Positions 1-64,000 of a stretch of 64,000 nucleotides of DNA are shown here, piece by piece (positions within the stretch are counted from its first letter, which is position 1; each line of letters begins with the position of its first letter). Origin of the DNA: a virus; the IMG/VR virus record IMGVR_UViG_3300045988_089680, positions 11,055-75,054 of that record. One strand, written 5' to 3'. Under the pieces are notes generated by a model. It did not search any database. It saw only the letters and a list, made by a program, of their open reading frames with translations, and had not been told where the DNA came from. The translations under genes and the position numbers were made by a program.

Positions 1-12
1 ATAGAAGCTTTT

Positions 13-1314
13 ATGACTATGCCTTTGCCCTACAATTCTAAAATGGTTTCAGTTCTGTATGATGCCATAAAAGCTAACGGACACAAGGAAATCTGCATAG
101 TAAATGGCTTCATGTATTACTATGAGTTATTCTTCCTTGATAAGGTGGAAGTATCTATATACTGCCAAGATGCCTACTGCTATCTGCTCTATATGTTGGC
201 AAATGGCAAAACATCACTTACATATAAGGATAAGCTTGCATGGTTAGAAGATTACAATAACCCGACACCATCAAGACAGCTTGCTTTGGCTCTTTATGCG
301 GTGAAACTGCAAAAGTATTTCATGAGCGAATCGGCAAGAAATAGTGCCATCTTCGAAGCGTTGAAAATTAAGGCAAGGGAATCTATCGAGAAAACCGAGC
401 AGGTAAATGAGCGATTGATGAGATTACTCACAACATGTGATTTCCATGTCGGAACACTAGAAGAAGCCATTAAGAATAAGAAGGTAATCTTCTTTAATTA
501 CGGAAGAAAAGAGAAGAATCAGAAGAGAGCATTCAAACTCATTTCTGAGAACAGTGACTTAAAATCGGACTTTTCAGTCGCAAGAAACGACTATTACAAT
601 CTTGTGGAAAGTATTCCTAGCGATAGCTATTTCTACTATTTTAGCAATAGTCCTTACCTGAGAAACTTGCATAAAATTGCTTTAATGGACAGTTCAACTG
701 GTGAAAGGTGGGCGGCTGGAAGATACTTATACTGCAATAAGCCAATTGTAAAAAAAAGTGTAAACACATCGTATACTTCGTTCAGAGATGAGTGCAACGA
801 GATTGTCCCACCAGACAACTTAGAGATCAGCAACCCAAACTTGTTGAAAATAGAGGTAGTTTCACCACCGCTGCTGAAGAATCTTCAAAGAAAGTATATC
901 AAAAAGATAGATCAAGTTTCCAGTGCGGTATTCCCATTTGTGGTTAAGTACGATAAATATACTCTTGGGGGATTTGGATTTACGTTATCTAAGTATGACA
1001 AATACGACTTGTTCCAAATTTCGGATTTTTGCACCAACAACGCAATTCCAAGGTTGAGTAAGCTAATTCTTTACTGCGTTTTATCCGTAGGAGTACAGAA
1101 ATATCTTAATAGGAGAATGCACAAGTTTATCAACAAGGTTCTATCTCTTGCTTACACACATAAGCCAGTGAGTATGAAATATCGTGGTGTGTACAAAAAA
1201 GTTAAAGAGCACTGCACATCATCTTATCTTGCTTACGAAGGAATACTTGGTCTATACCCTACGAGTAAGGAAATCATCGAGAAATATCAAAAATCGTTGA
1301 AGAATGGAAAATGA
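13..1314 (+). CDS. hypothetical protein (frame open to window start, may be 5'-truncated)
   Basis: 433-aa ORF in the track. Codons 1-12 upstream are in frame with no stop. No motif recognised. Confidence 0.5.
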   Translation: MTMPLPYNSKMVSVLYDAIKANGHKEICIVNGFMYYYELFFLDKVEVSIYCQDAYCYLLYMLANGKTSLTYKDKLAWLEDYNNPTPSRQLALALYAVKLQKYFMSESARNSAIFEALKIKARESIEKTEQVNERLMRLLTTCDFHVGTLEEAIKNKKVIFFNYGRKEKNQKRAFKLISENSDLKSDFSVARNDYYNLVESIPSDSYFYYFSNSPYLRNLHKIALMDSSTGERWAAGRYLYCNKPIVKKSVNTSYTSFRDECNEIVPPDNLEISNPNLLKIEVVSPPLLKNLQRKYIKKIDQVSSAVFPFVVKYDKYTLGGFGFTLSKYDKYDLFQISDFCTNNAIPRLSKLILYCVLSVGVQKYLNRRMHKFINKVLSLAYTHKPVSMKYRGVYKKVKEHCTSSYLAYEGILGLYPTSKEIIEKYQKSLKNGK

Positions 1315-2032
1315 AGATAGATGGAAATACGCAAAAGTTGATATAAACCTCATAGATGAGGTAGAAATCAATGCAAACGAAATGTCGGGTGAAGACTTCG
1401 CCCAACTAACAGACAACATTGCTAAGTCTGGATTGAGTAGTGTGCCTACCTGTATCAAGAAGGATAATGGTAGATACATCATGATCAGCGGTAATCATCG
1501 TTTGAGGGCTTGCAAGAAACTGCACTATAAAATGCTTGGCATCTTATATGTAGAAGAGAGCGAGATTACAAATGATGAAGCTATTGCTATTGAATTATCT
1601 CACAACTCCCTTCATGGTGAAGCTAATGTTAGCATTTTGAAGAAGTTGTTTGCATCAATTCAATCTATCGACTTTAAGAAGTTTGCCCATGTGAACATCG
1701 ACGAGATTAAGCCAATAAGCACAGAGGGTATAGATGTATATGCCATGCAGGAGAATTTCGTATTCACCATCATCCTCTACCCTAGTTCATTTGCTAGTCT
1801 GGACACATTGTATGGAGACATTCGTGAGCAAGCTCGCAAAAGTGATGCTCTAGTTCTAGCTTCCGAAGAAGATAACGAGAAGACCCTGCTTAAGATTCAA
1901 CAGGACATAGGTAAGGAGTTTGGCATAAAATCTCCAAGTATCTCATTTGCCAAATTGCTAGAGTTAGCGAGTGAACGTTTAATCGAAATAAAGGAAGGAG
2001 AAAAAGAAAATGATTTGGAGCATAACAAGTAA
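1304..2032 (+). CDS. ParB-like nuclease (ParB/Srx N-terminal) domain protein
   Basis: IMISGNHRLRACKKL matches the ParB N-domain GxxR box. Overlaps the upstream ORF by 11 nt, suggesting translational coupling. Confidence 0.6.
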   Translation: MENEDRWKYAKVDINLIDEVEINANEMSGEDFAQLTDNIAKSGLSSVPTCIKKDNGRYIMISGNHRLRACKKLHYKMLGILYVEESEITNDEAIAIELSHNSLHGEANVSILKKLFASIQSIDFKKFAHVNIDEIKPISTEGIDVYAMQENFVFTIILYPSSFASLDTLYGDIREQARKSDALVLASEEDNEKTLLKIQQDIGKEFGIKSPSISFAKLLELASERLIEIKEGEKENDLEHNK

Positions 2033-2873
2033 AGAAGAGATGGAGAGCTATGGAATTTCTTCCGTCTTCAAATATTATCGAGAAGCCTTAGGAAAAGAAA
2101 ATGTCAAACTAGCTGTTGTAGATGAAAACGATAAGCTAGACTTCTTACAAAAGGAAGATGTGGCATTACTTAGAACCGCAAGTGAATCTCTCATCAAGAC
2201 TATCCGAGCAAAAGGTGTAAAAACAACTGCAGAGGATTTCTCTAAATACGAATTGGTTAAGGATAAGGAAAAGGTCTTCCGTTTCCTTTGTTTTTGCGGT
2301 ATTAGGGCACCGAAGCAATATCAAAACCATTTATCATCATTACAAGAAGGTAAGACATATTTTGTTAAACCTAGATATGGCAGTGATAGCTTTGGTATAT
2401 CAGAGAAAAGCATCTGTCGTACCCCCAAAAAGGTAATAGAACAGATGAGATACATTAAAGAAGAGCTTGGAATGGAAAGTATAGTTGAGGAGTATATTGC
2501 TGGCTCTGATTGCACAGTAACGTGCATTAATAACTGCACAACAAACGAGCTACTTCTGTGTTCAATCTCGATTGATTGCGACGAAACCAATGGCATCCAA
2601 ACACGAGACTGTAAGGTTGGTTTTAAAGAATGCTGTTCAGCAATAAATGATGTTGAGTTAAATCGTTTGGCAAGCGAAATATTCCATTACTTAGAATTAA
2701 AGTCTCACGCAAGAATTGATTTTCGCAAGGGAATAGATGGTAGATATTATCCTATAGATATCAATCTGCTTCCTGGGCTTGGTCCATTAGACCATCTTTC
2801 GAAATCACTTTTGTTGTGCAAGAATATGTCGTATATAGATGCTTTGAAAGCAGTCATAGCATCTGCAAGTTAG
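2010..2873 (+). CDS. ATP-grasp fold enzyme (Ddl/RimK-like)
   Basis: KTYFVKPRYGSDSFGI, EEYIAGSDCTV and HARIDFR...IDINLLPGLGP resemble ATP-grasp nucleotide- and Mg-binding strands. GGAGA lies upstream of the ATG. An alternative start is at 2040. Confidence 0.5.
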   Translation: MIWSITSKEEMESYGISSVFKYYREALGKENVKLAVVDENDKLDFLQKEDVALLRTASESLIKTIRAKGVKTTAEDFSKYELVKDKEKVFRFLCFCGIRAPKQYQNHLSSLQEGKTYFVKPRYGSDSFGISEKSICRTPKKVIEQMRYIKEELGMESIVEEYIAGSDCTVTCINNCTTNELLLCSISIDCDETNGIQTRDCKVGFKECCSAINDVELNRLASEIFHYLELKSHARIDFRKGIDGRYYPIDINLLPGLGPLDHLSKSLLLCKNMSYIDALKAVIASAS

Positions 2874-2884
2874 AAAGGTTGATT

Positions 2885-3232
2885 ATGGCAAAGGTAAGAA
2901 GAACAGAATTAAAAAAGATTGCCGCTGCTTACGAAAAGAAGGGCGGCAATATGGCTGCTACGGCAGTAGCTTTGGGCATTACACGCCAAGCCTTATATAA
3001 CTGGAGAAAAGAGGATGAGAAGTTAGCCAAGATGTTGGACGATATAGATGAAGGCATTCTTGACTTTACTGAAAGCAAGTTGGTTGAAAAGGTGAACGAA
3101 GGCAACCTAACTGCAATAATCTTCCTTCTGAAAACCAAGGGCAAGAAGCGTGGCTATGTCGAGCAAGTAGATAACAGATTAGTAGAAAATCCATTCGAGA
3201 AGTTAATGAAGGAGCTTCCCGATGATGATTAG
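2885..3232 (+). CDS. terS: terminase small subunit
   Basis: N-terminal HTH (ALGITRQALYNWRK) and FLLKTKGKKRGY, typical of small terminases. Lies just upstream of the large terminase. Start moved to the ATG at 2885. Confidence 0.6.
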   Translation: MAKVRRTELKKIAAAYEKKGGNMAATAVALGITRQALYNWRKEDEKLAKMLDDIDEGILDFTESKLVEKVNEGNLTAIIFLLKTKGKKRGYVEQVDNRLVENPFEKLMKELPDDD

Positions 3233-3344
3233 AAAGTAGGGAAAATGGGGATATAAGCAATGATACGAGAGTAATGAGAACTGGGAGTTTCTTATGCAAG
3301 ACGTATTATAAATAAAAGATAGTAATATTTCACAATAAATAGGA

Positions 3345-3749
3345 ATGAGTAAACGAGGATATTACGAATACAACCCTGTTATTTATCCACGGATATTATG
3401 CGTCGCGATTGGAATGAACCAAGAAGATGCAAATAAATGCTTTGAAGGTAGAAATGATGAAATACTGATGGTTGACTTCAGAAACTCTGATGCACTTACT
3501 TTCGATAGCGTAATTCAGAAAAAAGATGGAAAATATGCCGTGTTTGTAAACTTTGCAAATAAGTCTGCAATGACTATGGGTATTTGCTGCCATGAGGCAA
3601 GTCATGTTTGTGATGCGATAGAAGAAGATATTGGCATGAAACACGGGGGTGAGCCATCTGCCTATCTTATTGGTTGGATATCCTCATGTATCAACAAGGC
3701 TCGTTTGGGCATTGGTGATTTCGTAGAGATTAAGGATAGAGAAAAATAA
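3345..3749 (+). CDS. small HExxH (zincin-like) protein
   Basis: CCHEASHVCD contains HExxH. Paralogous to the ORF at 35857-36273 (HELFHV...EHPCYIMG vs HEASHV...GEPSAYLIG). Confidence 0.45.
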   Translation: MSKRGYYEYNPVIYPRILCVAIGMNQEDANKCFEGRNDEILMVDFRNSDALTFDSVIQKKDGKYAVFVNFANKSAMTMGICCHEASHVCDAIEEDIGMKHGGEPSAYLIGWISSCINKARLGIGDFVEIKDREK

Positions 3750-3762
3750 TATTATAAAGAAG

Positions 3763-5277
3763 ATGTTTGAACAGAAGGCTAAAAAGAAAATGATTGCATG
3801 GCGCAATGATTGGTGTCTCTTCGCCAAAGAAGTCTTGAAGGCTCACCTTGACGAAGAGCAAAAGGCTATATTGCGTTCTGTTCAAAAGAATAAAATGACA
3901 ACGGTAGCCAGTGGAACTGCAAGGGGTAAGGATTACATCGCTGCCGTAGCTGCTTTATGTTTCCTCTACCTCACTCCTCGCTTTGGTAAGGATGGCAGTT
4001 TGGAAAAGAATACCAAGATTGCCCTTACGGCGCCGACAGGAAGACAGGTAACAAACATCATGATTCCAGAGGTAGCACGTTTATACAAGAAGGCCGGCTT
4101 TCTTCCCGGTCGTTTGTTGGCGGATGGTATCAGAACCAATTATGAGGAATGGTATTTGACTGGTTTCAAGTCTTCCGACGACAACATAGAGGCATGGTCG
4201 GGATTTCACGCAGTAAACACCATGTTCATCGTAACCGAAGCTTCGGGTATCTCAGATACCATCTATAATGCAATCGAAGGTAACCTACAGGGAAACTCTC
4301 GATTGCTATTGGTATTCAACCCTAACGTTACAACGGGATATGCAGCCAATTCCATGAAGTCTCCTCGTTTCAAGAAGTTCAGACTATCATCCCTTAACGC
4401 AGAGAATGTAGTCAGAAAAAAAATTATTATTCCTGGTCAAGTTGACTATGAATGGGTAGCTGACAAGGTCTCAGCATGGGCACAGAAAATCAGAAAGTCT
4501 GAGTTTGATGAAGGTCGTGGCGACTTTATTTGGGAAGGAGGCTATTATACTCCCAACGACCTCTTCCGCGTTAAGGTTCTCGGTATATTCCCGAAGGTTT
4601 CAGAAGATACTCTCATCCCTTACGAATGGTGTGAGATTGCACATAAACGATGGGAAGAGCTCAAAGAAAGTGGATTCATCACCCATAAACCAGTACGCTT
4701 AGGTGTCGATGTAGCGGGTATGGGTCGCGATAGGTCTTGCTTCATTCCAAGACAAGGGAATTATGTATCAGAAATAAGATGTCATAACTCAGGAGGAAGG
4801 GCAGATCACATGGCAGTCGCAGGTCAAGTAGCTAACTATCTTAAAACGGATCACCGTAACAAGGCATTCATTGATACAATAGGTGAGGGAGCGGGTGTTT
4901 ACTCACGATTGATAGAACAGAATATACTAACAGCATTCTCCTGTAAGTTTTCTGAAGGAGTGAGAAACAAACATGATGTCACTGGTTGTTACACATTCGC
5001 TAATATGAGAGCCTATTTATTTTGGTGTATCCGTGATTGGCTTAATCCAAAGAATGGCTTTTTTGCAGCTCTTCCACCAGATGAAGAGTTAGACCAAGAA
5101 TTGTGCGAGCCACATTGGTTCTTTCAGTCTGATGGCTCCATCATCATAGAGCCGAAAGAAGAAATCAAAAAACGCCTCAAACGCTCTCCCGATAAGATGG
5201 ACGCACTTGCTAATACATTCTATCCATATGACTATGATAAGGATAATGATATTCAACTATTAAATAGTGTTGTATAG
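3763..5277 (+). CDS. terL: terminase large subunit
   Basis: 504 aa. N-terminal ATPase (LTAPTGRQV, FIVTEASG) and C-terminal RNaseH-like nuclease (LGVDVAGMGRDRS). Follows terS. Confidence 0.85.
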   Translation: MFEQKAKKKMIAWRNDWCLFAKEVLKAHLDEEQKAILRSVQKNKMTTVASGTARGKDYIAAVAALCFLYLTPRFGKDGSLEKNTKIALTAPTGRQVTNIMIPEVARLYKKAGFLPGRLLADGIRTNYEEWYLTGFKSSDDNIEAWSGFHAVNTMFIVTEASGISDTIYNAIEGNLQGNSRLLLVFNPNVTTGYAANSMKSPRFKKFRLSSLNAENVVRKKIIIPGQVDYEWVADKVSAWAQKIRKSEFDEGRGDFIWEGGYYTPNDLFRVKVLGIFPKVSEDTLIPYEWCEIAHKRWEELKESGFITHKPVRLGVDVAGMGRDRSCFIPRQGNYVSEIRCHNSGGRADHMAVAGQVANYLKTDHRNKAFIDTIGEGAGVYSRLIEQNILTAFSCKFSEGVRNKHDVTGCYTFANMRAYLFWCIRDWLNPKNGFFAALPPDEELDQELCEPHWFFQSDGSIIIEPKEEIKKRLKRSPDKMDALANTFYPYDYDKDNDIQLLNSVV

Positions 5278-5360
5278 ATTTTGAAAATCGGTAATAAATT
5301 TGTAACTTTGCAGTCGAATCGTTGTTTTAATTATCTATTAAACGATTCATTGCTCTTAGT

Positions 5361-5397
5361 GCATCTTGACCGTGAGGTTAGGATGCCTTTTTTATTT
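5361..5397 (+). terminator. rho-independent terminator (copy 1 of a duplicated hairpin)
   Basis: GCATCTTGACC-GTGA-GGTTAGGATGC forms an 11-bp stem with a GNRA-type loop, followed by CTTTTTTATTT. Nearly identical copy at 61959-61993. Confidence 0.7.
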
Positions 5398-5420
5398 CCC
5401 ATCATTCCCCAATTCATTAC

Positions 5421-5470
5421 TCTAAAGCTTATCTAAAGCTTATCTAAGCCTATCTAAGCTTGTCTAATAA
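5421..5470. repeat. 10-11 bp tandem repeat TCTAA(A)GCTTA x4-5
   Basis: Units read directly: tctaaagctta, tctaaagctta, tctaagccta, tctaagcttg, tctaataa. Confidence 0.8.
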
Positions 5471-5545
5471 ATTCTCCATATACTTACACATATTTTCATA
5501 ATCGGTGTGTCACAGCGAAAAATACACACCTACATTACTCCTTGG

Positions 5546-5661
5546 TTTAAAAGTTAGCTAAAGTTAAACTATTGGTTATCAGTAAATTACAAGTTTTGAA
5601 ATTTGGTCAATAGCAAAAAAATGACTACCTTTGCAACAGATAATTAAAACAATAACAACTT
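5546..5661 (+). promoter_or_regulatory. promoter module copy 1 (Bacteroidota -33 TTTG / -7 TAccTTTG)
   Basis: TTTG at 5602-5605 and TACCTTTG at 5626-5633, 20-nt spacer. About 115 bp repeated at 54450-54552 and 62214-62329. Contains the palindrome TTAGCTAA. Confidence 0.7.
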
Positions 5662-5675
5662 AAAGTTAAAGAGCA

Positions 5676-5939
5676 ATGAAAAGATATTATTTGATTTCGT
5701 CGGAATATGACATTAAAAAACGTGAAGCAATCCTTAGTACTATTAAGGATAAAGCAATTGCTTCTTACGCAGACCTCTCAAATGACGAATACAATAGTTT
5801 TGCTTTCACAGAGGATGAAGGTAGAGAGGTGTATAAAAAGTTGATGCAAAAGTATCATTCAAGTGCGGCTTTCTTTGGAGATTCATACGAGGAGGAAGAA
5901 ATTAAGGAAATGGGGCTTGATGAGTATATAACATTTTAA
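5676..5939 (+). CDS. hypothetical small acidic protein
   Basis: First ORF after promoter module 1. ATG embedded in AAAGAGCAATG. Confidence 0.55.
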   Translation: MKRYYLISSEYDIKKREAILSTIKDKAIASYADLSNDEYNSFAFTEDEGREVYKKLMQKYHSSAAFFGDSYEEEEIKEMGLDEYITF

Positions 5940-6181
5940 TGTATAGAACAATGGAAAATAAAAACAACGTTTCAAAAAAGACTAAATATACAGTTTTAGC
6001 TCATACCTTCCATTCTTTTGATGAAGCTTGTGAATATGTGAACCGTATTGTTTCCAAGGGTGCGTCTCGTATTATTCCTCCAGTTAAAGCCTGGAGGGAA
6101 GGTAAGGTAGTCGCACAATGGGAGCCAACAGTAACTAAAGATGGTATTAGTTACAAGTCAAATGGTAATGTTAGTATTTAA
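5939..6181 (+). CDS. hypothetical protein
   Basis: TAATG stop/start overlap with the upstream ORF. Confidence 0.5.
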   Translation: MYRTMENKNNVSKKTKYTVLAHTFHSFDEACEYVNRIVSKGASRIIPPVKAWREGKVVAQWEPTVTKDGISYKSNGNVSI

Positions 6182-6199
6182 TTATAAAAAATAAGAGCA

Positions 6200-6469
6200 A
6201 TGAAGCAGACAATAAACGTATCAAGCAAAGCAGAGATTAAAGCAGCAGTAACAAGCCAATTCTGTAAAGGTTGTTATAATTACTTTGAAGGTGAAATTAG
6301 AAACGGAAATCGTTATGCGAGAGTATCATATTATCATACAAACAATAAGCTTCAGATACAAGTAACATATTGGGAAGATGGAAAGGATAAAGCTGTAGAC
6401 TGTGCTTCTCATTGTTCCTCACCCAGTGGATTGACCCAAAAAGTATCTAAATTCTTGAATGTAAAATAA
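6200..6469 (+). CDS. hypothetical protein
   Basis: ATG embedded in TAAGAGCAATG. Co-oriented and tightly packed with neighbours. Confidence 0.5.
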   Translation: MKQTINVSSKAEIKAAVTSQFCKGCYNYFEGEIRNGNRYARVSYYHTNNKLQIQVTYWEDGKDKAVDCASHCSSPSGLTQKVSKFLNVK

Positions 6470-6482
6470 AAAAATAAGAGCA

Positions 6483-7157
6483 ATGGATATGATAAGTAAT
6501 TTGGTTGCAGAGGAAAAACCAGAATATAAGATAAAGGAAAGTGGAGATTTTTCATCACTTACATCAGTTGAATTATTAGCAATATTGTTTGGCAAGAGTT
6601 CGACATCAACTCTTCAAAAGGCAAGGGGTATTCTTAATCTAACAGATGGTAGTATAAGAGGTATCTCTAAACTTACTACGAAACAGATAAGAGAAGTAAC
6701 GAATTTCACAGAACAAAAGGCTAATGCTGTCCTTGCAGCATGCGAACTTGGACGAAGAGCGCAAATAGAAGAATCCAATAATATCAACCTCGGTAGTGCA
6801 TATGGCATATACAACTTCATGAAGCCACGAATAGGTAGATTAGACCATGAAGAAGTTTGGGTAATGCTAATGGATAACGCCTTTAATCTAAAGAAGGTAA
6901 AAAAGATAAGCAGCGGAGGACTTACAGAAACTGCATTTGATGTGCGTGTTATTTTAAAAGAAGCACTTCTCAATAATTCTACAGTGATAGCCGTTGCACA
7001 TAATCATCCAAGTGGTAATAAAAGACCAAGCAAAGATGATGATGGAGTAACACGGAAGCTACAACAAGCATGTGACACCATGAGAATAAAACTGATAGAC
7101 CATGTAATCGTAACAGATTTAGGTTATTATAGTTTCTCAGAAGAAGGTAAACTATAA
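6483..7157 (+). CDS. radC: RadC-like JAB/MPN domain protein
   Basis: VAHNHPSGNKRPSKDD is the JAMM/RadC signature. N-terminal HhH-like region. ATG embedded in TAAGAGCAATG. Confidence 0.8.
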   Translation: MDMISNLVAEEKPEYKIKESGDFSSLTSVELLAILFGKSSTSTLQKARGILNLTDGSIRGISKLTTKQIREVTNFTEQKANAVLAACELGRRAQIEESNNINLGSAYGIYNFMKPRIGRLDHEEVWVMLMDNAFNLKKVKKISSGGLTETAFDVRVILKEALLNNSTVIAVAHNHPSGNKRPSKDDDGVTRKLQQACDTMRIKLIDHVIVTDLGYYSFSEEGKL

Positions 7158-7190
7158 TTCTCTAGAACAGCAAATTTTCTTCAAAAAATG

Positions 7191-7221
7191 TTTGCTATTC
7201 AAATATTTTTAAGTATATTTG
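7191..7221 (+). promoter_or_regulatory. promoter upstream of the structural operon
   Basis: TTTG at 7191-7194 and TATATTTG at 7214-7221, 19-nt spacer. Confidence 0.55.
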
Positions 7222-7300
7222 CAAACAAAAGCGTGTGAAGATGCACGTGACAGAACCGTTCGTAATCATTGCTCAATTTATATCGGGTTCTAATAACGAT

Positions 7301-7340
7301 GGTCTGCCTGCATTAACGCTCGCAGACCATTTTTATTTAA
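7301..7340 (+). terminator. leader hairpin plus T-tract between promoter and scaffold gene (possible attenuator)
   Basis: GGTCTGC-N14-GCAGACC followed by ATTTTTATTT. Lies inside the GTG-started extension of track ORF 7235. Confidence 0.4.
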
Positions 7341-7351
7341 TCACAAAAGCA

Positions 7352-8071
7352 ATGAATAAGTATTTAAGAAAGGTTCTTGAAATGCTGAAAACCAACAAGG
7401 ACATTAAGGCATTGGGGTTCAGCCGTAGAGAGTTAAAGGGTATCGCTGCCAATGTTGCCGATAAACTGAAACTCGAAGAAGATGCTACTGACGAAGATGT
7501 TAGTGAAGCAATCAGTAATGCAATTGATGATGTCTTGCCATTACTGAAACTCACTCAATCGGCAGTAGACCGCCAAGTCCAAGATTACAAACGCTCTACA
7601 GATGACGACCCAGATGACGACCCAGATGACGACCCAGAGCCAAATCGTACTAGTCCATCAAAGAAGAATCCCAAGAGCAAAAAGGATAGCGATGATGCAG
7701 ATTCCGCTACCCTAGCTGCACTCAAAGAACTGAAGGAGGTAGTCACAGCTTTACAAGGTGAGGTTAGCACACTTAAAGCTGGTAATACAACTAACAGCAG
7801 ACGCACTAAAGTTGAGAAATTACTATCCGATACAGGTAAGTTCGGAGAAAGACAGCTGAAAGCCTTCTCTCGTATGAGTTTCAAGGATGAAGAGGAATTT
7901 GAAGAGTATCTCGAAGACCTAAAAGAGGACATTGAGGCAGAGAACCAAGAAAGAGCCGATCGTGGTCTTGGAAAGCTCGGAAATATTCCTGCTCCAGACA
8001 AGAATCAAAACAACAACAAGGAGGAAGAATTAATGTCAGATGAGGACGTCAAAAAGTTGGCTCAGATGTAA
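7352..8071 (+). CDS. head scaffolding protein (acidic, coiled-coil)
   Basis: Highly charged with a DDDPDDDPDDDPEP tract and helical E/K-rich C-terminus. Lies before the capsid gene. Start moved to the ATG at 7352, after the leader hairpin. The track gives 7235. Confidence 0.55.
   Translation: MNKYLRKVLEMLKTNKDIKALGFSRRELKGIAANVADKLKLEEDATDEDVSEAISNAIDDVLPLLKLTQSAVDRQVQDYKRSTDDDPDDDPDDDPEPNRTSPSKKNPKSKKDSDDADSATLAALKELKEVVTALQGEVSTLKAGNTTNSRRTKVEKLLSDTGKFGERQLKAFSRMSFKDEEEFEEYLEDLKEDIEAENQERADRGLGKLGNIPAPDKNQNNNKEEELMSDEDVKKLAQM
7601..7636 (+). repeat. 12-bp tandem repeat (GATGACGACCCA)x3 in the scaffold gene
   Basis: Direct reading. Encodes DDDP x3. Confidence 0.9.
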
Positions 8072-8102
8072 TCATCTATTGTTTAACTTTAAAAAAGCAA
8101 AC

Positions 8103-8516
8103 ATGTCAGTTTACGAAAATTACGAACCAGATCGAAAGAAGTTTGACTCGGGTATGGATGCAGTCGTAATCCGTCAGTATAACGGAGGAATCACTGGCGG
8201 CCGTGCCCTTGATTACACTGGCTTCATTGACGAGGTTATTAAGGCTGGCCACCTAGTAGTAAAAAAGGAAGTCGATGGTGTCTACGAATACAAGCCACTC
8301 GCAATCGAAGCAAGTACGGGTAAGTATCAAGCCATTCCTGCCGATGGTACACTGCCTGCAGGTGTTGTTGTGCGTTCTCGCCTAAAGGGTGAGGCTGTAG
8401 CAATCATGGACGATGGTCGTGTTAATGATGCTGCAATGCCTTATCAGTTTAAGGACGAAGACCAGAGAACTGCTTTCAAGACAGCTCTACCAAATCTTAT
8501 TTTCGAGCACGATTAA
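8103..8516 (+). CDS. hypothetical head protein (possible decoration protein by position)
   Basis: 137-aa ORF between scaffold and capsid genes, as in a lambda-like order. Start moved to the ATG at 8103. Confidence 0.4.
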   Translation: MSVYENYEPDRKKFDSGMDAVVIRQYNGGITGGRALDYTGFIDEVIKAGHLVVKKEVDGVYEYKPLAIEASTGKYQAIPADGTLPAGVVVRSRLKGEAVAIMDDGRVNDAAMPYQFKDEDQRTAFKTALPNLIFEHD

Positions 8517-8554
8517 ATAGTGCTCTAGTGTTAAATTAATAATTGCACAAAAGT

Positions 8555-9913
8555 ATGCATGAATCTCTTTTTATTCAGTTTATAAGGGCAATCTTTCCTA
8601 AGCTCAGTCTGTACGTAAAGGAGAAGGAGACCCCAAAAAACCGTACATATCTATTCAAGAAGATGTTGCGTGAGGTCTACTCTGCAGACCAGAAGTGGGA
8701 AGGAACATCAGCAAACACCACTTATGTTGCTGCTGACATTGTGGAGATGGATTCTCCTTTGCCATTGAAGAAACGTGGTTCTATAGCCACATCAAATGGC
8801 AAGCTACCGAAGATTGCCATGAAAAAAACTCTTTTGGAGTCAGACATCAACAATGTCAACATTATGAAAGCGCAGTATGAGAATTTGGTAACGAAAGCCA
8901 ATACCCTCCAAGCGCAAGGTCTTGTAGAGCAAGCAGCGGCAGCAAAACAAGCAGCAGACAATGCAAAAGCTCGTATCATCAACAAACTCATGAATGATGG
9001 CGTAGCTTGTTCTGTGGGTATCGAAGAACGTAACGAATTGAACTTTTTGGCAGGTCTCTCCAATGGTATCATAGCTGTTGAGGACGAGGACAATTCGGGA
9101 AAGGCAATACGTGTCAATTATGGTTATTTGCCAGCTAACAGCTTCCGTACAGCAACAAATGGAGTAACCACAAGAGACGACTTCGAGAAGATATTCGAGA
9201 AAGCAAATGCTGATGGCAACACCATCATAAAGGTATTGCTTGCAAAGAATCAGTTGAAGAAAATCCGTAAGGAACAGTGGGCGAAGGAACTCGTTGCTGA
9301 CTATGAAGGCAAGACATACACAGAGGAGTCCAAGTTGAAAACCCCATCAGAAAGCTCTTTCTCAGAAGCCTTTGAGGACGAGTTCGGTGCTTCAATTGAG
9401 ACAGTTAACCGAACGGTTGTCATTGAAAAGAATGGCAAACAGCATTCAGTAAAGCCTTGGAATGAGAACAATATTATCTTTATATGTAACGAAGAGGTAG
9501 GTTCACTTGTATGGGGTACACTCGCAGAATCCACAAACCCTGTAGAAGGTGTAAAGTACAGCACCGTAGATTCGTACAAGCTTATCTCTAAGTACTCAAA
9601 GAATGAGCCTTCTTTGCAGGAGGTAACATCAGGGCAGGCTCTCATACTTCCTGTTATCGAAGACGTAGACCAGATATATATGCTATCTACAAAGTCAGAA
9701 GAGGTAGATGAGGAAGCAGAGAAAACCGACACTTCCGACGAGTACACCACCTATAAAGGTAAAAAGTACAAGAAAACCGACCTTATCTCAGCTTTAAAAG
9801 CTGTAGGTGCAAATGTCAAGTCAAATTCTACGGACGAGACTTTGGTAAAGGCACTGAACGCACTTAGTGATGAAGACGAGGAGGCTCTTCTTTCACAGTT
9901 AACTGAACAGTAA
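8555..9913 (+). CDS. major capsid protein (by size and position)
   Basis: About 452 aa, directly after scaffold and decoration-like genes and before the connector genes. Acidic C-terminal tail. No search done. Confidence 0.55.
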   Translation: MHESLFIQFIRAIFPKLSLYVKEKETPKNRTYLFKKMLREVYSADQKWEGTSANTTYVAADIVEMDSPLPLKKRGSIATSNGKLPKIAMKKTLLESDINNVNIMKAQYENLVTKANTLQAQGLVEQAAAAKQAADNAKARIINKLMNDGVACSVGIEERNELNFLAGLSNGIIAVEDEDNSGKAIRVNYGYLPANSFRTATNGVTTRDDFEKIFEKANADGNTIIKVLLAKNQLKKIRKEQWAKELVADYEGKTYTEESKLKTPSESSFSEAFEDEFGASIETVNRTVVIEKNGKQHSVKPWNENNIIFICNEEVGSLVWGTLAESTNPVEGVKYSTVDSYKLISKYSKNEPSLQEVTSGQALILPVIEDVDQIYMLSTKSEEVDEEAEKTDTSDEYTTYKGKKYKKTDLISALKAVGANVKSNSTDETLVKALNALSDEDEEALLSQLTEQ

Positions 9914-9925
9914 ATTTGAATTACA

Positions 9926-10249
9926 ATGAAGACAATAAAGCAAGCATTGATTGATGAAATCCACTACCCTATCCCTTTAGGATTCGTGGAGAATAAGCTG
10001 ATTGAGCGTCAGCTTGATGGTGACGATGATTATACATTCGAGGTCGCCCAGTCCAAGGAATGGAAAGGTGCGCTTGCTGATTGTCTGTACTCTCTCATAC
10101 AAGCTGTAAGCTTATCCGAGTCAGACAAGAGCATTGGAACACTGTCTGACAAGGATAAGGAAAGGCTGTTAGTACGAATAAATGCTTTATACAGAACCAT
10201 CGGTGAATCCCCTGCACTGGGTCAACCGATGGTTTATATAGGAGGTTAA
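9926..10249 (+). CDS. head-tail connector/adaptor (by position)
   Basis: 107-aa ORF immediately after the capsid gene. Confidence 0.4.
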   Translation: MKTIKQALIDEIHYPIPLGFVENKLIERQLDGDDDYTFEVAQSKEWKGALADCLYSLIQAVSLSESDKSIGTLSDKDKERLLVRINALYRTIGESPALGQPMVYIGG

Positions 10250-10252
10250 GAT

Positions 10253-10585
10253 ATGGCTGTATTGGATTTCGCTGCTCATACCCTAGATTACCTACACGTA
10301 ACTGACGGGTATGAAGACAATAACGGAGACTATGTTCAAGGCTCAGAAGAATGGGTGGAGAACTATTGTAAATGTGATATTGTTCCTGCTGGCAAGGCAA
10401 ACGTTATCACTATCCCCGATGGTTCTGCTAAGAACTATTCCTACACCATCTACAACCTTCCTAGAGCATGCCGCGATTTCGAGTATGGAGACAAAATCCG
10501 TGTAAAGCTCTTCGGAAACGAAGTGAAGGAATTTGTCGTACTCGGCTTTCATCGTTATCAACTGCAATGTAAAATATGGGTATAA
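10253..10585 (+). CDS. head closure / neck protein (by position)
   Basis: 110 aa. GGAGG lies 7 nt upstream of the ATG. Confidence 0.4.
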   Translation: MAVLDFAAHTLDYLHVTDGYEDNNGDYVQGSEEWVENYCKCDIVPAGKANVITIPDGSAKNYSYTIYNLPRACRDFEYGDKIRVKLFGNEVKEFVVLGFHRYQLQCKIWV

Positions 10586-11058
10586 AACTCTCAACCTCTC
10601 AGTCTGCGCTCAATAACTTTTTTCAGTCCGCTATGGCGATAATAAAGCAAGAAATCCTCACTGCTTATGCCAAGTTAGGAGAAGAATGTAATGCAAGGAT
10701 AAGAGACCGCTCGGCAGAGGAAAGTTGGATAGACCATACAGGAAACCTACGAAGCTCCATCGGTTACGCCATCTTTGACTACGGAAGGAAACAAATAGAA
10801 TCAGCCTTTGCTTCCATAGGAAATGGTTCTAATGGTTCACAAGAAGGAAGACAAATGATAGCTGACCTAGCAAAGGAATACTCACAGGTTTACGCATTGG
10901 TAGTAGTCGCGGCTATGAACTATGCAGACTTTGTAGAAGCTAAAGAAAATAAAGATGTGCTTGCATCCACTGAGTTATGGGCTCGTTCTGTCGTTGATGG
11001 TAAACTAAAGCTCGCTGTGGATAAAGCTGTAAGTAGAATCAATCAGATAAGGCTATGA
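10576..11058 (+). CDS. HK97 gp10-like tail completion/neck protein
   Basis: WIDHTGNLRSSIGY resembles the HK97 gp10 family DTGxLRxSI motif. Overlaps both neighbours. Confidence 0.5.
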   Translation: MGIKLSTSQSALNNFFQSAMAIIKQEILTAYAKLGEECNARIRDRSAEESWIDHTGNLRSSIGYAIFDYGRKQIESAFASIGNGSNGSQEGRQMIADLAKEYSQVYALVVVAAMNYADFVEAKENKDVLASTELWARSVVDGKLKLAVDKAVSRINQIRL

Positions 11059-11474
11059 AATCGGATATTGACATCAAGGATGATGTGTACAACATTATCT
11101 CTTCTTCGAAATTAAAGACTGCAGTAACAGGTAGTCTTTGTAAGCGAGGAAGACCATACAATGGCACAGGTAAGACTGGCAAGGAAGATATTTGTATCTC
11201 CATCTTAGCTAACAGAACTTCGCAGATACAAGAAGCTTTCGTGAATGTAAACATCTACGTTCAAGACCAGACCACCACCAAGAAAGGCAATATCCAAAAG
11301 GAAGAGAACACGGCAAGGCTTCGTGAGTTATGTCAACTCTCTTTCTCTATCTTCGAAGCGGTTCATGGATCAGATTTCCGCTTATCCATGAACGAACAAA
11401 GGGTAATAGCTTGCGAGGGCACAAGTGAGCACATCATTAATAACAAATTATTGTACCAAACCATAAACGATTAA
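11055..11474 (+). CDS. tail terminator-like protein (by position)
   Basis: 139 aa. ATGA overlap with the upstream gene. Precedes the tube gene. Confidence 0.4.
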   Translation: MKSDIDIKDDVYNIISSSKLKTAVTGSLCKRGRPYNGTGKTGKEDICISILANRTSQIQEAFVNVNIYVQDQTTTKKGNIQKEENTARLRELCQLSFSIFEAVHGSDFRLSMNEQRVIACEGTSEHIINNKLLYQTIND

Positions 11475-11478
11475 GATT

Positions 11479-12081
11479 ATGTCAGTAATTACATGGGGAA
11501 AGCCATCCATCTATGTTCGTGACCTTAGTGCTTCAACCAACAACTGGAAGAAGCTTGATACTCCAAAGGAGGACACTACTCAGTTGAACCCTACCAAGGG
11601 TGATACAACAGAAGCTAAGGAGGAAGGTGGCGGTATTGTCGATTCCAAGACAGCTAAGTCTACCTACGAACTCGTTTATCAAGAGTTCATCAAGAAGGGC
11701 TTATCTCAGCCTTTCCCTACCATTGATGGACTTATCGAAGGAAACTACGCTATCGCTGTTCAGCCGGAAGATGCAGAGAACCCTGGTTGCTATATCGGAA
11801 AGTCAACAGTAAGCGTGGAGGAGTCATATTCTTCAGCGGATGGTGCTTTGATGCAGTACACCCACAAGGCTCTTGTGCCAGAGGGTGACGAAGTAGCAAA
11901 GACCACCAACAATAAGGGTGAGACCGTATATTGCCAGTTCCGTTGGCGCATCATCACAGCCAAGAAGGCTAAGGGAAAGACAGACGAATACGTTCTCACA
12001 TTCAAGCATCCTGCAGGTGCTACAGACACATCAACGGAAATAACCGTTCCAACAAACGGACAAATCGAAGGTGACGTTTAA
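11479..12081 (+). CDS. major tail (tube) protein
   Basis: 200 aa. Canonical position upstream of the chaperone and tape measure genes. Confidence 0.5.
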   Translation: MSVITWGKPSIYVRDLSASTNNWKKLDTPKEDTTQLNPTKGDTTEAKEEGGGIVDSKTAKSTYELVYQEFIKKGLSQPFPTIDGLIEGNYAIAVQPEDAENPGCYIGKSTVSVEESYSSADGALMQYTHKALVPEGDEVAKTTNNKGETVYCQFRWRIITAKKAKGKTDEYVLTFKHPAGATDTSTEITVPTNGQIEGDV

Positions 12082-12140
12082 GGCAATATGTTGATTTCTT
12101 CTCTCCCTTCTGCCGATTGAGGGTTATCAGTCGGCAATCT

Positions 12141-12250
12141 ACCCAAGTAGCTCAGTTGGTTAGATTGCGAGACCAAATCCTGTCCTGTAAAATCCAGTTG
12201 GTCTTTAAAAAGATGGTTGAGAGACGCAGGTTCGAGTCCTGCCTTGGGTG
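12141..12250 (+). tRNA. atypical tRNA-like element (acceptor stem, D-loop and T-arm present; no canonical anticodon arm)
   Basis: ACCCAAG pairs with CTTGGGT. D region is TAGCTCAGTTGGTTAGA. T-arm is GCAGG-TTCGAGT-CCTGC. The centre is an 8-bp hairpin (GAGACCAA/TTGGTCTT) with a 21-nt loop. 110 nt in total. Confidence 0.5.
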
Positions 12251-12270
12251 CTAACAAATTTTATTGGCTT

Positions 12271-12993
12271 ATGAAGAATGACATCGAAATTGGCACAAAG
12301 ATAGCCATGGTGTTAACAGATACACCTATAGGCATACAGGTAGGTAGAAGACACATGTTTATCTACCCTCAGACTTTAGGCAAAATGTATTTGACTGCTC
12401 CATTGATTAAGCAGATGGGAATCAAAGATGATAACCTAAAACTGAATCCACTCATAGAAGCACTCCGTGTAGTAAGTGAGAACCGAAGTATCTGCTGTAA
12501 GCTAATAGCCTATCATACCCTTCAGAAGAAATCCGATATGCTAAGTTCACGCATACTGAAGGCAAGGGAAAACATCATCTTCAAGTTCTGTGATAACGAT
12601 GATATAGCTACCCTTCTCATCACCATACTCTCAGACAACAAACTTCATGACATTATCACAGAATGTGGTATAGACAAGCAAGCACAACGCATGGAGAAAA
12701 TAAACAGAGCCAAAGACTCCAGTAATCAGTATATATTTGGTGGAAGAACCATTTGGGGCTCTCTCATTGATGCAGCTTGCGAGAGATACAAGTGGACCCT
12801 TGACTATGTTCTGTGGGAAATATCATATAACAACCTCACACTCATGATGAAGGACAAGATAACTTCCGTCTATCTATCTGACGAGGAGAGAAAGAAGGCT
12901 CACATTCCATCGGCAACAGAGAAGGTCTTTAGCGGAGATAACAAAGAGGACATCATGGAGCTGATCAGACAGAGCGAAGAGAATCCAATTTAA
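12271..12993 (+). CDS. tail assembly chaperone (by position)
   Basis: ORF between tube and tape measure genes. Track start 12217 lies inside the tRNA-like element, so the ATG at 12271 is preferred. Confidence 0.45.
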   Translation: MKNDIEIGTKIAMVLTDTPIGIQVGRRHMFIYPQTLGKMYLTAPLIKQMGIKDDNLKLNPLIEALRVVSENRSICCKLIAYHTLQKKSDMLSSRILKARENIIFKFCDNDDIATLLITILSDNKLHDIITECGIDKQAQRMEKINRAKDSSNQYIFGGRTIWGSLIDAACERYKWTLDYVLWEISYNNLTLMMKDKITSVYLSDEERKKAHIPSATEKVFSGDNKEDIMELIRQSEENPI

Positions 12994-13074
12994 CCTCCAA
13001 CACTAACAAGAAAAAAGTAAAGAATAAAGGTTTGAAATAGGAGGTGCACCTTTACGTAATTGACAGAATAAAAA

Positions 13075-16000
13075 ATGCCAGGTTTAAAGTTTGACATAAC
13101 AGGAGATAATTCAGCTGTACTGAGAGCCTTTAAGGGTGTGCAAGATGGTGTGGCACAGACAGCAAGAGTAGTCGAGCAGCAGGGTCAGAGCATTGAGAAT
13201 GTTTTCAATCGCATCAAGTCTGTTGCATCGGTAGCTGTTGCTGGCTTTACGGCAAAGGAAATCATCAGCACACTGGGTACTGTCCGAGGAGAGTTTCAGC
13301 AGTTTGAGATTGCCTTTGAAACCATGCTCGGTAGCGGGCAGAAGGCAAAGGGAATGATTTCGGACCTCGCCAACCTTGCTGCTTCTACACCTTTTGACAT
13401 GAAGGGTGTGGTAGATGGAGCAAAGCAGCTCCTTGCATACGGATTTGCAGCCAACGAGATTACCGATACCATGAGAAGACTCGGTGATGTATCTGCAGGA
13501 TTGGGATTGAACCTTCAAGACCTCACATGGCTCTATGGTACCACGATGGTGCAAGGTCGATTGTTCACAAGAGACTTGATGCAATTTACAGGTCGCGGTA
13601 TTCCTTTGACAGAGGAACTTGCCAAGCAGTTCGGAGTTACCAAGGATAAGGTTTCGGAATTGGTGACCGCAGGTAAGGTTGGTTTCCCCGAAGTCAAGAA
13701 GGCTATCGAAAGCCTTACCAATGAGGGTGGTAAGTTCGGTGGATTGATGGAAAAGCAATCTCACTCTATTACTGGTCAGGTAAGCAATATTAAAGATACT
13801 ATCGAAATGGCTATCAATGACCTTGGCACTCAGACAGAAGGCTTGATGAATGATGCTTTGGACATCACATCTACGGTTATTGACCATTGGAAGGAGATAG
13901 GTGAGGTTATCCTTGCAGCCGCATCTGCCATCGGTCTTTATAAGGCAATGGCGGTAAGTGTAGCAGCCTTTGATACAGCTACAGCAAATGTAGGCTATGC
14001 GGCTGAGTTGTCAGCCCTTGACGCATTACTTCCAAAGAAGGAAGAAGTAAAGAAGACAGACCTTGAAGAAGCAGTAGCCAAAGGTCAGTTATCAGCAGCA
14101 CAGGCGGAATTGGTAGCATCCAAGCGTGAAGAGGTTGCAGCTTACGTTGCCGAATTGCAAACCAAGGCAAAGGTTATGCAAGACGAGGTTCACGTATTGG
14201 AGAATAAGCTTGCGCTACAAGATAACGAAGTACAATCACTCCAAGATGCTTATGATGCCCTTGACGATTATGTATCAGCAGAAGTCAGAGATACGGCAGC
14301 AACAAACCTCAATACGGCAGCAAACGAAAGAAACAATATAGCAAACCAACTTAAAGCAGCAAGAGAGAAAGCTGCAACGGCTGCAACCAATGCCAATACA
14401 GCATCCCAAGGATTGAATACCGCAGCGACAGCTCGCGATACAGCAACCAAAGGAATATGGGCACAGGTTACTCTCTTATGCGAGAAAGCACAGAGGGCAT
14501 GGAATGCTTCTATGTTCTCTAGTCCATTATTTTTGATAGCAGCTGCCATAGTAGCTACTACATATGCTGTGTATAAGCTTGCTACTGCAGAATCGGCTCA
14601 CGAAGCAGCCGTAAGAAAATCCAATGAAGCATGGGATGAGTTCGATAACAAGGTTAAAGAACGTCAGCAGAATATAGAAAGCCTTATCAGAACCATACAA
14701 TCTGAAACGGCAACGGAATTCGAGAAAGCAGAAGCCTACCAAAAGCTCTCTAATCTCGCTCCTCAACTTACAGATCAGTATGACCAAGCTGCCATAGCTT
14801 CTCTTGACTTTTCTAAGGCCCAAAAGGAAGTGGCAGAAAGCATGGATGAGTCAAAATACGACAAAGCCGTAGAAGATGTAAAAAAATACAAAGATGAAGT
14901 AAGCAAACTCCAGCAATTATTATCAAGTGATGCAAAGTACAACGGAGGAGGTCAAGGAATACTACTCAGTCGTCAATTAGAGACAGCAGAAGCAGCATTA
15001 GATCGTGCAGAGGACAGACTCAATAATATCATTTCCCTACGTAATCAAGCTGCCGAAAACGCAAAGCCTATAGAGGTTCGCTTGCAAGAAGCGCAGGAGA
15101 ACGAGAGTGTTCGTCAAGAAATCTTTGACTTCTACGATGAAGCTATGACGCTAGCTAACGACTGGCAATCAGCCAACGAAACCATCAACTACGCCACTGG
15201 CGAGAGTAGATTGGACGCATTCATCAATAAAGCTCAGATGGAAATAGCAGATCTTCGTGAAGACATTAAGAAGAATCCAGCTGATCTGAATCTCCGCATG
15301 CAGGAGTCTGAGAAAACAAAGGTTCTGGACAACCTCTTAGCGATGAAGCGTAATTGGGCGGTTACTGGCGCAACAACCATTCCTTTGATTTTTAGGGCTC
15401 AATGGAACACCGCCAAACAATCCCTCAATCAAGCCAAAACAAAGGCACAAGCGTTGGTTAATGCGGGTTCTACGGAAACCTACCAGCAATCTTACAACAA
15501 GGCGCAGCGAAAATACTACGCAGCCCAAAAGAAGGTTGCTGCTATGGAGAAAAATAAGAGCAAATACACCACTGCTCAGTACGAAACCGCCATCCAAGAC
15601 TTGAAAGCAGCCAAGGATGCCTACTCTAAGCTAGGTGGTGATGTAAGTGGGAATGCAGCGAAGGCAGCAGCAACGGCACGTAAGACTCGCATCAAGGAGG
15701 TAAACCAAGCTATCAAGGTCCGGGAGGAGTTGAACAACCGCTTGAAGGCTTTGCAGCAGAAAAATACTGACGAGACTATCTCCCTTATGCAGGAAGGCAC
15801 GGAGAAGAAGCTTGCTCAAATCAAGAATGACTATGCCAAGCGCAAAGCCGAGATTGACAAGCAGGAAGCCGAGTTCAAGAAGAAGAACAAGGAAGCTGGC
15901 AAGAAAGAAGCCCTTACTTCTGCTCAGTCTAATGCTCTCAGTAAGGCAAGAGACCTCGCTACCCAAGAATACAACAAGAAGCTTGATGAGGTCAACAGGG

Positions 16001-18186
16001 AAGCCCTCACCTCTATGCGCGACTACTTGAAGGAGTATGGTTCTCTCTATCAGCAGAAACAAGCCATTGCCGAGGAATATGAAGAGAAGATTGCCAAGGC
16101 TCAGACGGAAGGCGAAAAGCTCTCCCTTCAGCAACAGAGGAAAAAGGACCTCCAAGCCATCGAGTTAAACACTATCAGACAGAACATTGACTGGGGAAGC
16201 ATCTTCGGAGACTTCGGTGCTATGTTCAAGGATCAACTGGAGCCAACCATCAAGAAGCTGCAGGAGCTCTCCAAGAGCACAACAGATGTCAACGAACAGA
16301 AGACCATACAGGAGCTTATATCCAAGCTACAAGGCTCTGCCACCGTCTGGGATAGCGATATTTTCAAGAAGGTCTCTGACGACATCAACACCTATCAGTC
16401 AGCCATGCAAGGCTATATTGATGCCCAGGAACGAGAAATAAAAGCAGCAGAAGCAGTCACCAAGGCTCAAGAAGACCTCGCAAAGGCAAAGAAGGGTGGA
16501 GACCAAACAAAGATAGACAAGTCAGAGGTAAATCTTGCATTAGCACAAAAGAATCTTACTACAGCATCGAACGATGTTAAAACGTTCGGTTCTACAGTAC
16601 AGAAGGCAACCTCAGACTTACAGACATCTGCTCAGAAGGCAGCCTCTCAGTTCCAACAGCTTGAAGATGGCTTGCAGGGTCTTACCTCTGGCTCACTCAA
16701 AGGCATAGGAAACTCCATTCTTGGCCTTGACAAGCTTTTTGGTGGTAGTATGCAGAAGGATACAGCCAATACCATTGCTAAGGGTATTCAAGATTTGCTC
16801 GGCAAGGACAGCAATGCTGCAAAGGTTCTGACGCAAGCTTTAGGGGATAGCGGTTTGGCAGGAGAGATAATATCAGCAATACTTGGAATCCTCGATATTC
16901 TCAAAGATGGCTTTGGAACACTCATAAGCAACCTCATGGACACGGTCTTTGGCACAGTAACTGGCATCCTAGATGATGCTTTATCGGGTGACATCGTTAT
17001 GAAGCCTTTGAAGAGCATAGGAGACAATGTCTCTCATATCCTCAACACGCTATCATTCGGTGGTTTCAATAGTCTGTTCGGTGGAGACGGTAATGCCAAG
17101 AAGGTAAATGACACCATCGAAAGACTCACAGACCGAAATGAACTCCTGCAACAATCCATCGAGGATTTAACTGACGCAATGGAAAACTCCTATGGCTCCA
17201 AGGCAACCTCATACTACGAGCAAGCCTATAAGAATCAGCAGGAGACCAATCAAAACTACCTCGACATTGCAAAGGCGCAAGCAAGCTATCACGGTTCTCA
17301 CCATTCATGGAACGCTTATTGGAGTGGCTTCAGTAGTGAAGAGATGGAGTGGATCAAGAAGAACGTCAAGTCTGACTTCAATGGCGACCTCTTCTCCCTC
17401 AGTCCAGAAGAGATGAAACTTCTCCGTGGAAACGTCGCCATTTGGGAACACATAGAGAATACTGGTAAGGGTAATTATGGCGGTCGTTTGACAGATAAGC
17501 TGAATGACTATATAGACCAAGCTGGTAAGTTAGAGGAGCTGTCAGATAAGATGAAGGAGAATCTTACTCAGATTACCTTTGACAGTATGAAGGAAAGCTT
17601 TATCTCTGACCTCATGGATATGAATAAGTCAGCACAAGACTTCGCAGACGATTTCGCAGAAATGATGCAGAAGGCTCTTCTCTCCTACTCCATGGAAGAC
17701 CTCATCAATGGTGACTTGAAGAAGCTATATGATGATTGGGCAGCTCTCATGAAGGCTAAAAACGGTCAGCTTACCGACGCAGACATAGAAGATTTCAACA
17801 AACGATATGAAGACATCGTTTCGGAGGGAATTAAGCGCAGGGATGAATGGTCTAAGGTAACAGGCTTCACTGGAACATCATCCCAGTCTGCTACAAGCGG
17901 AGGATGGCAGTCAATGGGACAAGAAACGGCTGATGAACTAAACGGTCGTTTCACAGCTCTACAGATTGCAGGAGAGAACATTTCCGCTAACATGGTAACC
18001 ACCGTAGCACAGATGGAAACAATAGTGGCAACTGGAATATCAACAAATGGGGCGGTCGTAGAAATCCGTAACATGATGATAATGACCAACAGCTACCTTG
18101 AAGACATCGTTAAATACGCTAAGCTCACATACAACGAGTTCGGTACTAAGATAGATGATATGAATAAACGATTAAAGGAAATTTGA
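13075..18186 (+). CDS. tail tape measure protein
   Basis: 1703 aa. A/Q/K/E-rich coiled coil with an internal hydrophobic segment (SSPLFLIAAAIVATTYAVYKLA). Canonical position. Confidence 0.85.
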   Translation: MPGLKFDITGDNSAVLRAFKGVQDGVAQTARVVEQQGQSIENVFNRIKSVASVAVAGFTAKEIISTLGTVRGEFQQFEIAFETMLGSGQKAKGMISDLANLAASTPFDMKGVVDGAKQLLAYGFAANEITDTMRRLGDVSAGLGLNLQDLTWLYGTTMVQGRLFTRDLMQFTGRGIPLTEELAKQFGVTKDKVSELVTAGKVGFPEVKKAIESLTNEGGKFGGLMEKQSHSITGQVSNIKDTIEMAINDLGTQTEGLMNDALDITSTVIDHWKEIGEVILAAASAIGLYKAMAVSVAAFDTATANVGYAAELSALDALLPKKEEVKKTDLEEAVAKGQLSAAQAELVASKREEVAAYVAELQTKAKVMQDEVHVLENKLALQDNEVQSLQDAYDALDDYVSAEVRDTAATNLNTAANERNNIANQLKAAREKAATAATNANTASQGLNTAATARDTATKGIWAQVTLLCEKAQRAWNASMFSSPLFLIAAAIVATTYAVYKLATAESAHEAAVRKSNEAWDEFDNKVKERQQNIESLIRTIQSETATEFEKAEAYQKLSNLAPQLTDQYDQAAIASLDFSKAQKEVAESMDESKYDKAVEDVKKYKDEVSKLQQLLSSDAKYNGGGQGILLSRQLETAEAALDRAEDRLNNIISLRNQAAENAKPIEVRLQEAQENESVRQEIFDFYDEAMTLANDWQSANETINYATGESRLDAFINKAQMEIADLREDIKKNPADLNLRMQESEKTKVLDNLLAMKRNWAVTGATTIPLIFRAQWNTAKQSLNQAKTKAQALVNAGSTETYQQSYNKAQRKYYAAQKKVAAMEKNKSKYTTAQYETAIQDLKAAKDAYSKLGGDVSGNAAKAAATARKTRIKEVNQAIKVREELNNRLKALQQKNTDETISLMQEGTEKKLAQIKNDYAKRKAEIDKQEAEFKKKNKEAGKKEALTSAQSNALSKARDLATQEYNKKLDEVNREALTSMRDYLKEYGSLYQQKQAIAEEYEEKIAKAQTEGEKLSLQQQRKKDLQAIELNTIRQNIDWGSIFGDFGAMFKDQLEPTIKKLQELSKSTTDVNEQKTIQELISKLQGSATVWDSDIFKKVSDDINTYQSAMQGYIDAQEREIKAAEAVTKAQEDLAKAKKGGDQTKIDKSEVNLALAQKNLTTASNDVKTFGSTVQKATSDLQTSAQKAASQFQQLEDGLQGLTSGSLKGIGNSILGLDKLFGGSMQKDTANTIAKGIQDLLGKDSNAAKVLTQALGDSGLAGEIISAILGILDILKDGFGTLISNLMDTVFGTVTGILDDALSGDIVMKPLKSIGDNVSHILNTLSFGGFNSLFGGDGNAKKVNDTIERLTDRNELLQQSIEDLTDAMENSYGSKATSYYEQAYKNQQETNQNYLDIAKAQASYHGSHHSWNAYWSGFSSEEMEWIKKNVKSDFNGDLFSLSPEEMKLLRGNVAIWEHIENTGKGNYGGRLTDKLNDYIDQAGKLEELSDKMKENLTQITFDSMKESFISDLMDMNKSAQDFADDFAEMMQKALLSYSMEDLINGDLKKLYDDWAALMKAKNGQLTDADIEDFNKRYEDIVSEGIKRRDEWSKVTGFTGTSSQSATSGGWQSMGQETADELNGRFTALQIAGENISANMVTTVAQMETIVATGISTNGAVVEIRNMMIMTNSYLEDIVKYAKLTYNEFGTKIDDMNKRLKEI

Positions 18187-18288
18187 CCTACAACGGTTTT
18201 TCGCTGCCCAACCCTTATTACTATACTCACAAATAGGAAAAGAGGTTCACAGCGAAAACCAAGTGGGTCTAAGCTAAAATAATAAGAT

Positions 18289-18750
18289 ATGCCTAAAGGA
18301 CAACTCATAATAAACGGTAAGGATGCGTTCAGAGAGTATGGAATCTTCATGGATGATACCGCACTCAGCACACTTATGACACCTGCTCCTAACAAGGAGT
18401 TTATAAGTAACAAGTATCGCTCCAAGAATGGAAAGCGTGTTATCAAGCATAACCCATGCTTGGATGAGCGAGAGATAACGGTAGGATTCCATTTGTCAGC
18501 CAAAGACGTTGATTCCTTCTTGTCGAAATATGAGAAGTTCTGCAACGAAGTCCTTGCTACTGGAGAAATGGTTATCCATTCTTCCTTTCAGCCTAAAGTA
18601 TGGTATAGATGCATTTACATATCATGTTCGCAGTTTAGTCAGTTCATGAGGGAAATGGCATCATTCAGCCTAAAGCTCAATGAACCAGACCCAAGTGACA
18701 GAGGAGAAAAAAGCAAATACGTAACAGATGATACAGATATACAGAAATAA
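18289..18750 (+). CDS. distal tail protein-like
   Basis: 153 aa, directly after the tape measure gene. Confidence 0.45.
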   Translation: MPKGQLIINGKDAFREYGIFMDDTALSTLMTPAPNKEFISNKYRSKNGKRVIKHNPCLDEREITVGFHLSAKDVDSFLSKYEKFCNEVLATGEMVIHSSFQPKVWYRCIYISCSQFSQFMREMASFSLKLNEPDPSDRGEKSKYVTDDTDIQK

Positions 18751-21577
18751 TCAGCCGTTCTTCGCTCTCGAAGATGTTTGTGATGGTTCTAAGATGTCAC
18801 GGCAGCTTATGGACCATCACTACATCGTCTTGAAGTTTTCTACAGAAGAGCCAGTCTATTTTGAGATTGGTGACTCTGTGGAGATAGCTGATTTCGGTCT
18901 TTTCGTCCTTACATCTGCATACTTCCCGAAGTATAACGAAACCACTGACGGTTACGACTATGAGCTGCAGATGGATGCCTATTACATGAGCTGGAAGAAC
19001 AAGATATGTAAGTATCGTCCTCAGTATGGTGCTAACGAGACATCATTCAAGCTCACAACATCTGTTTCTGTACACTTAAACGTTGTTCTAAGCAACTTAA
19101 AGGCCTTAAACTATAAATACCACAACAAGGATTTCTCAGTCGATTACACGACATATAATAAGGAAGTGTTCGACACGGAAAAGAGATTCCTTGTAGAGTA
19201 TAGTTCAATAAGCATAATAGAAGCTCTCAATACGATATGTGAGACTCTTGATTGTGAGTGGTGGGTGGATGGTTCTATCATATACCTTGGTTACTGTGAA
19301 ATGAATGGACAGATAACCTTTGAACAAGGGGTTAATATGCTGTCTATGTCACAATCAGAATCAAAATCATCTTTCATCACTCGACTGTACGCTTTCGGAT
19401 CAGACAAGAACATACCTTCGGGATATTTCTCAGGAGCTGACGCAGATGTGACTACAGACGGTATAGCTACTGATTACCTCATGCTTCCAAACAAGGACGT
19501 TGACGAAGAAGGCTATTACAGTAAAGATGGGTATATCGAGAATGTAAATGTGGTCAAGAGTGATTCACAAGCCATCGAAGGAGTAGTAAAGTTTGAAGAT
19601 GAATACCCTAAAGTGAGTTGTGTTGTAAGTGCCATAAAAACGTATGAAAGTACGGTAGATAATGAAGATGGAACTAAAAATACAGCTACATTCTGGCAAG
19701 TAACATCAAATGACTCTTTTGCAACGAATTTCGAAACGAGTTGGATAAAGAAGGGACTCAACCTTATGATTAGGTTTGAGAGCGGTGCGCTAACAGGGAT
19801 GGAATTTGAGGTAAGCTTCAAGATAATAGACAATGTTAACTATTTCGAGATTGTTGCCAACGATACATACGGTCGCACACTACCAGATTCTGTAATGTGT
19901 CCGAAGATAAGTGATAAGTTCCATCTCTACAACTGGGACGCAAGTAAGATAACAGATACACCTCTAATCTCAGATGCGCAAGAAGCCTTGTATGCCAGAG
20001 CGAAGAACTACTACAAGAAATCAATGGTGGATAACTCCAACTTCACCTGTGTTCTTGATAGTGAGAAGTTCTTCAACAACGGAACATACAACTATCACCC
20101 TCTTGGCGAGCAAGTGAAGCTCATCAATCCGTTGTTTTCGGAGACAGATAAGGATGGTAAGCATTATCGTAACTCTCGTATCATAGGTATCGAAATCAAA
20201 TTGGACATACCTTATGACAGTCCAACCTACATAGTGGGCGAGAAAGCAGCCTATAGTCGTCTTGGTCAACTTGAAGACAAGGTTAACTCTATAACAGTCA
20301 ATGGACAACAAATCGGAGGTGCATCAGGTGGTGGAGGAGTCTATATTATCGGAATGAATGACACTACACCAGAGACCGATAGTAATGTCTACTCTGCACG
20401 ACGTACACGTAATAGTTTCCTTTCCAAGGTTCGAGCGGACACGGCAATGGGTCTTATCAACTTCGCTAAAGGCCTTGTCTCAAAGGAGACTGCAAGCCTA
20501 CATGAAGGCGCACAGTTCGGAGAATCCTTTGCCGATGGTCAAGCAGGTTTCGGTGGAAAGATAGACGGTCGAGGTGTGGGCTATCTTGAATCCCTCACAC
20601 TGCGTTCATTTATGGAAGCTCCTGAGTATCGCTTCAACCGCATATCAATACGAGTTGGTAACGACTGGAGAGCGGCAGGAGGTGGTATTATAGAGAGTGT
20701 AGAGATAGACCATGATGAGGGAGGAAACGAGCTGCAGAGAGGCACAGTATACTTGCATCTTGAAGAAGGTGAGATTGGAAAGATAGCAGTTGACGACATC
20801 TGTCAAGGAATATGGCACGACCACATTACGCTGGCCAACAATTCCACAGGCGACTACGACGATGGTATAGGCAACTTCCGCTTCGGTGGCTTCTTCACCG
20901 CCTACTTCCGTATAGTAGAGGTTATGAGCGTGAATGGAGGTATCAACAACGCATTCCGTTACGTCCTCAGAAGTGACAAACACTGGAAAGCCTTACATCA
21001 CCCTGCAAGCATGATGCACTTCGTTGCTTACGGTAACTTCTCGGATAAGACAAGACAAAGCTCTCGCTACTCTACCCTTACCTACGAGCGTTATCTGAAG
21101 GACGTGAACGACTGGGAGTTTACAGAGAACATGATAGCCGCACAATTTGGAGACCTGTCTAATCTTAGCATTTTCGGTCTCAACATGAAGGGCTATTCTG
21201 CTTACCTCAACAACATCTACATGTCGGGAACAATTCAGCAGTTTGTAAAGCTCGGCAGGAAGATGCACATCGACCAAAGCCTCGGTGGTTACATGGCACC
21301 AGGCGAGGTTGAAACAGTTACGGTGAGCGTCCTTGACGGTTATATGCAAGACCACACAGAAGAATATACATTCATGGTGGAGCGAAACACAGGCGACACG
21401 GCAGCTGATGATGTTTGGAACGCGATGCCGGAACATATAAACTGCGGTTCTACGTTTGAAATCTCGTTTGAGGACTTGCACATCAACCCAAATCACGGAG
21501 GTATAAGCACCTTATTTTATGTGACAGCCGACAACGGCAAAGAAGGAGAGAGGGTGTCTACAGCAATAGAATATTAA
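18728..21577 (+). CDS. tail tip / baseplate hub protein
   Basis: 949 aa. Overlaps the preceding gene by 23 nt. Contains a GGASGGGG linker. Confidence 0.5.
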   Translation: MIQIYRNNQPFFALEDVCDGSKMSRQLMDHHYIVLKFSTEEPVYFEIGDSVEIADFGLFVLTSAYFPKYNETTDGYDYELQMDAYYMSWKNKICKYRPQYGANETSFKLTTSVSVHLNVVLSNLKALNYKYHNKDFSVDYTTYNKEVFDTEKRFLVEYSSISIIEALNTICETLDCEWWVDGSIIYLGYCEMNGQITFEQGVNMLSMSQSESKSSFITRLYAFGSDKNIPSGYFSGADADVTTDGIATDYLMLPNKDVDEEGYYSKDGYIENVNVVKSDSQAIEGVVKFEDEYPKVSCVVSAIKTYESTVDNEDGTKNTATFWQVTSNDSFATNFETSWIKKGLNLMIRFESGALTGMEFEVSFKIIDNVNYFEIVANDTYGRTLPDSVMCPKISDKFHLYNWDASKITDTPLISDAQEALYARAKNYYKKSMVDNSNFTCVLDSEKFFNNGTYNYHPLGEQVKLINPLFSETDKDGKHYRNSRIIGIEIKLDIPYDSPTYIVGEKAAYSRLGQLEDKVNSITVNGQQIGGASGGGGVYIIGMNDTTPETDSNVYSARRTRNSFLSKVRADTAMGLINFAKGLVSKETASLHEGAQFGESFADGQAGFGGKIDGRGVGYLESLTLRSFMEAPEYRFNRISIRVGNDWRAAGGGIIESVEIDHDEGGNELQRGTVYLHLEEGEIGKIAVDDICQGIWHDHITLANNSTGDYDDGIGNFRFGGFFTAYFRIVEVMSVNGGINNAFRYVLRSDKHWKALHHPASMMHFVAYGNFSDKTRQSSRYSTLTYERYLKDVNDWEFTENMIAAQFGDLSNLSIFGLNMKGYSAYLNNIYMSGTIQQFVKLGRKMHIDQSLGGYMAPGEVETVTVSVLDGYMQDHTEEYTFMVERNTGDTAADDVWNAMPEHINCGSTFEISFEDLHINPNHGGISTLFYVTADNGKEGERVSTAIEY

Positions 21578-21596
21578 TTTATAAACATTATACAGA

Positions 21597-22868
21597 ATGG
21601 CTAATAAAAAAAGAACATTTCAGTCGCAACGCAAGCACACACGACTTGACTTCTCGCCATTGGTAATAAGTTGCTCGTTGGTGTGTATCACGCCTGATTC
21701 GCCTACGGCACAAGCTGCAAACACGGCACTTGGGCAGTATGAGCCAGACCGCAAGATTACCCCAACTATAATCCGACCAGAAGTAAGAGTGAATGACCCC
21801 GATGGTATATACACATCGGGAATTAACAACATCAATCTTGCAAGCGACCAGCATGAGTGGTTTATTAACTCTAAACCTATCGCAACCGTATGGAAAGTTG
21901 GCATTGACTACGACATTATCAAGGACAACACAGACGACAACGGCAGTCTGAAGGTTAAGAAAAACCTTGTGCCTGGAGAAGTGGCAGAGCTACGCTATAG
22001 AGGTAAATTCTACGATTTCCGAACAGGTACTAACAACAATGTCAGCGGAAGCGGAATAGTGTTGACAACAACAGACAAGGGCAGTAACAAAATTGATTGC
22101 TCTGTTGATTGTGAGTTGCTGACATACGACCCCCTCAAAGACGAGTTGTTGTTTTACGAGTTCCTTGTAGCTGAGGGTATCGAGCAAGAAGGACAACGTG
22201 ACAAATTTGTTAACGGTAAAAGCTATGAGCGTACCGTGACAGTTATACTCACATCGGGAACATCAACGCTGACTGAACTGCCTAAAGGTTGGACAATGCG
22301 CCTTGTTGAGCGAGGAAAGACAACAGCACTTACCGCAAACACGCTTGACAGACCTGAAATCACGGCTATCAACTTCCCAACAATCAAGTTTGACCTTCGT
22401 TTTGTTTGGAGTGAGCAATATGAAGTGCAAATACTTGACGCTAATGGCAATGTTCAAGCAAGTACGGGTATCAGTATTATACGCAATATGAGTATTCTGA
22501 CACAGCATGAGGTGGCGAGAGGAAATGACATTGTGCCTGGACAGCAGCGTTACTTTAACAAGGGTATATTTTCAGCAGGAAGTCAGCTTATACAATACCC
22601 TCAGCTCTACTATGAGATACAATGGTGGACGCAAGCAAGAGTGTACGACACGGTAACAAGCTCATACAAGTACGCGGACCGCATAAACCGTCAGATTGGC
22701 GAAAGTATGGAATGTAGCGTTGAATCATTGGGAATAGGTAATGAGAAGAACCTTTGTTGGTTTGACGTGGCAATGGACATTGAAGAGCGTGAACCTGCAA
22801 CAATACTCACAACGGAAGATGCAAACACAGTACTCACAGATGAGAATGGCAATGTGCTTTTTTTCTAA
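21597..22868 (+). CDS. tail-associated structural protein
   Basis: 423 aa, beta-rich, within the tail-fibre cluster. Confidence 0.4.
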   Translation: MANKKRTFQSQRKHTRLDFSPLVISCSLVCITPDSPTAQAANTALGQYEPDRKITPTIIRPEVRVNDPDGIYTSGINNINLASDQHEWFINSKPIATVWKVGIDYDIIKDNTDDNGSLKVKKNLVPGEVAELRYRGKFYDFRTGTNNNVSGSGIVLTTTDKGSNKIDCSVDCELLTYDPLKDELLFYEFLVAEGIEQEGQRDKFVNGKSYERTVTVILTSGTSTLTELPKGWTMRLVERGKTTALTANTLDRPEITAINFPTIKFDLRFVWSEQYEVQILDANGNVQASTGISIIRNMSILTQHEVARGNDIVPGQQRYFNKGIFSAGSQLIQYPQLYYEIQWWTQARVYDTVTSSYKYADRINRQIGESMECSVESLGIGNEKNLCWFDVAMDIEEREPATILTTEDANTVLTDENGNVLFF

Positions 22869-22882
22869 GAATAAAGTTAAAT

Positions 22883-23095
22883 ATGAGATACGCAATAGTA
22901 GATACAGAGAAGGCAGAAGCCAAAGGGCTTAAAGCAAAATACCATATTACGAACAACACACGTTCGAAAATGGCAGTGAATGAAAACGAATTGCTCAAGA
23001 TTGAAAGTGACCCTGCCACAGCTGCACGTCAGCTGGGTGGTGAGCTTTTAGAATATGAGCAGTTCAAGTCAAAACTTAACAAATGGGACGAGTAA
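22883..23095 (+). CDS. hypothetical small protein
   Basis: 70-aa ORF between tail genes. Confidence 0.4.
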   Translation: MRYAIVDTEKAEAKGLKAKYHITNNTRSKMAVNENELLKIESDPATAARQLGGELLEYEQFKSKLNKWDE

Positions 23096-23098
23096 CAT

Positions 23099-24205
23099 AT
23101 GGGTAACACAGTTAAAGGAGCGTTCACGGTGCGCTTTCTCCGAACAGGAGACCAAATCTTTATAGTTAAGAACGTCGTAAAATTCGACCAGAAAGGAACT
23201 GAGAGTGGAGCTGCTTTGTTTCAGGCGATAGATCCTACGAACGGCACTTTGTCAGCAGATTGGAAAACAGACATCTACAATCAGCCTGCGCTCAAAGTAG
23301 GTCTTAGCAGTGCTGTAGGCAATCCTGTAACGATAACTAACATCAAGTGGACCTACAGAGGTGTGGAGCTTGCATTTAACGCAAGTGCGGCAACAAGTGG
23401 CAACTATGTAGGATGGCAGCTTTCAACGGACGGTAAATTTGCTAAAAAGGAGACAGACGGTTACTGCTATCTCCGTTTTATCGACAATGCTGCAAGTCCT
23501 TCGGTGGTGTCTAACCAAATCATCGGCTTTGAAATTAGCTATATATGCAACAATGTGCGTGACACATACAAAGGCTCAGAAGATGTACTTATACAGGAAG
23601 CAGGTGCTGACAGCTACTCAGTGATTATAAGCACGAACATTGTATCACTCGAAGCAACCCAAAACACAGAAACAACTCTAACAGCTCGATGTATGTACGG
23701 TGTAAAGGACATAGCAGACGATGAGTTTACTGCAAATTGGAAACTGGAATGGTACAAGGACTTTGTTCTTATTGAAGGTCAGAATGAAAAAACGCTCACG
23801 GTGACACGTGACGATGTTGACGGTAGCTCTGTATATAGCGTTAAGCTCCTGCATAAGGAAGGAGACGCATGGGTAGTGAAAGCTGTTGATGCACAGAGAA
23901 TAACAGATGAGTCGGACGAGTGGCAGATTAAAGCGACACCAGACGGTACAAATCCCGATGCCATCTCAAAGACGAGCAATGCAAAATATTTGCTCACCCT
24001 AACCCAGAATGGTTCTCCGTACACTAACAGTACAATCACGTGGAGTTGGGAGGTATGGAATGCTATCAATGTTAAGACATACACAGGCTCAGGCTCAAGC
24101 GTGACTCTTACAGCGGATATGGCAAAATGTATACCCGACACGAGTAATACCGACAAATACTATCACTCAGATGTAGCAGTTGAAGTGGAAGCAACAATAT
24201 CGTAA
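23099..24205 (+). CDS. tail fibre-associated protein
   Basis: 368 aa, beta-rich (T/S/V/W repeats). Immediately upstream of the DGR target gene. Confidence 0.4.
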   Translation: MGNTVKGAFTVRFLRTGDQIFIVKNVVKFDQKGTESGAALFQAIDPTNGTLSADWKTDIYNQPALKVGLSSAVGNPVTITNIKWTYRGVELAFNASAATSGNYVGWQLSTDGKFAKKETDGYCYLRFIDNAASPSVVSNQIIGFEISYICNNVRDTYKGSEDVLIQEAGADSYSVIISTNIVSLEATQNTETTLTARCMYGVKDIADDEFTANWKLEWYKDFVLIEGQNEKTLTVTRDDVDGSSVYSVKLLHKEGDAWVVKAVDAQRITDESDEWQIKATPDGTNPDAISKTSNAKYLLTLTQNGSPYTNSTITWSWEVWNAINVKTYTGSGSSVTLTADMAKCIPDTSNTDKYYHSDVAVEVEATIS

Positions 24206-24226
24206 TTATTTAAAAAAACAACAAAT

Positions 24227-25609
24227 ATGACAGCATTCAGCAAAATTACAGAACGAGGACTATCATCAAGTCTTAACGAAACGGATTACATAATGGTTGT
24301 GGCAGGTGGCTCGCTCAAGCGAATCACTCTCGCCAATCTCAGAGCGATGATGGAGGAAAACCAGCAGCAGTTCTTGGACGAGAACGCATTTTATATCGAA
24401 GAAAACACGGCATCGAGCAAAGGAAGTACAAGCTGCGACACTGGCGGCAGCAGCCTTATGCGTCAGATATGGCTATCTAAGATTACTGGCATCCTAATGT
24501 CTCCCGATGGTCACTATACACGTCTGAATCCCAAGGACCACCGATATACAGCAGATGGCGACCAAGTCGTGAGCAACGGAGTGGTTGTGGCTGCATATCA
24601 AAAAGCAGACTGGTTCGGCATGTTGGACGGTGGTTATTGGAACTTTATACAAGAGGTGGTTATCAGCGGTGTTAAGCACCTTCGTCACCACATATCGCTC
24701 ACTCCATTGCCCGGTGGATGGTACACTAAGAACGTACCTGTAGGCATGTTTAAATGCTTTATGCAGAATAACCAGTTGCGAAGCATTCCATTTGTAGTAC
24801 CTACTGGAAGTCAGAAGATAAACAATTTCTTCAACCTTGCGCAAGCACGAAACAAAAATTATGGTTTGGCTGGCGAGCCTTTCCGCAATTTCCTGCTACA
24901 GTACATGATGGCTAAGTATGGATATCGTGATATACAGAACCTAACAGCTAAGGATGGTACTAAGATTTTCGGTCCAGGTCTGGATGGAACAGAAAAAAGC
25001 GCAACATCAACATTAGCAGACGGATTCGAACGACAGAAGAATATCAAGACAGGCGCGTGTCTCGCTCTTGGTTACAATGATGGCAAAGTTGAAGTCAAGG
25101 ATGCAGATAATTACGCATGTCACAGTGTAAACGTAGGAGTATGGGAAAATCCATACGGTCAGTATTGGGAAACAGACGGACACTTATGCTCAGTAGGTAC
25201 AACAGTGTATCAGTGGGACAGTAACTTTATGCCGAGTATTGATAAACCTACGGTAGACACATTTGCAACGGTTGATTGCCGTAAGCTTACAATACTGTCA
25301 TCAAAAGAATGGGTTTCTAATCATGAGATAACGCTTGTCACAACGGCAGGAGCACAGTACATGAGCTATGTGCCAATTGTTGAAAAGAATGGCATTAGCT
25401 ATAATGATGGCTATTCATACTCTGCTAATGGTCAGCTGTGGCTGTGTGGCGGTTTCTCGGACGCCGCTTCGGATTGCGGTCTCGAGCGTGCGCACTCGGG
25501 TAGCGCTTGGGCGGCCGCGAGCTCGTACGTCTCGGCTCGGCTTGATTATCATGGCGAGATTAAAGAGGTTACCTCAGCAGAACTCAAAAAGATACTCGCA
25601 AGTGCATAG
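24227..25609 (+). CDS. DGR target protein (receptor-binding tail fibre candidate) with C-terminal variable region
   Basis: 460 aa. The last ~60 codons (LWLCGGFSDAASDCGLERAHSGSAWAAASSYVSARL) are encoded by the VR, which matches the downstream TR. Confidence 0.8.
   Translation: MTAFSKITERGLSSSLNETDYIMVVAGGSLKRITLANLRAMMEENQQQFLDENAFYIEENTASSKGSTSCDTGGSSLMRQIWLSKITGILMSPDGHYTRLNPKDHRYTADGDQVVSNGVVVAAYQKADWFGMLDGGYWNFIQEVVISGVKHLRHHISLTPLPGGWYTKNVPVGMFKCFMQNNQLRSIPFVVPTGSQKINNFFNLAQARNKNYGLAGEPFRNFLLQYMMAKYGYRDIQNLTAKDGTKIFGPGLDGTEKSATSTLADGFERQKNIKTGACLALGYNDGKVEVKDADNYACHSVNVGVWENPYGQYWETDGHLCSVGTTVYQWDSNFMPSIDKPTVDTFATVDCRKLTILSSKEWVSNHEITLVTTAGAQYMSYVPIVEKNGISYNDGYSYSANGQLWLCGGFSDAASDCGLERAHSGSAWAAASSYVSARLDYHGEIKEVTSAELKKILASA
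25434..25544 (+). repeat. DGR variable repeat (VR)
   Basis: 111 bp aligned to the TR at an offset of 286 bp. 99/111 identical. 11 of the 12 differences lie opposite TR adenines. Confidence 0.85.
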
Positions 25610-25636
25610 AAATTATTAAAATCTCCCCAAGGGGGT

Positions 25637-25656
25637 GTGGGGGATAAATCCCCCAC
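25637..25656 (+). promoter_or_regulatory. GC-rich hairpin downstream of the VR (8-bp stem, 4-nt loop)
   Basis: GTGGGGGA-TAAA-TCCCCCAC is a perfect inverted repeat with no T-tract. It sits 28 nt after the target stop codon. Confidence 0.6.
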
Positions 25657-25719
25657 TCAAATCATACCCCCAAAAACTCCTTGCCCAAGCTCGTGGCAAG
25701 GTAGGCAAAGGATAAGGAT

Positions 25720-25830
25720 AGCTGTGGCTGTGTGGCGGTTACTCGGACGCCGCTTCGGATTGCGGTCTCGAGCGTGCGAACTCGAATAACGCTTGGGCGT
25801 ACACGAGCTCGTACATCTCGGCTCGAATTA
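25720..25830 (+). repeat. DGR template repeat (TR)
   Basis: Non-coding copy of the VR. In the VR frame it carries AAC/AAT/TAC/ACG/ATC at the positions that vary. Confidence 0.85.
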
Positions 25831-26087
25831 CTTCAACGTCTTTCGGAAACGGAGGACGAAATATAAGGACATTAGTACTGCGTCATGGGAAAATGTCCGC
25901 CTTATCTGAGCCTCGGCAGCTGGTGCATAAGTATAGCCAGTGATTAGCCGGAACAAATCGAACTTGCGCAGGCAACGTCAGCGACCTGCCAGTGGTGTTA
26001 GTAAATCCAAATTGGAAGTTGAAAGCTCTGCACAGAGAGAAGCAAGCTACCGATAAAAAATACGAGTTACTTGAAAACACGAAAGAC

Positions 26088-27608
26088 ATGCCGAAAAGAC
26101 AAGGTTACATATACGACCAGATGTGGCAATGGGACACATTAAAGGAAGCGGATAGAGTATCTACAAGACGTAAAAAGAACTACGGTGTAAAGAAGCACAA
26201 GAAGCAATGGATTAAAGACCTTGTGGAAGTTCAGAATATTATCCACGACCGCAAGATGCGAACCGACGAATATAAGCATATGGAGGTGAACAATGGCAAG
26301 AAGAGGAGAAAAATCAGCAAACTTAACTTTCATCCAAATCACCTTGAACATCAAGCCTTGGTCTTAGTAAGTCACGACAGAATAGAACGCACATTGATTT
26401 CGCACACTTATGCGTCGAGAATCGGCTATGGACAGATAGCAGGTGCGTTGCAAGTAAAGAAATGGTTGCGAGAAAAAAGTGAGGAATGCTTGTGGTATGC
26501 ACAAGGCGACATTTGCAAATACTATGCAAACATAGCACATGCCGTGTTGAAGAATAACTTGGAATACCTCTTTAAGGATAAAGAGTTTATCGATGCCTAC
26601 ATGGAACCGTTCGAGAGGTTTACTATAAGCGGTAAGGGCATACCTCTTGGAATCCGACCAAGCCAAGACAGCGGAAATATAGCTCTTATGCGATTTGACA
26701 GACATATGAAGGAGGTTGCAAAAGCTCACCTTTACCTGCGATACCTTGATGATTTCGTGATATTCGGAAGAACCAAGGGCGAGGTTAAGAGAAAAATGAA
26801 AATGGCGGAAGCTTTCCTTAAAGAATTAGGTTTTAAGATACACGAACCTAAAATACGCCCTATCAGCGAAGGTTTAGACTTCCTTGGTTACGTATTCTAC
26901 GAAGGTGGTGATATGTACTGGAGGAAGAGCAACAAGGTAAGTTGGCTGAAAAGAAGAACTAAGGTAACCAACAAACGCCGACTTCATGAGATAGACGCAG
27001 CAGCATGGGGAATGATAAAATGGGGAAATAAACATTGTAAAAGGTTATATAAAATGGAAACAGGAATAGATATGAGCGAACTCGGCATAGAACTGCCGAA
27101 GAAAACGGACAGTATGGGTATGCGCATTATCGACGCTCCTAAGATTACTGCATCAGTTGTGCTTAACAGTGAGCTTGAAGTGGTAGATTGGGTAAGAAAC
27201 GTTGAGACAAGCTACGGCACGGGGCGTTATGCTTTGGAGGTTGTCTTCTATGGAAAGCACCATAAGCTCATTGTTAACACGTCAAAAATCAAGCAGATTA
27301 TCGATGGTTTCGCCCTTGCCAACGTGACAAGCTTTACTGGCAAGTTCAAAGATGAAGGTGGTAATCATTTTTACTTTGACAATGTTAGAATCACAGGTAT
27401 TGACAAACGACCTATAGGCAGGAACGAGGAAGGTAAACTCATTTTTACCGACAAGAATGAACCAGTTGACATGGATGCCATGAAAGCCAAGGGTGCGGAA
27501 AATGTCAAAAAGGAAGCTGAAATAATGAAGAATGTGGAAGCTGCACGCAAGGCAGAACTTGAGAAAAAGGCTGCTGAACAAGAAGAAAAGAATCAAAACA
27601 AAAAATAG
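26088..27608 (+). CDS. DGR reverse transcriptase with C-terminal extension
   Basis: GIPLGIRPSQDSGN (SQ motif) and RYLDDFVIFG (YxDD). Start moved to ATG 26088 (MPKRQGYIYD...). About 185 aa beyond the RT core ends in a K/E-rich tail. Confidence 0.85.
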   Translation: MPKRQGYIYDQMWQWDTLKEADRVSTRRKKNYGVKKHKKQWIKDLVEVQNIIHDRKMRTDEYKHMEVNNGKKRRKISKLNFHPNHLEHQALVLVSHDRIERTLISHTYASRIGYGQIAGALQVKKWLREKSEECLWYAQGDICKYYANIAHAVLKNNLEYLFKDKEFIDAYMEPFERFTISGKGIPLGIRPSQDSGNIALMRFDRHMKEVAKAHLYLRYLDDFVIFGRTKGEVKRKMKMAEAFLKELGFKIHEPKIRPISEGLDFLGYVFYEGGDMYWRKSNKVSWLKRRTKVTNKRRLHEIDAAAWGMIKWGNKHCKRLYKMETGIDMSELGIELPKKTDSMGMRIIDAPKITASVVLNSELEVVDWVRNVETSYGTGRYALEVVFYGKHHKLIVNTSKIKQIIDGFALANVTSFTGKFKDEGGNHFYFDNVRITGIDKRPIGRNEEGKLIFTDKNEPVDMDAMKAKGAENVKKEAEIMKNVEAARKAELEKKAAEQEEKNQNKK

Positions 27609-27619
27609 GAGGAAATAAA

Positions 27620-28054
27620 ATGAAAAATCAGTATGGAAATATCAGACGAGTGTTTATGACAGAGAAGCCTATGGTATACGACCGAGAGACGCGTATAGCA
27701 TACATGGACTTTCAAACTGACACACAGACGAAAACTAACACCGACAATGTTAGTAATACAACAAAGGGCAAGAAAGAGTCTAACACTATTGAGGGATACA
27801 GCGGTTTTGTTGTACAGACAGACGGTATCATCGATTACGGACACCTCAAGAGCTTGCTCATTGAAGCAGGTTATCCTCAGAAGGAAGAACATGCTATTTC
27901 TATCAACACAATCAGCGCACTCATGGCAAAGATTAATGGCAAGGAGCTGAGTGATGATGCTAAGAATGACATCGCTACTTTTGAGGAGTTTGACGAGTAT
28001 CGCGGTCTGTGCGCAAACTGTGCAAGAGCGATAGTTGACATATTCAAGGTATAA
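27620..28054 (+). CDS. hypothetical protein downstream of the RT
   Basis: 144 aa. AGGAGG lies 7 nt upstream. Acidic, not Avd-like. Confidence 0.5.
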   Translation: MKNQYGNIRRVFMTEKPMVYDRETRIAYMDFQTDTQTKTNTDNVSNTTKGKKESNTIEGYSGFVVQTDGIIDYGHLKSLLIEAGYPQKEEHAISINTISALMAKINGKELSDDAKNDIATFEEFDEYRGLCANCARAIVDIFKV

Positions 28055-28074
28055 ACAATTAAAAAGGAGAGCAC

Positions 28075-30369
28075 ATGCCAAAACCAAAACTAAGAACATT
28101 CAAGGGTTCGTTCACTTGCAGGTGGGCTCCTTCGGATGGCGAGGATGGAGCATACACGGCCTATAGCTACAACATCAGTAAAAACAAGACAAGTAAAAAT
28201 TCATCCACTGCACCTACAGACTGCTATTACTCCACATGGCAGGACGCGCCGATAGCAACCACCGAAACATATCCGTTTTTGTGGATGAAGATGGAACGCA
28301 AGAACGACGCGAGCGACAAGAGTGTGAGCTATGTCTGTGTAACAGGTGATAAAGGCGACAAGGGTAACCCTGGAGATAACGGTACGGATGGCAACGGCAT
28401 AGCGTCGCAGGTGTCGCTTTTCGTAGCTACGGACAAGAAAGCGGTGGCCTCGTATGGCAGCGTGTCTGGCTGGAGCAACCTCTTTCCGCAGCCTATAGAA
28501 CAAAAGCCTTATGTGTGGAAATGTGTAAAGACTACCTACACAAAAAAACCAAACTCCTACTCTACTCCAGAGCTTGTGACTATCTATCAGAGCGGAACTA
28601 ACGGCAATATACTTCGCAATGCGTCATTTACCGATTCGGGCAACATGGAAGCGTGGGTAACACAAAGCAAGTATAGCATGTTGAGTCATAGCGCACCGAT
28701 TGGCGACGGTGAGGGTATAGATACAAGCAACAAGCTGCATGGACATAACTCCTACTTCGACAGATGTAGCGGTGTGAGTGGAGCTGCTAATTACAAGGAC
28801 GTGCTTGTACAGACGATACATCATCCTAACGGAGGACTAAACAATATTGTTAACGGTCAGTGGTACACACTGAGCTTTTGGGCAAAACGAGCTACCAATG
28901 TTATTACCCTTAACAAGACTGTATCCGCGACCTCCTATGCTATTGCAAACGTCTATCTTAAAGCAGGAATAGAGTATGCTATTAGTGTACAAAGCACTGT
29001 ATCAAGTGCATCATACCCTATTGTCACAGCTGTGACACTTAACGGCACATCGGCTGCAAGCTTAATTATTATGCAAACAGACAGTGGCAGAAAGACCGAC
29101 TATCTTACACCGTCTACAAGCGGTATATATGTAATACGCAGCATTGTGGGCGGTAGCACGGGCAAGGGCACGGTTACTTCCTATGCTGTTGACGATAGCC
29201 GCGACCTATCCACTTATCTTGCTCCCAGTCTTATTGACACAAGCAGTAAGATATATGTTGATGGCGAGGAACGCACACCGTCGGCAGACTTGGGTGTTGT
29301 ATGGTCGTTAGCAAGCGAATGGAGCTTTCACACGCTGACATTCAAGGCGGCATCGAGCCTAACTGCATCGGTTAAGCAGCAGTTGTCCTTTAGACTGGAC
29401 TCTGTGCCTCATGTAGACCTTTGGCGTAAGGTGTGGATATGCGAACCTAAACTCGAAAGCGGCATGATGTACACGGGATATGTAGACAGTTCAGAAGATT
29501 TGAAGGGTATTCCTGGCCTTATAGAACGCACAAGCGAATGGGTAGCAGGAGTTGAGTATCACAACGACTCAAATCTGACTGGAGGTATAAGATACCGTGA
29601 CATAGTGACCGTAACGGACACGAAAGGCAACTTTGAGATATACGTATGTCAGAAGACTCATCTATCCACGACCTCAAATGCACCTAAAACAGGCGAAGAC
29701 AGCGCAGAATGGCTACACATTAATAATATGCAAAGACCTATCTACACGCCACTTATCATAGCAGATAATGCGGTGCTGCGATTTGGGCAAACGAACAGAA
29801 TGCTCATCACGAACAGCTCTCAGAAGGTGCAAGGTTGCTTTGGTGGTGTTGAAGACGAAGTAAACGGCTATCCACTGTGGATCGGTGGAGAGACAGCAGA
29901 GAAGGCGAACTTCAGACTGAGGTATGATGGACACATGGAAGCATTTGATGGTTTGTTCTCTGGCTTTGTTTTTAAGAAGGAGGTAGTTATTACTGATGAT
30001 AACTTATCTTATTACTTGGAAAAATCCCCTTGGGGTTATGATGCCATAAATCTAAAAAAAACAGGTTCAAGAATAAGACTTAAAATTAAAGATGCTTGTG
30101 ACATATATATTCCTTGTATCTATCCTGAAGTGACAACTTATACCGAAGAACACAAAGACTTGTGTCGTTCGTATATTGGTACTACATTATTGATTTACGT
30201 AGAAAGTGGCACTGCGGTATTTACGGGAAACTTCAAGATAAAAGAAACTGACAGCCCTTCGAGCTATGCTGTGACAGCAGGACGTTTTGCCGCTTTAACA
30301 TGTAGCATAACAGGCACGAATGACAAAGAGGATATATATTGGTTGATAAGGGTGGGAAAACAGAATTAA
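28075..30369 (+). CDS. tail fibre protein with a short collagen-like tract
   Basis: 764 aa. GDKGDKGNPGDNGTDGNG Gly-X-Y repeats, then a beta-rich C-terminus. Confidence 0.6.
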   Translation: MPKPKLRTFKGSFTCRWAPSDGEDGAYTAYSYNISKNKTSKNSSTAPTDCYYSTWQDAPIATTETYPFLWMKMERKNDASDKSVSYVCVTGDKGDKGNPGDNGTDGNGIASQVSLFVATDKKAVASYGSVSGWSNLFPQPIEQKPYVWKCVKTTYTKKPNSYSTPELVTIYQSGTNGNILRNASFTDSGNMEAWVTQSKYSMLSHSAPIGDGEGIDTSNKLHGHNSYFDRCSGVSGAANYKDVLVQTIHHPNGGLNNIVNGQWYTLSFWAKRATNVITLNKTVSATSYAIANVYLKAGIEYAISVQSTVSSASYPIVTAVTLNGTSAASLIIMQTDSGRKTDYLTPSTSGIYVIRSIVGGSTGKGTVTSYAVDDSRDLSTYLAPSLIDTSSKIYVDGEERTPSADLGVVWSLASEWSFHTLTFKAASSLTASVKQQLSFRLDSVPHVDLWRKVWICEPKLESGMMYTGYVDSSEDLKGIPGLIERTSEWVAGVEYHNDSNLTGGIRYRDIVTVTDTKGNFEIYVCQKTHLSTTSNAPKTGEDSAEWLHINNMQRPIYTPLIIADNAVLRFGQTNRMLITNSSQKVQGCFGGVEDEVNGYPLWIGGETAEKANFRLRYDGHMEAFDGLFSGFVFKKEVVITDDNLSYYLEKSPWGYDAINLKKTGSRIRLKIKDACDIYIPCIYPEVTTYTEEHKDLCRSYIGTTLLIYVESGTAVFTGNFKIKETDSPSSYAVTAGRFAALTCSITGTNDKEDIYWLIRVGKQN

Positions 30370-30385
30370 ATAAAACTAAGACATC

Positions 30386-30814
30386 ATGAAAGTAAGTAAC
30401 GAATTAATTGACAAGATTAAACAGTTTGAGGGCTACCGCTCTAAAGCTTATAGATGTTCGGCAGGAGTGCTGACGTGTGGCTACGGTCACACTGAGGGAG
30501 TGACTGCAAGGACTACGTGCAACAAGACTAAGGCTCTTGCATGGTTAAAATCCGACCTTGAGCCGATAGAGAACTTCCTCTCGGCTGTGCCTGAGGTGGC
30601 AAAGACACAAGGGAGGTTTGACGCTTGTGCGGACTTCTGTTTCAATCTTGGCATGGGGGCGTTTAAGGTGTCTACGCTCTTCAAGCTGATACAGAAGAAG
30701 GCTTCGGTGACTGCTATTCAGGCAGAGTTCTTAAAGTGGATTTACGCAGGTGGCAAACCTTTGGAAGGATTGAAAAACCGCAGACGATGGGAAGCTCAGA
30801 GATGGGTCGAATAA
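30386..30814 (+). CDS. endolysin, T4-lysozyme-like (GH24)
   Basis: IKQFEGYRSKAYRCSAGVLTCGYGHT matches the GH24 catalytic Glu region and GYG motif. Confidence 0.8.
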   Translation: MKVSNELIDKIKQFEGYRSKAYRCSAGVLTCGYGHTEGVTARTTCNKTKALAWLKSDLEPIENFLSAVPEVAKTQGRFDACADFCFNLGMGAFKVSTLFKLIQKKASVTAIQAEFLKWIYAGGKPLEGLKNRRRWEAQRWVE

Positions 30815-30836
30815 TTAATACATTAAGATAAAGAAA

Positions 30837-31325
30837 ATGGTGAATAATATAACTGCAAGTACAGGACGTGCTGTTGTGGTCGGCACGATGGGCGTTGAAG
30901 CAATGACAGCACTCTACGATTTACGATGGATGCTTGTGTTGATAGTGGTGTTGATAGTTGCGGACTTTTGGTTCGGGGTGAGCGAGAGCCTTCATAAACA
31001 CGAGCACTTCCGCTTCTCGAGAGCAGGACGGAGAACGTGCAACAAGGCGGTGGACTATGTGACGTACCTTATACTTGGCTCGGTGATAGGTCTTGCTATC
31101 TTTGAGCCGCTTGGTTGGGCGACACACACCACTACGGCTGCTATAGGATTGGGGTTTGGATGCGTGTGGGAGATTGATTCGATTGTGGGTCATGTGTGCG
31201 AGCTGCACGGTGTAAAAAACAGGTTTTCTATTAAGCGTCTCATTATCGCGCTGATAAAAAAGAAGGATGCTGACATGGGAGAAGCGGTTGAAGAGGCGTG
31301 GAGTGAAGAAGGAGAAAAGAAATAG
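30837..31325 (+). CDS. holin-like membrane protein
   Basis: Several hydrophobic helices (LVLIVVLIVADFWFGV, YLILGSVIGLAIF, AAIGLGFGCVWEI) and a charged C-tail. Adjacent to the endolysin. Confidence 0.5.
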   Translation: MVNNITASTGRAVVVGTMGVEAMTALYDLRWMLVLIVVLIVADFWFGVSESLHKHEHFRFSRAGRRTCNKAVDYVTYLILGSVIGLAIFEPLGWATHTTTAAIGLGFGCVWEIDSIVGHVCELHGVKNRFSIKRLIIALIKKKDADMGEAVEEAWSEEGEKK

Positions 31326-31343
31326 ACAAAAAAGAGTAAAAAT

Positions 31344-31856
31344 ATGACGAAAAAATTGTGGATAGTTTATGGGGGTGTGTTTGTGGTGCTGTTTCTGCTG
31401 TTTATGAATGTGGCGTTGATGAGACACTACTTCAAGGGACAGACGGAAGAGTGGAAGGACACCGTGAGGGTGACGGTGGTGGATACTGTGACGTATGACA
31501 AGCCAGTGGCGAGGGACAGCTTGGTGGTGAGGTATGTGAGGATGATGGTGCCTGTGGTACGTGATACATTACACTCTATCTACACTGATACTATACAGGT
31601 AGATATGCCTATTACACAGAAAAGGTACGAGGACAGCACGTATACTGCCTGGGTGAGCGGATATGAGCCTTCATTGGACAGTATAAGGGTGTATGCGAGA
31701 AAGGACGTGGTGACTATAAACAAGATAATAAAAGAACCTCCTAATAGGTTTGTAGTTAGCTTTAACGTCGGCTACGGGCTTACTCAAAATGGCTTACAGC
31801 CATATATAGGTATTGGTGTTGGGTGTAAACTATTCTCATTTGGTAAACAAAAATAA
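31344..31856 (+). CDS. membrane-anchored protein (spanin-like by position)
   Basis: N-terminal TM helix (LWIVYGGVFVVLFLLFMNVALM). Lies in the lysis cassette. Confidence 0.35.
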   Translation: MTKKLWIVYGGVFVVLFLLFMNVALMRHYFKGQTEEWKDTVRVTVVDTVTYDKPVARDSLVVRYVRMMVPVVRDTLHSIYTDTIQVDMPITQKRYEDSTYTAWVSGYEPSLDSIRVYARKDVVTINKIIKEPPNRFVVSFNVGYGLTQNGLQPYIGIGVGCKLFSFGKQK

Positions 31857-31861
31857 GCAAT

Positions 31862-31939
31862 ATGGAATACGTACTATTGATAATTGTTGGTATCTTTGCT
31901 GCTGTATCAGCATTTATGCCAAAGTGTAAAAATAAATAA
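31862..31939 (+). CDS. 25-aa hydrophobic peptide (not in the ORF track)
   Basis: Hand translation MEYVLLIIVGIFAAVSAFMPKCKNK. It is the last ORF before a terminator. Confidence 0.3.
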   Translation: MEYVLLIIVGIFAAVSAFMPKCKNK

Positions 31940-31977
31940 TTAAGTATGTTTTAGGTAATTAGATTGTTTTAGGATGT

Positions 31978-32016
31978 GCCTTGCTTGTCTGTGATAGATA
32001 GGCAAGGCTTTTATTT
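31978..32016 (+). terminator. rho-independent terminator after the lysis cassette
   Basis: GCCTTGC-N17-GCAAGGC followed by TTTTATTT. Confidence 0.6.
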
Positions 32017-32128
32017 CCAAATTGTAATAACACGCATCTTTTATGTAGCACTTTGTCACAAAAATCAAATGTATGCTATTTATTTGAAGAATTAACAGTT
32101 AAATTAACTACATTCTGATAATTTTTGC

Positions 32129-32136
32129 TATATTTG
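32129..32136 (+). promoter_or_regulatory. -7 box TATATTTG
   Basis: TAnnTTTG about 29 nt upstream of the 32165 ATG. No well-spaced -33 box seen. Confidence 0.4.
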
Positions 32137-32164
32137 CACAATATCAGATTTTAGACTAAAGATT

Positions 32165-32671
32165 ATGACAGAAGAAAAGAAAAAGACACTCCTTTCTGTC
32201 TTAGACGGAATGGACGTGAGCGAGGTTATCTCGCTGCTAATTATGAGCGGCAACAGTTATTCAAGAAGATTGTTGAAATTCATCAAGTGGATAACTAAAT
32301 GGCTACCTATATGTATAATGGTGTGGCATAGTTTTGCTATGTTGGATTTTTCTCAGAATCCGAGAGAAATGTTTATCGTGCATTCCGAACACTGGCCAAG
32401 CTACACATTTATATATGTGTTACTGTATGTATTACCACTTGTGCTCATACTGTTCAGTAGATTCTTCTGGCTGTGTTGGGTATACAGGATTCCATTCTTT
32501 TACTACTTCGGTGTAAATGCTATACATCTCACTTTTTGGTCGTGGTATACTACAAAAGAAATGGTAATGTCATGTATGTCTGTAATTGTAATGACAGGAG
32601 TATTTTACTTATACTGGGTAATAGATTGGTTCTTAACAAGAACAAGGATAGGTAAAAGGTTTTTCTTCTAA
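32165..32671 (+). CDS. polytopic membrane protein (cargo)
   Basis: 168 aa with 4-5 hydrophobic segments rich in W/F/Y. Confidence 0.5.
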   Translation: MTEEKKKTLLSVLDGMDVSEVISLLIMSGNSYSRRLLKFIKWITKWLPICIMVWHSFAMLDFSQNPREMFIVHSEHWPSYTFIYVLLYVLPLVLILFSRFFWLCWVYRIPFFYYFGVNAIHLTFWSWYTTKEMVMSCMSVIVMTGVFYLYWVIDWFLTRTRIGKRFFF

Positions 32672-32682
32672 AGGCTAAGAAT

Positions 32683-33030
32683 ATGAAAAGGAAGGTTTTT
32701 AATTACTACACCTTGGCTCTCGTCCTAAAATCTCTGTATGATAGCTGTATGAAGGCATGGGAACAACAGAAGAATGGAGAAAAGGTAACAGCTTGTGGAA
32801 TGTCAGATGAAGATATAGAAGAATTATGCGAAGACTATCTTCCGAATCTGATGAATCCTATGATGTCTAAAGAAGAAGTACAACGTAAGCTTGGTGTCAG
32901 TGAAGCTACACTCAACAGAATGGTAAAAAGAGGAGATATTCCTAACGGACAGCAAGACGTAGGAGGACACGTAAGATGGTGGAAGAAATGGGATATACTA
33001 CCTTTTATAAGAAATAAGCATAAGAAATGA
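32683..33030 (+). CDS. HTH DNA-binding protein (AlpA/excisionase-like C-terminus)
   Basis: LGVSEATLNRMVKRGDIPNG...WWKKWDILPFI. Confidence 0.45.
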   Translation: MKRKVFNYYTLALVLKSLYDSCMKAWEQQKNGEKVTACGMSDEDIEELCEDYLPNLMNPMMSKEEVQRKLGVSEATLNRMVKRGDIPNGQQDVGGHVRWWKKWDILPFIRNKHKK

Positions 33031-33084
33031 TAGCATATGCTATCAACGTAAATAGCTGAATTTCAGAGGATAATAAAAAGTGTG

Positions 33085-33125
33085 AGCGTGTTATGGCTTT
33101 TTTGGTCGTAACACGCTAATTTTGT
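33085..33125 (+). terminator. hairpin terminator overlapping a possible -7 box
   Basis: AGCGTGTTA-N15-TAACACGCT followed by AATTTTG. TAATTTTG at 33117-33124 fits TAnnTTTG. Confidence 0.5.
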
Positions 33126-33188
33126 GTCTGTAACGTTACATAGTGTTAGTAAATCTATTAAGGTAAAAACTGAAAAAAGATTGTTATT

Positions 33189-34190
33189 ATGGAGAGTAAA
33201 ACTTACGTATTCGGAGAGAATGGGCCTACTACTGGTGGCGGTCTTAATAGCATTCTGGCTATGCTCCCAGCACTCATGCAGAAGCAGGGCGTAGACCCAA
33301 GCCTTTTTGCCCTTTGCAATGGCAAGAGCAATGGCAATGGTTGGGGCGAAAATCTATTCGCCATCTTGCTTCTCTTCATCCTCATGGGTAGAGGCAACCT
33401 CTTTGGAGGTGGCTTTGGTGGCGGTATGATGCCTAACGGACAAGGTGGCGTTGTTCCTATGCTCAACAACGATGCGAACACAGCAGTTATCATGCAAGCT
33501 GTTCAGCGCAATGGTTATGATGTTCAGAGCTTGGCAACAGCCCTCAACACTTCGAGCGACGCTGTAATGGCTGCTATCAACAGTTTAGGTCAGCAGATAT
33601 GCAACATCGGCAGTCAGATGGGCTTGAATACCAATCAGATAATCACCGCTCTCATGCAAGGTAACAACGCTATTGCTACACAGTTGGCAGAGTGTTGCTG
33701 CAAGACAAACAACGCTATCACCGCAATGGACGGTAATGTGAAGTTAGCAATGTGTCAGCAGACAGGTGCTTTGACAAATGCTATCAACAACGTGGCTGTT
33801 AGTCAGGAGCGTGGCTTCTCTAATCTTGCTTACGAAACTCAGCGTCAGACTTGCGACTTGCAAAACGCTATCAAGGACAGTACCCAGACTATCATTGACG
33901 GGCAGAAGCAAGCCGAAATGCGCGAGCTTCAGAACAAGATTGACTCGCTTCGCGAAGAGAACAGCACCTTCAAGTCTTCTGCTATGACTTCGCAGATTGT
34001 CGGTCAAGCTATAGCACCTATCAATGCTGTACTGACAGGTTTGCAGCAAGAAGTAGCAGGAATCAAGTGCAAATTGCCCGAGACAGCGACTGTAGCTTAC
34101 AGCCCCTTTACTGCCGTTCCTAACTGTGTAGCAGCTCAGATGGGACTGTACGGTTTTAATGCCGTGAATGGTGCAAGCTTCTGGACTTAA
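33189..34190 (+). CDS. Gly-rich / TM / Cys-containing coiled-coil protein, unknown function
   Basis: GNLFGGGFGGGMMPNGQGG, hydrophobic LFAILLLFILMG, then Q/N/A-rich helical repeats with CCC and several Cys. Confidence 0.5.
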   Translation: MESKTYVFGENGPTTGGGLNSILAMLPALMQKQGVDPSLFALCNGKSNGNGWGENLFAILLLFILMGRGNLFGGGFGGGMMPNGQGGVVPMLNNDANTAVIMQAVQRNGYDVQSLATALNTSSDAVMAAINSLGQQICNIGSQMGLNTNQIITALMQGNNAIATQLAECCCKTNNAITAMDGNVKLAMCQQTGALTNAINNVAVSQERGFSNLAYETQRQTCDLQNAIKDSTQTIIDGQKQAEMRELQNKIDSLREENSTFKSSAMTSQIVGQAIAPINAVLTGLQQEVAGIKCKLPETATVAYSPFTAVPNCVAAQMGLYGFNAVNGASFWT

Positions 34191-34208
34191 AGAAAGGAGG
34201 ACAAGACT

Positions 34209-34553
34209 ATGATATGGGGCTATCCTTTTTCATGGGTCAATAGAAGAGGTTCGGCAGCGATAGGCTCTACTGGTGTAAAGGTAAATGCTGAGAACGTGGT
34301 GTTTACCTTTAAGAACCACGCTTTCGTTAATGCAAACTACAGAGGAACAATTTTCGTTAATCTGCTACAGGCTATACCGACAGGTACAACGACTACGCTG
34401 CCAATCCTCTTTGAGACCAACGGCACTACACAGGCTGTTACCAAGTTCAATGGAGCAGCACTGACGGTTGCCGACGTAGCCGGAACTGGTGTATATCAGT
34501 TGTGGTTCGAGAGAGACACTAACACCCTTCAACTCATGACGGGTATTGTATAA
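34209..34553 (+). CDS. hypothetical beta-rich protein
   Basis: 114 aa. AGGAGG lies 9 nt upstream. Confidence 0.5.
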   Translation: MIWGYPFSWVNRRGSAAIGSTGVKVNAENVVFTFKNHAFVNANYRGTIFVNLLQAIPTGTTTTLPILFETNGTTQAVTKFNGAALTVADVAGTGVYQLWFERDTNTLQLMTGIV

Positions 34554-34573
34554 CAAGTTAAAATTCGACTTCT

Positions 34574-35095
34574 ATGTTTCAAGGACTTCGACAAAACAGC
34601 ATATTTTATGTGCTTGACAAATCGGGAGAACCGACACTGAAAATAGGACAAGTGGTAAATGTGAGCAATCCGCAACCCAAGTTTCCTTCATATCAGCCTG
34701 GGCAATTTAATCCGCAGCCAATGGAAACAACGGTAGATGTAAAGGTTAAAATGCCAGATGGTGAGGCAGAATTTAAGCAATTGCCATCGAACGGACAGAT
34801 TGCTAACTCGGGAGACCTCGTTGTATCTGAGAGCCGTGAGGCTATGAGCGCAGAGATTGAAGCTATGCTCAGGCACTCTAAAGAGGTGCTTGAGAGCAAG
34901 GAATATCATGAGAAAGTGGTAAAGAACTGTGAGCAGATGTTGGGTGTCCTCAATCCGCAGATAGCCAAAGAAAAGGCGCAAGAACAAAGGATAGGTAACC
35001 TTGAAGCCGATGTGAGCGGCATGAAAGGCACGCTGTCGAACATTGAGACTATGCTGCAAAGAGCCTTGAACAAGAAGTCGAACGGAAACACTTAA
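34574..35095 (+). CDS. hypothetical coiled-coil protein
   Basis: 173 aa with a helical E/K/L-rich C-terminal half. Confidence 0.5.
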   Translation: MFQGLRQNSIFYVLDKSGEPTLKIGQVVNVSNPQPKFPSYQPGQFNPQPMETTVDVKVKMPDGEAEFKQLPSNGQIANSGDLVVSESREAMSAEIEAMLRHSKEVLESKEYHEKVVKNCEQMLGVLNPQIAKEKAQEQRIGNLEADVSGMKGTLSNIETMLQRALNKKSNGNT

Positions 35096-35106
35096 TACTG
35101 AACATT

Positions 35107-35376
35107 ATGTATATGGTTGAGATTACAGAAAACAAGTTAGATGAGCTTGTTGAGAATGCCGAGAAAATGCTTAAATACGGTTCTAAGGTAATGTCCTGCA
35201 TCGAAAGCATAAGACAAGGCGAAGGTCGTATGGGTGAGCGTTCTCCAATGTCAGATTATCGTGACATGGGACGTGACGAGCGCAGACGCTATGAGCGTGG
35301 CATGGACTACGACGATGAAGGACGTTACGGAGAACGTTATGGTGGCGGCTACTATGGTGGTGGCAGACGCTACTAA
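35107..35376 (+). CDS. small protein with an R/G/Y/D-rich disordered tail
   Basis: DERRRYERGMDYDDEGRYGERYGGGYYGGGRRY. Confidence 0.5.
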   Translation: MYMVEITENKLDELVENAEKMLKYGSKVMSCIESIRQGEGRMGERSPMSDYRDMGRDERRRYERGMDYDDEGRYGERYGGGYYGGGRRY

Positions 35377-35384
35377 GTAAAACC

Positions 35385-35415
35385 GACAGGTAGGGAATAC
35401 TGTTTCCTACCTGTC
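35385..35415 (+). terminator. 10-bp-stem hairpin closing the 33189-35376 unit
   Basis: GACAGGTAGG-N11-CCTACCTGTC. Weak T-tract. Confidence 0.4.
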
Positions 35416-35431
35416 TTAACAAGGAAAGACT

Positions 35432-35860
35432 ATGGAAAAATGTAGAATGCCTTTAGATGTCTATGATTTGAAGCCTGATGCAATGATAGCCTATCTCAGA
35501 TATAACGGCTACCACTTCAACAAGAAGATGTGCGATTGGGCTGTCAGTCATATGCGCAAGGTCAACAAAGCGAGCGGTAAAGAAGAACCGATTGAGCCTA
35601 TTAACAAGGACAAGGTAGAGGAAATGATGCAGACCAATGGGCTGACCCTTGAAAACCTTGTCGGCTACGACCATGTCTATGTGGCGAATATGTGTAAGGC
35701 TGACTTTTGGGGCAAGTCCATTAAAGACGAAGCGAGCTTGGCGCATTATGTAAAGGACACAATAGACGATGTAGACCAGAAGGACGGTTTTGTGTTCAAT
35801 CGTTTCTATGCAGACTGCTGCCACAATGGTATGCCTATACCTTGGGAAGATTTGCTATGA
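35432..35860 (+). CDS. hypothetical protein
   Basis: 142-aa ORF in the track. No motif recognised. Confidence 0.5.
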   Translation: MEKCRMPLDVYDLKPDAMIAYLRYNGYHFNKKMCDWAVSHMRKVNKASGKEEPIEPINKDKVEEMMQTNGLTLENLVGYDHVYVANMCKADFWGKSIKDEASLAHYVKDTIDDVDQKDGFVFNRFYADCCHNGMPIPWEDLL

Positions 35861-36273
35861 TAAGGCGTGAGATTCATTTGGATCAGTATAGGTGGAGTAT
35901 TACGTGTTTTATCGGGTACACTGCTGATGATACGGATGAGATATGTCATGCGTTAGAAAATATAGGCTGTAATGGCCACTCCCTTGAATCTGCATACAGG
36001 CATCTATCATTGTCGAGTGACGAGCGAGGACTAACCTACTCTAACGTGGGTAAAAGAGAAAGCGTTGTCGCAGTTGGCGCATCGGATAACAGAGGAAGCG
36101 TTGTGAACACTATAGGACATGAACTCTTTCATGTAGTTGCGCACATCTGCGATAATGACGGTATAGAAATGCAGAGCGAACATCCGTGCTATATCATGGG
36201 CGAGCTTTGTGAAAAAATATATGACAATCTAAATCTTATAAAGTGGAACTATGGATATAAATGTAATGATTGA
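35857..36273 (+). CDS. small HExxH (zincin-like) protein, paralog of 3345-3749
   Basis: IGHELFHVVAHICD. ATGA overlap with the upstream stop, so the start at 35857 is preferred over the TTG at 35842. Confidence 0.45.
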   Translation: MIRREIHLDQYRWSITCFIGYTADDTDEICHALENIGCNGHSLESAYRHLSLSSDERGLTYSNVGKRESVVAVGASDNRGSVVNTIGHELFHVVAHICDNDGIEMQSEHPCYIMGELCEKIYDNLNLIKWNYGYKCND

Positions 36274-36499
36274 AGCAACAACAAAGCTTAACAATACTTG
36301 GAACAAATGTACGAACGGAATAGACAAAGAAGACCTTTCCGCTGATGTATACAACTGTGCTTGCGAAATCGACGAAGCAATAATAGCACTTGTTGAAAAA
36401 ATAGGTAATTGCACCAAGGCGATTACTATCAGTAAAATGTATGGAAAATCACCTCTTGCAGAAAGTCATAAAACAATCATAGCAAGAGATAATATATAG
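36251..36499 (+). CDS. hypothetical protein
   Basis: 82-aa ORF, the last + gene before the integrase. Confidence 0.4.
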   Translation: MDINVMIEATTKLNNTWNKCTNGIDKEDLSADVYNCACEIDEAIIALVEKIGNCTKAITISKMYGKSPLAESHKTIIARDNI

Positions 36500-36502
36500 T
36501 TA

Positions 36503-36542
36503 AAGGAGACAAGTTGTTTAGTACAATTTGTCTCCTTTTTTA
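36503..36542 (+). terminator. rho-independent terminator
   Basis: AAGGAGACAA-N15-TTGTCTCCTT followed by TTTT. Confidence 0.65.
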
Positions 36543-36683
36543 TATATTAATATTGAGTTAATGAATAGTTAAATCCTTTGTCTTAGCTGTTCTAAGCTTG
36601 TATAAAATCCCCATCATATACATATACACATTTTAGAAAATATACGTTTACATAGAAAAACTACATTTAGACCAAACGCTATC

Positions 36684-37937
36684 CTATTTATCCTCGTTTA
36701 TATCAAGTATATAATCTATTACCTTACGATTTGCATCGTCTATTTTTTTTCGATTAAAATTGATATACACTTGTGTAACAGCAGCTCCTGTCGAATAAGA
36801 ATGTCCAAGAGCACGACTTATAACATCTTCTGGTATATCAAGTTCGCTTGCCAATGTAGCCCATGTATGCCTTGCCCAGTATGATGATAGACGAGGGAAC
36901 AAAGGTGTGTACTCCTTGATGAATTTATGGCGATGCGTTTTTGAAAATTTCGGGTTTTGAATTATAACGCATTTCCCTACTCTTTTAAGCTGATAGTCAA
37001 AACTACCTATAAAAGATTGTGTAGTCTTATATCTTTCTAAGATGTCTAGTAAGTACTCGTTGCCTTTGTATCGATTTATTATCTCAAGTGCTTCTGGTTC
37101 TACTTTTATAGAATACAACTTTTTGGTCTTCCGGCGTCTGTAGTTAATTCTACCTTGACTATCTATTTCTCTCAATTCGCACAAATCAGCAATGTTAATG
37201 CCAATTAGATATATACATAACTTAAATAAGTCTATAGTTCGCTGTAGATGAGGATCGGCTACTGCAAACAATGACCTAACCTCATCTAAAGTTAAAGAGC
37301 GTTTTACTGTCTGTTCCGTTTTAATCTTAAACACACGAAAAGGATAATTCTGAGTAATCTCGTTATCTAAAGCATCATTGAAAACAGCTCTAATACTACG
37401 AAAATGCATGTTACGTCCATTTATAGTAGGAGAATACCTCCGTAGGAAAATGTCAAATCCGGTAAGCCAGTCTTTTGTTATGTTTTCAAATGTTTTTGAC
37501 TTAATATGATTGTCATACTCTAACATCTTCTTTGCTGTTAATAAATATATCTTTTTTGTTCGCATTGCAGAACGAGAGTTCGCAAAAGAAAGAAAACGAT
37601 TATAGAAACTGTTAGACGCAGCAACAGCAGGATCCAGCATTTCTTGCACTTTATTTTTTATTTGTGTTGCTGTCAGTTTTGTTAATTTTCCATCCTTGGT
37701 TAAATCCATGATTATATTAGACACTTTATTGCGTAGAGTGTCTATATAACTTTGAAGAGCTTTCTTATTAGGATGGTCTTTAATACGTTCTTTTTCTGCA
37801 TCCCATTGAGTGGGATATATTCTCACATTCAAAGATATATAAGCAGAAGACCCCTTCTTATTTATGCCGATTTTAAGAGGAGCTTCTTCACCACGCTTTA
37901 CTGAACGCTTATCTAAATATAAATGTACTGTTGCCAT
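36684..37937 (-). CDS. int: tyrosine recombinase (phage integrase) with N-terminal arm-binding-type domain
   Basis: ARHTWATLA, LGHS and TQVY fit the R..HxxR..Y catalytic pattern. The N-terminus (VHLYLDKRSVKRGEEAPLKIGI) is typical of Bacteroidota integrases. Confidence 0.85.
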   Translation of the reverse strand: MATVHLYLDKRSVKRGEEAPLKIGINKKGSSAYISLNVRIYPTQWDAEKERIKDHPNKKALQSYIDTLRNKVSNIIMDLTKDGKLTKLTATQIKNKVQEMLDPAVAASNSFYNRFLSFANSRSAMRTKKIYLLTAKKMLEYDNHIKSKTFENITKDWLTGFDIFLRRYSPTINGRNMHFRSIRAVFNDALDNEITQNYPFRVFKIKTEQTVKRSLTLDEVRSLFAVADPHLQRTIDLFKLCIYLIGINIADLCELREIDSQGRINYRRRKTKKLYSIKVEPEALEIINRYKGNEYLLDILERYKTTQSFIGSFDYQLKRVGKCVIIQNPKFSKTHRHKFIKEYTPLFPRLSSYWARHTWATLASELDIPEDVISRALGHSYSTGAAVTQVYINFNRKKIDDANRKVIDYILDINEDK

Positions 37938-37954
37938 AGTTTATCGTGTAGAAA

Positions 37955-38009
37955 TATTTGCGGTTTATTTGCGGTTTATTTGCGGTTTATTTGTGGTTTA
38001 TTTGCGGTT
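37955..38009. repeat. 11-bp tandem repeat TATTTGCGGTT x5 (one G->T variant)
   Basis: Direct reading. Begins 18 bp upstream of the int start codon. Related half-copies at 38232-38254. Confidence 0.9.
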
Positions 38010-38269
38010 TATTTTACCCACATTTACTCAAAAATAATTAAGAATAATGTCTTTATATGCCTGTGGCGGCCAAGCCTATCTGTCTGACTTTCAAGCTATA
38101 ACTCTTGCCTCTATCCGATTCTATCTTCAACGTGCTATGTGCCTCTATAATAGGTTTTATGCATTGTATGGGAGTATAAATTTTTGAACCAAGTAACTGA
38201 TATTCACCACTTTACAAAAGATTACCATTGCAATTGCGGTGTATTTGCGGTTTTTTCGTGTTTGGCACC

Positions 38270-39265
38270 TTATAATGATGCTGCCATTTTGAAAGCTGAT
38301 ATAATACGAGCCCTCATATTGTATAGAGAATCTATATTGTCAATCTGTATCCATTCGTTGGTCTTGTAGGAATCAACAGGGAAGCAAATCTTAATAGAAG
38401 AACTACGCTTCGACTTTACTCGAATAATCCATCTCCAGACAGAACCACCTTGGTTGACAGTAAAATATGACTTGAACTTCTTGTATTGTATTTCTGAGCA
38501 TTTATCTTTCAGAACATCTTTTACAATCTCGTATGCTCTTAACTCAATTCTGTTTATTATAGGAGTCTCGTCAGTTTGAGGAGGTGTAGGTATAAAATCA
38601 TTCATTAATGACTTTATTGTACTTTTGTAAACAGAATGTAAAGATTTATCATATCCTTCTCCGAGGGCAGACTTGGTCGCATATTCTACGAAATCATCAC
38701 TCGGACACATTATGTTGTTATTGATAAAATCAGAAAGCATATGTCTTAGTCTTATCTCTGTGAACCTTTCTATTATTTTTAGCTCGTCTAAGCTGTTTTT
38801 AGAGAACAACCCTAATAATTCTATACCTACAGAATCACAATTGTTCATATCGAAAATAAAGAACGGTTTAGCATCCATTAAGTTTGTCTTATCAAAATCA
38901 GCAAAGAACCAATACTCAATACCGTTAGTTAAAACTGCAAAACGTGCGTTAGTAGCTACATAATATTTAGATAGTTGTGGGACAAACGGGGCAAGTTCTT
39001 TTGAGCATTGCTTACATTCGACTATCATCACTGGCTCTTCGTCCTTGAAAATAGCATAATCCACCCTATCACCTTTGTTGGATATGTCGCATGGCATTTC
39101 TGGTACAACCTCCAAGGGATTGTACACATCATAGCCCAAAGACAGCAATAACGGCAACACAAAAGCGTTCTTTGTGGCTTCCTCCGTGCCGATATGGTCT
39201 TTCATCTTTTCTATCTTTGTTGATAGATTATCTAAATTTTCTGTTAAGTTCATTGCCCTATACAT
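38270..39265 (-). CDS. HsdR_N-like PD-(D/E)xK nuclease-domain protein (stand-alone)
   Basis: GDRVDYAIFKDEEPVMIVECKQ gives a D...ExK motif. N-terminal NAFVLPLLLSLGY resembles the type I R-subunit N-terminal family. The C-terminal ~150 aa are unassigned. Confidence 0.55.
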   Translation of the reverse strand: MYRAMNLTENLDNLSTKIEKMKDHIGTEEATKNAFVLPLLLSLGYDVYNPLEVVPEMPCDISNKGDRVDYAIFKDEEPVMIVECKQCSKELAPFVPQLSKYYVATNARFAVLTNGIEYWFFADFDKTNLMDAKPFFIFDMNNCDSVGIELLGLFSKNSLDELKIIERFTEIRLRHMLSDFINNNIMCPSDDFVEYATKSALGEGYDKSLHSVYKSTIKSLMNDFIPTPPQTDETPIINRIELRAYEIVKDVLKDKCSEIQYKKFKSYFTVNQGGSVWRWIIRVKSKRSSSIKICFPVDSYKTNEWIQIDNIDSLYNMRARIISAFKMAASL

Positions 39266-39313
39266 TATATATAATACAAGCGTAAAAGTTAAACAAAGTA
39301 AAAGATAAGAAAT

Positions 39314-39359
39314 TTCTATCTATTCTATATAGATATTTAAGAAATTATTATTACCTTTG
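39314..39359 (+). promoter_or_regulatory. early promoter (-7 TACCTTTG at 39352-39359) with operator-like TCTATATAGA palindrome
   Basis: The -7 box and the next ~38 nt of leader are near-identical to 45298-45345. Palindrome at 39324-39333. Confidence 0.5.
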
Positions 39360-39468
39360 CAACGTAAAACTTAATATAACAATACAAAGATATGCAAATA
39401 TATTGTAATGTCGGTATTGTTTTTAGTTAAATGTACTAAGAGCAATTAAAAACATAAAGAAAACGGAT

Positions 39469-39726
39469 ATGAGATGCACTAAGAGCAATGGGTCGTCTAC
39501 TTCTATATTGAAGAGAACCGCAATTTATGGACTTTTAAACTTGTGGAAACAAGACATAGGTTGGAATAGAAAAACAAGAAAGGAGAAGAAAATCATCGTG
39601 TGGTTCATCCTTTCGTTTATAGTTATGGCTATAACGTTTGCAAGCATTCTGACCCTTCCTGCTGTAGTCAACTTTCTTATGGCAAACAATGCAATGAATA
39701 GAAATAAAATAGAAGTGGAGGAATAG
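39469..39726 (+). CDS. small membrane protein
   Basis: One TM helix (IIVWFILSFIVMAITFASILTLPAVV). Confidence 0.4.
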   Translation: MRCTKSNGSSTSILKRTAIYGLLNLWKQDIGWNRKTRKEKKIIVWFILSFIVMAITFASILTLPAVVNFLMANNAMNRNKIEVEE

Positions 39727-39728
39727 TC

Positions 39729-40004
39729 ATGGCAACATACATTAGTACAAGCGGTTTTGAATTAGATGTATTTCCGAGCAATGGAGAGAAGTTTACTTTG
39801 GAAGAACTACAGAAACTCGTCAATGGATATATTGAAAGAATAGCAATGCCGAACGGACAAGCTATGTATATCAATGAAGAAGGCAAACTAAATGATCTGC
39901 CATGGAACAGTAGAGCTACCACTATACTGAAATTACACGGACTCATCCCAAATGACTATATAGTTGGTGACGTAGTAATACTATCTAACGAAGAGGAGGA
40001 TTAA
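39729..40004 (+). CDS. DUF3846-like protein
   Basis: LEELQKLVNGYIE...INEEGKLNDLPWN...GDVVIL matches the pattern I recall for DUF3846. Confidence 0.5.
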   Translation: MATYISTSGFELDVFPSNGEKFTLEELQKLVNGYIERIAMPNGQAMYINEEGKLNDLPWNSRATTILKLHGLIPNDYIVGDVVILSNEEED

Positions 40005-40006
40005 GT

Positions 40007-40201
40007 ATGGCAAAATTCATAGAGTTAATCGACTATAGGGATGTTAAGCACTTTGTCAATATAGATAAGATAGAACAAGTGCTGAATGTTAAAGGTAATG
40101 AAACTCTAATATGTTTGCCGAATGACAGATTTATAGTCAGAAATTCATTCGAAGACATCGTTAAGAACATAAACAAGAAAGGAGGTTTCCCATGGCTGTA
40201 A
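40007..40201 (+). CDS. hypothetical protein
   Basis: 64-aa ORF. GAGGAGG upstream. Confidence 0.4.
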   Translation: MAKFIELIDYRDVKHFVNIDKIEQVLNVKGNETLICLPNDRFIVRNSFEDIVKNINKKGGFPWL

Positions 40202-40395
40202 CAAGCAACAAGCCAGAGGTTGTCGCAACTAGTAGATATAGCATCAATGAAACTTGTGCTATCCTCGGCATAACACGTAAGACACTTGCCAAGTACACAA
40301 CTGCAGGACAGATAGAGTGCGGTTTTAGGAAAGCCACCTTAAGAAAATTTTATACTGGACTATCCATCTTGAAATTTTGGATGGCTGCTGTTTAG
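40192..40395 (+). CDS. excisionase-family HTH protein
   Basis: SINETCAILGITRKTLAKYTTAGQIECG. Confidence 0.5.
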   Translation: MAVTSNKPEVVATSRYSINETCAILGITRKTLAKYTTAGQIECGFRKATLRKFYTGLSILKFWMAAV

Positions 40396-40483
40396 ACACT
40401 GAACCACATTAATATGATAAATTCATAAAGAGTTTTATTTGATTTTGACACTCGGTGTCTGTGAAGACGGTACGAGTGTTCTA

Positions 40484-40532
40484 TTGCTCCCAGGTAATCT
40501 TAGCGAAGAAACCTTGGGAGCAATTTTGATTT
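40484..40532 (+). terminator. rho-independent terminator
   Basis: TTGCTCCCA...TGGGAGCAA stem followed by TTTTGATTT. Confidence 0.6.
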
Positions 40533-40635
40533 AAAGACGTTCTAAGCGAGTTTTAGATAATCCACTAATAACTACCACATCTGAAACTTTCAGATGAATA
40601 AAGATTGAAACAGTAATGTATAAGCATTATAACGC

Positions 40636-40932
40636 TTACTCAATATTATCTGTTTCTTTTTGCGGTATAGCCGTGCAGACTAATTGGTTTGCTTTAATCA
40701 AATCTGAATGAAGTTCAAAAAGACCATCATCCATTCTACAATATAGAGAAGCTGCTACAACCTTGTTTTTCTTGTTTCGTCCTTGAATAGCATAAGCAAT
40801 ACCCATATTGTTTGTTCTTCCAAATGTCTCTGGAAGAAACACCCAATCGGCTTCTACTCCATATTCTTTACATAGCTCAAGTACTCTTTTTCGAATGTCA
40901 ATCAACGTTCGGCAGATAATTTTTGTTTTCAT
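40636..40932 (-). CDS. hypothetical protein downstream of the XRE regulator
   Basis: 98-aa ORF co-oriented with 40974-41273. Confidence 0.45.
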   Translation of the reverse strand: MKTKIICRTLIDIRKRVLELCKEYGVEADWVFLPETFGRTNNMGIAYAIQGRNKKNKVVAASLYCRMDDGLFELHSDLIKANQLVCTAIPQKETDNIE

Positions 40933-40973
40933 ACACTAATATTTGAATGTTCAACTATTCGATAAAACTGCAA

Positions 40974-41273
40974 TTATTTCAGCTTCGGTATAAGAGCTTC
41001 GAGGTCTTCTATAGAAGATGCGGAATACAGATTGTTACCTTTCTTTATTAAAGCGGTGAAGTCAGAAGAACTGGATAGTAAGGGTTGAGCAATCTCGTCT
41101 TCAAAGAACTCGTTAATATTAGCACCAATTATATCGGCTATTTTCCGCAAGTAGCTAACTTGCGGATTTCCCTTGCATATTTGGTTCGCAAGAGACCCAC
41201 GCAATATCCCCATTTCTTTAGCGACCGTAGCTAAATCATACCCATGTTTGCGTATAATCTTTGATATTTCCAT
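40974..41273 (-). CDS. XRE-family HTH regulator
   Basis: LATVAKEMGILRGSLANQICKGNPQVSYLRKIADIIG. Start moved to the ATG at 41273 (MEISKII). Confidence 0.6.
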   Translation of the reverse strand: MEISKIIRKHGYDLATVAKEMGILRGSLANQICKGNPQVSYLRKIADIIGANINEFFEDEIAQPLLSSSSDFTALIKKGNNLYSASSIEDLEALIPKLK

Positions 41274-41475
41274 ATATAATCTATTTAAATGATGTTCTAA
41301 CAATGCAAAGTTAACTATAAAACCCGAACAACCAAAACAATACACAAAAAATAACTTATACACGTTATAGGTTAGCAAAAGTTAATCTACGTAGATTATA
41401 TATAAGGTAAAGTTAAATATCATTTATATAGAGTATATATATGACAAAATCTTTGCTCATATCATTTATTTAGAT

Positions 41476-41483
41476 TATCTTTG
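41476..41483 (+). promoter_or_regulatory. -7 box TATCTTTG
   Basis: Lies 35 nt upstream of the 41518 ATG, divergent from the XRE gene. Confidence 0.45.
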
Positions 41484-41517
41484 CAATATCAAATAAAACA
41501 AATAAACAATATAAGAT

Positions 41518-41745
41518 ATGAAGAAGAATTTATCATACATCAAGAAGAACCTCAGCCAAACATTCGGCATCAAGTTCGACATTATTCCACAAGGAACAGT
41601 AGCAGCAATGGTTTACTTCAATGGTAACATTGATGAAGAACACCTCAATAGCGACATGCAAATCTACTGCGCTAAATTCGGCTATACTTGGACTGGTATT
41701 AAAAATGACGGTCACGATAAGTACTTCGCAATATTCACTTTTTAA
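41518..41745 (+). CDS. hypothetical protein
   Basis: 75-aa ORF in the track. Confidence 0.45.
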   Translation: MKKNLSYIKKNLSQTFGIKFDIIPQGTVAAMVYFNGNIDEEHLNSDMQIYCAKFGYTWTGIKNDGHDKYFAIFTF

Positions 41746-41757
41746 AAGTTAGCAGAT

Positions 41758-42009
41758 ATGGGAACTATATTCACGCAAGTAAACAACGGAACGCTCAAAA
41801 CCTACATACAAGGTAAATCAAGAGAGATATTCCGTAATTCAAGAGACTTGATTGAAAGAGCCCAAGCAAAAGGTTTCAAGCTTACCCAAAGGAAAGCTGG
41901 TAATAGTGGTGTTGGTCTTACCTACGCTGGCAATGGCTACAAAGTTCTCATTCAAATCTGTTATACCGAACTTGAAGTAATGATGTTTAAGGCAAATCAT
42001 AAAATCTAA
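41758..42009 (+). CDS. hypothetical protein
   Basis: 83-aa ORF in the track. Confidence 0.45.
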   Translation: MGTIFTQVNNGTLKTYIQGKSREIFRNSRDLIERAQAKGFKLTQRKAGNSGVGLTYAGNGYKVLIQICYTELEVMMFKANHKI

Positions 42010-42013
42010 AGAT

Positions 42014-42349
42014 ATGAGTACTACAAGAAAGAATCAGTTGAAGAAGGTCATGCAACTCGCCTGGCAGTTCGTCAAGAAAAACGGCTACACTCTCTCGGTA
42101 GCCTTGAAGATAGCTTGGGCAAATATAAAACTCCACACTGCAATGCAGACACGAATCGTTAAGTTCTACTTTCAGAAGGTGGACGGAACAATCAGAGAAG
42201 CGTTCGGTACGCTTAAATCATCCATCCTCCCTCCAACCAAGGAGAGCGGACGAACACCGAACCCAACCTGCCAAGTCTACTACGACACAGAAAAAGAAGC
42301 ATACAGAAGTTTTAAGAAAGCAAATCTCGTAAGAGTAGAGATGCACTAA
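42014..42349 (+). CDS. DUF2693-like (SH3-type) protein
   Basis: VKFYFQKVDGTIREAFGTL...YYDTEKEAYRSFKKANLVRV matches the pattern I recall for DUF2693. The stop lies inside CACTAAGAGCAATG. Confidence 0.45.
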   Translation: MSTTRKNQLKKVMQLAWQFVKKNGYTLSVALKIAWANIKLHTAMQTRIVKFYFQKVDGTIREAFGTLKSSILPPTKESGRTPNPTCQVYYDTEKEAYRSFKKANLVRVEMH

Positions 42350-42481
42350 GAGCAATGAAATAAGAATAGAAAAAGAAAGTAAGAGGGTGCGAGCGAGCAC
42401 ACACTAAGAGCAATGAATTATAGATAGATAGTTAAGCAACGGTTCACAAAAATAGAAGTTAAACCATAAATAGTAACAAAA

Positions 42482-42643
42482 ATGGAAAGAAAAGACAAAG
42501 AAAGCAAGATGAAGGATATTCATGCTGCAATCTGCATAGTGAACCAAATGTTAGAGTTTCTGCCGGACGATTACAAGAAGGACAGTGAAACCACACTCCC
42601 AATCTCAGTATTGGAAGATTACAAGAATATGTTGAACAAATAA
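42482..42643 (+). CDS. 53-aa hypothetical protein (below the track cutoff)
   Basis: Hand translation MERKDKESKMKDIHAAICIVNQMLEFLPDDYKKDSETTLPISVLEDYKNMLNK. Preferred over the antisense ORF 42459-42731. Confidence 0.35.
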   Translation: MERKDKESKMKDIHAAICIVNQMLEFLPDDYKKDSETTLPISVLEDYKNMLNK

Positions 42644-42654
42644 AATCAAGAACT

Positions 42655-43143
42655 ATGGAAGAAAAAGAAATCATGCTCACACCCTCAGTAAACAAGGACG
42701 GAATGACCTCACTCGAAATTGCAGAGGTCACGGGTAAAGAACACTATCACGTTATGAGAGACATTCGCAGCCTTTTGGAACAAGGCGTATCACAATCCAA
42801 CTTTGGTTTCTCATCGTATCAGCAACCGCAACCGAATGGTGGTTACAAGGAAGTACCCATGTACAACCTCACTCCAAAAGGCTGCTTGATACTTGCAAGC
42901 GGTTATAACGCTGTTCTTCGAGAGAAGATGATCGACCGCTTGTTTGAGTTGGAAGCCAAGGAGCGACAGTTCAAGCCACTTTCGGCATACCCCATGCTCA
43001 CCACAGAGCGCAAGAAAGCCGAGGAGTTAATGAGCAACACCTCTATGGAAGTGTTGGAGGACGCATCACTACTCATAGAGAATCATATCTTGAGAAGGAA
43101 ACTCCAAGAAGCTGGTATTGAGTATAAAGAACGTGTCTTTTAA
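42655..43143 (+). CDS. Rha-family phage regulatory protein
   Basis: MTSLEIAEVTGKEHYHVMRDIRSLLE...YNLTPKGCLILASGYN. Confidence 0.65.
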   Translation: MEEKEIMLTPSVNKDGMTSLEIAEVTGKEHYHVMRDIRSLLEQGVSQSNFGFSSYQQPQPNGGYKEVPMYNLTPKGCLILASGYNAVLREKMIDRLFELEAKERQFKPLSAYPMLTTERKKAEELMSNTSMEVLEDASLLIENHILRRKLQEAGIEYKERVF

Positions 43144-43169
43144 GTCTAACCGCCTATAAATCAATATAT

Positions 43170-43481
43170 ATGAAAGGATTAATCCAGTCAATAGCGGATA
43201 ACGCAAGACACAGATACGATTGTCTTGACGATAGCGAAATCATCGCTAATACACTTATCGACCTCAATGATGTCCTACAAGCCACACAAGGCTCATATAA
43301 GACGCAAACGCTGTCAAACCTACTATCATACTACCTCATTAGTTCAAGCGGTTCTAAGCGAGAAAAACAGGCTTTAGCGGAAGAAGTAGGCAAGATTATC
43401 TCCACCCTTGACGTTCTAAACAGCCGATCAGATGCACTCACATTACTACAATGTGCGATAGACCAAGAGTTGAATAAGTAA
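43170..43481 (+). CDS. hypothetical protein
   Basis: 103-aa ORF in the track. Confidence 0.45.
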   Translation: MKGLIQSIADNARHRYDCLDDSEIIANTLIDLNDVLQATQGSYKTQTLSNLLSYYLISSSGSKREKQALAEEVGKIISTLDVLNSRSDALTLLQCAIDQELNK

Positions 43482-43484
43482 GTA

Positions 43485-43523
43485 AAATCCCTCTCCAACT
43501 TGTTATGGAGAGGGATTTTTGCG
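43485..43523 (+). terminator. rho-independent terminator
   Basis: AAATCCCTCTCC-N10-GGAGAGGGATTT followed by TTGCG. Confidence 0.6.
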
Positions 43524-43557
43524 TTTAAACGAGCGCAAAACTGCGCTTATTGTCGGA

Positions 43558-43861
43558 TTTCCAAATGGGCACACAAAAGGCACACGCAAACAACTAAATA
43601 TCAACGACTTACGTAAGGTCTGATTTTAAAATGGGCACACAAAGGGCACACGGTGGGCACGCCAAGGGCAAACCTAACACCTTAAATATCAATAACTTAT
43701 AGAATATCAGATTTTAGAATGGGCACACCAACTTTAAAAAGTGGCAAGATTTTTAAGTCTCCCAAATTTCCAAATGGGCACACAAAGGGCACACGCAAAC
43801 AACTAAATATCAACGACTTACGTAAGGTCTGATTTTAAAATGGGCACACAAAGGGCACACG
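43558..43861. repeat. iteron array: two 95-bp direct repeats (43558-43652, 43767-43861) carrying AATGGGCACAC units
   Basis: AATGGGCACAC at 43564, 43630, 43718, 43773 and 43839. Each is followed by a GGGCACACG half-repeat. The two 95-bp copies differ at 1 position. Confidence 0.85.
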
Positions 43862-43870
43862 CCTTTCGCA

Positions 43871-43935
43871 GACAATAATAATATAGAATATATATAGTTA
43901 ATTATATATATTATTATATTATTTATTATTAGCTA
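43871..43935. promoter_or_regulatory. AT-only palindromic tract next to the iterons (candidate DNA-unwinding element)
   Basis: aataataatatagaatatatatagttaattatatatattattatattatttattatt, followed by GC-rich CGCGTGCGCGCGAGG. Confidence 0.5.
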
Positions 43936-43978
43936 TTACGCGTGCGCGCGAGGTTTTGCCGACTTTTGATGCGACCTT

Positions 43979-44485
43979 TTACTTTGTCAAGTTGGTTGAA
44001 AGCGAAATAGAACAAAGACGACCATCATCATCTATAGAAGGGACTGTGACTATAGTTATAGAATTACCTGCATTAGTAACCTTCTCTATTGTTATGTAGG
44101 CCGAGTAAGGAGACTCTTTCCCATCATCAATAGGTTTGACTAAAAAGCGGTGAATTTCAGAAAAGCCTTTATCGGAAAAAACCTTGTCTTTGGTGTATGT
44201 GCAAGAAACAATCTTGTACTTCTCCTCGAACTCTCCACCTTTGTCTTTGTAAAAAAAGCCATTGGCAACGGTAAAAACATTATCCAACCATAACGTATTA
44301 GCGTCGCAGTCCATTCTGTCTTCGTGTTTAGACACAAAATCACATGCACCATATAGCCAATGAATTTGTTCGGTTGTGGTCTTAACAACCATGCTTAGGT
44401 TAGAAACAGCGATTTCCTTGCGTTCTAAGCCCTTACAAGTGATACTTACTAACAATACCACTATTAACGAAATAAAATGTCTCAT
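43979..44485 (-). CDS. putative lipoprotein (moron)
   Basis: Signal peptide with a lipobox-like LLVSITC. Confidence 0.5.
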   Translation of the reverse strand: MRHFISLIVVLLVSITCKGLERKEIAVSNLSMVVKTTTEQIHWLYGACDFVSKHEDRMDCDANTLWLDNVFTVANGFFYKDKGGEFEEKYKIVSCTYTKDKVFSDKGFSEIHRFLVKPIDDGKESPYSAYITIEKVTNAGNSITIVTVPSIDDDGRLCSISLSTNLTK

Positions 44486-44772
44486 AGCTCAATACTTTTT
44501 GAATTAGTAAACATATTACCTACTCCTATCAATAACCAATTTGCATTAACACCGTAATCTTGTACTAAATGAGATAGCCATTCGGGCTTTAAGAACCTTC
44601 GTTCAGGTTCTTTTTTTAGGGTACTAAGATTCCAGTAGTTAATGTTGTATCGGTCTGTAAAAGTCTTCATTCCTCTCAGCTCTCTTCTCATCTGCAACGT
44701 GTCGAGTGCAAGAAAAAAGCGTTTTGTGATAGCAATCCCTTCTGGGGTTATATTTATTCTCATACGAAACAA
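44482..44772 (-). CDS. HTH regulator-like protein
   Basis: C-terminal NANWLLIGVGNMF resembles the WLLTGxGxM tail of Bacteroidota XRE-type repressors. ATGA overlap with the downstream gene. Confidence 0.4.
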   Translation of the reverse strand: MFRMRINITPEGIAITKRFFLALDTLQMRRELRGMKTFTDRYNINYWNLSTLKKEPERRFLKPEWLSHLVQDYGVNANWLLIGVGNMFTNSKSIEL

Positions 44773-44791
44773 TACTTGCCTTTAATGTAGA

Positions 44792-45229
44792 TTATATAGA
44801 TTTCTTGATCTCGTTTTCAGAAAATATATGTCCATTCGCCAACTTCTCGAAAGCACTTGCAAGGTGCTCGTATGCTTTGCGTAGCTCTCGTATCTCTTCA
44901 TCCTTTTGAGCGTTAATATTGATGAGATGATTGATAATAGTTAGCGAGTCAACCTGCTCTGCTTGCTTATCACGCAGAACTGTAGCTGACGAGCCTATTG
45001 ACTCATCAAGCATATCTCCATCCCCAGTTAACAACCATTCCAGCCGATACATAGGCTTGGCGGCACGAATAAGATTAGCTATTCGTGGACTTACCTTTTG
45101 TGTCTTACCTCGCAATGTGTCATACAAGGCTTGTGTCTTACTACCTACCAGTCCTATCTGTTGACAGAGCTGTGCAGCATTGATACATTCGTGCGCTAAA
45201 ATAGCGTTAATAACGTCTTTTCCTTCCAT
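44792..45229 (-). CDS. CI-like repressor
   Basis: HTH (AAQLCQQIGLVGSKTQALYDTLRG), WLLTGDGDML, then a coiled-coil C-terminus. Divergent from the Cro-like gene. ATG at 45229 preferred over the TTG at 45253. Confidence 0.6.
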   Translation of the reverse strand: MEGKDVINAILAHECINAAQLCQQIGLVGSKTQALYDTLRGKTQKVSPRIANLIRAAKPMYRLEWLLTGDGDMLDESIGSSATVLRDKQAEQVDSLTIINHLININAQKDEEIRELRKAYEHLASAFEKLANGHIFSENEIKKSI

Positions 45230-45258
45230 AATGTTAAATAATGCGAAAGACAAAGATA

Positions 45259-45305
45259 TTTCTACGTTTTCTATGTTGGTAATATAGAAATAATCACTAT
45301 CTTTG
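45259..45305 (+). promoter_or_regulatory. early rightward promoter (-7 TATCTTTG at 45298-45305) with TTCTAT/ATAGAA inverted repeat
   Basis: TTCTAT at 45269-45274 and ATAGAA at 45284-45289. The leader matches that of the promoter at 39352. Confidence 0.5.
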
Positions 45306-45353
45306 CAACGTAAAACTTACAATAACGATACAAATTTAATAAAAAGTATTTAT

Positions 45354-45590
45354 ATGGCAAACAACAATGACACAAAATGTGTAGATATGACCCTAAAGGG
45401 TTATTACGAAAATCTACCAAAGGCGACTTATCCTAAAAAGGATTTTCTCGCACGTGTGATGATTGAGTGCGATGTCTCTTTCACCACCGCCAACAACTGG
45501 GTAAAAGGTCATACAAAACCTGTGAAGCAAAGTCAGATTTCGGCACTTAGTAAAATAACTGGCATACCAGAAGAGAATCTATGGCAATAG
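45354..45590 (+). CDS. Cro/antirepressor-like small HTH protein
   Basis: 78 aa, first gene rightward of the divergent promoter region. ATG at 45354. Confidence 0.45.
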   Translation: MANNNDTKCVDMTLKGYYENLPKATYPKKDFLARVMIECDVSFTTANNWVKGHTKPVKQSQISALSKITGIPEENLWQ

Positions 45591-46141
45591 AGTTTTATCA
45601 ATATAACGATGAACTTTGGTTCAAAACCAACGATGGAAGAAATCAGGTTTTTACAGAACATGATTCTGAAATCATTCAGAAGTTAATAGATGCAATCCGT
45701 GAACGTTATCCCTCTGCATATAAGGCCCTTGAACTTGAATATCAGAAGAGTTCACTAAATGCACCATATTACCAGTATTTGATAGTGAGAAGGTTCTGTA
45801 AATGCAATTTCGGAAAACTCGAAACAACATCTTACGATATAGAATCTTCTGGAAAATTCAACTTCGAGAAAGTAGAATGTCCGTTACGCGGTGAATGTAA
45901 GAATGAAGGTGTAATATGTTGCCCACGCTTTAATTCTAAGCTCTCAGAGGCAGAGCTAAGAGTTATGAGACTCGTTTACGAAGGTGTTAGTAAGGACGAA
46001 ATATCAACACGTTTGTTCATAGCACCGAACACTATTAAGAATCACATCAAATCAGTATATCTGAAATTAGGCATCCATGACCAAATTGAGTTTGTGAGAT
46101 ATGCAAACGATAATAATTTGTTTAACGATTTAAAGCACTAA
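45581..46141 (+). CDS. LuxR/GerE-type HTH regulator with a Cys-rich N-terminal region
   Basis: LSEAELRVMRLVYEGVSKDEISTRLFIAPNTIKNHIKSVYLKLG. Confidence 0.65.
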   Translation: MAIEFYQYNDELWFKTNDGRNQVFTEHDSEIIQKLIDAIRERYPSAYKALELEYQKSSLNAPYYQYLIVRRFCKCNFGKLETTSYDIESSGKFNFEKVECPLRGECKNEGVICCPRFNSKLSEAELRVMRLVYEGVSKDEISTRLFIAPNTIKNHIKSVYLKLGIHDQIEFVRYANDNNLFNDLKH

Positions 46142-46146
46142 GAGCA

Positions 46147-47100
46147 ATGAGTATGATTAAAAGAAGCAATGAGATTACTATTTCGAAGAATGTTAAAATG
46201 ATGGTTTACGGACAGGCTGGTATGGGTAAGACAACTTTCGCCCTCTCTGCACCTAAGCCTTTGTTGCTTGACTTTGATAATGGTGTCAAGCGTGTTAATA
46301 CAGCACATTTGGATGATAGCGTAGGTATCGTTCAGATTGATAGTTGGCAAGACGTGATGAATTTGCTGAACTACAACAAGAATGACTTGGCAGAGTTCGA
46401 TACCATCGTAGTAGACACCATCGGAAAGATGATAGACTACATCATTCAATATCGCTGCAACGGTCGCAACCCGCAGATTCAAGACTGGGGAACTATTAAC
46501 AATGACTTCAAGTGGTTTACTTCGTCCCTCTCATCACTTAACAAGAATATTGTATTTGTTGCACATCGTGACACTCGCAAGGAAGGGGAAAGCACAGTAT
46601 TCATTCCTGCGCTCCGTGAGAAGAACTACAATAGTATCGTAACTGACTTGGACCTTCTTGGCTATCTCGAAATGAGAAGTGAGAATGGTCGTCAGATGAG
46701 AACTATCACTTTTGACCCGACAAGCCGAAACGACGGAAAGAATACATGTCAGCTTCCTGGTTGTATGCAGATACCAGTAATCCTTGATGCAAACGGACAG
46801 CCAACAGCCCCGAACAACTTCATCGCCACTCAGATTCTCTCACGTTATCAGTCTATGATAGCACAGAAGGAGAAAAAGGTTAAGGAGTACAATAAGGCTC
46901 TTGACGAAATAAAAGAAAGCGTACAATTGATTACAGATGCACAAGGAGCTAACCATTTCATCGGGCACATCAAAGATTATGCAAACTTGGGCAACTCAGT
47001 AATTCTTCATGCAAGAAGTCTGTTCACCGAGAAGGCCAGTGCACTGAAGTTGGTTTACAATAAGGAGACCAAGCAATACGAGGACCCACAAGAAGCATAA
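46147..47100 (+). CDS. AAA_24 / Sak4-like RecA-fold ATPase
   Basis: Walker A in MVYGQAGMGKTTFALSAPKPLLLDFDNG. Walker B in FDTIVVDTIG. Confidence 0.65.
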   Translation: MSMIKRSNEITISKNVKMMVYGQAGMGKTTFALSAPKPLLLDFDNGVKRVNTAHLDDSVGIVQIDSWQDVMNLLNYNKNDLAEFDTIVVDTIGKMIDYIIQYRCNGRNPQIQDWGTINNDFKWFTSSLSSLNKNIVFVAHRDTRKEGESTVFIPALREKNYNSIVTDLDLLGYLEMRSENGRQMRTITFDPTSRNDGKNTCQLPGCMQIPVILDANGQPTAPNNFIATQILSRYQSMIAQKEKKVKEYNKALDEIKESVQLITDAQGANHFIGHIKDYANLGNSVILHARSLFTEKASALKLVYNKETKQYEDPQEA

Positions 47101-47104
47101 CGTT

Positions 47105-47887
47105 ATGGAAGTAGTCAAGTTTAGGTTCTATGCGACGCTTTTGGATGCGTATCAGAACTACCTTGATAGTGACATCATTTGGAGTAAGTATTGGGGATGG
47201 TCTGAAAATCCACCCCATACTCCAGAAGAGTTCAAGAAGATACAATTCCAGTCGTTAATAGATAGAATAAATCGAGTACCATTCGATAGTGAAGCTGCTG
47301 ACAAAGGCACAGCATTCAATGAGGTTATTGATTGTATGGTCCTTCATCGTAACTCGGAGAATATGGATATTCACACCATTTATCAAGAAGTAGAAGAATA
47401 TCCGTATAGCAAAAGGGTTCCTGTCGGTGTAGAAGCAAAGCTGAACGGCAGAAGTTTCTGCTTCCCTATTCAGCTAGTCCGACATTATGCAACCTACTAT
47501 AAAGGAGCATTGCCACAGGTTTATATACAAGCTGTCTTGCCTACCATGTATGGCAAAGTAATGCTGTATGGGTATATTGATTACCTTATGCCGTTCTGTA
47601 CTCATGATCTGAAAACAACACGTCAGTATGCAGTTGGCAATTACAAAAGACACTGGCAACATAAGGTCTATCCTTATGCTCTCATGAAGAATGGTTGTGA
47701 TGTTTACGACTTCGAATACAATATCTCGGAAATCGGAAAGACGTATTACAGAAACTATACGGAAAGTTATACGTTTAACCCTAAAAGGGATATTCCTCTA
47801 CTCACTCAACACTGCGAAGGATTGATTAGTTTCATTCAAGAAAACAGAGATTTGATAACAGACAAGAAAATATTCAATTTAGTTTAA
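47105..47887 (+). CDS. PD-(D/E)xK (Cas4/RecB-like) nuclease
   Basis: YGYIDYLMPFCTHDLKTT gives D...DxK. Lies in a recombination module with Sak4 and SSB. Confidence 0.45.
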   Translation: MEVVKFRFYATLLDAYQNYLDSDIIWSKYWGWSENPPHTPEEFKKIQFQSLIDRINRVPFDSEAADKGTAFNEVIDCMVLHRNSENMDIHTIYQEVEEYPYSKRVPVGVEAKLNGRSFCFPIQLVRHYATYYKGALPQVYIQAVLPTMYGKVMLYGYIDYLMPFCTHDLKTTRQYAVGNYKRHWQHKVYPYALMKNGCDVYDFEYNISEIGKTYYRNYTESYTFNPKRDIPLLTQHCEGLISFIQENRDLITDKKIFNLV

Positions 47888-47888
47888 T

Positions 47889-48092
47889 ATGGCAGAAAAA
47901 AAGAAAAAGAGCGCAAAGATGTCTTCAAACGAAGACGATGCAGCAGATGCTTTTGCAGCTGCTATGGGACAATCAGTAGCTCCTCCAGTTCCAACTGAAA
48001 TACGTAATTACGTTTGTTCTGGCACAAATGACTCATTGGAATGTTTGGAACGCTTCATGCGTGACAATGGTATCACTTTTAATGTTCAGTAA
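47889..48092 (+). CDS. hypothetical protein
   Basis: 67-aa ORF in the track. Confidence 0.4.
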   Translation: MAEKKKKSAKMSSNEDDAADAFAAAMGQSVAPPVPTEIRNYVCSGTNDSLECLERFMRDNGITFNVQ

Positions 48093-48094
48093 AA

Positions 48095-48613
48095 ATGGCA
48101 TTTCAGATTAGTGGAATTATTCAGCATATAGGGAATACGGAGAGTATTCCCTATCAAGACAAAGTCTTCAAAAAAAGAGAGCTTGTCTTGGATTGCTCCT
48201 ATCGTAACCAGTTCACAGGGCAGATAGAGAGAGCAAACTATCCAAAGTTCGAGTTTACAGGCAATCACGTTGACGATCTGAACGGCTTCAATATTGGTGA
48301 TATTGTGACGGTATCATTCTCCTTGAATGGTTCACGCTCAGAGAAAGATGGGCAAGTCAGATACTTCACTAACGTTCAAGGTTATAAAATCGATAAATAT
48401 CAATCTCGTTATAATCAGCAACAGGGTGGAAATCAACCTACGCAAGCCGTTAATGGTAGTCAGCCTACCAACTCACAAGGTGCAGGGCAAATGAGCGCAC
48501 AACAATCAGCTATGGAGTCTGCAAGAAACGCAGCATCAGCTTCTAATTTCCCTCCAGCTGTAGATGAAAACGGTATCCCGATTCAAGGTAATAGCGATGA
48601 TTTACCATTTTAA
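48095..48613 (+). CDS. ssb: single-stranded DNA-binding protein (DUF3127-like OB fold with acidic tip)
   Basis: Q/G/N-rich linker and C-terminal DDLPF, typical of SSB tails. Confidence 0.6.
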   Translation: MAFQISGIIQHIGNTESIPYQDKVFKKRELVLDCSYRNQFTGQIERANYPKFEFTGNHVDDLNGFNIGDIVTVSFSLNGSRSEKDGQVRYFTNVQGYKIDKYQSRYNQQQGGNQPTQAVNGSQPTNSQGAGQMSAQQSAMESARNAASASNFPPAVDENGIPIQGNSDDLPF

Positions 48614-48623
48614 GAAATAGAAT

Positions 48624-49064
48624 ATGGCACTCTATAATTTGAAAAACCCATACGAAAGAGAAAGGTTCAAAGAGAAATGCAGAGAGTTGTATATTAATCA
48701 GTCTTATGTAGAGCTGAAAAAAAAGGCGACTCAACGGTCTTTGGCTCAGAACAGCTATCTCCATCTACTGTTAGGCTACTTCGCGTCAGAATTTGGCTAC
48801 ACACTCGAAGAAGTCAAGTTTGACATATTCAAGAAGATATGCAACAGAGATATATTCGAAAAAAAACGAATAAACAAAAGAGGACAAGAAGTTACCTACA
48901 TCAGAAGTAGTACAGAGCTTGATAAGGCCGAAATGACAACTGCAATAGAAAGGTTTAGGAATTATAGCAGTGCCCAATGTGGGTTATATCTTCCAGAAGC
49001 AAACGAGGGTGAAGCTTTATTTTTCGCCCAACAGCAGATGGATCAGTACAAAGAATATCAATAA
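48624..49064 (+). CDS. NinB/Orf-like recombination mediator
   Basis: RSLAQNSYLHLLLGYFA resembles lambda NinB RSLDQNRKLWACLGD. Same length, 146 aa. Confidence 0.45.
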   Translation: MALYNLKNPYERERFKEKCRELYINQSYVELKKKATQRSLAQNSYLHLLLGYFASEFGYTLEEVKFDIFKKICNRDIFEKKRINKRGQEVTYIRSSTELDKAEMTTAIERFRNYSSAQCGLYLPEANEGEALFFAQQQMDQYKEYQ

Positions 49065-49079
49065 TAAAAAAATACAACT

Positions 49080-49775
49080 ATGTTATCAGATTTGAAAAAT
49101 TACTGTCCGAAGGAAATAGAGTTCAACCTTTCAGACAAAGACAAAGAAATGTTCGGTGAAGTGTTGGTACTTTGCCCAGAGTGTAAGTCTGCAAAAGAAG
49201 TATTCAAGAAGATAAAAGACAAATTCAATGCGACCTTCCCTAACGGCGAAAACGCAGAGCGTAAGTATGACAGTTTCGAGGTTACTGCCATCCGTGAGGA
49301 ATATTGCGTAAAGCAGGAAAATGAAGCTCCTAAGCGCAAGACGGAACTTGAATGCACCCTTGCGCAAATCAAGCAAATGAAAAAGGACGCAGAAGAAGCC
49401 TACAATTCGGTACTGCTTGAAATCGCAGACTTGGCTGCAAAAGTAAAGAACGGACTTACCGATTACCGTCTGTCAGCTAATGACACAATGCGTATAGCTC
49501 TGAATGGTCACTACCTCACCTACTCGTGGGTTGATGAAAAGTTTCAGCTCTGTAAAGTAGAACCTATATCTCCATTCGAGAAGGGCAGTCTATGGGCCCA
49601 AGAGGACACAAACCGTAAAGTCATGTTAGAAGAGTTCGGCATAGAGTTCCCAGAAGTGGACAAACCTGTAGAGGAAGACAAAAACGACAGCACGGACAAC
49701 AATGGTAACGATTTGCCGTTTGGCGACGAAGACCCTTCATTGGGCGATGATGACGAACCAAATTTAGATGAATAA
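49080..49775 (+). CDS. hypothetical protein with an acidic DLPF-containing tail
   Basis: CPEC near the N-terminus. C-terminus NDLPFGDEDPSLGDDDEPNLDE. Confidence 0.45.
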   Translation: MLSDLKNYCPKEIEFNLSDKDKEMFGEVLVLCPECKSAKEVFKKIKDKFNATFPNGENAERKYDSFEVTAIREEYCVKQENEAPKRKTELECTLAQIKQMKKDAEEAYNSVLLEIADLAAKVKNGLTDYRLSANDTMRIALNGHYLTYSWVDEKFQLCKVEPISPFEKGSLWAQEDTNRKVMLEEFGIEFPEVDKPVEEDKNDSTDNNGNDLPFGDEDPSLGDDDEPNLDE

Positions 49776-50953
49776 TGATTTATCAGTTACGAGACTACCA
49801 ACAGAGAGCAAGTGATGCTGCTGTTAGAGCGTTTCAAAGTAAATCTAAAAGTAACGGACTCCTTATCCTGCCCACTGGAGCAGGAAAGAGTCTTGTTATT
49901 GCTGATATTGCTTCACGTCTTGATGGACCTTTACTTGTATTTCAGCCGAGCAAAGAAATCCTTGAACAGAACTTTGCTAAACTGCAAAGCTATGGTGTGG
50001 TAGACTGTGGTGTTTATTCAGCATCAGTAGGATGCAAAGACATTAATCGTATTACCTTCGCTACAATAGGCAGTGTCATGAACCACATGCGCGACTTCGC
50101 ACATTTCAAGAATGTAATGATAGATGAATGCCATTATGTGAACAGCAAGGGCGGTCAGTACAAAGATTTTATAGAAGCAGAGAATCGTAGAGTCGTAGGA
50201 TTAACTGCAACACCTTATAGGTTAGGAAAGGGATTAAATGGGCTATCAATGTTGAAGTTTCTTACTCGTACACGTCCAAGAATCTTCGATACAGTCTTAT
50301 ACTATTGTCAAATAAGCGATTTGTTGGCTAAAGGTTATCTTGCTGACCTTCGATATTTTGACTGTACGCAGCTTGATATGAGCCAAGTAAAAACCAATTC
50401 GACTGGTGCTGATTACGATGAAGAAAGTCTAAAGCTTGAATATGAACGAAGCGGTTTTTACGACCAACTTACATCTACAACAATCAGGGTCTTAAAACCA
50501 AAGAACAAGATACCAAGAAAGGGAGTTCTTGTCTTCACTCGATTTATAGATGAAGCAGAAAAACTTACAAATAAGCTCAGTTCACTTGGAATCAAATCAG
50601 CCATAGTAACCGGAACAACCCCGAAGGTAGAACGTGAAAGTATACTCAAGGAGTTCACGTCAGGTAAGATTAAAGTTGTTTCAAACGTGGGGACACTCAC
50701 AACTGGTTTTGATTACCCTGCCCTTGATACAGTAATACTTGCAAGGCCTACTAAGTCTCTGTCACTCTATTATCAAATGGTAGGACGAGCAATACGCCCA
50801 TTTCAAGGTAAAGACGGATGGATTATAGACCTTGGAGGAAACTATAAAAGGTTTGGTGATGTAAGTCACCTAAAAATAGACCTCGAACTACCTGGAAGTA
50901 CAAGATGGTGTATAAGGTCTCAAGGAAAACAATTAACGAACGTAACATTTTAG
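49775..50953 (+). CDS. SF2 DEAD/DEAH-box DNA helicase
   Basis: LPTGAGKS (motif I), MIDECHY (II), TATPYR (III), QMVGRAIR (VI). Confidence 0.8.
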   Translation: MIYQLRDYQQRASDAAVRAFQSKSKSNGLLILPTGAGKSLVIADIASRLDGPLLVFQPSKEILEQNFAKLQSYGVVDCGVYSASVGCKDINRITFATIGSVMNHMRDFAHFKNVMIDECHYVNSKGGQYKDFIEAENRRVVGLTATPYRLGKGLNGLSMLKFLTRTRPRIFDTVLYYCQISDLLAKGYLADLRYFDCTQLDMSQVKTNSTGADYDEESLKLEYERSGFYDQLTSTTIRVLKPKNKIPRKGVLVFTRFIDEAEKLTNKLSSLGIKSAIVTGTTPKVERESILKEFTSGKIKVVSNVGTLTTGFDYPALDTVILARPTKSLSLYYQMVGRAIRPFQGKDGWIIDLGGNYKRFGDVSHLKIDLELPGSTRWCIRSQGKQLTNVTF

Positions 50954-50957
50954 CATT

Positions 50958-51692
50958 ATGGAGATAAAAGGCAAAGTACATTGTTTCTTTGAACAATCTG
51001 GAACATTCAAGAATGAGTTTATAAAGCTTGGTATTCCAGCGGAAGATTATGACATACAGAATGACTTCGGACAAACTGAAAACATTGTTGATCTGTTTAA
51101 GGAAATAGAAGCAGCTTATGAAGACAAGCCATCTATCTTTGACAAGATAGAAAAAGACGACTTAATCTTAGCCTTTTTTCCTTGTATATATTTCTCTGCA
51201 ATGAGTCAGATGGCGATGTACTACGGATGTACTAATTATCGCAAGAAGACAACAAAAGAAGCTACTGATATGATATTAGAACGTTCAGTAAACAGAGAGA
51301 AATTCTTTCGGCTTGCAGTAAAAATGGTCTCAGTTGTAAAAATCAGGGGGGGCAGACTTATTATGGAGAACCCATGGAGTGAACAAACATTCTTGAAAAG
51401 CAATTTCGTCTTACCACCTACCATCATTGACAACAACAGATTGTTGCGTGGTGATTATTACAAAAAGCCAACAGCATATTGGTTTATTGGTTGTGAACCT
51501 ACAAATGGGAAGAGTTTGCAAAAGAACAAAATACAGAAAACAATCATTAAAGCAAGGGGAAGTAAACAATCTGGCATTTGTTCAACAGAGCGAAGCCTTA
51601 TTTCTGCAGATTATGCAAGAAACTTTATATGCGATTTTATCTTAGGTAAACAACAAAAGGGATTGTCTATTCCTCAACTTTTTAAAATATAA
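50958..51692 (+). CDS. DNA (cytosine-5) methyltransferase-like protein
   Basis: FFPCIYFS (PCxxFS-like motif IV) and IMENPWS (ENV-like motif VI). Short at 244 aa. Contains a G7 run at 51346-51352. Confidence 0.4.
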   Translation: MEIKGKVHCFFEQSGTFKNEFIKLGIPAEDYDIQNDFGQTENIVDLFKEIEAAYEDKPSIFDKIEKDDLILAFFPCIYFSAMSQMAMYYGCTNYRKKTTKEATDMILERSVNREKFFRLAVKMVSVVKIRGGRLIMENPWSEQTFLKSNFVLPPTIIDNNRLLRGDYYKKPTAYWFIGCEPTNGKSLQKNKIQKTIIKARGSKQSGICSTERSLISADYARNFICDFILGKQQKGLSIPQLFKI

Positions 51693-52303
51693 TGGATATG
51701 ATAATTGAATCAAGACAAATTAAAGAGTGGGTCAAAAGAGCCTACGATAATGCTGTCAAACATGGATGGCATGAAGAAGAAAAGTCAAATGCGCATTGGT
51801 TGATGATGGTTTGCACAGAAGTAGCAGAAGCCGTACAAGCTGACCGCAAAGGAAACTATATGGACGACCTTGACAAAGAAGGTCTTAAAACTGTACTTGC
51901 CAACGACCAAGGTAGCGGTTTGTTCAACAAATACTACTCTGATACCATCGAGGGAAAAGTAGAAAGCGAGTTGGCAGATATTTGTATTCGTGTCTTTGAT
52001 TTAATGGGTGTTTGTGATGTTGTGCCAAATGCCGGATTTTCCACATTTGACTCTGAGGTTAAGTATGTTAAACAGCATAGCTTTACTGAGAACGCTATGA
52101 CTGTTACTAGAACTATTGTTTCGTGCAACCTTAACCCATCTATAAGTGTAAAGGCAGAAATGTTCTATGTCTTATATAAAAGTATTCTTTCCTCCGTATT
52201 TGAATGGGCAGAAGCACTTGGAATCGACCTCGTTCAGCACATCAACTTGAAGATGCGTTATAACGAAAGCAGAGAGTACCATCACGGAAATAAGCTGTAT
52301 TAA
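51692..52303 (+). CDS. MazG-like nucleotide pyrophosphohydrolase
   Basis: CTEVAEAVQADRKG...ELADICIRVFDLMG fits the EExxE...D pattern of MazG folds. Confidence 0.5.
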   Translation: MDMIIESRQIKEWVKRAYDNAVKHGWHEEEKSNAHWLMMVCTEVAEAVQADRKGNYMDDLDKEGLKTVLANDQGSGLFNKYYSDTIEGKVESELADICIRVFDLMGVCDVVPNAGFSTFDSEVKYVKQHSFTENAMTVTRTIVSCNLNPSISVKAEMFYVLYKSILSSVFEWAEALGIDLVQHINLKMRYNESREYHHGNKLY

Positions 52304-52317
52304 AGAGTCCTAGGGTT

Positions 52318-52806
52318 ATGAATAAATACTATTTCAATCGCAAACCAAAAGTTGCTCAAACAGCAGAAAAAGTGGTTAAAAAGAGAAATTACAAGAGCAA
52401 ACCAAACTTGGTAAAAAAACTCGATAGATTGTTCTCCCTTTACATACGTCTTCGTGATGCTATGCCGAATGGATACGTTCGGTGTATCTCATGTGGAAAG
52501 ATTAAAACCTTTGACGATGTAGATTGTGGCCACTTCTACAGTCGTACTCATATGTCAACAAGGTTTGACGAAGACAATTGTAATGCAGAATGTAAATTCT
52601 GTAACAGGTTCAGCGCAGATCATCTTATAGCTTACCAAACAAACCTCATACGTAAGATAGGCATAAGTCGGTTTGAAAAACTTGGCTTAAAGGCAAAATC
52701 CACTTGTCATTGGCTTGACAGTGAACTGGAAGATAGAATAAAGTATTACTCTCAGAAAGTAAACGAACTAAGCCGTGAAAAGGCAATAAGAGTAAAAGTT
52801 AAATAA
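52318..52806 (+). CDS. NinG/Rap-like recombination endonuclease
   Basis: FSLYIRLRDA...CISCGK...CGHFYSR...EDNCNAECKFCN. Confidence 0.6.
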   Translation: MNKYYFNRKPKVAQTAEKVVKKRNYKSKPNLVKKLDRLFSLYIRLRDAMPNGYVRCISCGKIKTFDDVDCGHFYSRTHMSTRFDEDNCNAECKFCNRFSADHLIAYQTNLIRKIGISRFEKLGLKAKSTCHWLDSELEDRIKYYSQKVNELSREKAIRVKVK

Positions 52807-52861
52807 TGATAGTCTAAGATTTTTTATCCTTGGAAATATTGGTCATTCAAATACTTTTAAC

Positions 52862-52869
52862 TATCTTTG
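52862..52869 (+). promoter_or_regulatory. -7 box TATCTTTG
   Basis: TAnnTTTG upstream of the replication gene. Confidence 0.45.
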
Positions 52870-52996
52870 CAAACAAGAATAACATCAGGAACGTGGAACT
52901 TTCTGATAAAACATATTGAATCCTCGACAAGTATTGCTTCTGTTCCACCTGCATATGCAGAGAAGTAAGAACGTTGAGGATTTTGTTTTGATTACT

Positions 52997-53737
52997 ATGC
53001 TAAACGGTTGGATTAAGATACCTCGCAACGTCCTTGAGTGGGAATGGTGGGATAAACCAGAAATGGTTGTCCTGTACCTCTACATGCTTGCGTCAGCAAA
53101 TAAAGAAGATACACTTTGGCATAGCAAGGAGATAAAGAGGGGACAGTTTGTAACAAGTCTAAATACTATAGAACGAGATAATCCTAAGCTTACTAAAAAG
53201 ATAATTCGTACATGCCTTAAACGATTCCAAGACGCAGGGACAATAAGCATAGAGTCTACGAACAATTATTCAGTTATAACAATTTGTAATTATGAAGAAT
53301 ATAATTGTACGAAAAATGTTTCTTGCGAAGAGATCAAAGAAGATAGTCAAGAAAATGAACATCAAGAAATATCTCCTGTACTTCCAGAAAAGAAAGAAAC
53401 GAAACCAAAGAAAACCAAGGAAGAAATCAAGGAAGCAACAAAGAAACGAACACAAGAGTTCTACGATAGTTTGATTCCTTACGTCCCTACTTATGGTAGG
53501 GAAATGGTAAGAGAGTTCTTCGATTATTGGAGTGAAGCTAATAAATCTGGTTCTAAACTAAGATTTGAACAAGAGAAAACATGGGATTTGAGCAGAAGAC
53601 TCGCACGATGGTCAAATCATAATAAAGAATATAAGAGCAATGAAGACAAAAAGAATAGATCAAATAACAATACCGCAGCACAACGATTTAGAGAAGCAAC
53701 CGACCTCGTTGAATCCCTGTTGTCCTCGCAAGACTGA
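52997..53737 (+). CDS. replication initiation / replisome organizer-like protein
   Basis: N-terminal winged-helix-like WIKIPRNVLEWEWWDKPEMVVLYLYML...RGQFVTSLNTI. Start uncertain (52916 TTG, 52955 or 52997 ATG). Confidence 0.5.
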   Translation: MLNGWIKIPRNVLEWEWWDKPEMVVLYLYMLASANKEDTLWHSKEIKRGQFVTSLNTIERDNPKLTKKIIRTCLKRFQDAGTISIESTNNYSVITICNYEEYNCTKNVSCEEIKEDSQENEHQEISPVLPEKKETKPKKTKEEIKEATKKRTQEFYDSLIPYVPTYGREMVREFFDYWSEANKSGSKLRFEQEKTWDLSRRLARWSNHNKEYKSNEDKKNRSNNNTAAQRFREATDLVESLLSSQD

Positions 53738-54458
53738 GATAACAGCGAAATACGGAAGAACAGCAAAAGAGTTTTTGCTCACGGTCACACCGTCTCAACA
53801 GTCTGTATTGTATAAGAATATACATGATTGCTACTTTGGTGATTATCCTACCCTTGGAGAGCTTGACGCTACATACACCCCTAAAACTGCACAAGCATGG
53901 CTCGTACCCCAACTTTGGGATCTGTCTGAATATTGTGGAATAAAGGAGAAATTCACATCTAATCAGTTGACTCAATGCTCAGATATTATTGCAAATGACT
54001 ACCGCTATTTGAAGGTATCGGAGATAATGCTTTTCTTTGCGAAATTCAAAAGAGGTTGCTATGGTCGTTTTTGGGGCGCGGCTGACCCTCTTGTCATTAT
54101 GGAAGCCTTAAAGGCGTTTGGTCTTGAGAGGAAAACAGCATATTACGACCAAGCAAAAAAGGAAGAGGAGTTAAGACTTGCGAATAACAATCACCACTGC
54201 ACATGGGATGAATATGCAGAACGAAGTGGACAAAAATGTAAGCCATTTCCATTTTCAAGGGATTCGGGTAAACCTCGTAAAGTAGAAAAGACCAAAGACC
54301 ACCCAAAGATAAATATAGAAGAAAGAATACTTGATATTGCCAATTCTCTTATATGCAACTTATACAAATGTGATAAAGACACATTGTTGGAAATGAAAAA
54401 TGCATTCAAAACCAAATACGGATGCACTCCAGAAGAATATATATCAAGAAAAAGTTAG
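53640..54458 (+). CDS. hypothetical protein overlapping the upstream gene by 98 nt
   Basis: 272-aa ORF. The ATG sits in TAAGAGCAATG inside the upstream coding region. No later in-frame ATG near the overlap. Confidence 0.5.
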   Translation: MKTKRIDQITIPQHNDLEKQPTSLNPCCPRKTEITAKYGRTAKEFLLTVTPSQQSVLYKNIHDCYFGDYPTLGELDATYTPKTAQAWLVPQLWDLSEYCGIKEKFTSNQLTQCSDIIANDYRYLKVSEIMLFFAKFKRGCYGRFWGAADPLVIMEALKAFGLERKTAYYDQAKKEEELRLANNNHHCTWDEYAERSGQKCKPFPFSRDSGKPRKVEKTKDHPKINIEERILDIANSLICNLYKCDKDTLLEMKNAFKTKYGCTPEEYISRKS

Positions 54459-54552
54459 CTAAGGTTAATTTATTGGTTTTCAGTAAATTACAAGTTTTGA
54501 AATTTGGTCAATCCCCCCAAAATGACTACCTTTGCAATAGATAATTAAAACA
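54450..54552 (+). promoter_or_regulatory. promoter module copy 2
   Basis: Same ~105-bp module as at 5546 and 62214, with -7 TACCTTTG. CCCCCC replaces AGCAAAAAAA in the spacer. Overlaps the stop of the upstream gene. Confidence 0.65.
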
Positions 54553-54571
54553 TTTATAAAAAACAAGAGCA

Positions 54572-54793
54572 ATGAAAAGAATAAAGTATTATGTTATGGA
54601 ACAGTATGTTGAAAAGACAGCAAAAGTCTTTGAAACTACACGCAAAGCAGAGGCAGAAAAATTCCTTCATCGTCTTTGCAAATCATTCGAGAATGATATA
54701 AAATACTCAGTTGAAATTAAGAATCCAGGTAATTTCACAGCACGTTTACTTTCATGCCAAGAAAGTTATGAATACTGGATAGAAAAAAGATAA
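54572..54793 (+). CDS. hypothetical protein
   Basis: First ORF after promoter module 2. ATG in CAAGAGCAATG. Confidence 0.5.
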   Translation: MKRIKYYVMEQYVEKTAKVFETTRKAEAEKFLHRLCKSFENDIKYSVEIKNPGNFTARLLSCQESYEYWIEKR

Positions 54794-54805
54794 ATAAGCA
54801 AACTT

Positions 54806-54973
54806 ATGATAGACTGGAAAGCATTCTACGCCAATGGTGGCTATCATGGCGATAACGATCCTTACTGCTACGATGATGGCAATGATGAAGAGTACGAGGA
54901 AGAAGACGAGTACGAACCAAACGACAAGTACCTTATCGATAGCGAGTATGAATCAAGTGGACCAACCTTTTAA
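54806..54973 (+). CDS. 55-aa acidic protein (below the track cutoff)
   Basis: Hand translation MIDWKAFYANGGYHGDNDPYCYDDGNDEEYEEEDEYEPNDKYLIDSEYESSGPTF. Confidence 0.35.
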   Translation: MIDWKAFYANGGYHGDNDPYCYDDGNDEEYEEEDEYEPNDKYLIDSEYESSGPTF

Positions 54974-54985
54974 ATACATAAAATT

Positions 54986-55087
54986 ATGAAAGAAGAATAT
55001 ACATCATGGGAGTACTTTAAGGAAGATACTCCTATAAACATCAAAGTAAATAATAACAAAACGATACAATCTATAAATTATGAATAA
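54986..55087 (+). CDS. 33-aa ORF (below the track cutoff)
   Basis: Hand translation MKEEYTSWEYFKEDTPINIKVNNNKTIQSINYE. Overlaps the next ATG by 8 nt. Confidence 0.3.
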   Translation: MKEEYTSWEYFKEDTPINIKVNNNKTIQSINYE

Positions 55088-55376
55088 CAAAATCATCGAT
55101 TTACTTGCTGATAGAAGAATTATCAACGAGAACATTATAAGACTTGTAAATGAAGACATCAAAAGCCTACCATACAAGAAAGACGATAAGTGTATTAACA
55201 CCAAAACAAAAGAGGTGTTTTGGATACATGATATTCATCCTACACTTCTGAACGGTTTTATGCCAAATGGTGATTTTACTGTTATCGTGAATCCACCCAA
55301 AAATGATGGCACACGATCAGCAAAGAAGCGCATACTGTATTACGAATATCAAGACATAAAGAAATTGGAGGATTAA
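55080..55376 (+). CDS. hypothetical protein
   Basis: 98-aa ORF in the track. Confidence 0.45.
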   Translation: MNNKIIDLLADRRIINENIIRLVNEDIKSLPYKKDDKCINTKTKEVFWIHDIHPTLLNGFMPNGDFTVIVNPPKNDGTRSAKKRILYYEYQDIKKLED

Positions 55377-55378
55377 TT

Positions 55379-55675
55379 ATGATAACAACAAAAATTAATT
55401 TCGTAGACAACGCTACTACTAAAGAAGCAGGAATGTATGCTTTGAAGTATGGTTGGGCATTCGTTAAAGGTGCTTGCCGTGACATTAACAGTTTTGTACA
55501 TAAAATGCCTTGGTTGTGTATAGGAGCTGCAGTCACGATTTCGATCTTTATAAGTTTTATTTGTATCTCTCATGCTCGTATTGATAGAGATTATTCTTTA
55601 AAGAAACAATCTCAATTACAGCAGCAAGTAGAACAGTTGTCATGTGCATTGGAAGCAGAAAGGAGTAAGCGATGA
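55379..55675 (+). CDS. membrane protein
   Basis: TM helix LCIGAAVTISIFISFICI. GGAGG upstream. Confidence 0.45.
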   Translation: MITTKINFVDNATTKEAGMYALKYGWAFVKGACRDINSFVHKMPWLCIGAAVTISIFISFICISHARIDRDYSLKKQSQLQQQVEQLSCALEAERSKR

Positions 55676-55881
55676 AAAAGAGGCTTAGAAAAAAGATAAT
55701 AACCGCTTGTTTTGATAAGCTCCCAATAGAATTGTATAAGGAGTTCTTGTACAAGAAGTGTAAGTATAACGTTGTGAGCAGTTATCACAACCTGATAAAA
55801 AAAGGTAAAAAAGATGGGTACAAAGCATATGTATCAATAACTGGACCTGAAGGAACGGTTTATAAGAAGTTTAAAAAATAA
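55672..55881 (+). CDS. hypothetical basic protein
   Basis: ATGA overlap with the upstream gene. Confidence 0.45.
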   Translation: MKKRLRKKIITACFDKLPIELYKEFLYKKCKYNVVSSYHNLIKKGKKDGYKAYVSITGPEGTVYKKFKK

Positions 55882-55886
55882 TCCAT

Positions 55887-56095
55887 ATGAACAACAATCC
55901 GTTTATCCCCCCCAACAGCGCATAGCCATCCTCACATTCGACAATGGTCAGCGCGTTCGTGCTGAAATTTCGATTCCAGGCACAGATAAACCTGTATGGC
56001 ACACAGAACTTGAACGTCGTATAGTTCGTGATTTCAACATGTCACAACCGCAAGCTACACATAAGTTAGTAAAAGTTCACTTATTAAGAAACTAA
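55887..56095 (+). pseudogene. ORF interrupted at a C7 tract (frameshift, recoding or sequencing error)
   Basis: ATG 55887 reads MNNNPFIPPNSA then stops. A -1 shift at C7 (55907-55913) gives a 69-aa ORF ending at 56095 with no start codon of its own. Confidence 0.4.
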
Positions 56096-56109
56096 AAAAC
56101 AATACAATT

Positions 56110-56358
56110 ATGAAGAAGAAAATCAAGACATGGCTCATACACCTTCTGGGTGGAGTAACAGTTACTGAAAGTAGAAAGAGAGGTGAAAAATCTTTCTATC
56201 TTGGTATGAAAGGTGCATACAGCGATATTCGTAACTATGCGGATTCTCTCTACGGCAAGCCTGCCGATGATTGGAGTGAGTTGATGTACGAGTTTATATG
56301 TGGACTACAAGAACGTCTTACGCATGAATTTGACGAAGAAACATCAACGGGAAAATAG
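56110..56358 (+). CDS. hypothetical protein
   Basis: 82-aa ORF in the track. Confidence 0.45.
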   Translation: MKKKIKTWLIHLLGGVTVTESRKRGEKSFYLGMKGAYSDIRNYADSLYGKPADDWSELMYEFICGLQERLTHEFDEETSTGK

Positions 56359-56389
56359 AATTTAATGTGTTACAATAAAAATTACAACA

Positions 56390-57109
56390 ATGGAAAACAA
56401 GATTAATATAGCAGAGATATTGAAAGATTGCCCGAAGGGAATGAAGCTGTACTCACTGATTTATGGTGAGGTTGAATTATCTCTAATTGATGATACTAAT
56501 GATAATTATCCAATCTGTATAAAGACTAACTTAGGAAGTCTTGTGAATTTTACAAAAGACGGACGTTACGCTATTAGGTTTCCAACAGCAGAATGTCTCC
56601 TCTTCCCCTCCTCAGAAATGCGCGACTGGACAAAGTTCTTCAAGCGAGGAGACGTGGCTATACAGTTATTCAATGGCTGTGGAGTTATTGTCGAAGAATG
56701 GACAGACGATACTTACAACTCTTTCAAAGCTTCTGTCTTTCAATTAAAAAAAGGGGGATTTGCAAAAAGAGACAAAAGGGTCCTTTCTACAGATGACTTT
56801 GTCAAGGCAAGTGACGAACAACGTGACAAATTTATCTCCGACATGGAAAAGTTCTTTGGTGGCAAGTACAATACCGACACCCTGCAAGTAGAAAAGTCCA
56901 CGTGTTCGTTCAGGCCGTTCGACAAGGTGTTGGTGAGGGACAATGAAGGACAAATATGGAACGCTAACTATTTCTCATATTACAGGGAGAATAATAAAGA
57001 CTTTCTTTATGCTTGTATGGACAATCCTTATCGTTTCTGCATCCCCTACGAGGGTAACGAACACCTGCTTGGCACAACAGACCCATACACGGAAGGAGAC
57101 AGCAAATGA
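56390..57109 (+). CDS. hypothetical protein
   Basis: 239-aa ORF in the track. Confidence 0.5.
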   Translation: MENKINIAEILKDCPKGMKLYSLIYGEVELSLIDDTNDNYPICIKTNLGSLVNFTKDGRYAIRFPTAECLLFPSSEMRDWTKFFKRGDVAIQLFNGCGVIVEEWTDDTYNSFKASVFQLKKGGFAKRDKRVLSTDDFVKASDEQRDKFISDMEKFFGGKYNTDTLQVEKSTCSFRPFDKVLVRDNEGQIWNANYFSYYRENNKDFLYACMDNPYRFCIPYEGNEHLLGTTDPYTEGDSK

Positions 57110-57357
57110 GCTATCCCTTCTCCCTCGAAAGTGTCAGGTTCCGTGAGACTGCCCACATAGCCTTCGAGGACGAATACATCACGGCATACCAGTCTACCGA
57201 CATTGTTCCGACGATATACAAGAGCGTCAACACCCCTCGCGACAAGAACGGCTTGGTATCAGGCAAACCAAAGACTTACTATCGCACTCAAAGCAGCGTG
57301 TGGGTTACGGAAAAGACATTCGTTAAACAATATCAGAAAATCAGAGAAAAATTCTAA
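57106..57357 (+). CDS. hypothetical protein
   Basis: ATGA overlap with the upstream gene. Confidence 0.45.
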   Translation: MSYPFSLESVRFRETAHIAFEDEYITAYQSTDIVPTIYKSVNTPRDKNGLVSGKPKTYYRTQSSVWVTEKTFVKQYQKIREKF

Positions 57358-57366
57358 GTTACGATT

Positions 57367-57570
57367 ATGATAGAAATATTGAAAATCATCGCCAGCCTCT
57401 CTATCACCATAGCTCTCTTCTATGCGTTCTTTAAAGTTGGCAGACTGAGTGCTTACGACCGTCTCCTTGAGCATTTTGAAGATGCCGTAAAGACTATCAA
57501 CAAGCAAAACGTAATAATCCAAATTTACGAACAAAAGCTTGAGGAAATAGAAAAGGAAGCAAAGCAATGA
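57367..57570 (+). CDS. small membrane-anchored protein
   Basis: N-terminal TM helix IIASLSITIALFYAFF. Confidence 0.4.
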   Translation: MIEILKIIASLSITIALFYAFFKVGRLSAYDRLLEHFEDAVKTINKQNVIIQIYEQKLEEIEKEAKQ

Positions 57571-57613
57571 AAGGAGTTTTAACTCAGGTAGAAATCAACA
57601 TAACAAAAGCGGA

Positions 57614-57844
57614 ATGAGATACGGATATTGTAAAAACTGTTTTTGGTGCAAATGGGGATATTGTTTCATGCTAAAAAAAGAAACAAGAAAAGATTCATAT
57701 TGCCCAGACTTCTACAGTAGAAGGACATCGAATGAAAAATTAAAGCAAGTTATTGACAGTTGGATTGCTCAGAAGCAAATGTCGTTGTCAGAGTTAAATA
57801 ATATCATAAATCATTATAAGGAATCAAAACAGAAAGGAAAATAA
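57614..57844 (+). CDS. small Cys-rich protein
   Basis: YCKNCFWCKWGYCF...YCPDF. Confidence 0.4.
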   Translation: MRYGYCKNCFWCKWGYCFMLKKETRKDSYCPDFYSRRTSNEKLKQVIDSWIAQKQMSLSELNNIINHYKESKQKGK

Positions 57845-57845
57845 T

Positions 57846-58175
57846 ATGATAGACGAAAAGAAAATCACAGAAGCAGCAATTCAGAATGCTGACAAATACA
57901 ATCCGTGCCGTAGCACCTTGGATAGAGAAGAGGTGTGTCGCGCCTCGTTTGTAAATGGTGTTAAATGGTTCAAGGAAGCTATTTGGCATGATGCAAGCGA
58001 GAAACCACAAGGTTCGGCTGCTATTCTTTACCTGTGGCACGACGAACAAGGTGGTATGGACGTTGGTATTGATGGTGTATTCGACGATTTGGATTGGAAG
58101 AAATTCGTTGAGTATAACAAAATTACAAAGTGGTGCTACATCAACGACATATTGCCGAAAGGAGGTGAAAGATGA
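57846..58175 (+). CDS. hypothetical protein, tandem paralog A
   Basis: IWHDASEKP...ITKWCYINDILPKGGER. Shares these motifs with the next gene. Confidence 0.5.
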   Translation: MIDEKKITEAAIQNADKYNPCRSTLDREEVCRASFVNGVKWFKEAIWHDASEKPQGSAAILYLWHDEQGGMDVGIDGVFDDLDWKKFVEYNKITKWCYINDILPKGGER

Positions 58176-58519
58176 TAGACGAAAAGAGAATACCACAAAG
58201 GATTTATATAAAAGACTATCAGCTTGCTACATGCGAAACAGACGGTATAGCCGATGCTCGCATTAATGCAGTTCCTTATAAAGGAGGACGTGGAAAATTA
58301 TGCGAATATATTAATATTGACTTTCTATGGCATGACGCAAGTGAAGAACCCGAAATAGACAAACCTCTTATTATCCAATATCTAAGTTTAATGAATGAGG
58401 TTTCTTACGACAGGGACAGACGTATTGCAAAATATCCTTGGAAACTCAATGTTTATGGATTACGTATTATTAAATGGTGTTATTTTGACGACCTGTTACC
58501 GAAAGGAGGTGAGAAATGA
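58172..58519 (+). CDS. hypothetical protein, tandem paralog B
   Basis: LWHDASEEP...IIKWCYFDDLLPKGGEK. ATGA overlaps on both sides. Confidence 0.5.
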   Translation: MIDEKRIPQRIYIKDYQLATCETDGIADARINAVPYKGGRGKLCEYINIDFLWHDASEEPEIDKPLIIQYLSLMNEVSYDRDRRIAKYPWKLNVYGLRIIKWCYFDDLLPKGGEK

Positions 58520-58944
58520 TTAAAGCGGAAGACCTCAGAATCGGTGACCTTGTAATCGTTAACGAGAACTGCTCATTAGAACAAGGTACTATAGGAAAAG
58601 TATCAGAAGTACGTTCCACACCCCTATACAAAGAAAATGAAGGCAGTATTGGTCTTAAACCCATTTCAAACGACAGATGGCCATGGGGAGTATTGTGTCG
58701 CAATATCGACCCCATCCCCCTTACCCCCGAAATCCTCGAAAAGAACGGGTTTAATATGCGGGAAGACACTGTTGTCTATGCAAAAAACAGATTGGGATTA
58801 AAGCCTTTGGGTGACGGTAAAGGCTACCAAGTAGGCTTGGGTAGTTTGCGTTTCTTATTTGTAAAGGTAAGGGTTATCAAGTACGTCCATGAGCTTCAGC
58901 ATATCCTTTGGGCACTGGGCAAGGACGCAAACTTAAAGATTTAA
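58516..58944 (+). CDS. hypothetical protein
   Basis: 142-aa ORF in the track. Confidence 0.45.
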   Translation: MIKAEDLRIGDLVIVNENCSLEQGTIGKVSEVRSTPLYKENEGSIGLKPISNDRWPWGVLCRNIDPIPLTPEILEKNGFNMREDTVVYAKNRLGLKPLGDGKGYQVGLGSLRFLFVKVRVIKYVHELQHILWALGKDANLKI

Positions 58945-58949
58945 AAAAA

Positions 58950-59600
58950 ATGAAGAAGATTATGTTCAACAATAAGTACGGACTCACCCGAGCCGTACTT
59001 GAAGGTCGCAAGACACAGACAAGGCGTATTCTGAATCCTACAATGCTTTTCGAGCGTTTGAACACGTACGAAGGTTGGACAAAAGAATCTATTGCTGATT
59101 GGAAGGAATCTTGTAAAGACCGACTTTATAAAGCAGAGGGTGAAGAACTGAAAGAAATGCTTGATTACGCCTTGGAACATTCACTATACAAGGTTGGAGA
59201 AAATGTAGCTATTGCGCAAAGATACATAGACCTTGCAGACAATGATGAGTTCTATCGACTTTGTGGCATTCATGGGATGCCATTAGAGTGTATTAAATTC
59301 GAGAAAGGTTGCGAAAACAAAATGTTCGTTAAGGCAGACCTCATGCCGAACCGCATCCGCATCACCAACATTCGTATCGAGCGTCTGCAAGACATCAGCG
59401 AAGAGGATTGTTTGGCTGAGGGTATCGTGGATTTTGAGAGCAGAATAAACAAGGCGCATTTTTACAGCATCACAGATGAATCTGCCACCTATGGGACAGC
59501 CCAAAAACCATACTCCCTGCTCATTGACAAAATCTGTGGTAAGGGCACATGGAAATCTAACCCTTACGTCTTCGTCTATGAGTTCGAATTAATAAAATAA
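58950..59600 (+). CDS. ASCH-like domain protein
   Basis: AVLEGRKTQTRRI near the N-terminus resembles ASCH-type KTQTRR motifs. ATG at 58950 follows the upstream stop. Confidence 0.4.
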   Translation: MKKIMFNNKYGLTRAVLEGRKTQTRRILNPTMLFERLNTYEGWTKESIADWKESCKDRLYKAEGEELKEMLDYALEHSLYKVGENVAIAQRYIDLADNDEFYRLCGIHGMPLECIKFEKGCENKMFVKADLMPNRIRITNIRIERLQDISEEDCLAEGIVDFESRINKAHFYSITDESATYGTAQKPYSLLIDKICGKGTWKSNPYVFVYEFELIK

Positions 59601-59606
59601 CAAGAT

Positions 59607-59795
59607 ATGGGTTTAGAAAGAGTAAAGCAGCTTAGTAACGAGTTATCAAAACAGCAAGTTTTTTCATTGAAAGAGTTGAAAAGATATAGAGAAGCTGTCG
59701 AGATTTACGAAATCAAAATGGACGGCATGACACGCCAAGAGCGCAGGGCATGTCAGAGGATGCTCGCAAAGTATAAAGGATATAAATATAAGTAA
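59607..59795 (+). CDS. hypothetical protein
   Basis: 62-aa ORF in the track. Confidence 0.4.
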   Translation: MGLERVKQLSNELSKQQVFSLKELKRYREAVEIYEIKMDGMTRQERRACQRMLAKYKGYKYK

Positions 59796-59796
59796 T

Positions 59797-59883
59797 ATGA
59801 AGAATGCTTATATAAGAAGATATCTATTACGTAGTGGTGTCAATAGTGTCTCTGATTTACAGCATCTTCGGTCCAAAACTTAA
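59797..59883 (+). CDS. 28-aa ORF (below the track cutoff)
   Basis: Hand translation MKNAYIRRYLLRSGVNSVSDLQHLRSKT. Weak support. Confidence 0.2.
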   Translation: MKNAYIRRYLLRSGVNSVSDLQHLRSKT

Positions 59884-59904
59884 CCCAGAAATGGAGGTGT
59901 AGGT

Positions 59905-60237
59905 ATGAATATAATTACGTTTGGTAAATATAAAGGTATGCCAGTTACAAGTGTTCTTAGAATTAACCCAAGTTACTTTGGATGGTGTAAGAACAATGTT
60001 CGTTGGTTCAAATTCTCTAAAAGAGACTACGAAATATACTTGGAATGGTTATCATTACAGCAAAATCATTTGCAATTCACAGGATACTCTGATGATATGG
60101 GTAATATTAGATTCCTTTTTAGAAAAGTGGAAGAAGGTAAGTTTAATGCTTACTCTGATACAGAATATCTTACTAAAGAAACGTGTGGTGAATATCTAAA
60201 AAGTACAAAAGAACATTATTTTAGCAAACGTGTTTAA
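59905..60237 (+). CDS. DUF3820-like (FGKYKG motif) protein
   Basis: ITFGKYKGMPVTSVLRINPSYFGWC. GGAGGTG upstream. Confidence 0.45.
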   Translation: MNIITFGKYKGMPVTSVLRINPSYFGWCKNNVRWFKFSKRDYEIYLEWLSLQQNHLQFTGYSDDMGNIRFLFRKVEEGKFNAYSDTEYLTKETCGEYLKSTKEHYFSKRV

Positions 60238-60264
60238 CCGCTTTATGGCATAAATAGATAGATT

Positions 60265-60462
60265 ATGATTAAAGAAGTTCCAGATCCTACGTCTGAATGT
60301 GAGGGATGTGTTTATGAAGGTAAGTTTGAGTGTCTTCAGCATGCATGTTGTGCTGACTCAAACAATCCAGTTAAGTACATTGAAGTAACAGAGTATCTAA
60401 CTGTTATTATAGGGCATAAATATAAGTGTGGATATGAATATAAAATGTTGCCTTCATTGTAA
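60265..60462 (+). CDS. small Cys-rich protein
   Basis: ECEGCVYEGKFECLQHACC. Confidence 0.4.
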   Translation: MIKEVPDPTSECEGCVYEGKFECLQHACCADSNNPVKYIEVTEYLTVIIGHKYKCGYEYKMLPSL

Positions 60463-60589
60463 ACATGCACATTGCAAAATATATATGGAAACTTATCATT
60501 GTGATATTTACAACAAGGATTTTTTTCCTCATGAATTATGTGGTGATGATGATGAAGAAAGCCACTTTGAAAGTATAATAAAAGAGTAA
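60434..60589 (+). CDS. 51-aa Cys/His-rich ORF (below the track cutoff)
   Basis: Hand translation MNIKCCLHCKHAHCKIYMETYHCDIYNKDFFPHELCGDDDEESHFESIIKE. Preferred over the antisense ORF 60336-60692. Confidence 0.3.
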   Translation: MNIKCCLHCKHAHCKIYMETYHCDIYNKDFFPHELCGDDDEESHFESIIKE

Positions 60590-60637
60590 CTAACCATCCT
60601 TTCCTTGACAATAGGGAGAGGATTAAAATAGCAAAAC

Positions 60638-60781
60638 ATGAATAATATAGAACATATAGAAAACATATACAGACTTTATTACAACATTCCAAGGTTTAGA
60701 GAAGCTTGCAGTCCAATATTTACAAGCTCACCAAAAGAATACGGACAATATCTGCAAAACAAAAAACACAAAAGAAAATGA
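60638..60781 (+). CDS. 47-aa ORF (below the track cutoff)
   Basis: MNNIEHIENIYRLYYNIPRFREACSPIFTSSPKEYGQYLQNKKHKRK. ATGA overlap with the next ATG. Confidence 0.3.
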   Translation: MNNIEHIENIYRLYYNIPRFREACSPIFTSSPKEYGQYLQNKKHKRK

Positions 60782-60921
60782 GCAAAGTAACAGCAATTAA
60801 TATAATTATTGACAAGAAGAATCAATTACAGAGATATAAAGAGTTACATATCTTTTCTGTTGATATTGATGACGTTTTTACATGGTTAAATAACATACAA
60901 AAAGAATTGGAGGACTATTAA
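60778..60921 (+). CDS. hypothetical small protein
   Basis: ATG-started portion (MSKVTAINIII...) of the track ORF, which starts at a TTG at 60706. Confidence 0.35.
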   Translation: MSKVTAINIIIDKKNQLQRYKELHIFSVDIDDVFTWLNNIQKELEDY

Positions 60922-61283
60922 TGAACAGAGAACAGGCCAAAAAACTGCTGCCTATTATACAGGCATTTGCAGAAGGTAAAACTATACTGGTACAAGAAGA
61001 TATTGATTGGCGTTATCTGAGCGATGACGCTGATTTTAATTTAAATCCGCTAAGATACCGTATCAAGCCAGAACCCAAGTACCACTCATTCCTCAACGCA
61101 GAAGAGTGTTGGCAGGAAATGTTAAAACACAAACCATTTGGATGGATTGAAGATAAGGAAGCTAATGAATACTTCAATGTTCAATGTATTGCATCTGGAG
61201 ATAAAGCAATAGACCTATACACAAGATTATTAAAAAGATGTGTTTTTATAGATGGCACGCCATTCGGCATTAAGGAGGAATAA
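60921..61283 (+). CDS. hypothetical protein
   Basis: TAATG overlap with the upstream gene. 120 aa. Confidence 0.45.
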   Translation: MNREQAKKLLPIIQAFAEGKTILVQEDIDWRYLSDDADFNLNPLRYRIKPEPKYHSFLNAEECWQEMLKHKPFGWIEDKEANEYFNVQCIASGDKAIDLYTRLLKRCVFIDGTPFGIKEE

Positions 61284-61285
61284 TC

Positions 61286-61813
61286 ATGATATACAAAGCA
61301 AAAAAAGGAAGCAAGGCTTACGAGTACATCAAGAGCATTTGTGAAGCCGAGGACAAAGAGTTTAAGGCTTATGTCAATAGAGTGGAAGAAGCTGTCGGAT
61401 TTGAGTTAGATAAATTTGGTGGCTACATGCCATTCTCCACACTAACCCGGATTTGCGAAGTCACTTCCATCTTGGTAGACAAGGAAAAATGGGAGCAGCT
61501 TGACAAAAAGCTATGGAAAAAGAAAGAGGTTATCAAAGATTATGTACGAATAATTCCGACCAAAAGAACCAAGCAAGGCAAAGCTATTAGTGCTGTCTTG
61601 TCCTCATATAACGCAGTCACAAACAGTTTCCAAATTCTCAAAGAGTTAGGACTGAATGAAGGAAGCGGAAATCGTATAACATTACCCCAACTTCGCTACA
61701 CAAATGGACATTGTTTTATCCGTTTAGGCGACAATGTTCGAGCCGACAAGGATAATCCAGATCTTGTAGAAATCACAATGTCAGAATATGAACAATTAAT
61801 TGGGAAGGAATAA
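61286..61813 (+). CDS. hypothetical protein
   Basis: 175 aa. AGGAGG upstream. Confidence 0.5.
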   Translation: MIYKAKKGSKAYEYIKSICEAEDKEFKAYVNRVEEAVGFELDKFGGYMPFSTLTRICEVTSILVDKEKWEQLDKKLWKKKEVIKDYVRIIPTKRTKQGKAISAVLSSYNAVTNSFQILKELGLNEGSGNRITLPQLRYTNGHCFIRLGDNVRADKDNPDLVEITMSEYEQLIGKE

Positions 61814-61818
61814 AAACT

Positions 61819-61932
61819 ATGAGAACAATCAAATTCAAGGGCAAATGTATCAGTCCTGAGGTTAAAGGCAAAACAGCGTGCGATTCGCTCCTTACGATCC
61901 CTGACGGAACGGACTGCTGTTACACTAAATGA
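61819..61932 (+). CDS. 37-aa ORF (below the track cutoff)
   Basis: MRTIKFKGKCISPEVKGKTACDSLLTIPDGTDCCYTK. It is the last ORF before the terminator. Confidence 0.3.
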   Translation: MRTIKFKGKCISPEVKGKTACDSLLTIPDGTDCCYTK

Positions 61933-61958
61933 CATTGCAATGAATACCTTCGATTAGT

Positions 61959-61993
61959 GCATCTTGACCGTGAGGTTAGGATGCCTTTTTATT
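61959..61993 (+). terminator. rho-independent terminator (copy 2 of the 5361 hairpin)
   Basis: Same GCATCTTGACC-GTGA-GGTTAGGATGC hairpin followed by CTTTTTATT. Confidence 0.7.
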
Positions 61994-62213
61994 GTATTAA
62001 GTTTTGTTAACACAATGTTAATAAGTTATTTTCTCCTATATTTGTCATATTAAGTATCTGTAACATTTAGTAAATTTGGTTAAGTTAATTAAAAGTTAAA
62101 TACTTTGTTTAAGCTGTTCTAAGCATATCAAATTTTCCCTCCATATACTTACATATATTTTCGAAATTAGAGGGTTACAGCGGAAATTGGGTTAAATGTT
62201 AAAATCCTTTTTG

Positions 62214-62329
62214 TTTAAAAGTTAGCTAAAGTTAAACTATTGGTTATCAGTAAATTATAAGTTTCTAAATTTGGTCAATAGCAAAAAAATGACTACCTTT
62301 GCAATAGATAATTAAAACAATAACAACTT
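62214..62329 (+). promoter_or_regulatory. promoter module copy 3
   Basis: Near-identical to 5546-5661, including TTAGCTAA, the -33 TTTG and the -7 TACCTTTG. Confidence 0.7.
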
Positions 62330-62344
62330 TAAAAATAAAGAGCA

Positions 62345-62587
62345 ATGAAGACAAATGAATTAACAGACAAGCAGAAAAGTCTAAGGTATTCGATAAGCGT
62401 TGACCTCGAATGTATGAACGATGCAGATTATACAAAACAATCCGCATTAGATTGGTTTAAAACTGACGAATGCAAAGAAGCTTATGATGGATATATTGTA
62501 AATGGTATCTATGAACCCACAAATGAAAACTTCTTAGATGTGGTTAAAGAAGTGTATTTCGCTTGTGGATATGATAAAAAGTGGTAA
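62345..62587 (+). CDS. hypothetical protein
   Basis: First ORF after promoter module 3. ATG in AAAGAGCAATG. Confidence 0.5.
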   Translation: MKTNELTDKQKSLRYSISVDLECMNDADYTKQSALDWFKTDECKEAYDGYIVNGIYEPTNENFLDVVKEVYFACGYDKKW

Positions 62588-62602
62588 TAAAACAAAAGAG
62601 CA

Positions 62603-62860
62603 ATGGAAAAGATAATTGATACAATCAAAGTAAACAGAGAGGAATTGATTTCTAAGTATTCCAAAATGAAGAAAGAAATCGAAGTCCTTTCGGAAGGAAT
62701 TAAGCAAGCAACAAAACTTAAAAAGTATGATGTCGCCGATAAGTTGTGGATAAAACGCTCTGACCTTAATACAGAGGCAAAAGATATTAACATGGCAATC
62801 AATGACCTAACAAACGCACTCAATCATCTTGGTGAGAGTACAGATATATTCTGGGGATAA
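62603..62860 (+). CDS. hypothetical coiled-coil protein
   Basis: ATG in AAAGAGCAATG. Confidence 0.5.
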   Translation: MEKIIDTIKVNREELISKYSKMKKEIEVLSEGIKQATKLKKYDVADKLWIKRSDLNTEAKDINMAINDLTNALNHLGESTDIFWG

Positions 62861-62879
62861 TATACATAAGATAAGAGCA

Positions 62880-63155
62880 ATGAATAACGACTTTGGAATC
62901 TACACGGATTTATATAATTCTATAATCAATGACTTGGAAAGTGGTAAATTTTTACCAAATATGAAAGCCATTCGTAACCAGATTAGAGAAGCAAAAAAAT
63001 CAATAGACGTTTTAAGGAAAGGTTCTGTCTTTTGCCAAAACCTTGAGATATTGGAGAAAACAGAACGTAAATTACAGTTGACAAAAGATAAGCTAAATGC
63101 AATGAACGCCGTGGTAGTTTATATAAAAAATAGACAAAAAGTAAAAGAGCAATGA
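62880..63155 (+). CDS. hypothetical protein
   Basis: In-frame ATG inside TAAGAGCAATG, preferred over track start 62829. Confidence 0.45.
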   Translation: MNNDFGIYTDLYNSIINDLESGKFLPNMKAIRNQIREAKKSIDVLRKGSVFCQNLEILEKTERKLQLTKDKLNAMNAVVVYIKNRQKVKEQ

Positions 63156-63363
63156 ATAAAGTAACAGTTCTAAAAGTAACCTTCTTCAAAGAAAAAGTAA
63201 ATTTCTTTGGAGAATAATCCCTTAAAAAGGTAGAGTTCGATTACGAATGTGACAATAAGAAAAGCATCTACGAGAATGAATGTGAAGCATTCGATATAGC
63301 AGTAGAGAAAGGTCACAACCCGAATAGAAATATAAAGTTCAATATTATCCAATCTAACATTTA
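63152..63363 (+). pseudogene. ORF with an in-frame TAA at 63215-63217 (21 codons, stop, 48 codons)
   Basis: MNKVTVLKVTFFKEKVNFFGE, then TAA, then SLKKVEFDYECDNKKSIYENECEAFDIAVEKGHNPNRNIKFNIIQSNI in the same frame. The downstream part has no start codon. Confidence 0.35.
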
Positions 63364-63368
63364 ATCAT

Positions 63369-64000
63369 ATGAGACAGTCAGTTTTAGAAATTAAAGAACT
63401 CGCTAATAGAGCAGGACAAGGTATAAGTATGGACCCAGAACGTATGGGCGCAAGTCTTTTACAAGAGTGCGAGAGCGGTTTGAACTCTTTCTTAGCACAA
63501 ATCCCCGAAGAACTGCAAAACGAGTACGAGAAACGTTATATCTCTAAGTATAGCGAATGGCTTCATGCTTTGAGTCGAACATTCTCAGTAATGGTAACTG
63601 GAGCAGGTAATTTCAACAACCGCAGACATCAGAAGATGAATGATTACGAGCAATCTGCACGTGAGCGTTTTGAGACTTGGAAAGAGAAGGTTGTGAAGCG
63701 TATAAACCGCCAACAGCGTTTGGTAGGTTGGGAGGAAGTTGAGCGTTTGCAGAGCAAGCTCGACACGCTTACTGAACTGCAGGAGAAAATGAAATCAGTG
63801 AACAAGATCGTCAGAAATGGTAAATTATCAGACGAAGAGCAGCGTGAAGAACTCGAAGCTCTCGGATTGTCCGAGAGTTCAATAAACGGGTTAATGGCAG
63901 AACCTCCGTATTCATTCATGAAGAAAGGTTTTCAAACATATCAACTCTCAAATAATCTTGCCAAAATTAAAGACACAGAGCAGGCTATTAAGCGCCATAC
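63369..64000 (+). CDS. hypothetical protein, 3'-truncated by the window end
   Basis: ATG at 63369, then an open frame to position 64000 (hand translation MRQSVLEIKELANRAGQG...). Absent from the track because it has no stop codon. Confidence 0.55.
   Translation, partial: MRQSVLEIKELANRAGQGISMDPERMGASLLQECESGLNSFLAQIPEELQNEYEKRYISKYSEWLHALSRTFSVMVTGAGNFNNRRHQKMNDYEQSARERFETWKEKVVKRINRQQRLVGWEEVERLQSKLDTLTELQEKMKSVNKIVRNGKLSDEEQREELEALGLSESSINGLMAEPPYSFMKKGFQTYQLSNNLAKIKDTEQAIKRH

Follow-up and report, generated by a model that had tools for sequence, protein, structure and literature searches.

In the RNA-based immunity of phages P1 and P7, c4 RNA acts on the icd-ant operon, while in the satellite phage P4 the CI RNA acts on seqA/seqC. 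A protein serves as translational repressor in phage T4, where RegA binds the start-codon regions of many early mRNAs at a degenerate AU-rich element. Bacteroides make no use of Shine-Dalgarno sequences and have neither Hfq nor ProQ, and their small RNAs may need longer seeds (PMC7366714); the small RNAs FopS and GibS repress via start-codon pairing (PMC11697453). The DNA analyzed here (64 kb in total, hereafter the window) is that of a gut phage of Bacteroidales type. Its recurrent motif, AAGAGCAATG, is probably the shared target of two phage-encoded antisense small RNAs that would silence translation and, in addition, a joint for cassette exchange. Computation established that the motif is enriched and complementary to the candidate RNAs, that these have gene architecture with covarying stems and co-occur with the motif in different genomes, and that breakpoints fall at motif copies.

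The window carries 14 exact copies of AAGAGCAATG on the + strand, where about one is expected. For AAGAGCAAT, 16 copies were found against 1.33 expected, and for AGAGCAATG 15 against 0.94, a count reached in none of 100 shuffles, so the recurrence reported by the first-pass annotation is real. Variants with one mismatch are not enriched in the window, and the motif is thus either exact or absent; with up to two mismatches allowed, 126 matches were found against 92 expected. All coordinates in that annotation are correct, although its list is incomplete: it lacks the + strand copy at 33324-33333. That copy, internal to ORF 33189-34190 and not in frame to supply a start codon, probably arose by chance and stands outside the system. 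Its statement that all copies lie on the + strand is wrong by one. The minus strand holds a single exact copy (5348-5357), and from this copy the others can be explained.

This copy is intergenic and belongs to sRNA1 (about 5317-5393, + strand, as are all features below), a candidate trans-acting RNA roughly 75 nt in length that was recognized by its predicted fold, a terminator scan, and covariation. Its putative promoter (5280-5310), as read from the sequence, consists of a -33 TTTG (5280-5283), a 19-nt spacer, and the -7 box TAACTTTG (5303-5310), in agreement with the sigma-ABfr consensus of Bacteroides, TTTG/TAnnTTTG (PMC7366714); no sRNA1 variant in related contigs has lost the -7 box. 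The predicted fold (z = -5.3) leaves CAUUGCUCUUAGU unpaired between two hairpins: a 5' hairpin with a 17-nt loop in the minimum-energy fold (5316-5323 paired with 5341-5348) and a terminator hairpin found by the terminator scan (5361-5386), which is followed by a U tract (5388-5393). In reverse complement, the seed TTCATTGCTCTTAGTGCATCT (5346-5366) gives both the motif and its extended form. It is perfectly complementary over 21 nt to 42339-42359, and a complementarity of 89% extends over 28 nt to 39472-39499. The first C of the seed and the preceding UU are paired in the predicted 5' hairpin, which counts against the model.

Among the 80 related viral contigs surveyed, sRNA1 directly follows the terminase gene in 78. 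In 16 distinct homologues, 93% of cells are paired and 8 of 19 pairs show compensatory double changes; slid controls gave 29-43% paired, and the observed values were reached in 0 of 500 shuffles. The variants differ in length by 11-13 nt, and the stretch is therefore not coding. CAUUGCUCUUAGUG is invariant save in two sequences, those with C-to-U changes only, and the same holds for the 12-nt linker, where the C-to-U changes in two sequences retain G-U pairing.

A second candidate, sRNA2 (about 7227-7334, some 108 nt), was delineated from its homologues and a predicted fold of three stem-loops (z = -3.65). Here CAUUGCUC is displayed in a hairpin loop, the seed CATTGCTC (7267-7274) occupying the apical loop of stem-loop 2. 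The promoter deduced from the letters (7191-7221; TTTG at 7191-7194, 19-nt spacer, TATATTTG at 7214-7221) is conserved in relatives, and the predicted terminator comprises 7301-7328 plus a T run. The scaffold is unrelated in sequence to that of sRNA1; its homologues, about 78% identical, occur in 70 of the 80 related contigs. The two RNAs lie on either side of a variable accessory-gene island, which separates the terminase gene from the first late-block gene. For sRNA1, no Rfam family reached its threshold, and neither RNA matched the FopS and GibS models. Gene callers run an ORF across the sRNA2 stretch. The promoters, terminators, and pairings of both RNAs are predictions. Of the roles proposed in the first-pass annotation, that of a regulator-binding site is the best supported, as two candidate small RNAs hold the exact complement unpaired; that the regulator would be an RNA had not been foreseen.

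The + strand sites fall into two classes. Class A sites coincide with the starts of ORFs of 87 aa (motif at 5669-5678, ORF 5676-5939, predicted duplex -17.1 kcal/mol), 89 aa (6193-6202, ORF 6200-6469), 224 aa (RadC-like; 6476-6485, ORF 6483-7157), 272 aa (53633-53642, ORF 53640-54458), 73 aa (54565-54574, ORF 54572-54793), 80 aa (62338-62347, ORF 62345-62587), 85 aa (62596-62605, ORF 62603-62860), and 91 aa (62873-62882, ORF 62880-63155). The site at 46136-46149 (CACTAAGAGCAATG) belongs to both classes and holds the stop of a regulator gene (45581-46141) together with the start of a Sak4-like annealase gene (46147-47100); its predicted duplex is the strongest, at -29.3 kcal/mol. A further site of class A type (63145-63154) opens merely a 21-codon ORF (63152-63217), and in one relative (L287) a related context heads a gene call of 31 aa. 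Of ten embedded ATGs read earlier as ORF starts, nine open substantial ORFs (73-317 aa), the tenth being that of the 21-codon ORF at 63152. Predicted duplexes at motif-headed starts range from -16.6 to -29.3 kcal/mol, compared to -8.3 +/- 2.7 kcal/mol at other starts.

Class B contains the extended sites. The first (ATGTACTAAGAGCAATT, 39428-39447), which lacks the ATG, is part of the early rightward operon's 5' leader, and the second (GAGATGCACTAAGAGCAATG, 39471-39490, predicted duplex -20.7 kcal/mol) covers +3 to +22 of the first early ORF (39469-39726, 85 aa), whose hydrophobic stretch suggests a membrane segment. This tandem pair is conserved in relatives. Another site (42338-42357) overlaps the stop codon of ORF 42014-42349 (phrog_1086), about 300 nt upstream of an anti-repressor-like gene (42655-43143), and forms a tandem pair with the intergenic site at 42402-42415 (CACTAAGAGCAATG). 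The longer identical versions noticed before, GAGATGCACTAAGAGCAATG at 39471 and 42338 and CACTAAGAGCAATG at 42402 and 46136, were recovered as described. The mini-ORFs MK*, MNYR*, and MGRLLLY* had likewise been read correctly, except that the site at 39471 does not open a mini-ORF only, being part of the 85-aa ORF.

The location of the motif at -7 to +3 of start codons, together with the precedent of RegA in T4, might point to a signal that a protein or the ribosome reads as a translational operator or enhancer, i.e., the site of a RegA-type repressor or a phage-specific initiation signal, with the small RNAs as decoys or their complementarity as coincidence. The upstream flanks are A-rich, as is usual in Bacteroidota initiation regions; however, at positions -5, -3, and -2, for which A is preferred (PMC7366714), the motif itself has G, G, and C, respectively. 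Moreover, no candidate RNA-binding repressor was identified, the extended sites need no ATG (AGAGCAATT and AGAGCAATA), and it is very unlikely that two independent, conserved scaffolds of small RNAs would be complementary to it by chance, so that such an operator is improbable. The same three bases speak against the generic initiation or coupling signal suggested earlier, as does the absence of the motif from structural genes and from relatives lacking the small RNA. Contrary to the idea that its TAA often ends the previous gene, TAA precedes 9 of 15 copies and is a true upstream stop only at 42349 and 46141. Nor are structural genes set apart by GGAGG-type sequences, as GGAG or GAGG precedes 5 of 30 late starts and 12 of 60 others.

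The pairing of small RNAs with start regions may be accompanied by a second contact. A 123-nt repeat, D1, whose copies are 81-95% identical, provides putative promoters and leaders to three accessory operons: D1-a (5542-5664; -7 box TACCTTTG at 5626-5633, leader element AACAGATAATTAAAACAA at 5635-5652), D1-b (54443-54565; leader element 54536-54552), and D1-c (62210-62332; leader element 62303-62320). The first genes behind them are those starting at 5676, 54572, and 62345, respectively. The 5' hairpin loop of sRNA1 (TTGTTTTAATTATCTATT, 5322-5339) is complementary to these leaders, as inverted repeats, and the element of D1-c is its perfect complement over 18 nt. Of 6 sequences, 5 combine the long loop with the leader element; none of 73 contigs with a short loop does so.

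Of 330 gene-strand copies, 95% have an ATG that begins an ORF of 40 aa or more, compared to 33% of all ATGs, and early-region loci (804 kb) contain 148 sense copies and none in antisense. About 65 loci from other phages that carry phrog_1086 contain no functional copies, and 850 kb of unrelated genome sequence adds only 2. Two relatives without sRNA1 (L083 and L086) have no motif, while one with a mutated sRNA1 seed (L077) has no exact 10-mer, yet two extended copies without ATG; this co-occurrence is based on few independent losses within one phage family. Where the motif is missing at the Sak4 gene, it is absent throughout that locus. The search for direct seed-target covariation, which would show as a lineage whose seed and tags had changed in step, gave no case in the survey. 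The extended complementarity shows no clear covariation either, as the GATGCAC-extended sites of majority-type phages are matched better by the sRNA1 arm of the window type than by that of these phages themselves.

The three copies behind the D1 repeat, and the 20 nt common to some extended copies, could suggest that the motif was passively carried along when longer segments, for example promoter-leader repeats or paralogous genes, were recently duplicated. It is not confined to such segments: the genes it heads represent 42 unrelated protein families, the 10-mer is invariant over 155 distinct contexts in which the flanking positions vary, and the copy at the Sak4 start persists in relatives whose protein identity is as low as about 63-72%. 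Duplication, being contradicted on all three counts, is hardly credible as an explanation.

The first-pass annotation also considered a junction sequence promoting recombination, and the mosaic pattern supports this without proving that the motif causes exchange. Of 8,297 ends of similarity blocks, 9.6% lie within 10 nt of a motif (0.4% at random), and block ends between related phages fall at motif edges 24 times above chance, with left ends clustering at -11 to +1 and right ends at +10 to +13. A breakpoint lies within 12 nt of 89% of motif-headed gene starts and of 34% of other starts, a control set that includes conserved structural genes. Contigs with an identical terminase protein carry differing sets of cassettes, nearly all of them motif-headed. 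These data, as well as the all-or-none nature of the motif, would also be met if it were primarily a recombination joint at cassette boundaries, with exchange occurring, e.g., through the phage Sak4-type annealase or some site-specific enzyme, and with the small RNAs secondary or unrelated. As the sole explanation this is unlikely, since it leaves unaccounted for two unrelated small-RNA genes with an unpaired exact complement, an invariant seed, and covarying stems, as well as the extended sites in an operon leader away from cassette boundaries and the 18-nt match between the sRNA1 loop and the operon leaders; besides, breakpoints at gene boundaries are expected anyway after selection. A role as joint is compatible with silencing by small RNAs as a second function, and the tag could double as an exchange joint because it is the only sequence common to otherwise unrelated cassettes.

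Under the preferred reading of antisense silencing, sRNA1 and sRNA2, each with its own putative Bacteroides-type promoter and terminator, would pair with the start regions of no fewer than ten early and accessory genes, from -7 to +3 relative to the start codon and frequently as far as +5. This pairing would keep the ribosome away from the start codon, and translation would therefore be repressed, as we propose. At the extended sites, arranged in tandem in the early rightward operon leader and upstream of the anti-repressor-like gene, pairing over 12-21 nt would be long enough to silence or destabilize the entire transcript; silencing, cleavage, or titration may take place there. The sRNA1 5' loop would add its contact over 18 nt with the three repeated accessory-operon leaders. 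We infer that the RNAs are produced, pair in vivo, and repress, as well as the timing of their action. It is uncommon for all targets of a small-RNA regulon to carry an identical 10-mer, a feature also consistent with a recombination or protein site; because many unrelated genes share one tag, the seed could not drift. If correct, the phage most likely switches off many swappable genes together.

Compared to c4 of P1/P7 and CI of P4, the likeness lies in a small antisense RNA of a phage and two sites complementary to it, arranged in tandem in an early or anti-repressor operon leader; the pairs 39428 and 39471 in the early-operon leader and 42338 and 42402 upstream of the Ant-like gene appear to be c4-like by analogy. 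However, there is no sequence or structural homology. The candidate RNAs of the window phage have free-standing genes by the terminase gene instead of arising by processing of the target operon, and also match the start codons of at least ten unrelated genes; one seed is common to two unrelated scaffolds, and it is invariant in the phage family, with no diversification into immunity types. With T4 RegA the system shares a start-codon-overlapping element common to many early phage mRNAs, by which translation could be shut off in a coordinated way, whereas the recognizer is apparently an RNA and the element exact. Short shared gene-boundary sequences that coincide with mosaic joints are also seen as module boundaries in mosaic phages, and arrays of small promoter-less cassettes behind a common promoter resemble integron gene cassettes. 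Yet the window phage has no integron integrase or attC-like structured site, and its joint is 10 nt long, contains a start codon, and has a matching candidate antisense RNA. FopS and GibS of Bacteroides thetaiotaomicron share the host phylum, the promoter type, and a short seed region followed by a terminator hairpin, and, with neither Hfq nor ProQ involved, repress several mRNAs by pairing that lies beside the start codon or spans it (PMC11697453, PMC7366714). In contrast to the phage RNAs, whose targets share an identical 10-mer, they are chromosomal, regulate polysaccharide-utilization loci, and pair imperfectly (PMC11697453, PMC7366714).

The 10-mer at the starts of the early and accessory genes, AGAGCAATG, occurs 15 times in the window, where 0.94 copies are expected from dinucleotide-preserving shuffles; for AAGAGCAAT, 16 copies compare with 1.33 expected. 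Allowing one or two mismatches yields hardly any enrichment (126 vs 92 expected), so that the motif is either exact or absent. The motif coordinates of the first-pass annotation, the longer versions shared between sites, and the three mini-ORFs were all correct on re-inspection of the window; its list of copies stands, with the addition of two that it had missed: one on the + strand at 33324, within ORF 33189-34190 and probably a chance copy, and the single copy carried by the minus strand, at 5348-5357. Other details need correction. The TAA before the motif, read as often being the stop codon of the previous gene, is a real stop codon in only two cases, and the idea of stop-start coupling through it was rejected. 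Shine-Dalgarno-like GGAG, noted for some genes of the motif-free modules, is equally uncommon before late (5/30) and other genes (12/60). The site at 39471, described as opening only a mini-ORF, sits at +3 to +22 of an 85-aa ORF, and the ORF opened at 63152 comprises only 21 codons.

The most economical account of the motif is that it constitutes the target tag of two phage small RNAs, sRNA1 and sRNA2, which would pair with it, occlude the start codon, and repress translation; expression, in vivo pairing, and the direction and timing of regulation are all things that we infer from computation. The sRNA1 gene (~5317-5393), to which the minus-strand copy of the motif belongs, lies in the intergenic stretch 3' of the large terminase gene (3763-5277). 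Its promoter on the + strand (5280-5310) consists of TTTG, a 19-nt spacer, and TAACTTTG, and this arrangement of TTTG and -7 box is the consensus of Bacteroides sigma-ABfr promoters (PMC7366714). The predicted transcript of ~75 nt ends in a GC-rich hairpin and TTTTTT, with the terminator located at 5361-5386 by a terminator scan. In the predicted fold (z = -5.3), a 5' hairpin, its loop 17 nt long, is followed by an unpaired CAUUGCUCUUAGU and then by the terminator; the motif is exactly complementary to the unpaired segment. Complementarity of sRNA1 extends over 21 nt at 42339-42359 and over 28 nt, at 89%, at 39472-39499.

Among 80 IMG/VR viral contigs retrieved with the terminase protein, sRNA1 lies directly 3' of the terminase gene in 78. 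The hairpins vary among the 16 distinct sequences, with a long or short loop and changed stems, and compensatory double changes are present in 8 of the 19 pairs; 93% of cells are paired, compared with 29-43% in slid controls, and none of 500 shuffles matched the observed values. The linker CAUUGCUCUUAGUG is invariant except in two loci (L018 and L077), where the changes are C-to-U only, so that G-U pairing with the motif is kept. As the variants differ by 11-13 nt in length, a coding function is ruled out, and gene callers in public assemblies leave the region empty. A search of the whole window against Rfam 15 at gathering thresholds yielded a weak tRNA match only and no sRNA family, and no Rfam family fits sRNA1 at permissive E-values either; BTnc201 (RF04177) was rejected as an identity, with 14.9 bits against a threshold of 105 and a shared architecture only. 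No match to sRNA1 was found among GenBank phages, for which the best terminase identity is 33%, implying that there is no cultured relative or annotation. A scan of a 596-Gb library with the 16-mer TTCATTGCTCTTAGTG, a query too short for a library of this size, matched at least 120 loci; among the 120 listed, only one, in a Prevotella metagenome-assembled genome (L168), is a real sRNA1. Two of the compared loci (L011 and L077) belong to one 53.7-kb viral contig (IMGVR_UViG_3300045988_113792) in which two distinct terminase genes, encoding proteins 93% and 82% identical to that of the window, are each accompanied by a separate sRNA1 variant, which suggests tandem prophages or a chimeric assembly.

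In most relatives, a second antisense copy of the motif occurs ~2.5 kb downstream, within a second RNA that bears no similarity to sRNA1 and is equipped with a separate TTTG/TATATTTG promoter and terminator. Homologues of this sRNA2 are present in 70 of the 80 contigs, and that of the window (~7227-7334) is 78% identical to the relatives' copies. Three stem-loops are predicted, the second of which presents the seed (CAUUGCUC in the window, CAUUGCUCUU in the majority of relatives) in its apical loop; this location is common to both folded variants. Both RNAs bear the predicted marks of independent transcription units (TTTG-19 nt-TAnnTTTG boxes, hairpins, and T runs, kept in relatives) and the unpaired seed of trans-acting base-pairing small RNAs, supported by covarying stems in sRNA1 and by the fold in sRNA2. 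A mechanical ORF (7235-8071) and the public gene calls at the equivalent place begin inside sRNA2; the first late gene probably begins at the ATG at 7352 instead, with AAAAGCAATG, which differs from the motif at one position, in front of it. Stem-loop 1 of sRNA2 (7231-7248) contains GAAGAUGCAC, which has the orientation of the extended target sites and could base-pair with GUGCAUCUU, its complement in this phage's sRNA1 (5358-5368). The two RNAs may pair with each other, or they may have a common origin with the target site.

The putative targets were surveyed in the window and the 80 terminase loci, which together carry 330 gene-strand copies of the motif. In 315 of them (95%), an ORF of 40 aa or more starts at the ATG of the motif, compared with 33% of all ATGs; the ORFs belong to 42 unrelated protein families, and most encode hypothetical proteins 50-130 aa long. 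The 10-mer is invariant over 155 distinct contexts with varying flanks, which excludes recent duplication, of which the motif could otherwise have been a by-product. In the window, the target group comprises the genes of the island between sRNA1 and sRNA2, including a RadC-like gene, the Sak4-like annealase gene (46147-47100), and the small genes that follow a promoter present in three copies. Predicted seed duplexes with sRNA1 range from -16.6 to -29.3 kcal/mol at motif-headed starts, compared with -8.3 +/- 2.7 kcal/mol at other starts. In relatives with as little as ~63-72% protein identity, CACTAAGAGCAATG is still present at the Sak4 start. The leaders of the three repeated promoters contain 18 nt complementary to the long 5'-hairpin loop that sRNA1 has in this phage and its nearest relatives; the combination of loop and leader element is found in 5 of 6 sequences and never in the 73 short-loop contigs, which effectively represents one evolutionary event.

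In a second class of sites, [G/T][C/T]ACTAAGAGCAAT, the motif is extended and the ATG is dispensable. Two such sites in tandem (39428 and 39471) are located in the 5' leader of the early rightward operon, downstream of a promoter at ~39350; close relatives retain the pair, as does the majority type, whose sites lie 45 nt apart behind a TATCTTTG promoter. Another pair (42338 and 42402) begins at the stop codon of the phrog_1086 gene (42014-42349), ~300 nt upstream of the anti-repressor-like gene (42655-43143). Control through the extended tandem sites would probably be stronger, acting on the early operon and on the stretch that precedes the anti-repressor gene. A proposed covariation of the far end of the extended sites with the sRNA1 terminator arm held in three contigs, failed in majority-type phages, and is not counted as evidence.

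Across genomes, the early-region loci (804 kb) contain 148 sense copies of the motif and no antisense copy, and 850 kb of unrelated genome sequence added two copies. Two loci without sRNA1 (L083 and L086) have no motif; L077, with a mutated seed, has no exact 10-mer, yet two extended sites remain. Sak4 relatives that lack the motif at Sak4 lack it throughout that locus. Neither a replacement motif or alternative seed-tag pair in the motif-less relatives nor a lineage with a different seed among the relatives was found; AAGGAGTATG, considered as an alternative tag in L077, represents internal coding repeats. About 65 loci of other phages sharing the phrog_1086 gene contain no motif apart from chance coding matches, and antisense matches in other phage families (L238, L248, and others) were likewise dismissed as chance coding matches. 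Because the motif is present or absent genome by genome, the sRNA-tag system appears to be inherited or lost as a whole.

This distribution also bears on the reading of the motif as an operator for a protein or the ribosome, which its position at gene starts could suggest. Shine-Dalgarno and A-rich initiation signals are characterized by complementarity to the 16S 3' end or by A at -3, -6, and -11 to -15, and by general use. The motif is absent from ~30 late genes of the window and from related phages without the small RNA, and it has G at -5, G at -3, and C at -2, where Bacteroidota favour A. Compared with the Bacteroidota initiation consensus (PMC7366714), an A-rich 'Kozak-like' signal was rejected on these G/C positions and absences.

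The motif also coincides with the joints of phage mosaicism. When related loci were compared, 9.6% of the 8,297 distinct similarity-block ends fell within 10 nt of a motif, compared with 0.4% at random; left ends cluster at -11 to +1 and right ends at +10 to +13. A breakpoint lies within 12 nt of 89% of motif-headed starts vs 34% of other starts, a contrast inflated by the conserved structural genes among the control starts. An identical terminase protein is found in at least 23 contigs from metagenome assemblies; the six that were examined differ in the set of cassettes lying between terminase and sRNA2, almost all of which are headed by the motif. The motif is the only sequence common to otherwise unrelated cassettes. 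The idea of a recombination junction, raised in the first-pass annotation, is thus supported as a pattern of block ends, and this support does not extend to causation by the motif. A rival explanation regards the motif as a pure recombination site, as the clustering of joints would suggest. Joints at gene boundaries would be favoured by selection alone too, and the presentation of one unpaired sequence by two unrelated scaffolds is hard to explain except by selection for pairing. If the motif is the target tag of the two RNAs, many targets and the exchange of cassettes among phages would freeze the seed, and the same tag would then double as a recombination joint. Tentatively, and with some doubt, the tag might be a family-wide 'plug' through which cassettes splice in by recombination and fall under the two sRNAs: an integrase-less cassette system with RNA silencing, its seed frozen by dozens of targets and its extended sites tying the sRNAs to the lysis/lysogeny choice or superinfection immunity.

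Several further elements of the window were observed. A gene-free stretch past the anti-repressor region (43557-43861) contains three copies of a ~96-nt unit with repeated AAATGGGCACACAAAGGGCACACG-type elements and looks like an iteron-type replication origin; the same GGGCACAC repeats are found in the related loci L208 and L209, 3' of a terminator. Five tandem 11-nt repeats (GGTTTATTTGC) and a sixth, non-tandem copy (37941-38031 and 38217-38263), located between the integrase-like (36684-37937, minus) and endonuclease-like (38270-39265, minus) ORFs, could be binding sites of a regulator or recombinase. A repeated element of ~82 nt (5440-5521, 36578-36659, and 62105-62186) opens with TTATCTAAGC-type direct repeats; two copies lie just upstream of two repeated accessory promoters and the third where the late block ends, ahead of the integrase. 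The weak Rfam tRNA match (12141-12250, + strand, 36.3 bits, 110 nt) is a false match or else comes from a tRNA-like element that is degenerate or interrupted, and ARAGORN detected no tRNA over the whole window. Upstream of the terminase gene (13-3232, and positions 1-2470 of L283-L288), Pfam labels indicate an Amidoligase_2/DAM-like/GNAT-like protein of 692 aa, a ParB_N-like protein, and an ATP-grasp (D-Ala-D-Ala ligase C-like) protein, a set that suggests DNA or nucleotide modification.

The phage is a member of an uncultured human-gut phage family with Bacteroidales-type promoters, and only scattered genes resemble those of Bacteroides phages (68-70% identity). This family appears to run a regulon inside the phage genome, with an exact tag, read by two small RNAs, on dozens of unrelated, rapidly exchanged accessory genes, some perhaps with roles in anti-defence or host modulation. 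The antisense RNAs known from phages are mainly single-operon regulators or act on host genes. No description of this sRNA-tag system was found in the literature; the kind of mechanism is already known from antisense small RNAs and phage RNA immunity, while an exact start-codon tag with many targets inside one phage genome, one seed common to two RNA scaffolds, and a tag coinciding with cassette joints appear to be new. If confirmed, the system would allow co-regulated accessory genes of these phages to be found by a simple rule, exemplify RNA control in Bacteroidota, in which Hfq and Shine-Dalgarno use are lacking, and connect the mechanics of phage mosaicism with post-transcriptional control. 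It also exposes a blind spot of annotation, as sRNA1 lies in an empty gap and gene callers run an ORF across sRNA2.

In the RNA immunity of P1 and P7 (c4) and of P4 (CI), the leader of an early or anti-repressor operon contains two sites to which an antisense RNA binds by pairing. The tandem sites in the early leader (39428/39471) and before the anti-repressor-like gene (42338/42402) resemble this arrangement. RNAs of the c4/CI type are processed from the operon that they control and set the specificity of superinfection immunity, whereas sRNA1 and sRNA2 each have a free-standing gene, over 30 kb away from the early leader, and their seed is identical across the phage family, which implies no specificity classes. 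Integrons rely on an integron integrase and structured attC sites at cassette ends. In the window, no integron integrase was found beside the arrays, the putative ORF at 36684-37937 being the sole integrase-like one, and the junction differs in being a plain 10-mer without an imperfect inverted repeat. Bacteroides use no Shine-Dalgarno sequences, Hfq, or ProQ, and may need longer seeds (PMC7366714). The start-codon occlusion proposed for the phage sRNAs matches the action of the chromosomal RNAs FopS and GibS of Bacteroides, which repress by occluding the start codon (PMC11697453).

Follow-up and report, generated by a model that had tools for sequence, protein, structure and literature searches.

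A conserved tRNA-shaped RNA with a proposed pseudoknot in place of the anticodon arm: a possible processing signal in the late operon of Segatella copri phages

A tRNA-shaped element between two tail genes

What might a tRNA-shaped RNA without an anticodon arm be doing between two tail genes of a phage? An element of this kind occupies 110 nt of the 64-kb stretch of DNA that we analysed as a whole (the window, whose numbering is used for all coordinates). It had been singled out in an earlier note for its perfect 7-bp acceptor stem, D region, T arm and discriminator base, and each of these was indeed found where it had been claimed (Table 1). The tRNA model of Rfam 15 (RF00005) spans the element from end to end with 36.3 bits, compared to a gathering score of 29, the E value being 5.8e-4 when the whole 64-kb window is searched and 1.8e-6 for a 194-nt slice. 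The resemblance to tRNA is thereby confirmed to lie above chance. The tRNA threshold is passed, but the alignment carries a 52-nt insertion where the anticodon arm belongs, and a block of 49–57 nt is found at this place in relatives. No other Rfam 15 family produced a meaningful match to the element in searches of the 194-nt slice and of the window, and default ARAGORN, run as a tRNA and tmRNA search of the whole window, returned no genes.

The arms on either side of this block follow the tRNA pattern closely. Compensatory changes occur in relatives both in the acceptor stem (A1-U72 to G1-C72 and C4-G69 to A4-U69) and in the T arm (GTAGG/CCTAC, ACAGG/CCTGT), and all the bases that take part in the tertiary interactions of real tRNA are present. 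As the acceptor stem, the D arm, the 5-nt variable loop and the T arm correspond to those of ordinary tRNAs, an L-shaped elbow is to be expected. The minimum free energy fold of the window copy obtained with RNAfold, a program that models neither pseudoknots nor tertiary structure, is not that of a tRNA (z = −1.70). Relatives of the element reach 44–47 bits against RF00005; the lower score of the window copy is due to the insertion of two T residues at 12165–12166, in the 3′ strand of the D stem (GATTGC). This insertion is confined to the window copy, all 31 of the 31 other distinct versions having GAGC. This 2-nt bulge, together with a mismatch in one of the central helices described below, may mean that the window copy is mildly defective; alternatively, the bulge may stem from faulty assembly.

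The element lies inside a run of + strand genes that extends from 13 to 36273. The gene for the major head protein (8543–9913) is followed by four small genes, the tube gene, the element, the gene in the chaperone position and the tape measure gene; the labels 'tube' and 'chaperone' derive from this order, because the corresponding PHROG families are unnamed. A consensus scan of 7000–19000 detected no terminator on the + strand upstream of 18759, and promoter-like matches in the same region were no commoner than in shuffles. One weak sigma-70 match (9/12) falls inside the element at 12165–12193; the regional count is below the shuffle expectation and the Bacteroidota host uses a different type of promoter. 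From the gene order, and from a terminator scan with no intervening + strand match, we infer that the tube and chaperone genes belong to one transcription unit. A tyrosine integrase of the Bacteroidota type is encoded on the − strand at 36684–37937, 24 kb from the element, and the phage is temperate.

Searches anchored on the flanking proteins and on sequence patterns yielded 149 loci, a number that includes some contigs fetched twice, and among them 32 distinct versions of the element with lengths of 98–115 nt. The neighbourhood is the same throughout: in 140 of the 140 loci with enough flanking sequence the end of a tube homologue precedes the element by less than 200 nt, and in 136 of 136 a homologue of the chaperone-position gene begins fewer than 120 nt beyond it. 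In divergent members the tube protein is 59–74% and the chaperone-position protein 49–64% identical. Against this divergence, hardly any change is seen in the columns of the acceptor stem, D arm, variable loop and T arm, and there is good conservation of the motifs AAAUCC and GGUUGARAG. Strong constraint on the element is evident from these alignments. When reference genomes were scanned with its 3′ half, two loci only were returned, both with the tube-element-chaperone synteny, one of them on a 1.6-Mb chromosome contig of Segatella copri N016-9 (a prophage) and the other in a MAG; these two loci identify the host as Segatella (Prevotella) copri or a close relative. To find an ancestral isoacceptor, tRNAs of normal size that share the acceptor stem were sought; those that turned up, of Arg type or other kinds, were all unrelated and without synteny. 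Other phage tRNA-like genes with oversized centres that were picked up by a pattern scan are heterogeneous, lie in other contexts and do not share the architecture.

Table 1. Features of the element and its neighbourhood, in window coordinates; pairings within the central domain are proposed
Feature	Position	Strand	Basis and remarks
Whole tRNA-shaped RNA	12141..12250	+	110 nt; Rfam RF00005, model positions 1-71 of 71
Upstream gene, 200 aa, tail-tube / major tail protein by position	11479..12081	+	ORF; PHROG 17745, unnamed
Upstream hairpin TGCCGATTG / CAGTCGGCA	12111..12136 (12111-12119 with 12128-12136)	+	8-nt loop, no T-run; ends 4 nt before the element
Acceptor stem 5′ strand ACCCAAG	12141..12147	+	7 of 7 pairs with 12243-12249
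D region TAGCTCAGTTGGTTAGA	12148-12164	+	Sequence
D arm GCTC / AGTTGGTTA / GA[TT]GC	12150..12168	+	A14, G15, G18, G19 all kept
S1 5′ strand AGACC (anticodon-stem equivalent)	12170..12174	+	Pairs with GGTCT 12200-12204; covariation
L1, variable loop segment ending in conserved A-rich AAAU	12175..12193	+	14-29 nt in relatives
S2 5′ strand CCAG	12194..12197	+	Pairs with ATGG 12213-12216; covariation
S1 3′ strand GGTCT	12200..12204	+	Covariation
L3, A-rich linker TTAAAAAG	12205..12212	+	4-9 nt in relatives
S2 3′ strand ATGG	12213..12216	+	In the extended variable region; covariation
Linker TTGA and 5-nt variable loop GAGAC (last base C48)	12217..12225	+	Aligned by Rfam to the tRNA variable loop; columns nearly invariant
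T arm GCAGG-TTCGAGT-CCTGC	12226..12242	+	Sequence, Rfam; GTTCRA loop
Acceptor stem 3′ strand CTTGGGT and discriminator G12250	12243..12250	+	Sequence; no encoded CCA
Downstream gene, 240 aa, tail-assembly-chaperone position	12271..12993	+	ORF; PHROG 11996, unnamed; ATG 20 nt after the discriminator
Tape measure protein gene, 1703 aa	13075..18186	+	PHROG 9959, E 1.9e-212

A proposed pseudoknot in the central domain

The absence of a canonical anticodon arm, reported in the earlier note, holds for the window copy: default ARAGORN finds none, and neither does a separate scan for a 5-bp stem with a 7-nt loop. We propose that the anticodon stem-loop has been replaced by a pseudoknot whose two helices, S1 and S2, are present together. 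S1 (5 bp) would close a loop of 23–36 nt, and the 3′ end of this loop, AAAUCC-A-N, would pair with N′-UGG downstream to form S2. The strands then follow one another as S1a-L1-S2a-L2-S1b-L3-S2b, which is the order of an H-type pseudoknot. Both helices covary. In relatives S1 is found as AGGTC/GACCT, AGGCC/GGCCT, TGCCC/GGGCA and TGGTC/GACCA, and S2 as CCAG/CTGG, CCAT/ATGG, CCAC/GTGG, CCTT/AAGG and CCGC/GCGG. The window copy has a mismatch in S2 (G12197•A12213), a helix that is fully paired and covarying in relatives. Since the pseudoknot takes the place of the anticodon loop, the element should be unable to decode. An 8-bp hairpin had previously been described in this region; its inner 5 bp, which are those of S1, are conserved and covary, but the outer pairs are not conserved. 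S2 had been overlooked.

Covariation in homologous phages, the check that had been suggested, was found in S1, in S2 and in the acceptor and T stems. Plain MAFFT puts the helices out of register on account of the variable loop lengths, and we have hence used N-padded, structure-aware alignments of sequences cut at independent anchors. For 20 diverse sequences the full structure, comprising the tRNA arms, S1 and S2, has 99.2% of its cells paired compared to 92.5 ± 0.6 in shuffles (0 of 500 reach the observed value), and moving the 3′ partners by 1–3 columns leaves only 24–48% of the cells paired. Nine base pairs carry compensatory changes on both sides against 3.7 ± 1.0 in shuffles (again 0 of 500), although the counts of compensatory cells partly reflect shared ancestry, as there are about a dozen clearly separate lineages. 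Three of the nine belong to the five pairs of S1 and two to the four pairs of S2; the acceptor stem and the T stem contribute two each. In the same 20 sequences S1 and S2 have 97.5–99% of their cells paired, the strands of S2 having been anchored independently of pairing and the register of the S1 3′ strand picked by best complementarity within a range of 0–3 nt, which favours S1. A similar result was obtained with 22 sequences.

Two further pairings were considered. The possibility raised earlier that GGTCTT pairs with a second GAGAC did not survive the comparison, since the 84.8% of paired cells equal the shuffle mean; written as GTCTTT/A(G/A)AGAC, the pairing is also broken in loci L188 and L029. 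A short A/U 'variable-arm' helix between the first 4 nt of L3 and TTGA is paired in 90% of the cells compared to 91% in shuffles and shows 0 compensatory changes.

What the element might do

We would give roughly even chances to the reading that this conserved, non-decoding tRNA-shaped RNA in the late structural operon of temperate S. copri siphophages is an RNase P/RNase Z processing signal of the t-element kind. Both the cleavages and the effect on expression are what we infer from the anatomy of the element and its context. The element would be transcribed within the long late mRNA. Host RNase P would cut at its 5′ end (12140/12141), such that the capsid-to-tube mRNA ends in the upstream hairpin (12111–12136), and this terminal hairpin would shield the mRNA from 3′ exonucleases. 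At the other end, the cut after 12250 would be made by RNase Z or some other activity that processes 3′ ends, and would produce an mRNA for the chaperone and the tape measure with a very short leader. The abundant tube protein would thus be uncoupled from the low-copy chaperone and tape measure, and the element would do the job of the intrinsic terminator found at the same site in distant relatives. The pseudoknot would keep the excised RNA compact and unable to engage a ribosome, and it may add a second, trans-acting role to this RNA.

Among the roles that had been put forward for the element, an RNase P/Z signal uncoupling the tube gene from chaperone and tape-measure expression best fits the context, the cleavage itself being a prediction. 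The context in question consists of the upstream hairpin, the nearby start codon and the terminators of distant relatives. The hairpin is kept in 28 of the 32 distinct versions, where it ends 3–5 nt before +1 with a stability of about −15 kcal/mol according to RNAfold. The base at −1 is a U in most versions; a U at this position is favoured by bacterial RNase P. On the downstream side the ATG of the next gene lies 1–26 nt past the discriminator across versions (20 nt in the window), the extreme case of a single nucleotide being found in L200 (nine contigs) and in L204. Unless the RNA is cut or unfolded, translation would hardly be able to start so near the acceptor stem.

The versions L192 and L203 are without the upstream hairpin, an observation that counts against the processing model.

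The same gap between the tube and chaperone genes is occupied in different ways in more distant relatives. In L182, L183 and L184 (tube 43–46% identical) it contains a classical terminator, a hairpin followed by a T-run. In L186 (tube 57% identical) a different tRNA-like element of ~76 nt without pseudoknot is present, and in L189 and L190 (tube 66%) one of ~77 nt with A33 and a 6:67 mismatch, likewise without pseudoknot. The site, we would state, always holds something able to make an RNA end. Among the tRNA-like elements found there, the acceptor/T-arm shape, not the pseudoknot, appears to be the common denominator.

Processing by itself leaves part of the element unaccounted for. Because RNase P and RNase Z need only the acceptor and T arms, it fails to explain the conservation of the pseudoknot, of AAAUCC and of GGUUGARAG. 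It is possible, and we hold this rather tentatively, that the operon and the tRNA-processing enzymes merely yield a stable RNA of ~110 nt, a natural 'tRNA scaffold', and that the function resides in the pseudoknotted centre of what would be a trans-acting tRNA mimic. The RNA might serve as a non-ribosomal aminoacyl carrier, or as a decoy or sponge for a host factor that binds tRNA; such a factor could be a synthetase, a modification enzyme, or a defence-system nuclease acting on anticodons or acceptor stems. The conservation and covariation of the pseudoknot and its flanking motifs, which go far beyond the needs of RNase P and RNase Z, speak for such a role, as do the retention of all the tRNA tertiary-interaction bases and an acceptor end (A1-U72 and G73) that resembles the acceptor identity set of bacterial tRNA-Trp. 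However, at the same site related phages carry a tRNA-like element that has no pseudoknot (L186, L189) or a terminator (L182–L184), and since such elements and terminators occupy the site, a position-specific role in cis would be the common denominator. Moreover, no gene for a partner protein was found adjoining the element, and antisense targeting through L1, the longest of the single-stranded segments, is unlikely because L1 varies in both sequence and length. A role as mimic is compatible with the processing model and could hold in addition to it. That the excised ~110-nt RNA is a dedicated trans-acting mimic, and as such a new class of phage ncRNA whose elbow recruits or is bound by host tRNA factors while the pseudoknot bars translation, seems to us doubtful.

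A genuine decoding tRNA, either tRNA-Trp or a suppressor, from which a short intron or insertion is removed by an unknown activity or which decodes with an expanded loop, is highly improbable. It is true that the element passes the RF00005 threshold, that its acceptor end is Trp-like and that ARAGORN, when introns are allowed, reports a tRNA-Trp(cca) in the window, with a 16-nt 'intron' in the anticodon loop and a 21-nt variable arm. The same search calls Trp in 12 of 20 diverse relatives. These calls are inconsistent, however: besides Trp (12), the isotypes assigned to the 20 orthologues were Val in two and Ala, Leu, Ser, Lys and Stop in one each, the supposed introns shift between orthologues (9–27 nt long, at positions 31–38), and in default mode ARAGORN found no tRNA in 20 of 20 versions. 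The CCA read as anticodon belongs to one strand of helix S2 and covaries with the opposite strand (CCUU/AAGG in L195, CCGC/GCGG in L200), and its spacing from the S1 3′ strand ranges from 1 to 4 nt. A 5-bp/7-nt arm with U33 and a purine at position 37 (R37) is not found at any conserved place, and part of the supposed intron or loop pairs with the variable region as S2. Group I ribozymes are at least ~200 nt long and bulge-helix-bulge tRNA introns usually sit at 37/38; at 49–57 nt the insertion falls far short of a group I intron, and Rfam gave no match to an intron family. Nor is there a need for a suppressor: the standard code gives a normal reading of the window, and its long ORFs, among them that of the 1703-aa tape measure, show no hint of stop-codon reassignment.

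The earlier suggestion of an intron-containing or degenerate tRNA thus has against it the scattered ARAGORN calls, a CCA that covaries as a helix strand and the strong constraint on the element. Conservation in related phages holds, and an ordinary cloverleaf with a defined anticodon was not obtained in substance. The heptamers CTGTAAA and CTTTAAA in the central loops, described as stem-less, have no flanking stems in any relative either and are ruled out as anticodon loops.

Least tenable is a functionless decaying tRNA pseudogene or attP remnant containing part of a host tRNA gene: the phage is temperate, tyrosine integrases often target tRNA genes and the window copy carries the D-stem insertion and the S2 mismatch, but the integrase is far from the element, both tRNA halves are present and nearly invariant next to flanking proteins at 49–74% identity, compensatory changes occur in nine base pairs, and the genome scan with the 3′ half brought up just the two syntenic loci and no host tRNA gene. 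The data contradict this reading as well as that of a decoding tRNA.

Implications and comparison with known systems

Segatella (Prevotella) copri ranks with the human gut bacteria that are most abundant and have been studied most, and many gut samples have yielded these phages. Should the processing model be true, it would extend tRNA punctuation, best known from mitochondria, to a bacteriophage operon. The element would there stand in for a terminator that separates the major tail gene from the genes of two low-copy proteins, the chaperone and the tape measure, and the model would be relevant to translation initiation on near-leaderless mRNAs of Bacteroidota. If instead the RNA is a mimic, a new class of phage non-coding RNA aimed at the host tRNA machinery would have been encountered. 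In either case a compact fold made of a tRNA core and a pseudoknot, with good covariation support, is missed or mislabelled by gene finders. This affects the annotation of viromes, where default ARAGORN finds nothing and the intron mode gives inconsistent anticodons among relatives.

A full-text search of the published literature retrieved analogues only and no description of the element. With canonical tRNAs, including those encoded by phages, it shares the acceptor stem, the D arm, the variable loop, the T arm and the tertiary-interaction bases; it differs from them in having neither a 7-nt anticodon loop nor a conserved anticodon, the place of which would be taken by the 49–57-nt pseudoknotted domain. 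There are several precedents for a partial tRNA shape that recruits tRNA enzymes without decoding, among them the TYMV-type tRNA-like structures, the tRNA-like domain of tmRNA, the YrlA modules, the MALAT1 mascRNA and the tRNA-miRNA chimeras of gammaherpesviruses. The enzymes recruited by such mimics are RNase P and RNase Z, the CCA-adding enzyme and synthetases, and several of the mimics contain pseudoknots. In the tRNA-like structures of plant viruses it is the acceptor stem that is formed by the pseudoknot, and an anticodon arm is retained. tmRNA has a tag reading frame and pseudoknots; no tmRNA was seen in the phage element either by the ARAGORN tmRNA search (0 in the window) or by Rfam. 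In YrlA the ends form the Ro60-binding stem and the gene lies beside rsr, whereas the phage element has a normal acceptor stem and the tube and chaperone-position genes as neighbours; Rfam gave no match of it to any Y RNA family. Judged by its sequence, the element does not match an intron-bearing tRNA, a tmRNA, a Y-RNA module or a plant-virus tRNA-like structure.

An intrinsic terminator or attenuator after the major tail gene, such as that of L182, L183 and L184, has the same position and the same presumed effect of lowering downstream expression. In contrast to such a terminator, the hairpin in the window has no T-run and is followed by the tRNA-shaped RNA, so that any 3′ end would come from cleavage.

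The t-elements of plant mitochondria are tRNA-like, have a non-canonical cloverleaf with a conserved T arm and reside in polycistronic transcripts, where their ends set the 3′ and 5′ termini of mRNAs through RNase P and RNase Z (PMC1920247). Leaders of the mRNAs downstream of t-elements can be very short, and t-elements that have been excised can survive as stable RNAs (PMC1920247). The phage element differs from them in belonging to a DNA phage of bacteria, in its complete D arm and elbow, in its covarying pseudoknot and in having a hairpin of its own upstream, and its cleavage is a prediction. Nevertheless, with a tRNA-like fold, a conserved T arm, a non-canonical cloverleaf and a location between reading frames of what is probably one transcription unit in common, the plant-mitochondrial t-element would be its closest functional analogue.

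The insertion in the window copy and the junctions downstream

The window copy of the tRNA-shaped element differs from all other versions by an insertion of TT at positions 12165-12166, within the D stem's 3′ strand. This strand reads GATTGC in the window copy versus GAGC in each of the 31 other distinct versions (31/31), and the element of the nearest relative, locus L002, is identical except for the two inserted bases. Owing to the insertion, the score against the Rfam tRNA model (RF00005) falls from about 47 to 36 bits. Either the extra TT arose by recent mutation and makes the D stem bulge, or it is an error of assembly or sequencing.

The junction on the 3′ side also varies between copies. 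In the prophage copy from Segatella copri N016-9 (locus L198) a CCA is encoded directly after the discriminator, at 4154-4156, a feature absent from the other copies of the element inspected. In two further relatives (L200 and L204) a single base separates the discriminator from the ATG of the next gene.

Other genes of the window and other occupants of the tube-to-chaperone gap

The tyrosine integrase encoded in the window marks the phage as temperate, and the chromosome of S. copri N016-9 contains a related prophage (L198). Near the start of the window, the fusion of DAM-like and GNAT-like domains together with the ATP-grasp enzyme suggests some covalent modification system, acting on nucleic acid or on another target.

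Three more distant relatives (L182, L183 and L184) have the same tail gene cluster, with 43-46% identity in the tube protein, and carry a terminator of the classical type in place of the tRNA-like element. In other related phages the gap is occupied by one of two distinct short tRNA-like elements, that of L186 and that of L189 and L190. The acceptor stems of the L186 and L189 elements are related (ACCCATG...), and both elements are without the pseudoknot. ARAGORN with default settings calls the L189 element a tRNA-Leu(taa), although the element has A33, a T.T mismatch at 6:67 and class-I length. The L186 element, which has a 6-nt loop, is detected at a relaxed threshold only. It is doubtful that either is a real tRNA.

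Features of the window and of the tube-to-chaperone gap in relatives (L-numbers denote relative loci, each in its own coordinates)
Feature	Location	Strand	Remarks
Fusion of phage 'DAM-like domain 2' and phage GNAT-like domain	window 13-1314	+	
ATP-grasp enzyme	window 2010-2873	+	near the DAM-like/GNAT-like fusion
RadC-like JAB protein	window 6483-7157	+	
Tyrosine integrase, Bacteroidota-type	window 36684-37937	-	Arm-DNA-bind_5, Phage_int_SAM_5 and Phage_integrase domains
Gene with type I restriction HSDR_N domain	window 38270-39265	-	adjoins the integrase
Intrinsic terminator	L182 2951-3018		gap; GC-rich hairpin, then T-run
Intrinsic terminator	L183 and L184 3200-3293		gap; GC-rich hairpin, then T-run
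Shorter tRNA-like element	L186 about 3058-3134		gap
Shorter tRNA-like element	L189 2111-2186 (L190 likewise)		gap

Oversized and solitary tRNA-like genes in other phages

A pattern scan of IMG/VR for D and T arms, both intact and lying 52-80 nt apart, yielded at least 119 loci (L064-L181), among them members of the family of the window element and a few artefacts of neighbouring tRNAs (L077, L082 and L113). Among the matches listed, at least 50 loci hold other tRNA-like genes with centres larger by about 20-60 nt, some within tRNA arrays and others solitary. Two of the loci (L108 and L117) resemble tRNA-Ile(UAU) interrupted immediately after position 37 by an insertion, and the solitary genes include a 'TGCAGAA' family (L075, L078, L080, L095, L120 and L122) and a 'GGGGAAG...AAAGAAAA' family (L068, L088, L136 and L142). 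In phage genomes, tRNA scaffolds bearing inserted domains seem to be common.

In several gut-phage contigs (within L212-L223) a tRNA gene stands alone and has a sigma-70-like promoter of its own as well as a terminator. ARAGORN assigns these genes odd anticodons (ACT, AAC), and the loop CTACTAA permits an alternative reading around CUA. They may be suppressor tRNAs or otherwise unusual ones and have no relation to the window element.

One of the oversized tRNA-like genes from the pattern scan, unrelated to the window element, lies at 3491-3618 of the oriented locus L064. At a distance of 316 nt downstream of it is a gene of 507 aa that combines the domains DUF2828 and DUF7788. DUF2828 proteins are presumably kin to RNA-binding proteins of the TROVE/Ro60 type, and if this kinship holds, the L064 RNA could be Y-RNA-like.

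Follow-up and report, generated by a model that had tools for sequence, protein, structure and literature searches.

The locus at 24227–27608 of the window (the whole 64,000-nucleotide stretch of viral DNA analysed here) raises the question of whether a repeat pair, a tail gene and a reverse transcriptase (RT) together form a working diversity-generating retroelement (DGR). Our reading, to which we give a probability of roughly 93%, is that this is a functional DGR, carried within its tail module by a temperate phage of Bacteroidales. A first-pass annotation of the sequence had proposed adenine-directed mutagenic retrohoming that diversifies a phage receptor-binding protein, and this proposal is supported by the adenine bias of the repeats, the type of RT, the fold of the target and the diversity of VR. 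All features described lie on the + strand.

Ungapped alignment at an offset of 286 reproduced exactly the annotated repeat pair, in which VR (25434–25544) and TR (25720–25830) are identical at 99/111 positions. All 12 mismatches fell at the coordinates listed in the annotation, 11 of them opposite TR adenines (11/19 adenines versus 1/92 other TR positions; Fisher one-sided p=1.8e-9), and this bias persisted on realignment. The varying codons (AAC, AAT, TAC, ACG and ATC when TR is read in the VR frame) and the locally high GC content of both repeats (59–66% versus about 42% background) were likewise as first described. A separate repeat search of the window returned the pair as 25434–25539 and 25720–25825, and no third TR-like copy was found in the 64 kb. 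TR is non-coding, and in the VR frame a TAG stop codon lies just before it (25719–25721), overlapping the first TR base. The same architecture and adenine bias were seen in 16 IMG/VR relatives (RT identity 62–100%), at five Bacteroidales genome loci and at about 20 loci with 44–50% RT identity, such that differences are tied to TR adenines in more than 40 related loci.

The repeat match as annotated therefore stood, but its 3′ end at 25544 did not. The three 3′-most mismatches (25540, 25541 and 25544, opposite TR 25826, 25827 and 25830) correspond to a fixed VR/TR difference in relatives: VR reads G-C-TTGA and TR reads A-A-TTAC in 16/17 pairs (the window plus 16 relatives), the only exception being the VR of relative L014, whose initial base here is A. 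At 25540 the difference is synonymous (CGG/CGA). On this pattern the three mismatches are a fixed IMH/IMH*-like boundary and not diversification, which places the end of the diversified VR at 25539 (25434–25539, codons 403–438), 70 nt before the target stop codon. Within this tract there are nine mismatches, eight at adenines (of the 16 adenines in TR 25720–25825, 15 of which lie in a 105-nt core) and one at a T. This sole non-adenine mismatch pairs TR T25800 with VR G25514, at a site where the ancestral TR of the window's clade had A; G25514 cannot be a faithful copy of the present TR.

At the boundary itself, GC-rich CTCGGCTCG, common to VR and TR, is followed by VR-specific GCTTGATT or TR-specific AATTACTT, a difference fixed in nearly all relatives. 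The putative IMH-like element of VR (GCTTGATTA, 25540–25548) thus has an IMH*-like counterpart in TR (AATTACTTC, 25826–25834) that is invariant in all family TRs and differs from the VR element. An IMH/IMH* role for these sequences is suggested by analogy with BPP-1 (PMC3240598, PMC5758913). A GC-rich hairpin predicted by RNAfold (GTGGGGGA-TAAA-TCCCCCAC, 25637–25656) lies beyond the target stop codon, about 95 nt past the end of VR, with counterparts in clade B (GTGGGGGA..CCCCCAC) and in relative L017 (GTGGCGG..CCGCCAC). This hairpin is a candidate terminator or DGR cruciform, and may simply be a terminator. About 34% of DGRs have a GC-rich inverted repeat directly downstream of the IMH; no GC hairpin was found directly 3′ of the IMH-like sequence here.

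The RT gene most likely starts at ATG 26088 (506 aa), because this codon aligns with the start in all relatives and because a 538-aa ORF read from the alternative start, GTG 25992, would extend over a structured RNA that is conserved. The ORF is intact, and its core (residues 1–325, 26088–27062) matched Pfam RVT_1 (1e-13) and carries both annotated motifs, the catalytic YLDD and the PSQ motif (LGIRPSQ). By sequence, residues 1–298 matched BPP-1 bRT (PDB 8ub7) with E=2.8e-20, as compared with 5.6e-8 for a group II maturase, and 8ub7 was also the best Foldseek match by fold (target-normalised TM 0.88, rmsd 2.7 Å). R74, which is invariant in the family, aligns with bRT R74, and L187 aligns with bRT I181. 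The signature of DGR RTs is [I/V/L]GxxxSQ, not QGxxxSP (PMC7826257). By sequence, fold and signature motif, this RT is of DGR type and neither a retron nor a group II enzyme, which agrees with the class first assigned to it.

These data also bear on the idea that the repeats are an ordinary duplication or gene-conversion pair that happens to lie beside an unrelated RT (retron, group II or defence-associated), with no RT-mediated transfer. NCBIfam did return weak, sub-threshold matches to group II, Drt3a, Drt2 and retron models, with no DGR-named model among them. However, these scores lie far under the cut-offs (e.g. 61 against 300 bits), bRT is the best match in both structure and sequence, and the extreme adenine specificity is common to the window and the more than 40 other loci, so we regard this explanation as having a negligible chance of being correct. 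A group II intron RT/maturase was rejected on its motif (LGxxxSQ, not QGxxxSP), its TIGR04416 score (61 bits versus a cut-off of 300) and the absence of an Rfam intron RNA; a retron was rejected on its model score (29 bits versus a cut-off of 235), on retron structures that ranked far below bRT and on the absence of an Rfam retron RNA.

The target gene (24227–25609) encodes a 460-aa tail-fibre or receptor-binding-type variable protein and sits between tape measure/tail genes and lysis genes. It matched phrog_5302 ('tail protein', E=1.5e-7). When its AlphaFold model (pLDDT 90.8, pTM 0.88) was compared with the PDB by Foldseek, TaqVP (5vf4) was the best and the only significant match (E=9e-8, probability 1.00), with Mtd and TvpA as weak matches below it. 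The C-terminus is predicted by this model to adopt a C-type-lectin fold, one of the folds for which the first-pass annotation had suggested a test by structure prediction. Across 68 homologues, the hypervariable codons (410, 412, 413, 416, 423, 425, 426, 430, 432, 434 and 435) are interleaved with invariant scaffold residues.

Activity in natural populations was assessed by comparing assemblies from different samples with each other. Five independent runs or assemblies were identical at 3,172/3,172 cassette positions outside the repeats, whereas 8–14 of the 105 VR positions differed between them, and 19/22 of the variable positions were at adenines of the pristine TR. Similarly, between the window and its nearest relatives there were 14 differences in 105 VR positions versus 3 in 6,174 positions elsewhere (p=3.6e-23), the VR accounting for 14 of the 20 differences. 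Because of this contrast, the VR must have been rewritten very recently, and the differences between assemblies suggest an element that is active in nature. This population evidence was obtained without read data: the VR is not clonal, since nearly all differences between near-identical phages of independent samples lie in VR, at TR-adenine positions. The host phage is temperate, a gut phage of Bacteroidales and most likely of Prevotella. Tail-targeting DGRs occur in 43% of inducible Bacteroidota prophage species (PMC12629997), which makes a DGR in such a phage ordinary and common.

The supposedly invariant TR has itself changed over time. Among 13 TR alleles of the family, 78/81 changes remove adenines, and comparison with relatives showed that the window's TR lacks 6/21 ancestral adenines (25740, 25749, 25750, 25800, 25807 and 25812). 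The window's clade forms an adenine series of 21, 18 and 15 (the window), with a second branch of 17 and 13, while TRs of other clades have as few as 6 or 7. The signature of erosion is heritable and recurred independently in three clades. Because of the six lost adenines, the diversification capacity of the window's DGR is reduced. This loss is relevant to the possibility that the locus is a relic, in which an ancestor was active but the present phage is not (e.g. through a decaying template) and the VR/TR differences are historical. Consistent with a relic, the adenine count of the window's sub-lineage is lowest in the window's own TR (15 versus 18 and 21), VR G25514 disagrees with TR T25800, and there are relatives with TRs of 6–9 adenines whose VRs mismatch their own TR at non-adenine sites. 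Against it, the RT ORF is intact, as are its catalytic motifs and every RNA helix, VR rewriting was very recent, and at three eroded TR sites specific to the window the VR bases equal the new TR bases, as if homing had outlasted erosion. We therefore consider a relic to be very unlikely, and a functional DGR remains our reading.

As to how adenines were lost, we judge the chances to be about even that TR is occasionally overwritten by its own adenine-mutagenised cDNA or derived VR, progressively losing mutable adenines. Such overwriting may be favoured where, as here, VR and TR ends differ by few bases and neither Avd nor a hairpin adjacent to the IMH is present to tell them apart. Self-mutagenesis of TR has been reported previously only in synthetic DGR systems; those in E. 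coli show the same adenine-specific signature, but are engineered, coupled to recombineering and contrasted with natural DGRs (bioRxiv 10.64898/2026.07.21.739853), whereas the present cases are natural phage lineages. The eroded TRs could instead be assembly chimeras, produced if the phage population was mixed and reads from variant VRs were built into the TR locus. In favour of chimerism, most of the loci were assembled from short metagenomic reads, the two repeats are about 90% identical and separated by about 300 bp, the TR segment specific to the window (GGTTACTCGGACGCCGC) has the same sequence as the VR of relative L002, and the TRs of L074, L008, L048 and L049 are each known from one assembly. 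By contrast, the eroded allele with 17 adenines was identical in eight independent runs whose VRs differed, and that with 18 adenines was present in three assemblies, with contig names indicating different assembly pipelines. In both lineages, the VR bases at eroded sites are those of the eroded TR, the pattern that a heritable template would give, and the new TR bases of L074 differ from those of its own VR. Chimerism is thus unlikely, though with an appreciable residual chance. If TR is indeed overwritten in this way, a hypermutation system would 'burn out' or become hard-wired in nature; if RT-mediated, DGRs would have a built-in decay route that limits how long lineages diversify and by which successful receptor-binding residues become 'frozen'. 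This has bearing on how the host range of gut phages evolves and on how synthetic DGR mutagenesis systems could be designed to be stable.

Two conserved RNA structures flank TR. A hairpin (CCTTGCC/GGCAAGG, followed by TAGGCA; 25679–25707) lies about 20 nt upstream of TR and was found in every clade, always with (T/C)RGGYR after it and with compensatory pairs that include CCTCGCC/GGCGAGG, CCACC/GGTGG, CCCCGG/CCGGGG and CCTGT/ACAGG, among others; it is probably the 5′ part of the DGR RNA. The gap between TR and the RT gene holds a non-coding domain of seven helices (25864–26047) that is conserved above the flanking genes. RNAalifold gave 34 pairs for this domain, 21 with compensatory changes, and 97.8% of cells were paired, compared with 85% in shuffles and 28–46% when the structure was slid; 0/500 shuffles matched any observed measure. 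The domain had no match to an Rfam family, and in position it appears analogous to the 'Sp' spacer of BPP-1.

The avd gene is present in about 74% of DGRs and is essential in BPP-1. Here, the first-pass annotation of a 'complete' DGR held for VR, TR, RT and target but not for the accessory gene: neither Avd nor another known accessory gene was detectable, no ORF fits between VR, TR and RT, a 144-aa acidic ORF after the RT gene had no similarity to Avd, Pfam or PDB entries, and neighbouring ORFs likewise had no such match. In BPP-1, bRT without its partner is inactive (PMC6182149), while Avd is described as not universal among DGRs (PMC5758913). We assume an Avd-independent mechanism for the window's DGR. 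A candidate substitute is the RT's own C-terminal domain (residues about 338–462, 27099–27473), a beta-rich region of about 125 aa, modelled confidently as a separate domain, that a flexible linker separates from the core. This domain is kept across the RT family and corresponds to phrog_19665, of unknown function; it had no Pfam or PDB sequence match and no similarity to the Hankyphage 'Avd', and is rare, with just 31 clusters in a set of 1.84 billion protein representatives. A modelled Lys/Glu-rich terminal helix (residues 462–505, 27474–27608 with the stop codon) is present in the closest relatives only, and for most homologues the match spans about 91% of the query.

Taken together, these features suggest the following mechanism. 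A non-coding RNA comprising the 5′ hairpin (25679–25707), TR (25720–25825) and the 185-nt structured 3′ domain (25864–26047) would be transcribed, these boundaries being provisional, and bound by the RT encoded just downstream (26088–27608). The RT, possibly self-primed, would copy TR into cDNA faithfully at C, G and U and randomly at A, with its C-terminal domain and the large structured RNA standing in for BPP-1 Avd and Sp RNA. The cDNA would replace VR 25434–25539 at the 3′ end of the tail protein gene, transfer being limited on the 3′ side at CTCGGCTCG, just before VR and TR diverge. As many as 12 codons for the ligand-binding face of the C-type-lectin-fold domain could be rewritten, the 15 core adenines allowing about 10^9 DNA sequences, and this would be expected to alter receptor specificity and hence host range.

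Like the prototype, the DGR of Bordetella phage BPP-1 (mtd-avd-TR-brt), the locus has a phage tail-fibre target with VR in a C-terminal CLec-fold domain, a non-coding TR that closely precedes the RT gene, a GC-rich TR end followed by a VR/TR-specific boundary and a structured RNA between TR and RT. The RT core superimposes on bRT (TM 0.88), with R74 and [I/V/L]GxxxSQ in common, and the fraction of adenines changed is about half in both (8/16 here, about 50% in BPP-1; PMC6182149). Unlike BPP-1, the window's DGR has no avd, an RT of 506 aa (bRT, 328 aa) with the extra domain of about 125 aa and terminal helix, a post-TR RNA of about 185 nt whose sequence shows no detectable similarity to that of Sp, a further conserved hairpin on the 5′ side of TR, and no hairpin directly past the IMH-like sequence, its VR ending 70 nt before the stop codon.

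By the absence of avd, host range and RT extension, rather than by phylogeny, the window's DGR fits the avd-less, Bacteroidales-restricted Lineage 3/3a (Wu et al. 2018, PMC5758913). Its relatives are from Prevotella (including Prevotella sp. 885), Rikenellaceae, Proteiniphilum, Porphyromonadaceae and Bacteroidaceae. Its RT is extended at the C-terminus by a region in which no known motifs occur, as are about 20% of DGR RTs; the excerpted text of that study does not mention a structured RNA, the identity of the C-terminal domain or TR erosion (PMC5758913). The locus is a well-resolved example of a class for which no mechanism is known, and its RT-fused domain and covariation-supported RNA can be tested directly as functional replacements of Avd and Sp RNA.

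Two groups of named phages were also compared. Hankyphage (Bacteroides phage p00) is likewise temperate, with a tail-fibre VR, TR and then RT, and its RT aligns with residues 3–410 of the window's RT, such that part of the C-terminal region is common to both; it differs in its RT (about 25% identity), in having a small ORF that separates VR from TR, and in having a 161-aa ORF after the RT gene that carries the annotation 'Avd' and is unrelated to the window's 144-aa ORF. The closest named phages are LoVEphage and Phocaeicola phage PV4-TP1, with an RT 32.5% identical, distant at the protein level and without DNA similarity. These are temperate Bacteroidota phages in which a tail protein (Mtd_N-like) with VR, TR, RT and lysis genes follow in the same order, without avd; TR is homologous, 16/17 mismatches are at A, and the spacer motifs GTGTTAGTAGGT, CTCGAAAGCTC and AGCAAG are held in common. 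Their database entries divide the RT region into three ORFs, and the original paper described no more than a tail collar fibre gene lying upstream of an RT (PMC8525569).

When 23900-28000 was re-read, ungapped alignment at an offset of 286 set the variable repeat (VR, 25434-25544) of the 460-aa target gene (24227..25609, +) against the template repeat (TR, 25720-25830) with 99/111 identical positions. The 12 mismatches fell at exactly the coordinates listed in the first-pass annotation, which had called a complete diversity-generating retroelement (DGR) at 24227-27608; all but one are opposite TR adenines (11/19 A versus 1/92 non-A; Fisher one-sided p=1.8e-9). An independent repeat finder places the pair at 25434-25539 / 25720-25825. 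As had been described, the TR codons at varying positions, read in the VR frame, are AAC, AAT, TAC, ACG and ATC, and GC content over VR and TR rises to 59-66%, against ~42% in the surroundings. The TR is non-coding, because a stop codon (TAG) in the VR frame overlaps its first base; the 64-kb window has no second TR-like copy, and hence a single target.

Alignment of all VRs and TRs refined the limits of the diversified tract. Both repeats share the GC-rich CTCGGCTCG, followed by G-C-TTGA in all VRs but one and by A-A-TTAC in every TR. Since this difference is fixed across the relatives' repeats, 25540, 25541 and 25544 form an IMH/IMH*-like boundary (IMH and IMH* being the 3' boundary sequences of VR and TR) and do not represent diversification; the first boundary site is synonymous (CGG/CGA), yet is not randomised. 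Thus, the mapped differences and their adenine bias hold, except that these three belong to the boundary, leaving a mutagenised tract of 25434-25539 in which 8/16 adenines and one T had changed (the latter T>G). Non-adenine T>G changes recur in VRs beside or near adenine sites (window VR 25514 / TR 25800; VR 25474 in VRs of the type found at the related locus L072; 25496 in another, L002), and 3/22 variable VR positions in the window clade are not at adenines. The T>G changes are either low-frequency non-A errors by the reverse transcriptase (RT) or traces of earlier TR states.

Related cassettes were collected by protein-guided searches, because an exact masked-adenine TR pattern was too strict, matching one contig in IMG/VR, the window's closest relative (RT 100% identical). 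The searches gave 16 IMG/VR loci (RT 62-100% identical), 10 loci in Bacteroidales genomes, among the relatives being a prophage in the isolate Prevotella sp. 885 (RT 72% identical to the window's), and ~20 further viral loci (RT 44-50% identical). Wherever loci with this RT family reach far enough upstream, the order is target gene with a 3' VR, 245-333 bp, TR, 197-358 bp and RT, and the relatives' VR/TR mismatches are nearly all at TR adenines (e.g. 20/20, 16/16, 14/14 and 12/12). A DNA search of the whole cassette against annotated phages ('distant' mode) gave no match, and named relatives were found at the protein level only. In one Porphyromonadaceae MAG (L023, 1-2036), several long direct repeats of up to 535 nt, 90-95% identical and without adenine bias, lie upstream of the target gene; these are probably duplicated tail-fibre modules.

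In an exact-protein index, a single RT sequence 99% identical to that of the window turned up in ten independent assemblies. Five of the ten cover the whole cassette: 3,172/3,172 positions outside the repeats are identical, while pairwise VR differences amount to 8-14/105 positions, with one pair sharing the same VR. Across ten VRs of the window clade, 19/22 variable positions coincide with adenines of the pristine TR, defined as the majority TR of a clade. Another phage strain, represented by three assemblies, is nearest to the window; 20 of 6,384 aligned bases differ, of which the VR holds 14 and the TR 3, leaving 3 elsewhere (VR enrichment p=3.6e-23). The VR polymorphism anticipated by the first-pass annotation is thus seen between samples, as differences among assemblies.

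The target protein has no Pfam match and matches a PHROG tail-protein family. Searched against the PDB, its predicted model (pLDDT 90.8) retrieved DGR variable proteins only (TaqVP at E=9e-8, with Mtd and TvpA weaker). Among 68 homologues, codons 410, 412, 413, 416, 423, 425, 426, 430, 432, 434 and 435 are hypervariable, and between them runs an invariant scaffold (G408-G409, C417-G418, W428 and S436-A437-R438). The cassette is flanked by tape-measure and tail genes and, at its other end, by lysozyme and holin genes (30386-31325), which come right after the tail module. We take the phage to be temperate because the window also codes for an integrase, a tyrosine integrase with an Arm-binding domain (36684-37937, −); together with the lysozyme and holin, a DAM-like/GNAT-like phage protein (13-1314) and an HSDR_N-domain protein (38270-39265, −), this supports a temperate phage or prophage.

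The RT reading frame can be called from GTG 25992 (538 aa), as gene callers have done in several public assemblies. The extension this adds (25992-26087) is unconserved as protein and overlaps helices H5-H7 of a conserved RNA, and ATG 26088 lines up with the RT start of all relatives. Because of this alignment and the overlap, the gene was taken as 26088-27608 (506 aa), with ATG 26088 the likely start as judged from sequence comparison. The RT matches Pfam RVT_1. Its best relative of solved structure is the RT of Bordetella phage BPP-1 (bRT), both by sequence (8ub7, E=2.8e-20 over residues 1-298, followed by a group II maturase at 5.6e-8) and, using a predicted model, by fold (TM 0.88 on target, rmsd 2.7 Å). 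Both motifs that had been reported, YLDD and ...PSQ..., are present, the latter within LGIRPSQ, which fits the DGR signature [I/V/L]GxxxSQ, as opposed to QGxxxSP in group II and retroviral RTs (PMC7826257). R74, which does not vary across the RT family, aligns with bRT R74, and L187 aligns with bRT I181, these being the two bRT residues shown to promote adenine mutagenesis (PMC7826257). NCBIfam matches to group II, Drt and retron models were all far under their cut-offs. Taken together, the RT type, target fold, adenine bias and VR differences between assemblies support the DGR interpretation, and we consider it highly probable (roughly 93%) that the region is a functional avd-less DGR of a temperate, Prevotella-type phage, where it diversifies a tail protein at its receptor-binding tip.

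In BPP-1, bRT requires the accessory protein Avd and RNA on either side of the TR, with priming from the spacer (PMC6182149). In none of the relatives is there room for an ORF between VR, TR and RT. Directly 3' of the RT lies a 144-aa acidic ORF (27620-28054, +), which is kept in nearly all relatives at 30-63% identity with P17, Y20-D21, Y73 and H75 invariant. Neither Avd nor any Pfam or PDB entry resembles it, and it was therefore rejected as an Avd equivalent; its synteny is uninformative, because the upstream tail gene is equally conserved. One homologue gave a chance-level match to a tail-fibre assembly protein family, and the ORF may encode a tail-fibre chaperone for the downstream 764-aa gene or an unrecognised DGR accessory.

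In the predicted model, the RT itself carries a separate beta-rich domain (residues ~338-462; window 27099-27473) behind a flexible linker, and this domain is kept throughout the RT family. It has no match in Pfam at E<=10, in a profile search of PDB sequences or, by hhalign, to the Hankyphage 'Avd'. When the whole model was searched with Foldseek, the RT core dominated the matches, and the best one in BFVD was another phage RT of the same two-domain build. Only 31 clusters among 1.84 billion representatives contain the domain, either at the end of 455-480 aa RTs or as short proteins or fragments. The domain also ends a 1,074-aa protein (P0266), and a 1,061-aa phage 'tail collar fiber protein' (BFVD A0A8S5L8F2) can be aligned to the RT core across 364 columns; both are hints that other phages have RT fusions, or gene calls that were fused.

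Between TR and RT, 25864-26047 (185 nt) is conserved above the level of neighbouring genes and folds as an RNA of 7 helices, with compensatory changes at 21 of its 34 pairs. Paired cells amount to 97.8%, compared with 85% in shuffled alignments and 28-46% when partners were slid, and 0/500 shuffles matched any observed measure of pairing. Likewise, every clade has a hairpin ~20 nt 5' of the TR, with a (T/C)RGGYR motif after it and many compensatory changes. Rfam, searched with 25300-26300, has no family for the post-TR RNA or the 5' hairpin; a Clostridiales-2 match was discarded as chance level (17 bits versus a gathering score of 58.6). By analogy with BPP-1, the roles of Avd and of the BPP-1 spacer (Sp) RNA would, we infer, fall to the fused domain and the larger RNA.

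Because the window has a single non-A mismatch, TRs were also compared between relatives, with alleles drawn from the window and the related loci L002, L008, L013, L047-L049 and L072-L084. Pristine TRs of the three clades hold 21-23 adenines in a 105-nt core. Set against the pristine TR of their own clade, 13 distinct TR alleles show 81 differences, 78 of them at adenines, with adenines accounting for just ~21% of TR positions (p about 2e-47). The window TR has lost 6/21 adenines (25740, 25749, 25750, 25800, 25807 and 25812). Within its clade, core adenines number 21 in the pristine L002, 18 in the window's three nearest relatives, 17 in eight independent runs, 15 in the window and 13 in L074; L008, L048 and L049, from other clades, retain 6, 7 and 9. 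Identical eroded alleles recur in independent assemblies with differing VRs, so this erosion is heritable and not assembly noise. Changes in the TR are far above the background rate both in the window (3 versus 3 in 6,174 nt elsewhere, p=8.8e-5) and in L074 (5 versus 0 in 3,172 nt, p=3e-8). Where erosion is moderate (window, L047 and the 17-A and 18-A alleles), the VR matches the eroded TR at eroded sites, and homing therefore went on from the new template. Where it is heavy (L008, L048 and L049), the VR still resembles the product of a pristine TR, and thus the TR changed independently of the VR.

Erosion substitutions are T-rich (48 T, 23 C and 7 G), a spectrum distinct from that of the VR (p=2e-4). 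dATP is bRT's most frequent misincorporation, giving A>T on the sense strand (PMC7826257), and the T-rich spectrum weakly favours entry of unselected cDNA into the TR over conversion from selected VRs. We give even odds that the natural loss of template adenines reflects RT-mediated self-mutagenesis. A 3' polarity of erosion is supported in L047 and the window-clade base alleles and unsupported in L013 and in the window-specific changes, and so is mixed overall. For the three window-specific changes (25740, 25749 and 25750), a single contiguous conversion tract from the current VR is excluded, because TR 25741, lying between converted 25740 and 25749, is still A where the VR has T; VR-to-TR conversion followed by renewed homing is a possible source. 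These three changes may also come from chimeric assembly, as the segment they create equals the VR of L002. The sole description of TR adenine loss that we found concerns synthetic E. coli DGR systems, in which the TR is mutated with preferential elimination of dA, in contrast to natural DGRs (bioRxiv 10.64898/2026.07.21.739853); the searchable literature, subscription journals excepted, yielded no report of natural TR erosion.

Tail-targeting DGRs occur in 43% of inducible Bacteroidota prophage species (PMC12629997), and as a DGR the element is ordinary for gut Bacteroidota phages; its interest lies in a well-defined avd-less anatomy, combining fused domain and structured RNA, and in the evidence of natural template adenine loss. 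By its features, it fits the avd-less description of Wu et al., who also report unexplained C-terminal extensions in ~20% of DGR RTs (PMC5758913). The closest named phages, LoVEphage and Phocaeicola phage PV4-TP1 (RT 32.5% identical), have a homologous TR, VR mismatches at A in 16/17 cases, spacer motifs shared with the window and no avd, whereas Hankyphage differs in having an ORF annotated 'Avd' 3' of the RT. In LoVEphage-type records, including PV4-TP1 (L029; PQ571302.1 23164-24707), the RT region gives three separate matches and has three annotated ORFs, one for a reverse transcriptase and two for hypothetical proteins. These may come from one RT bearing the same C-terminal domain as the window's, either frameshifted or divided in annotation. 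Finally, between the window and the group of relatives L072-L079 (P0001), the target outside the VR is 4.5% divergent (57/1,278), intergenic DNA 4.3% and the RT 0.3% (5/1,521), a mosaicism that, on these sequence comparisons, is suggestive of a recombination breakpoint close to the TR/RT junction.
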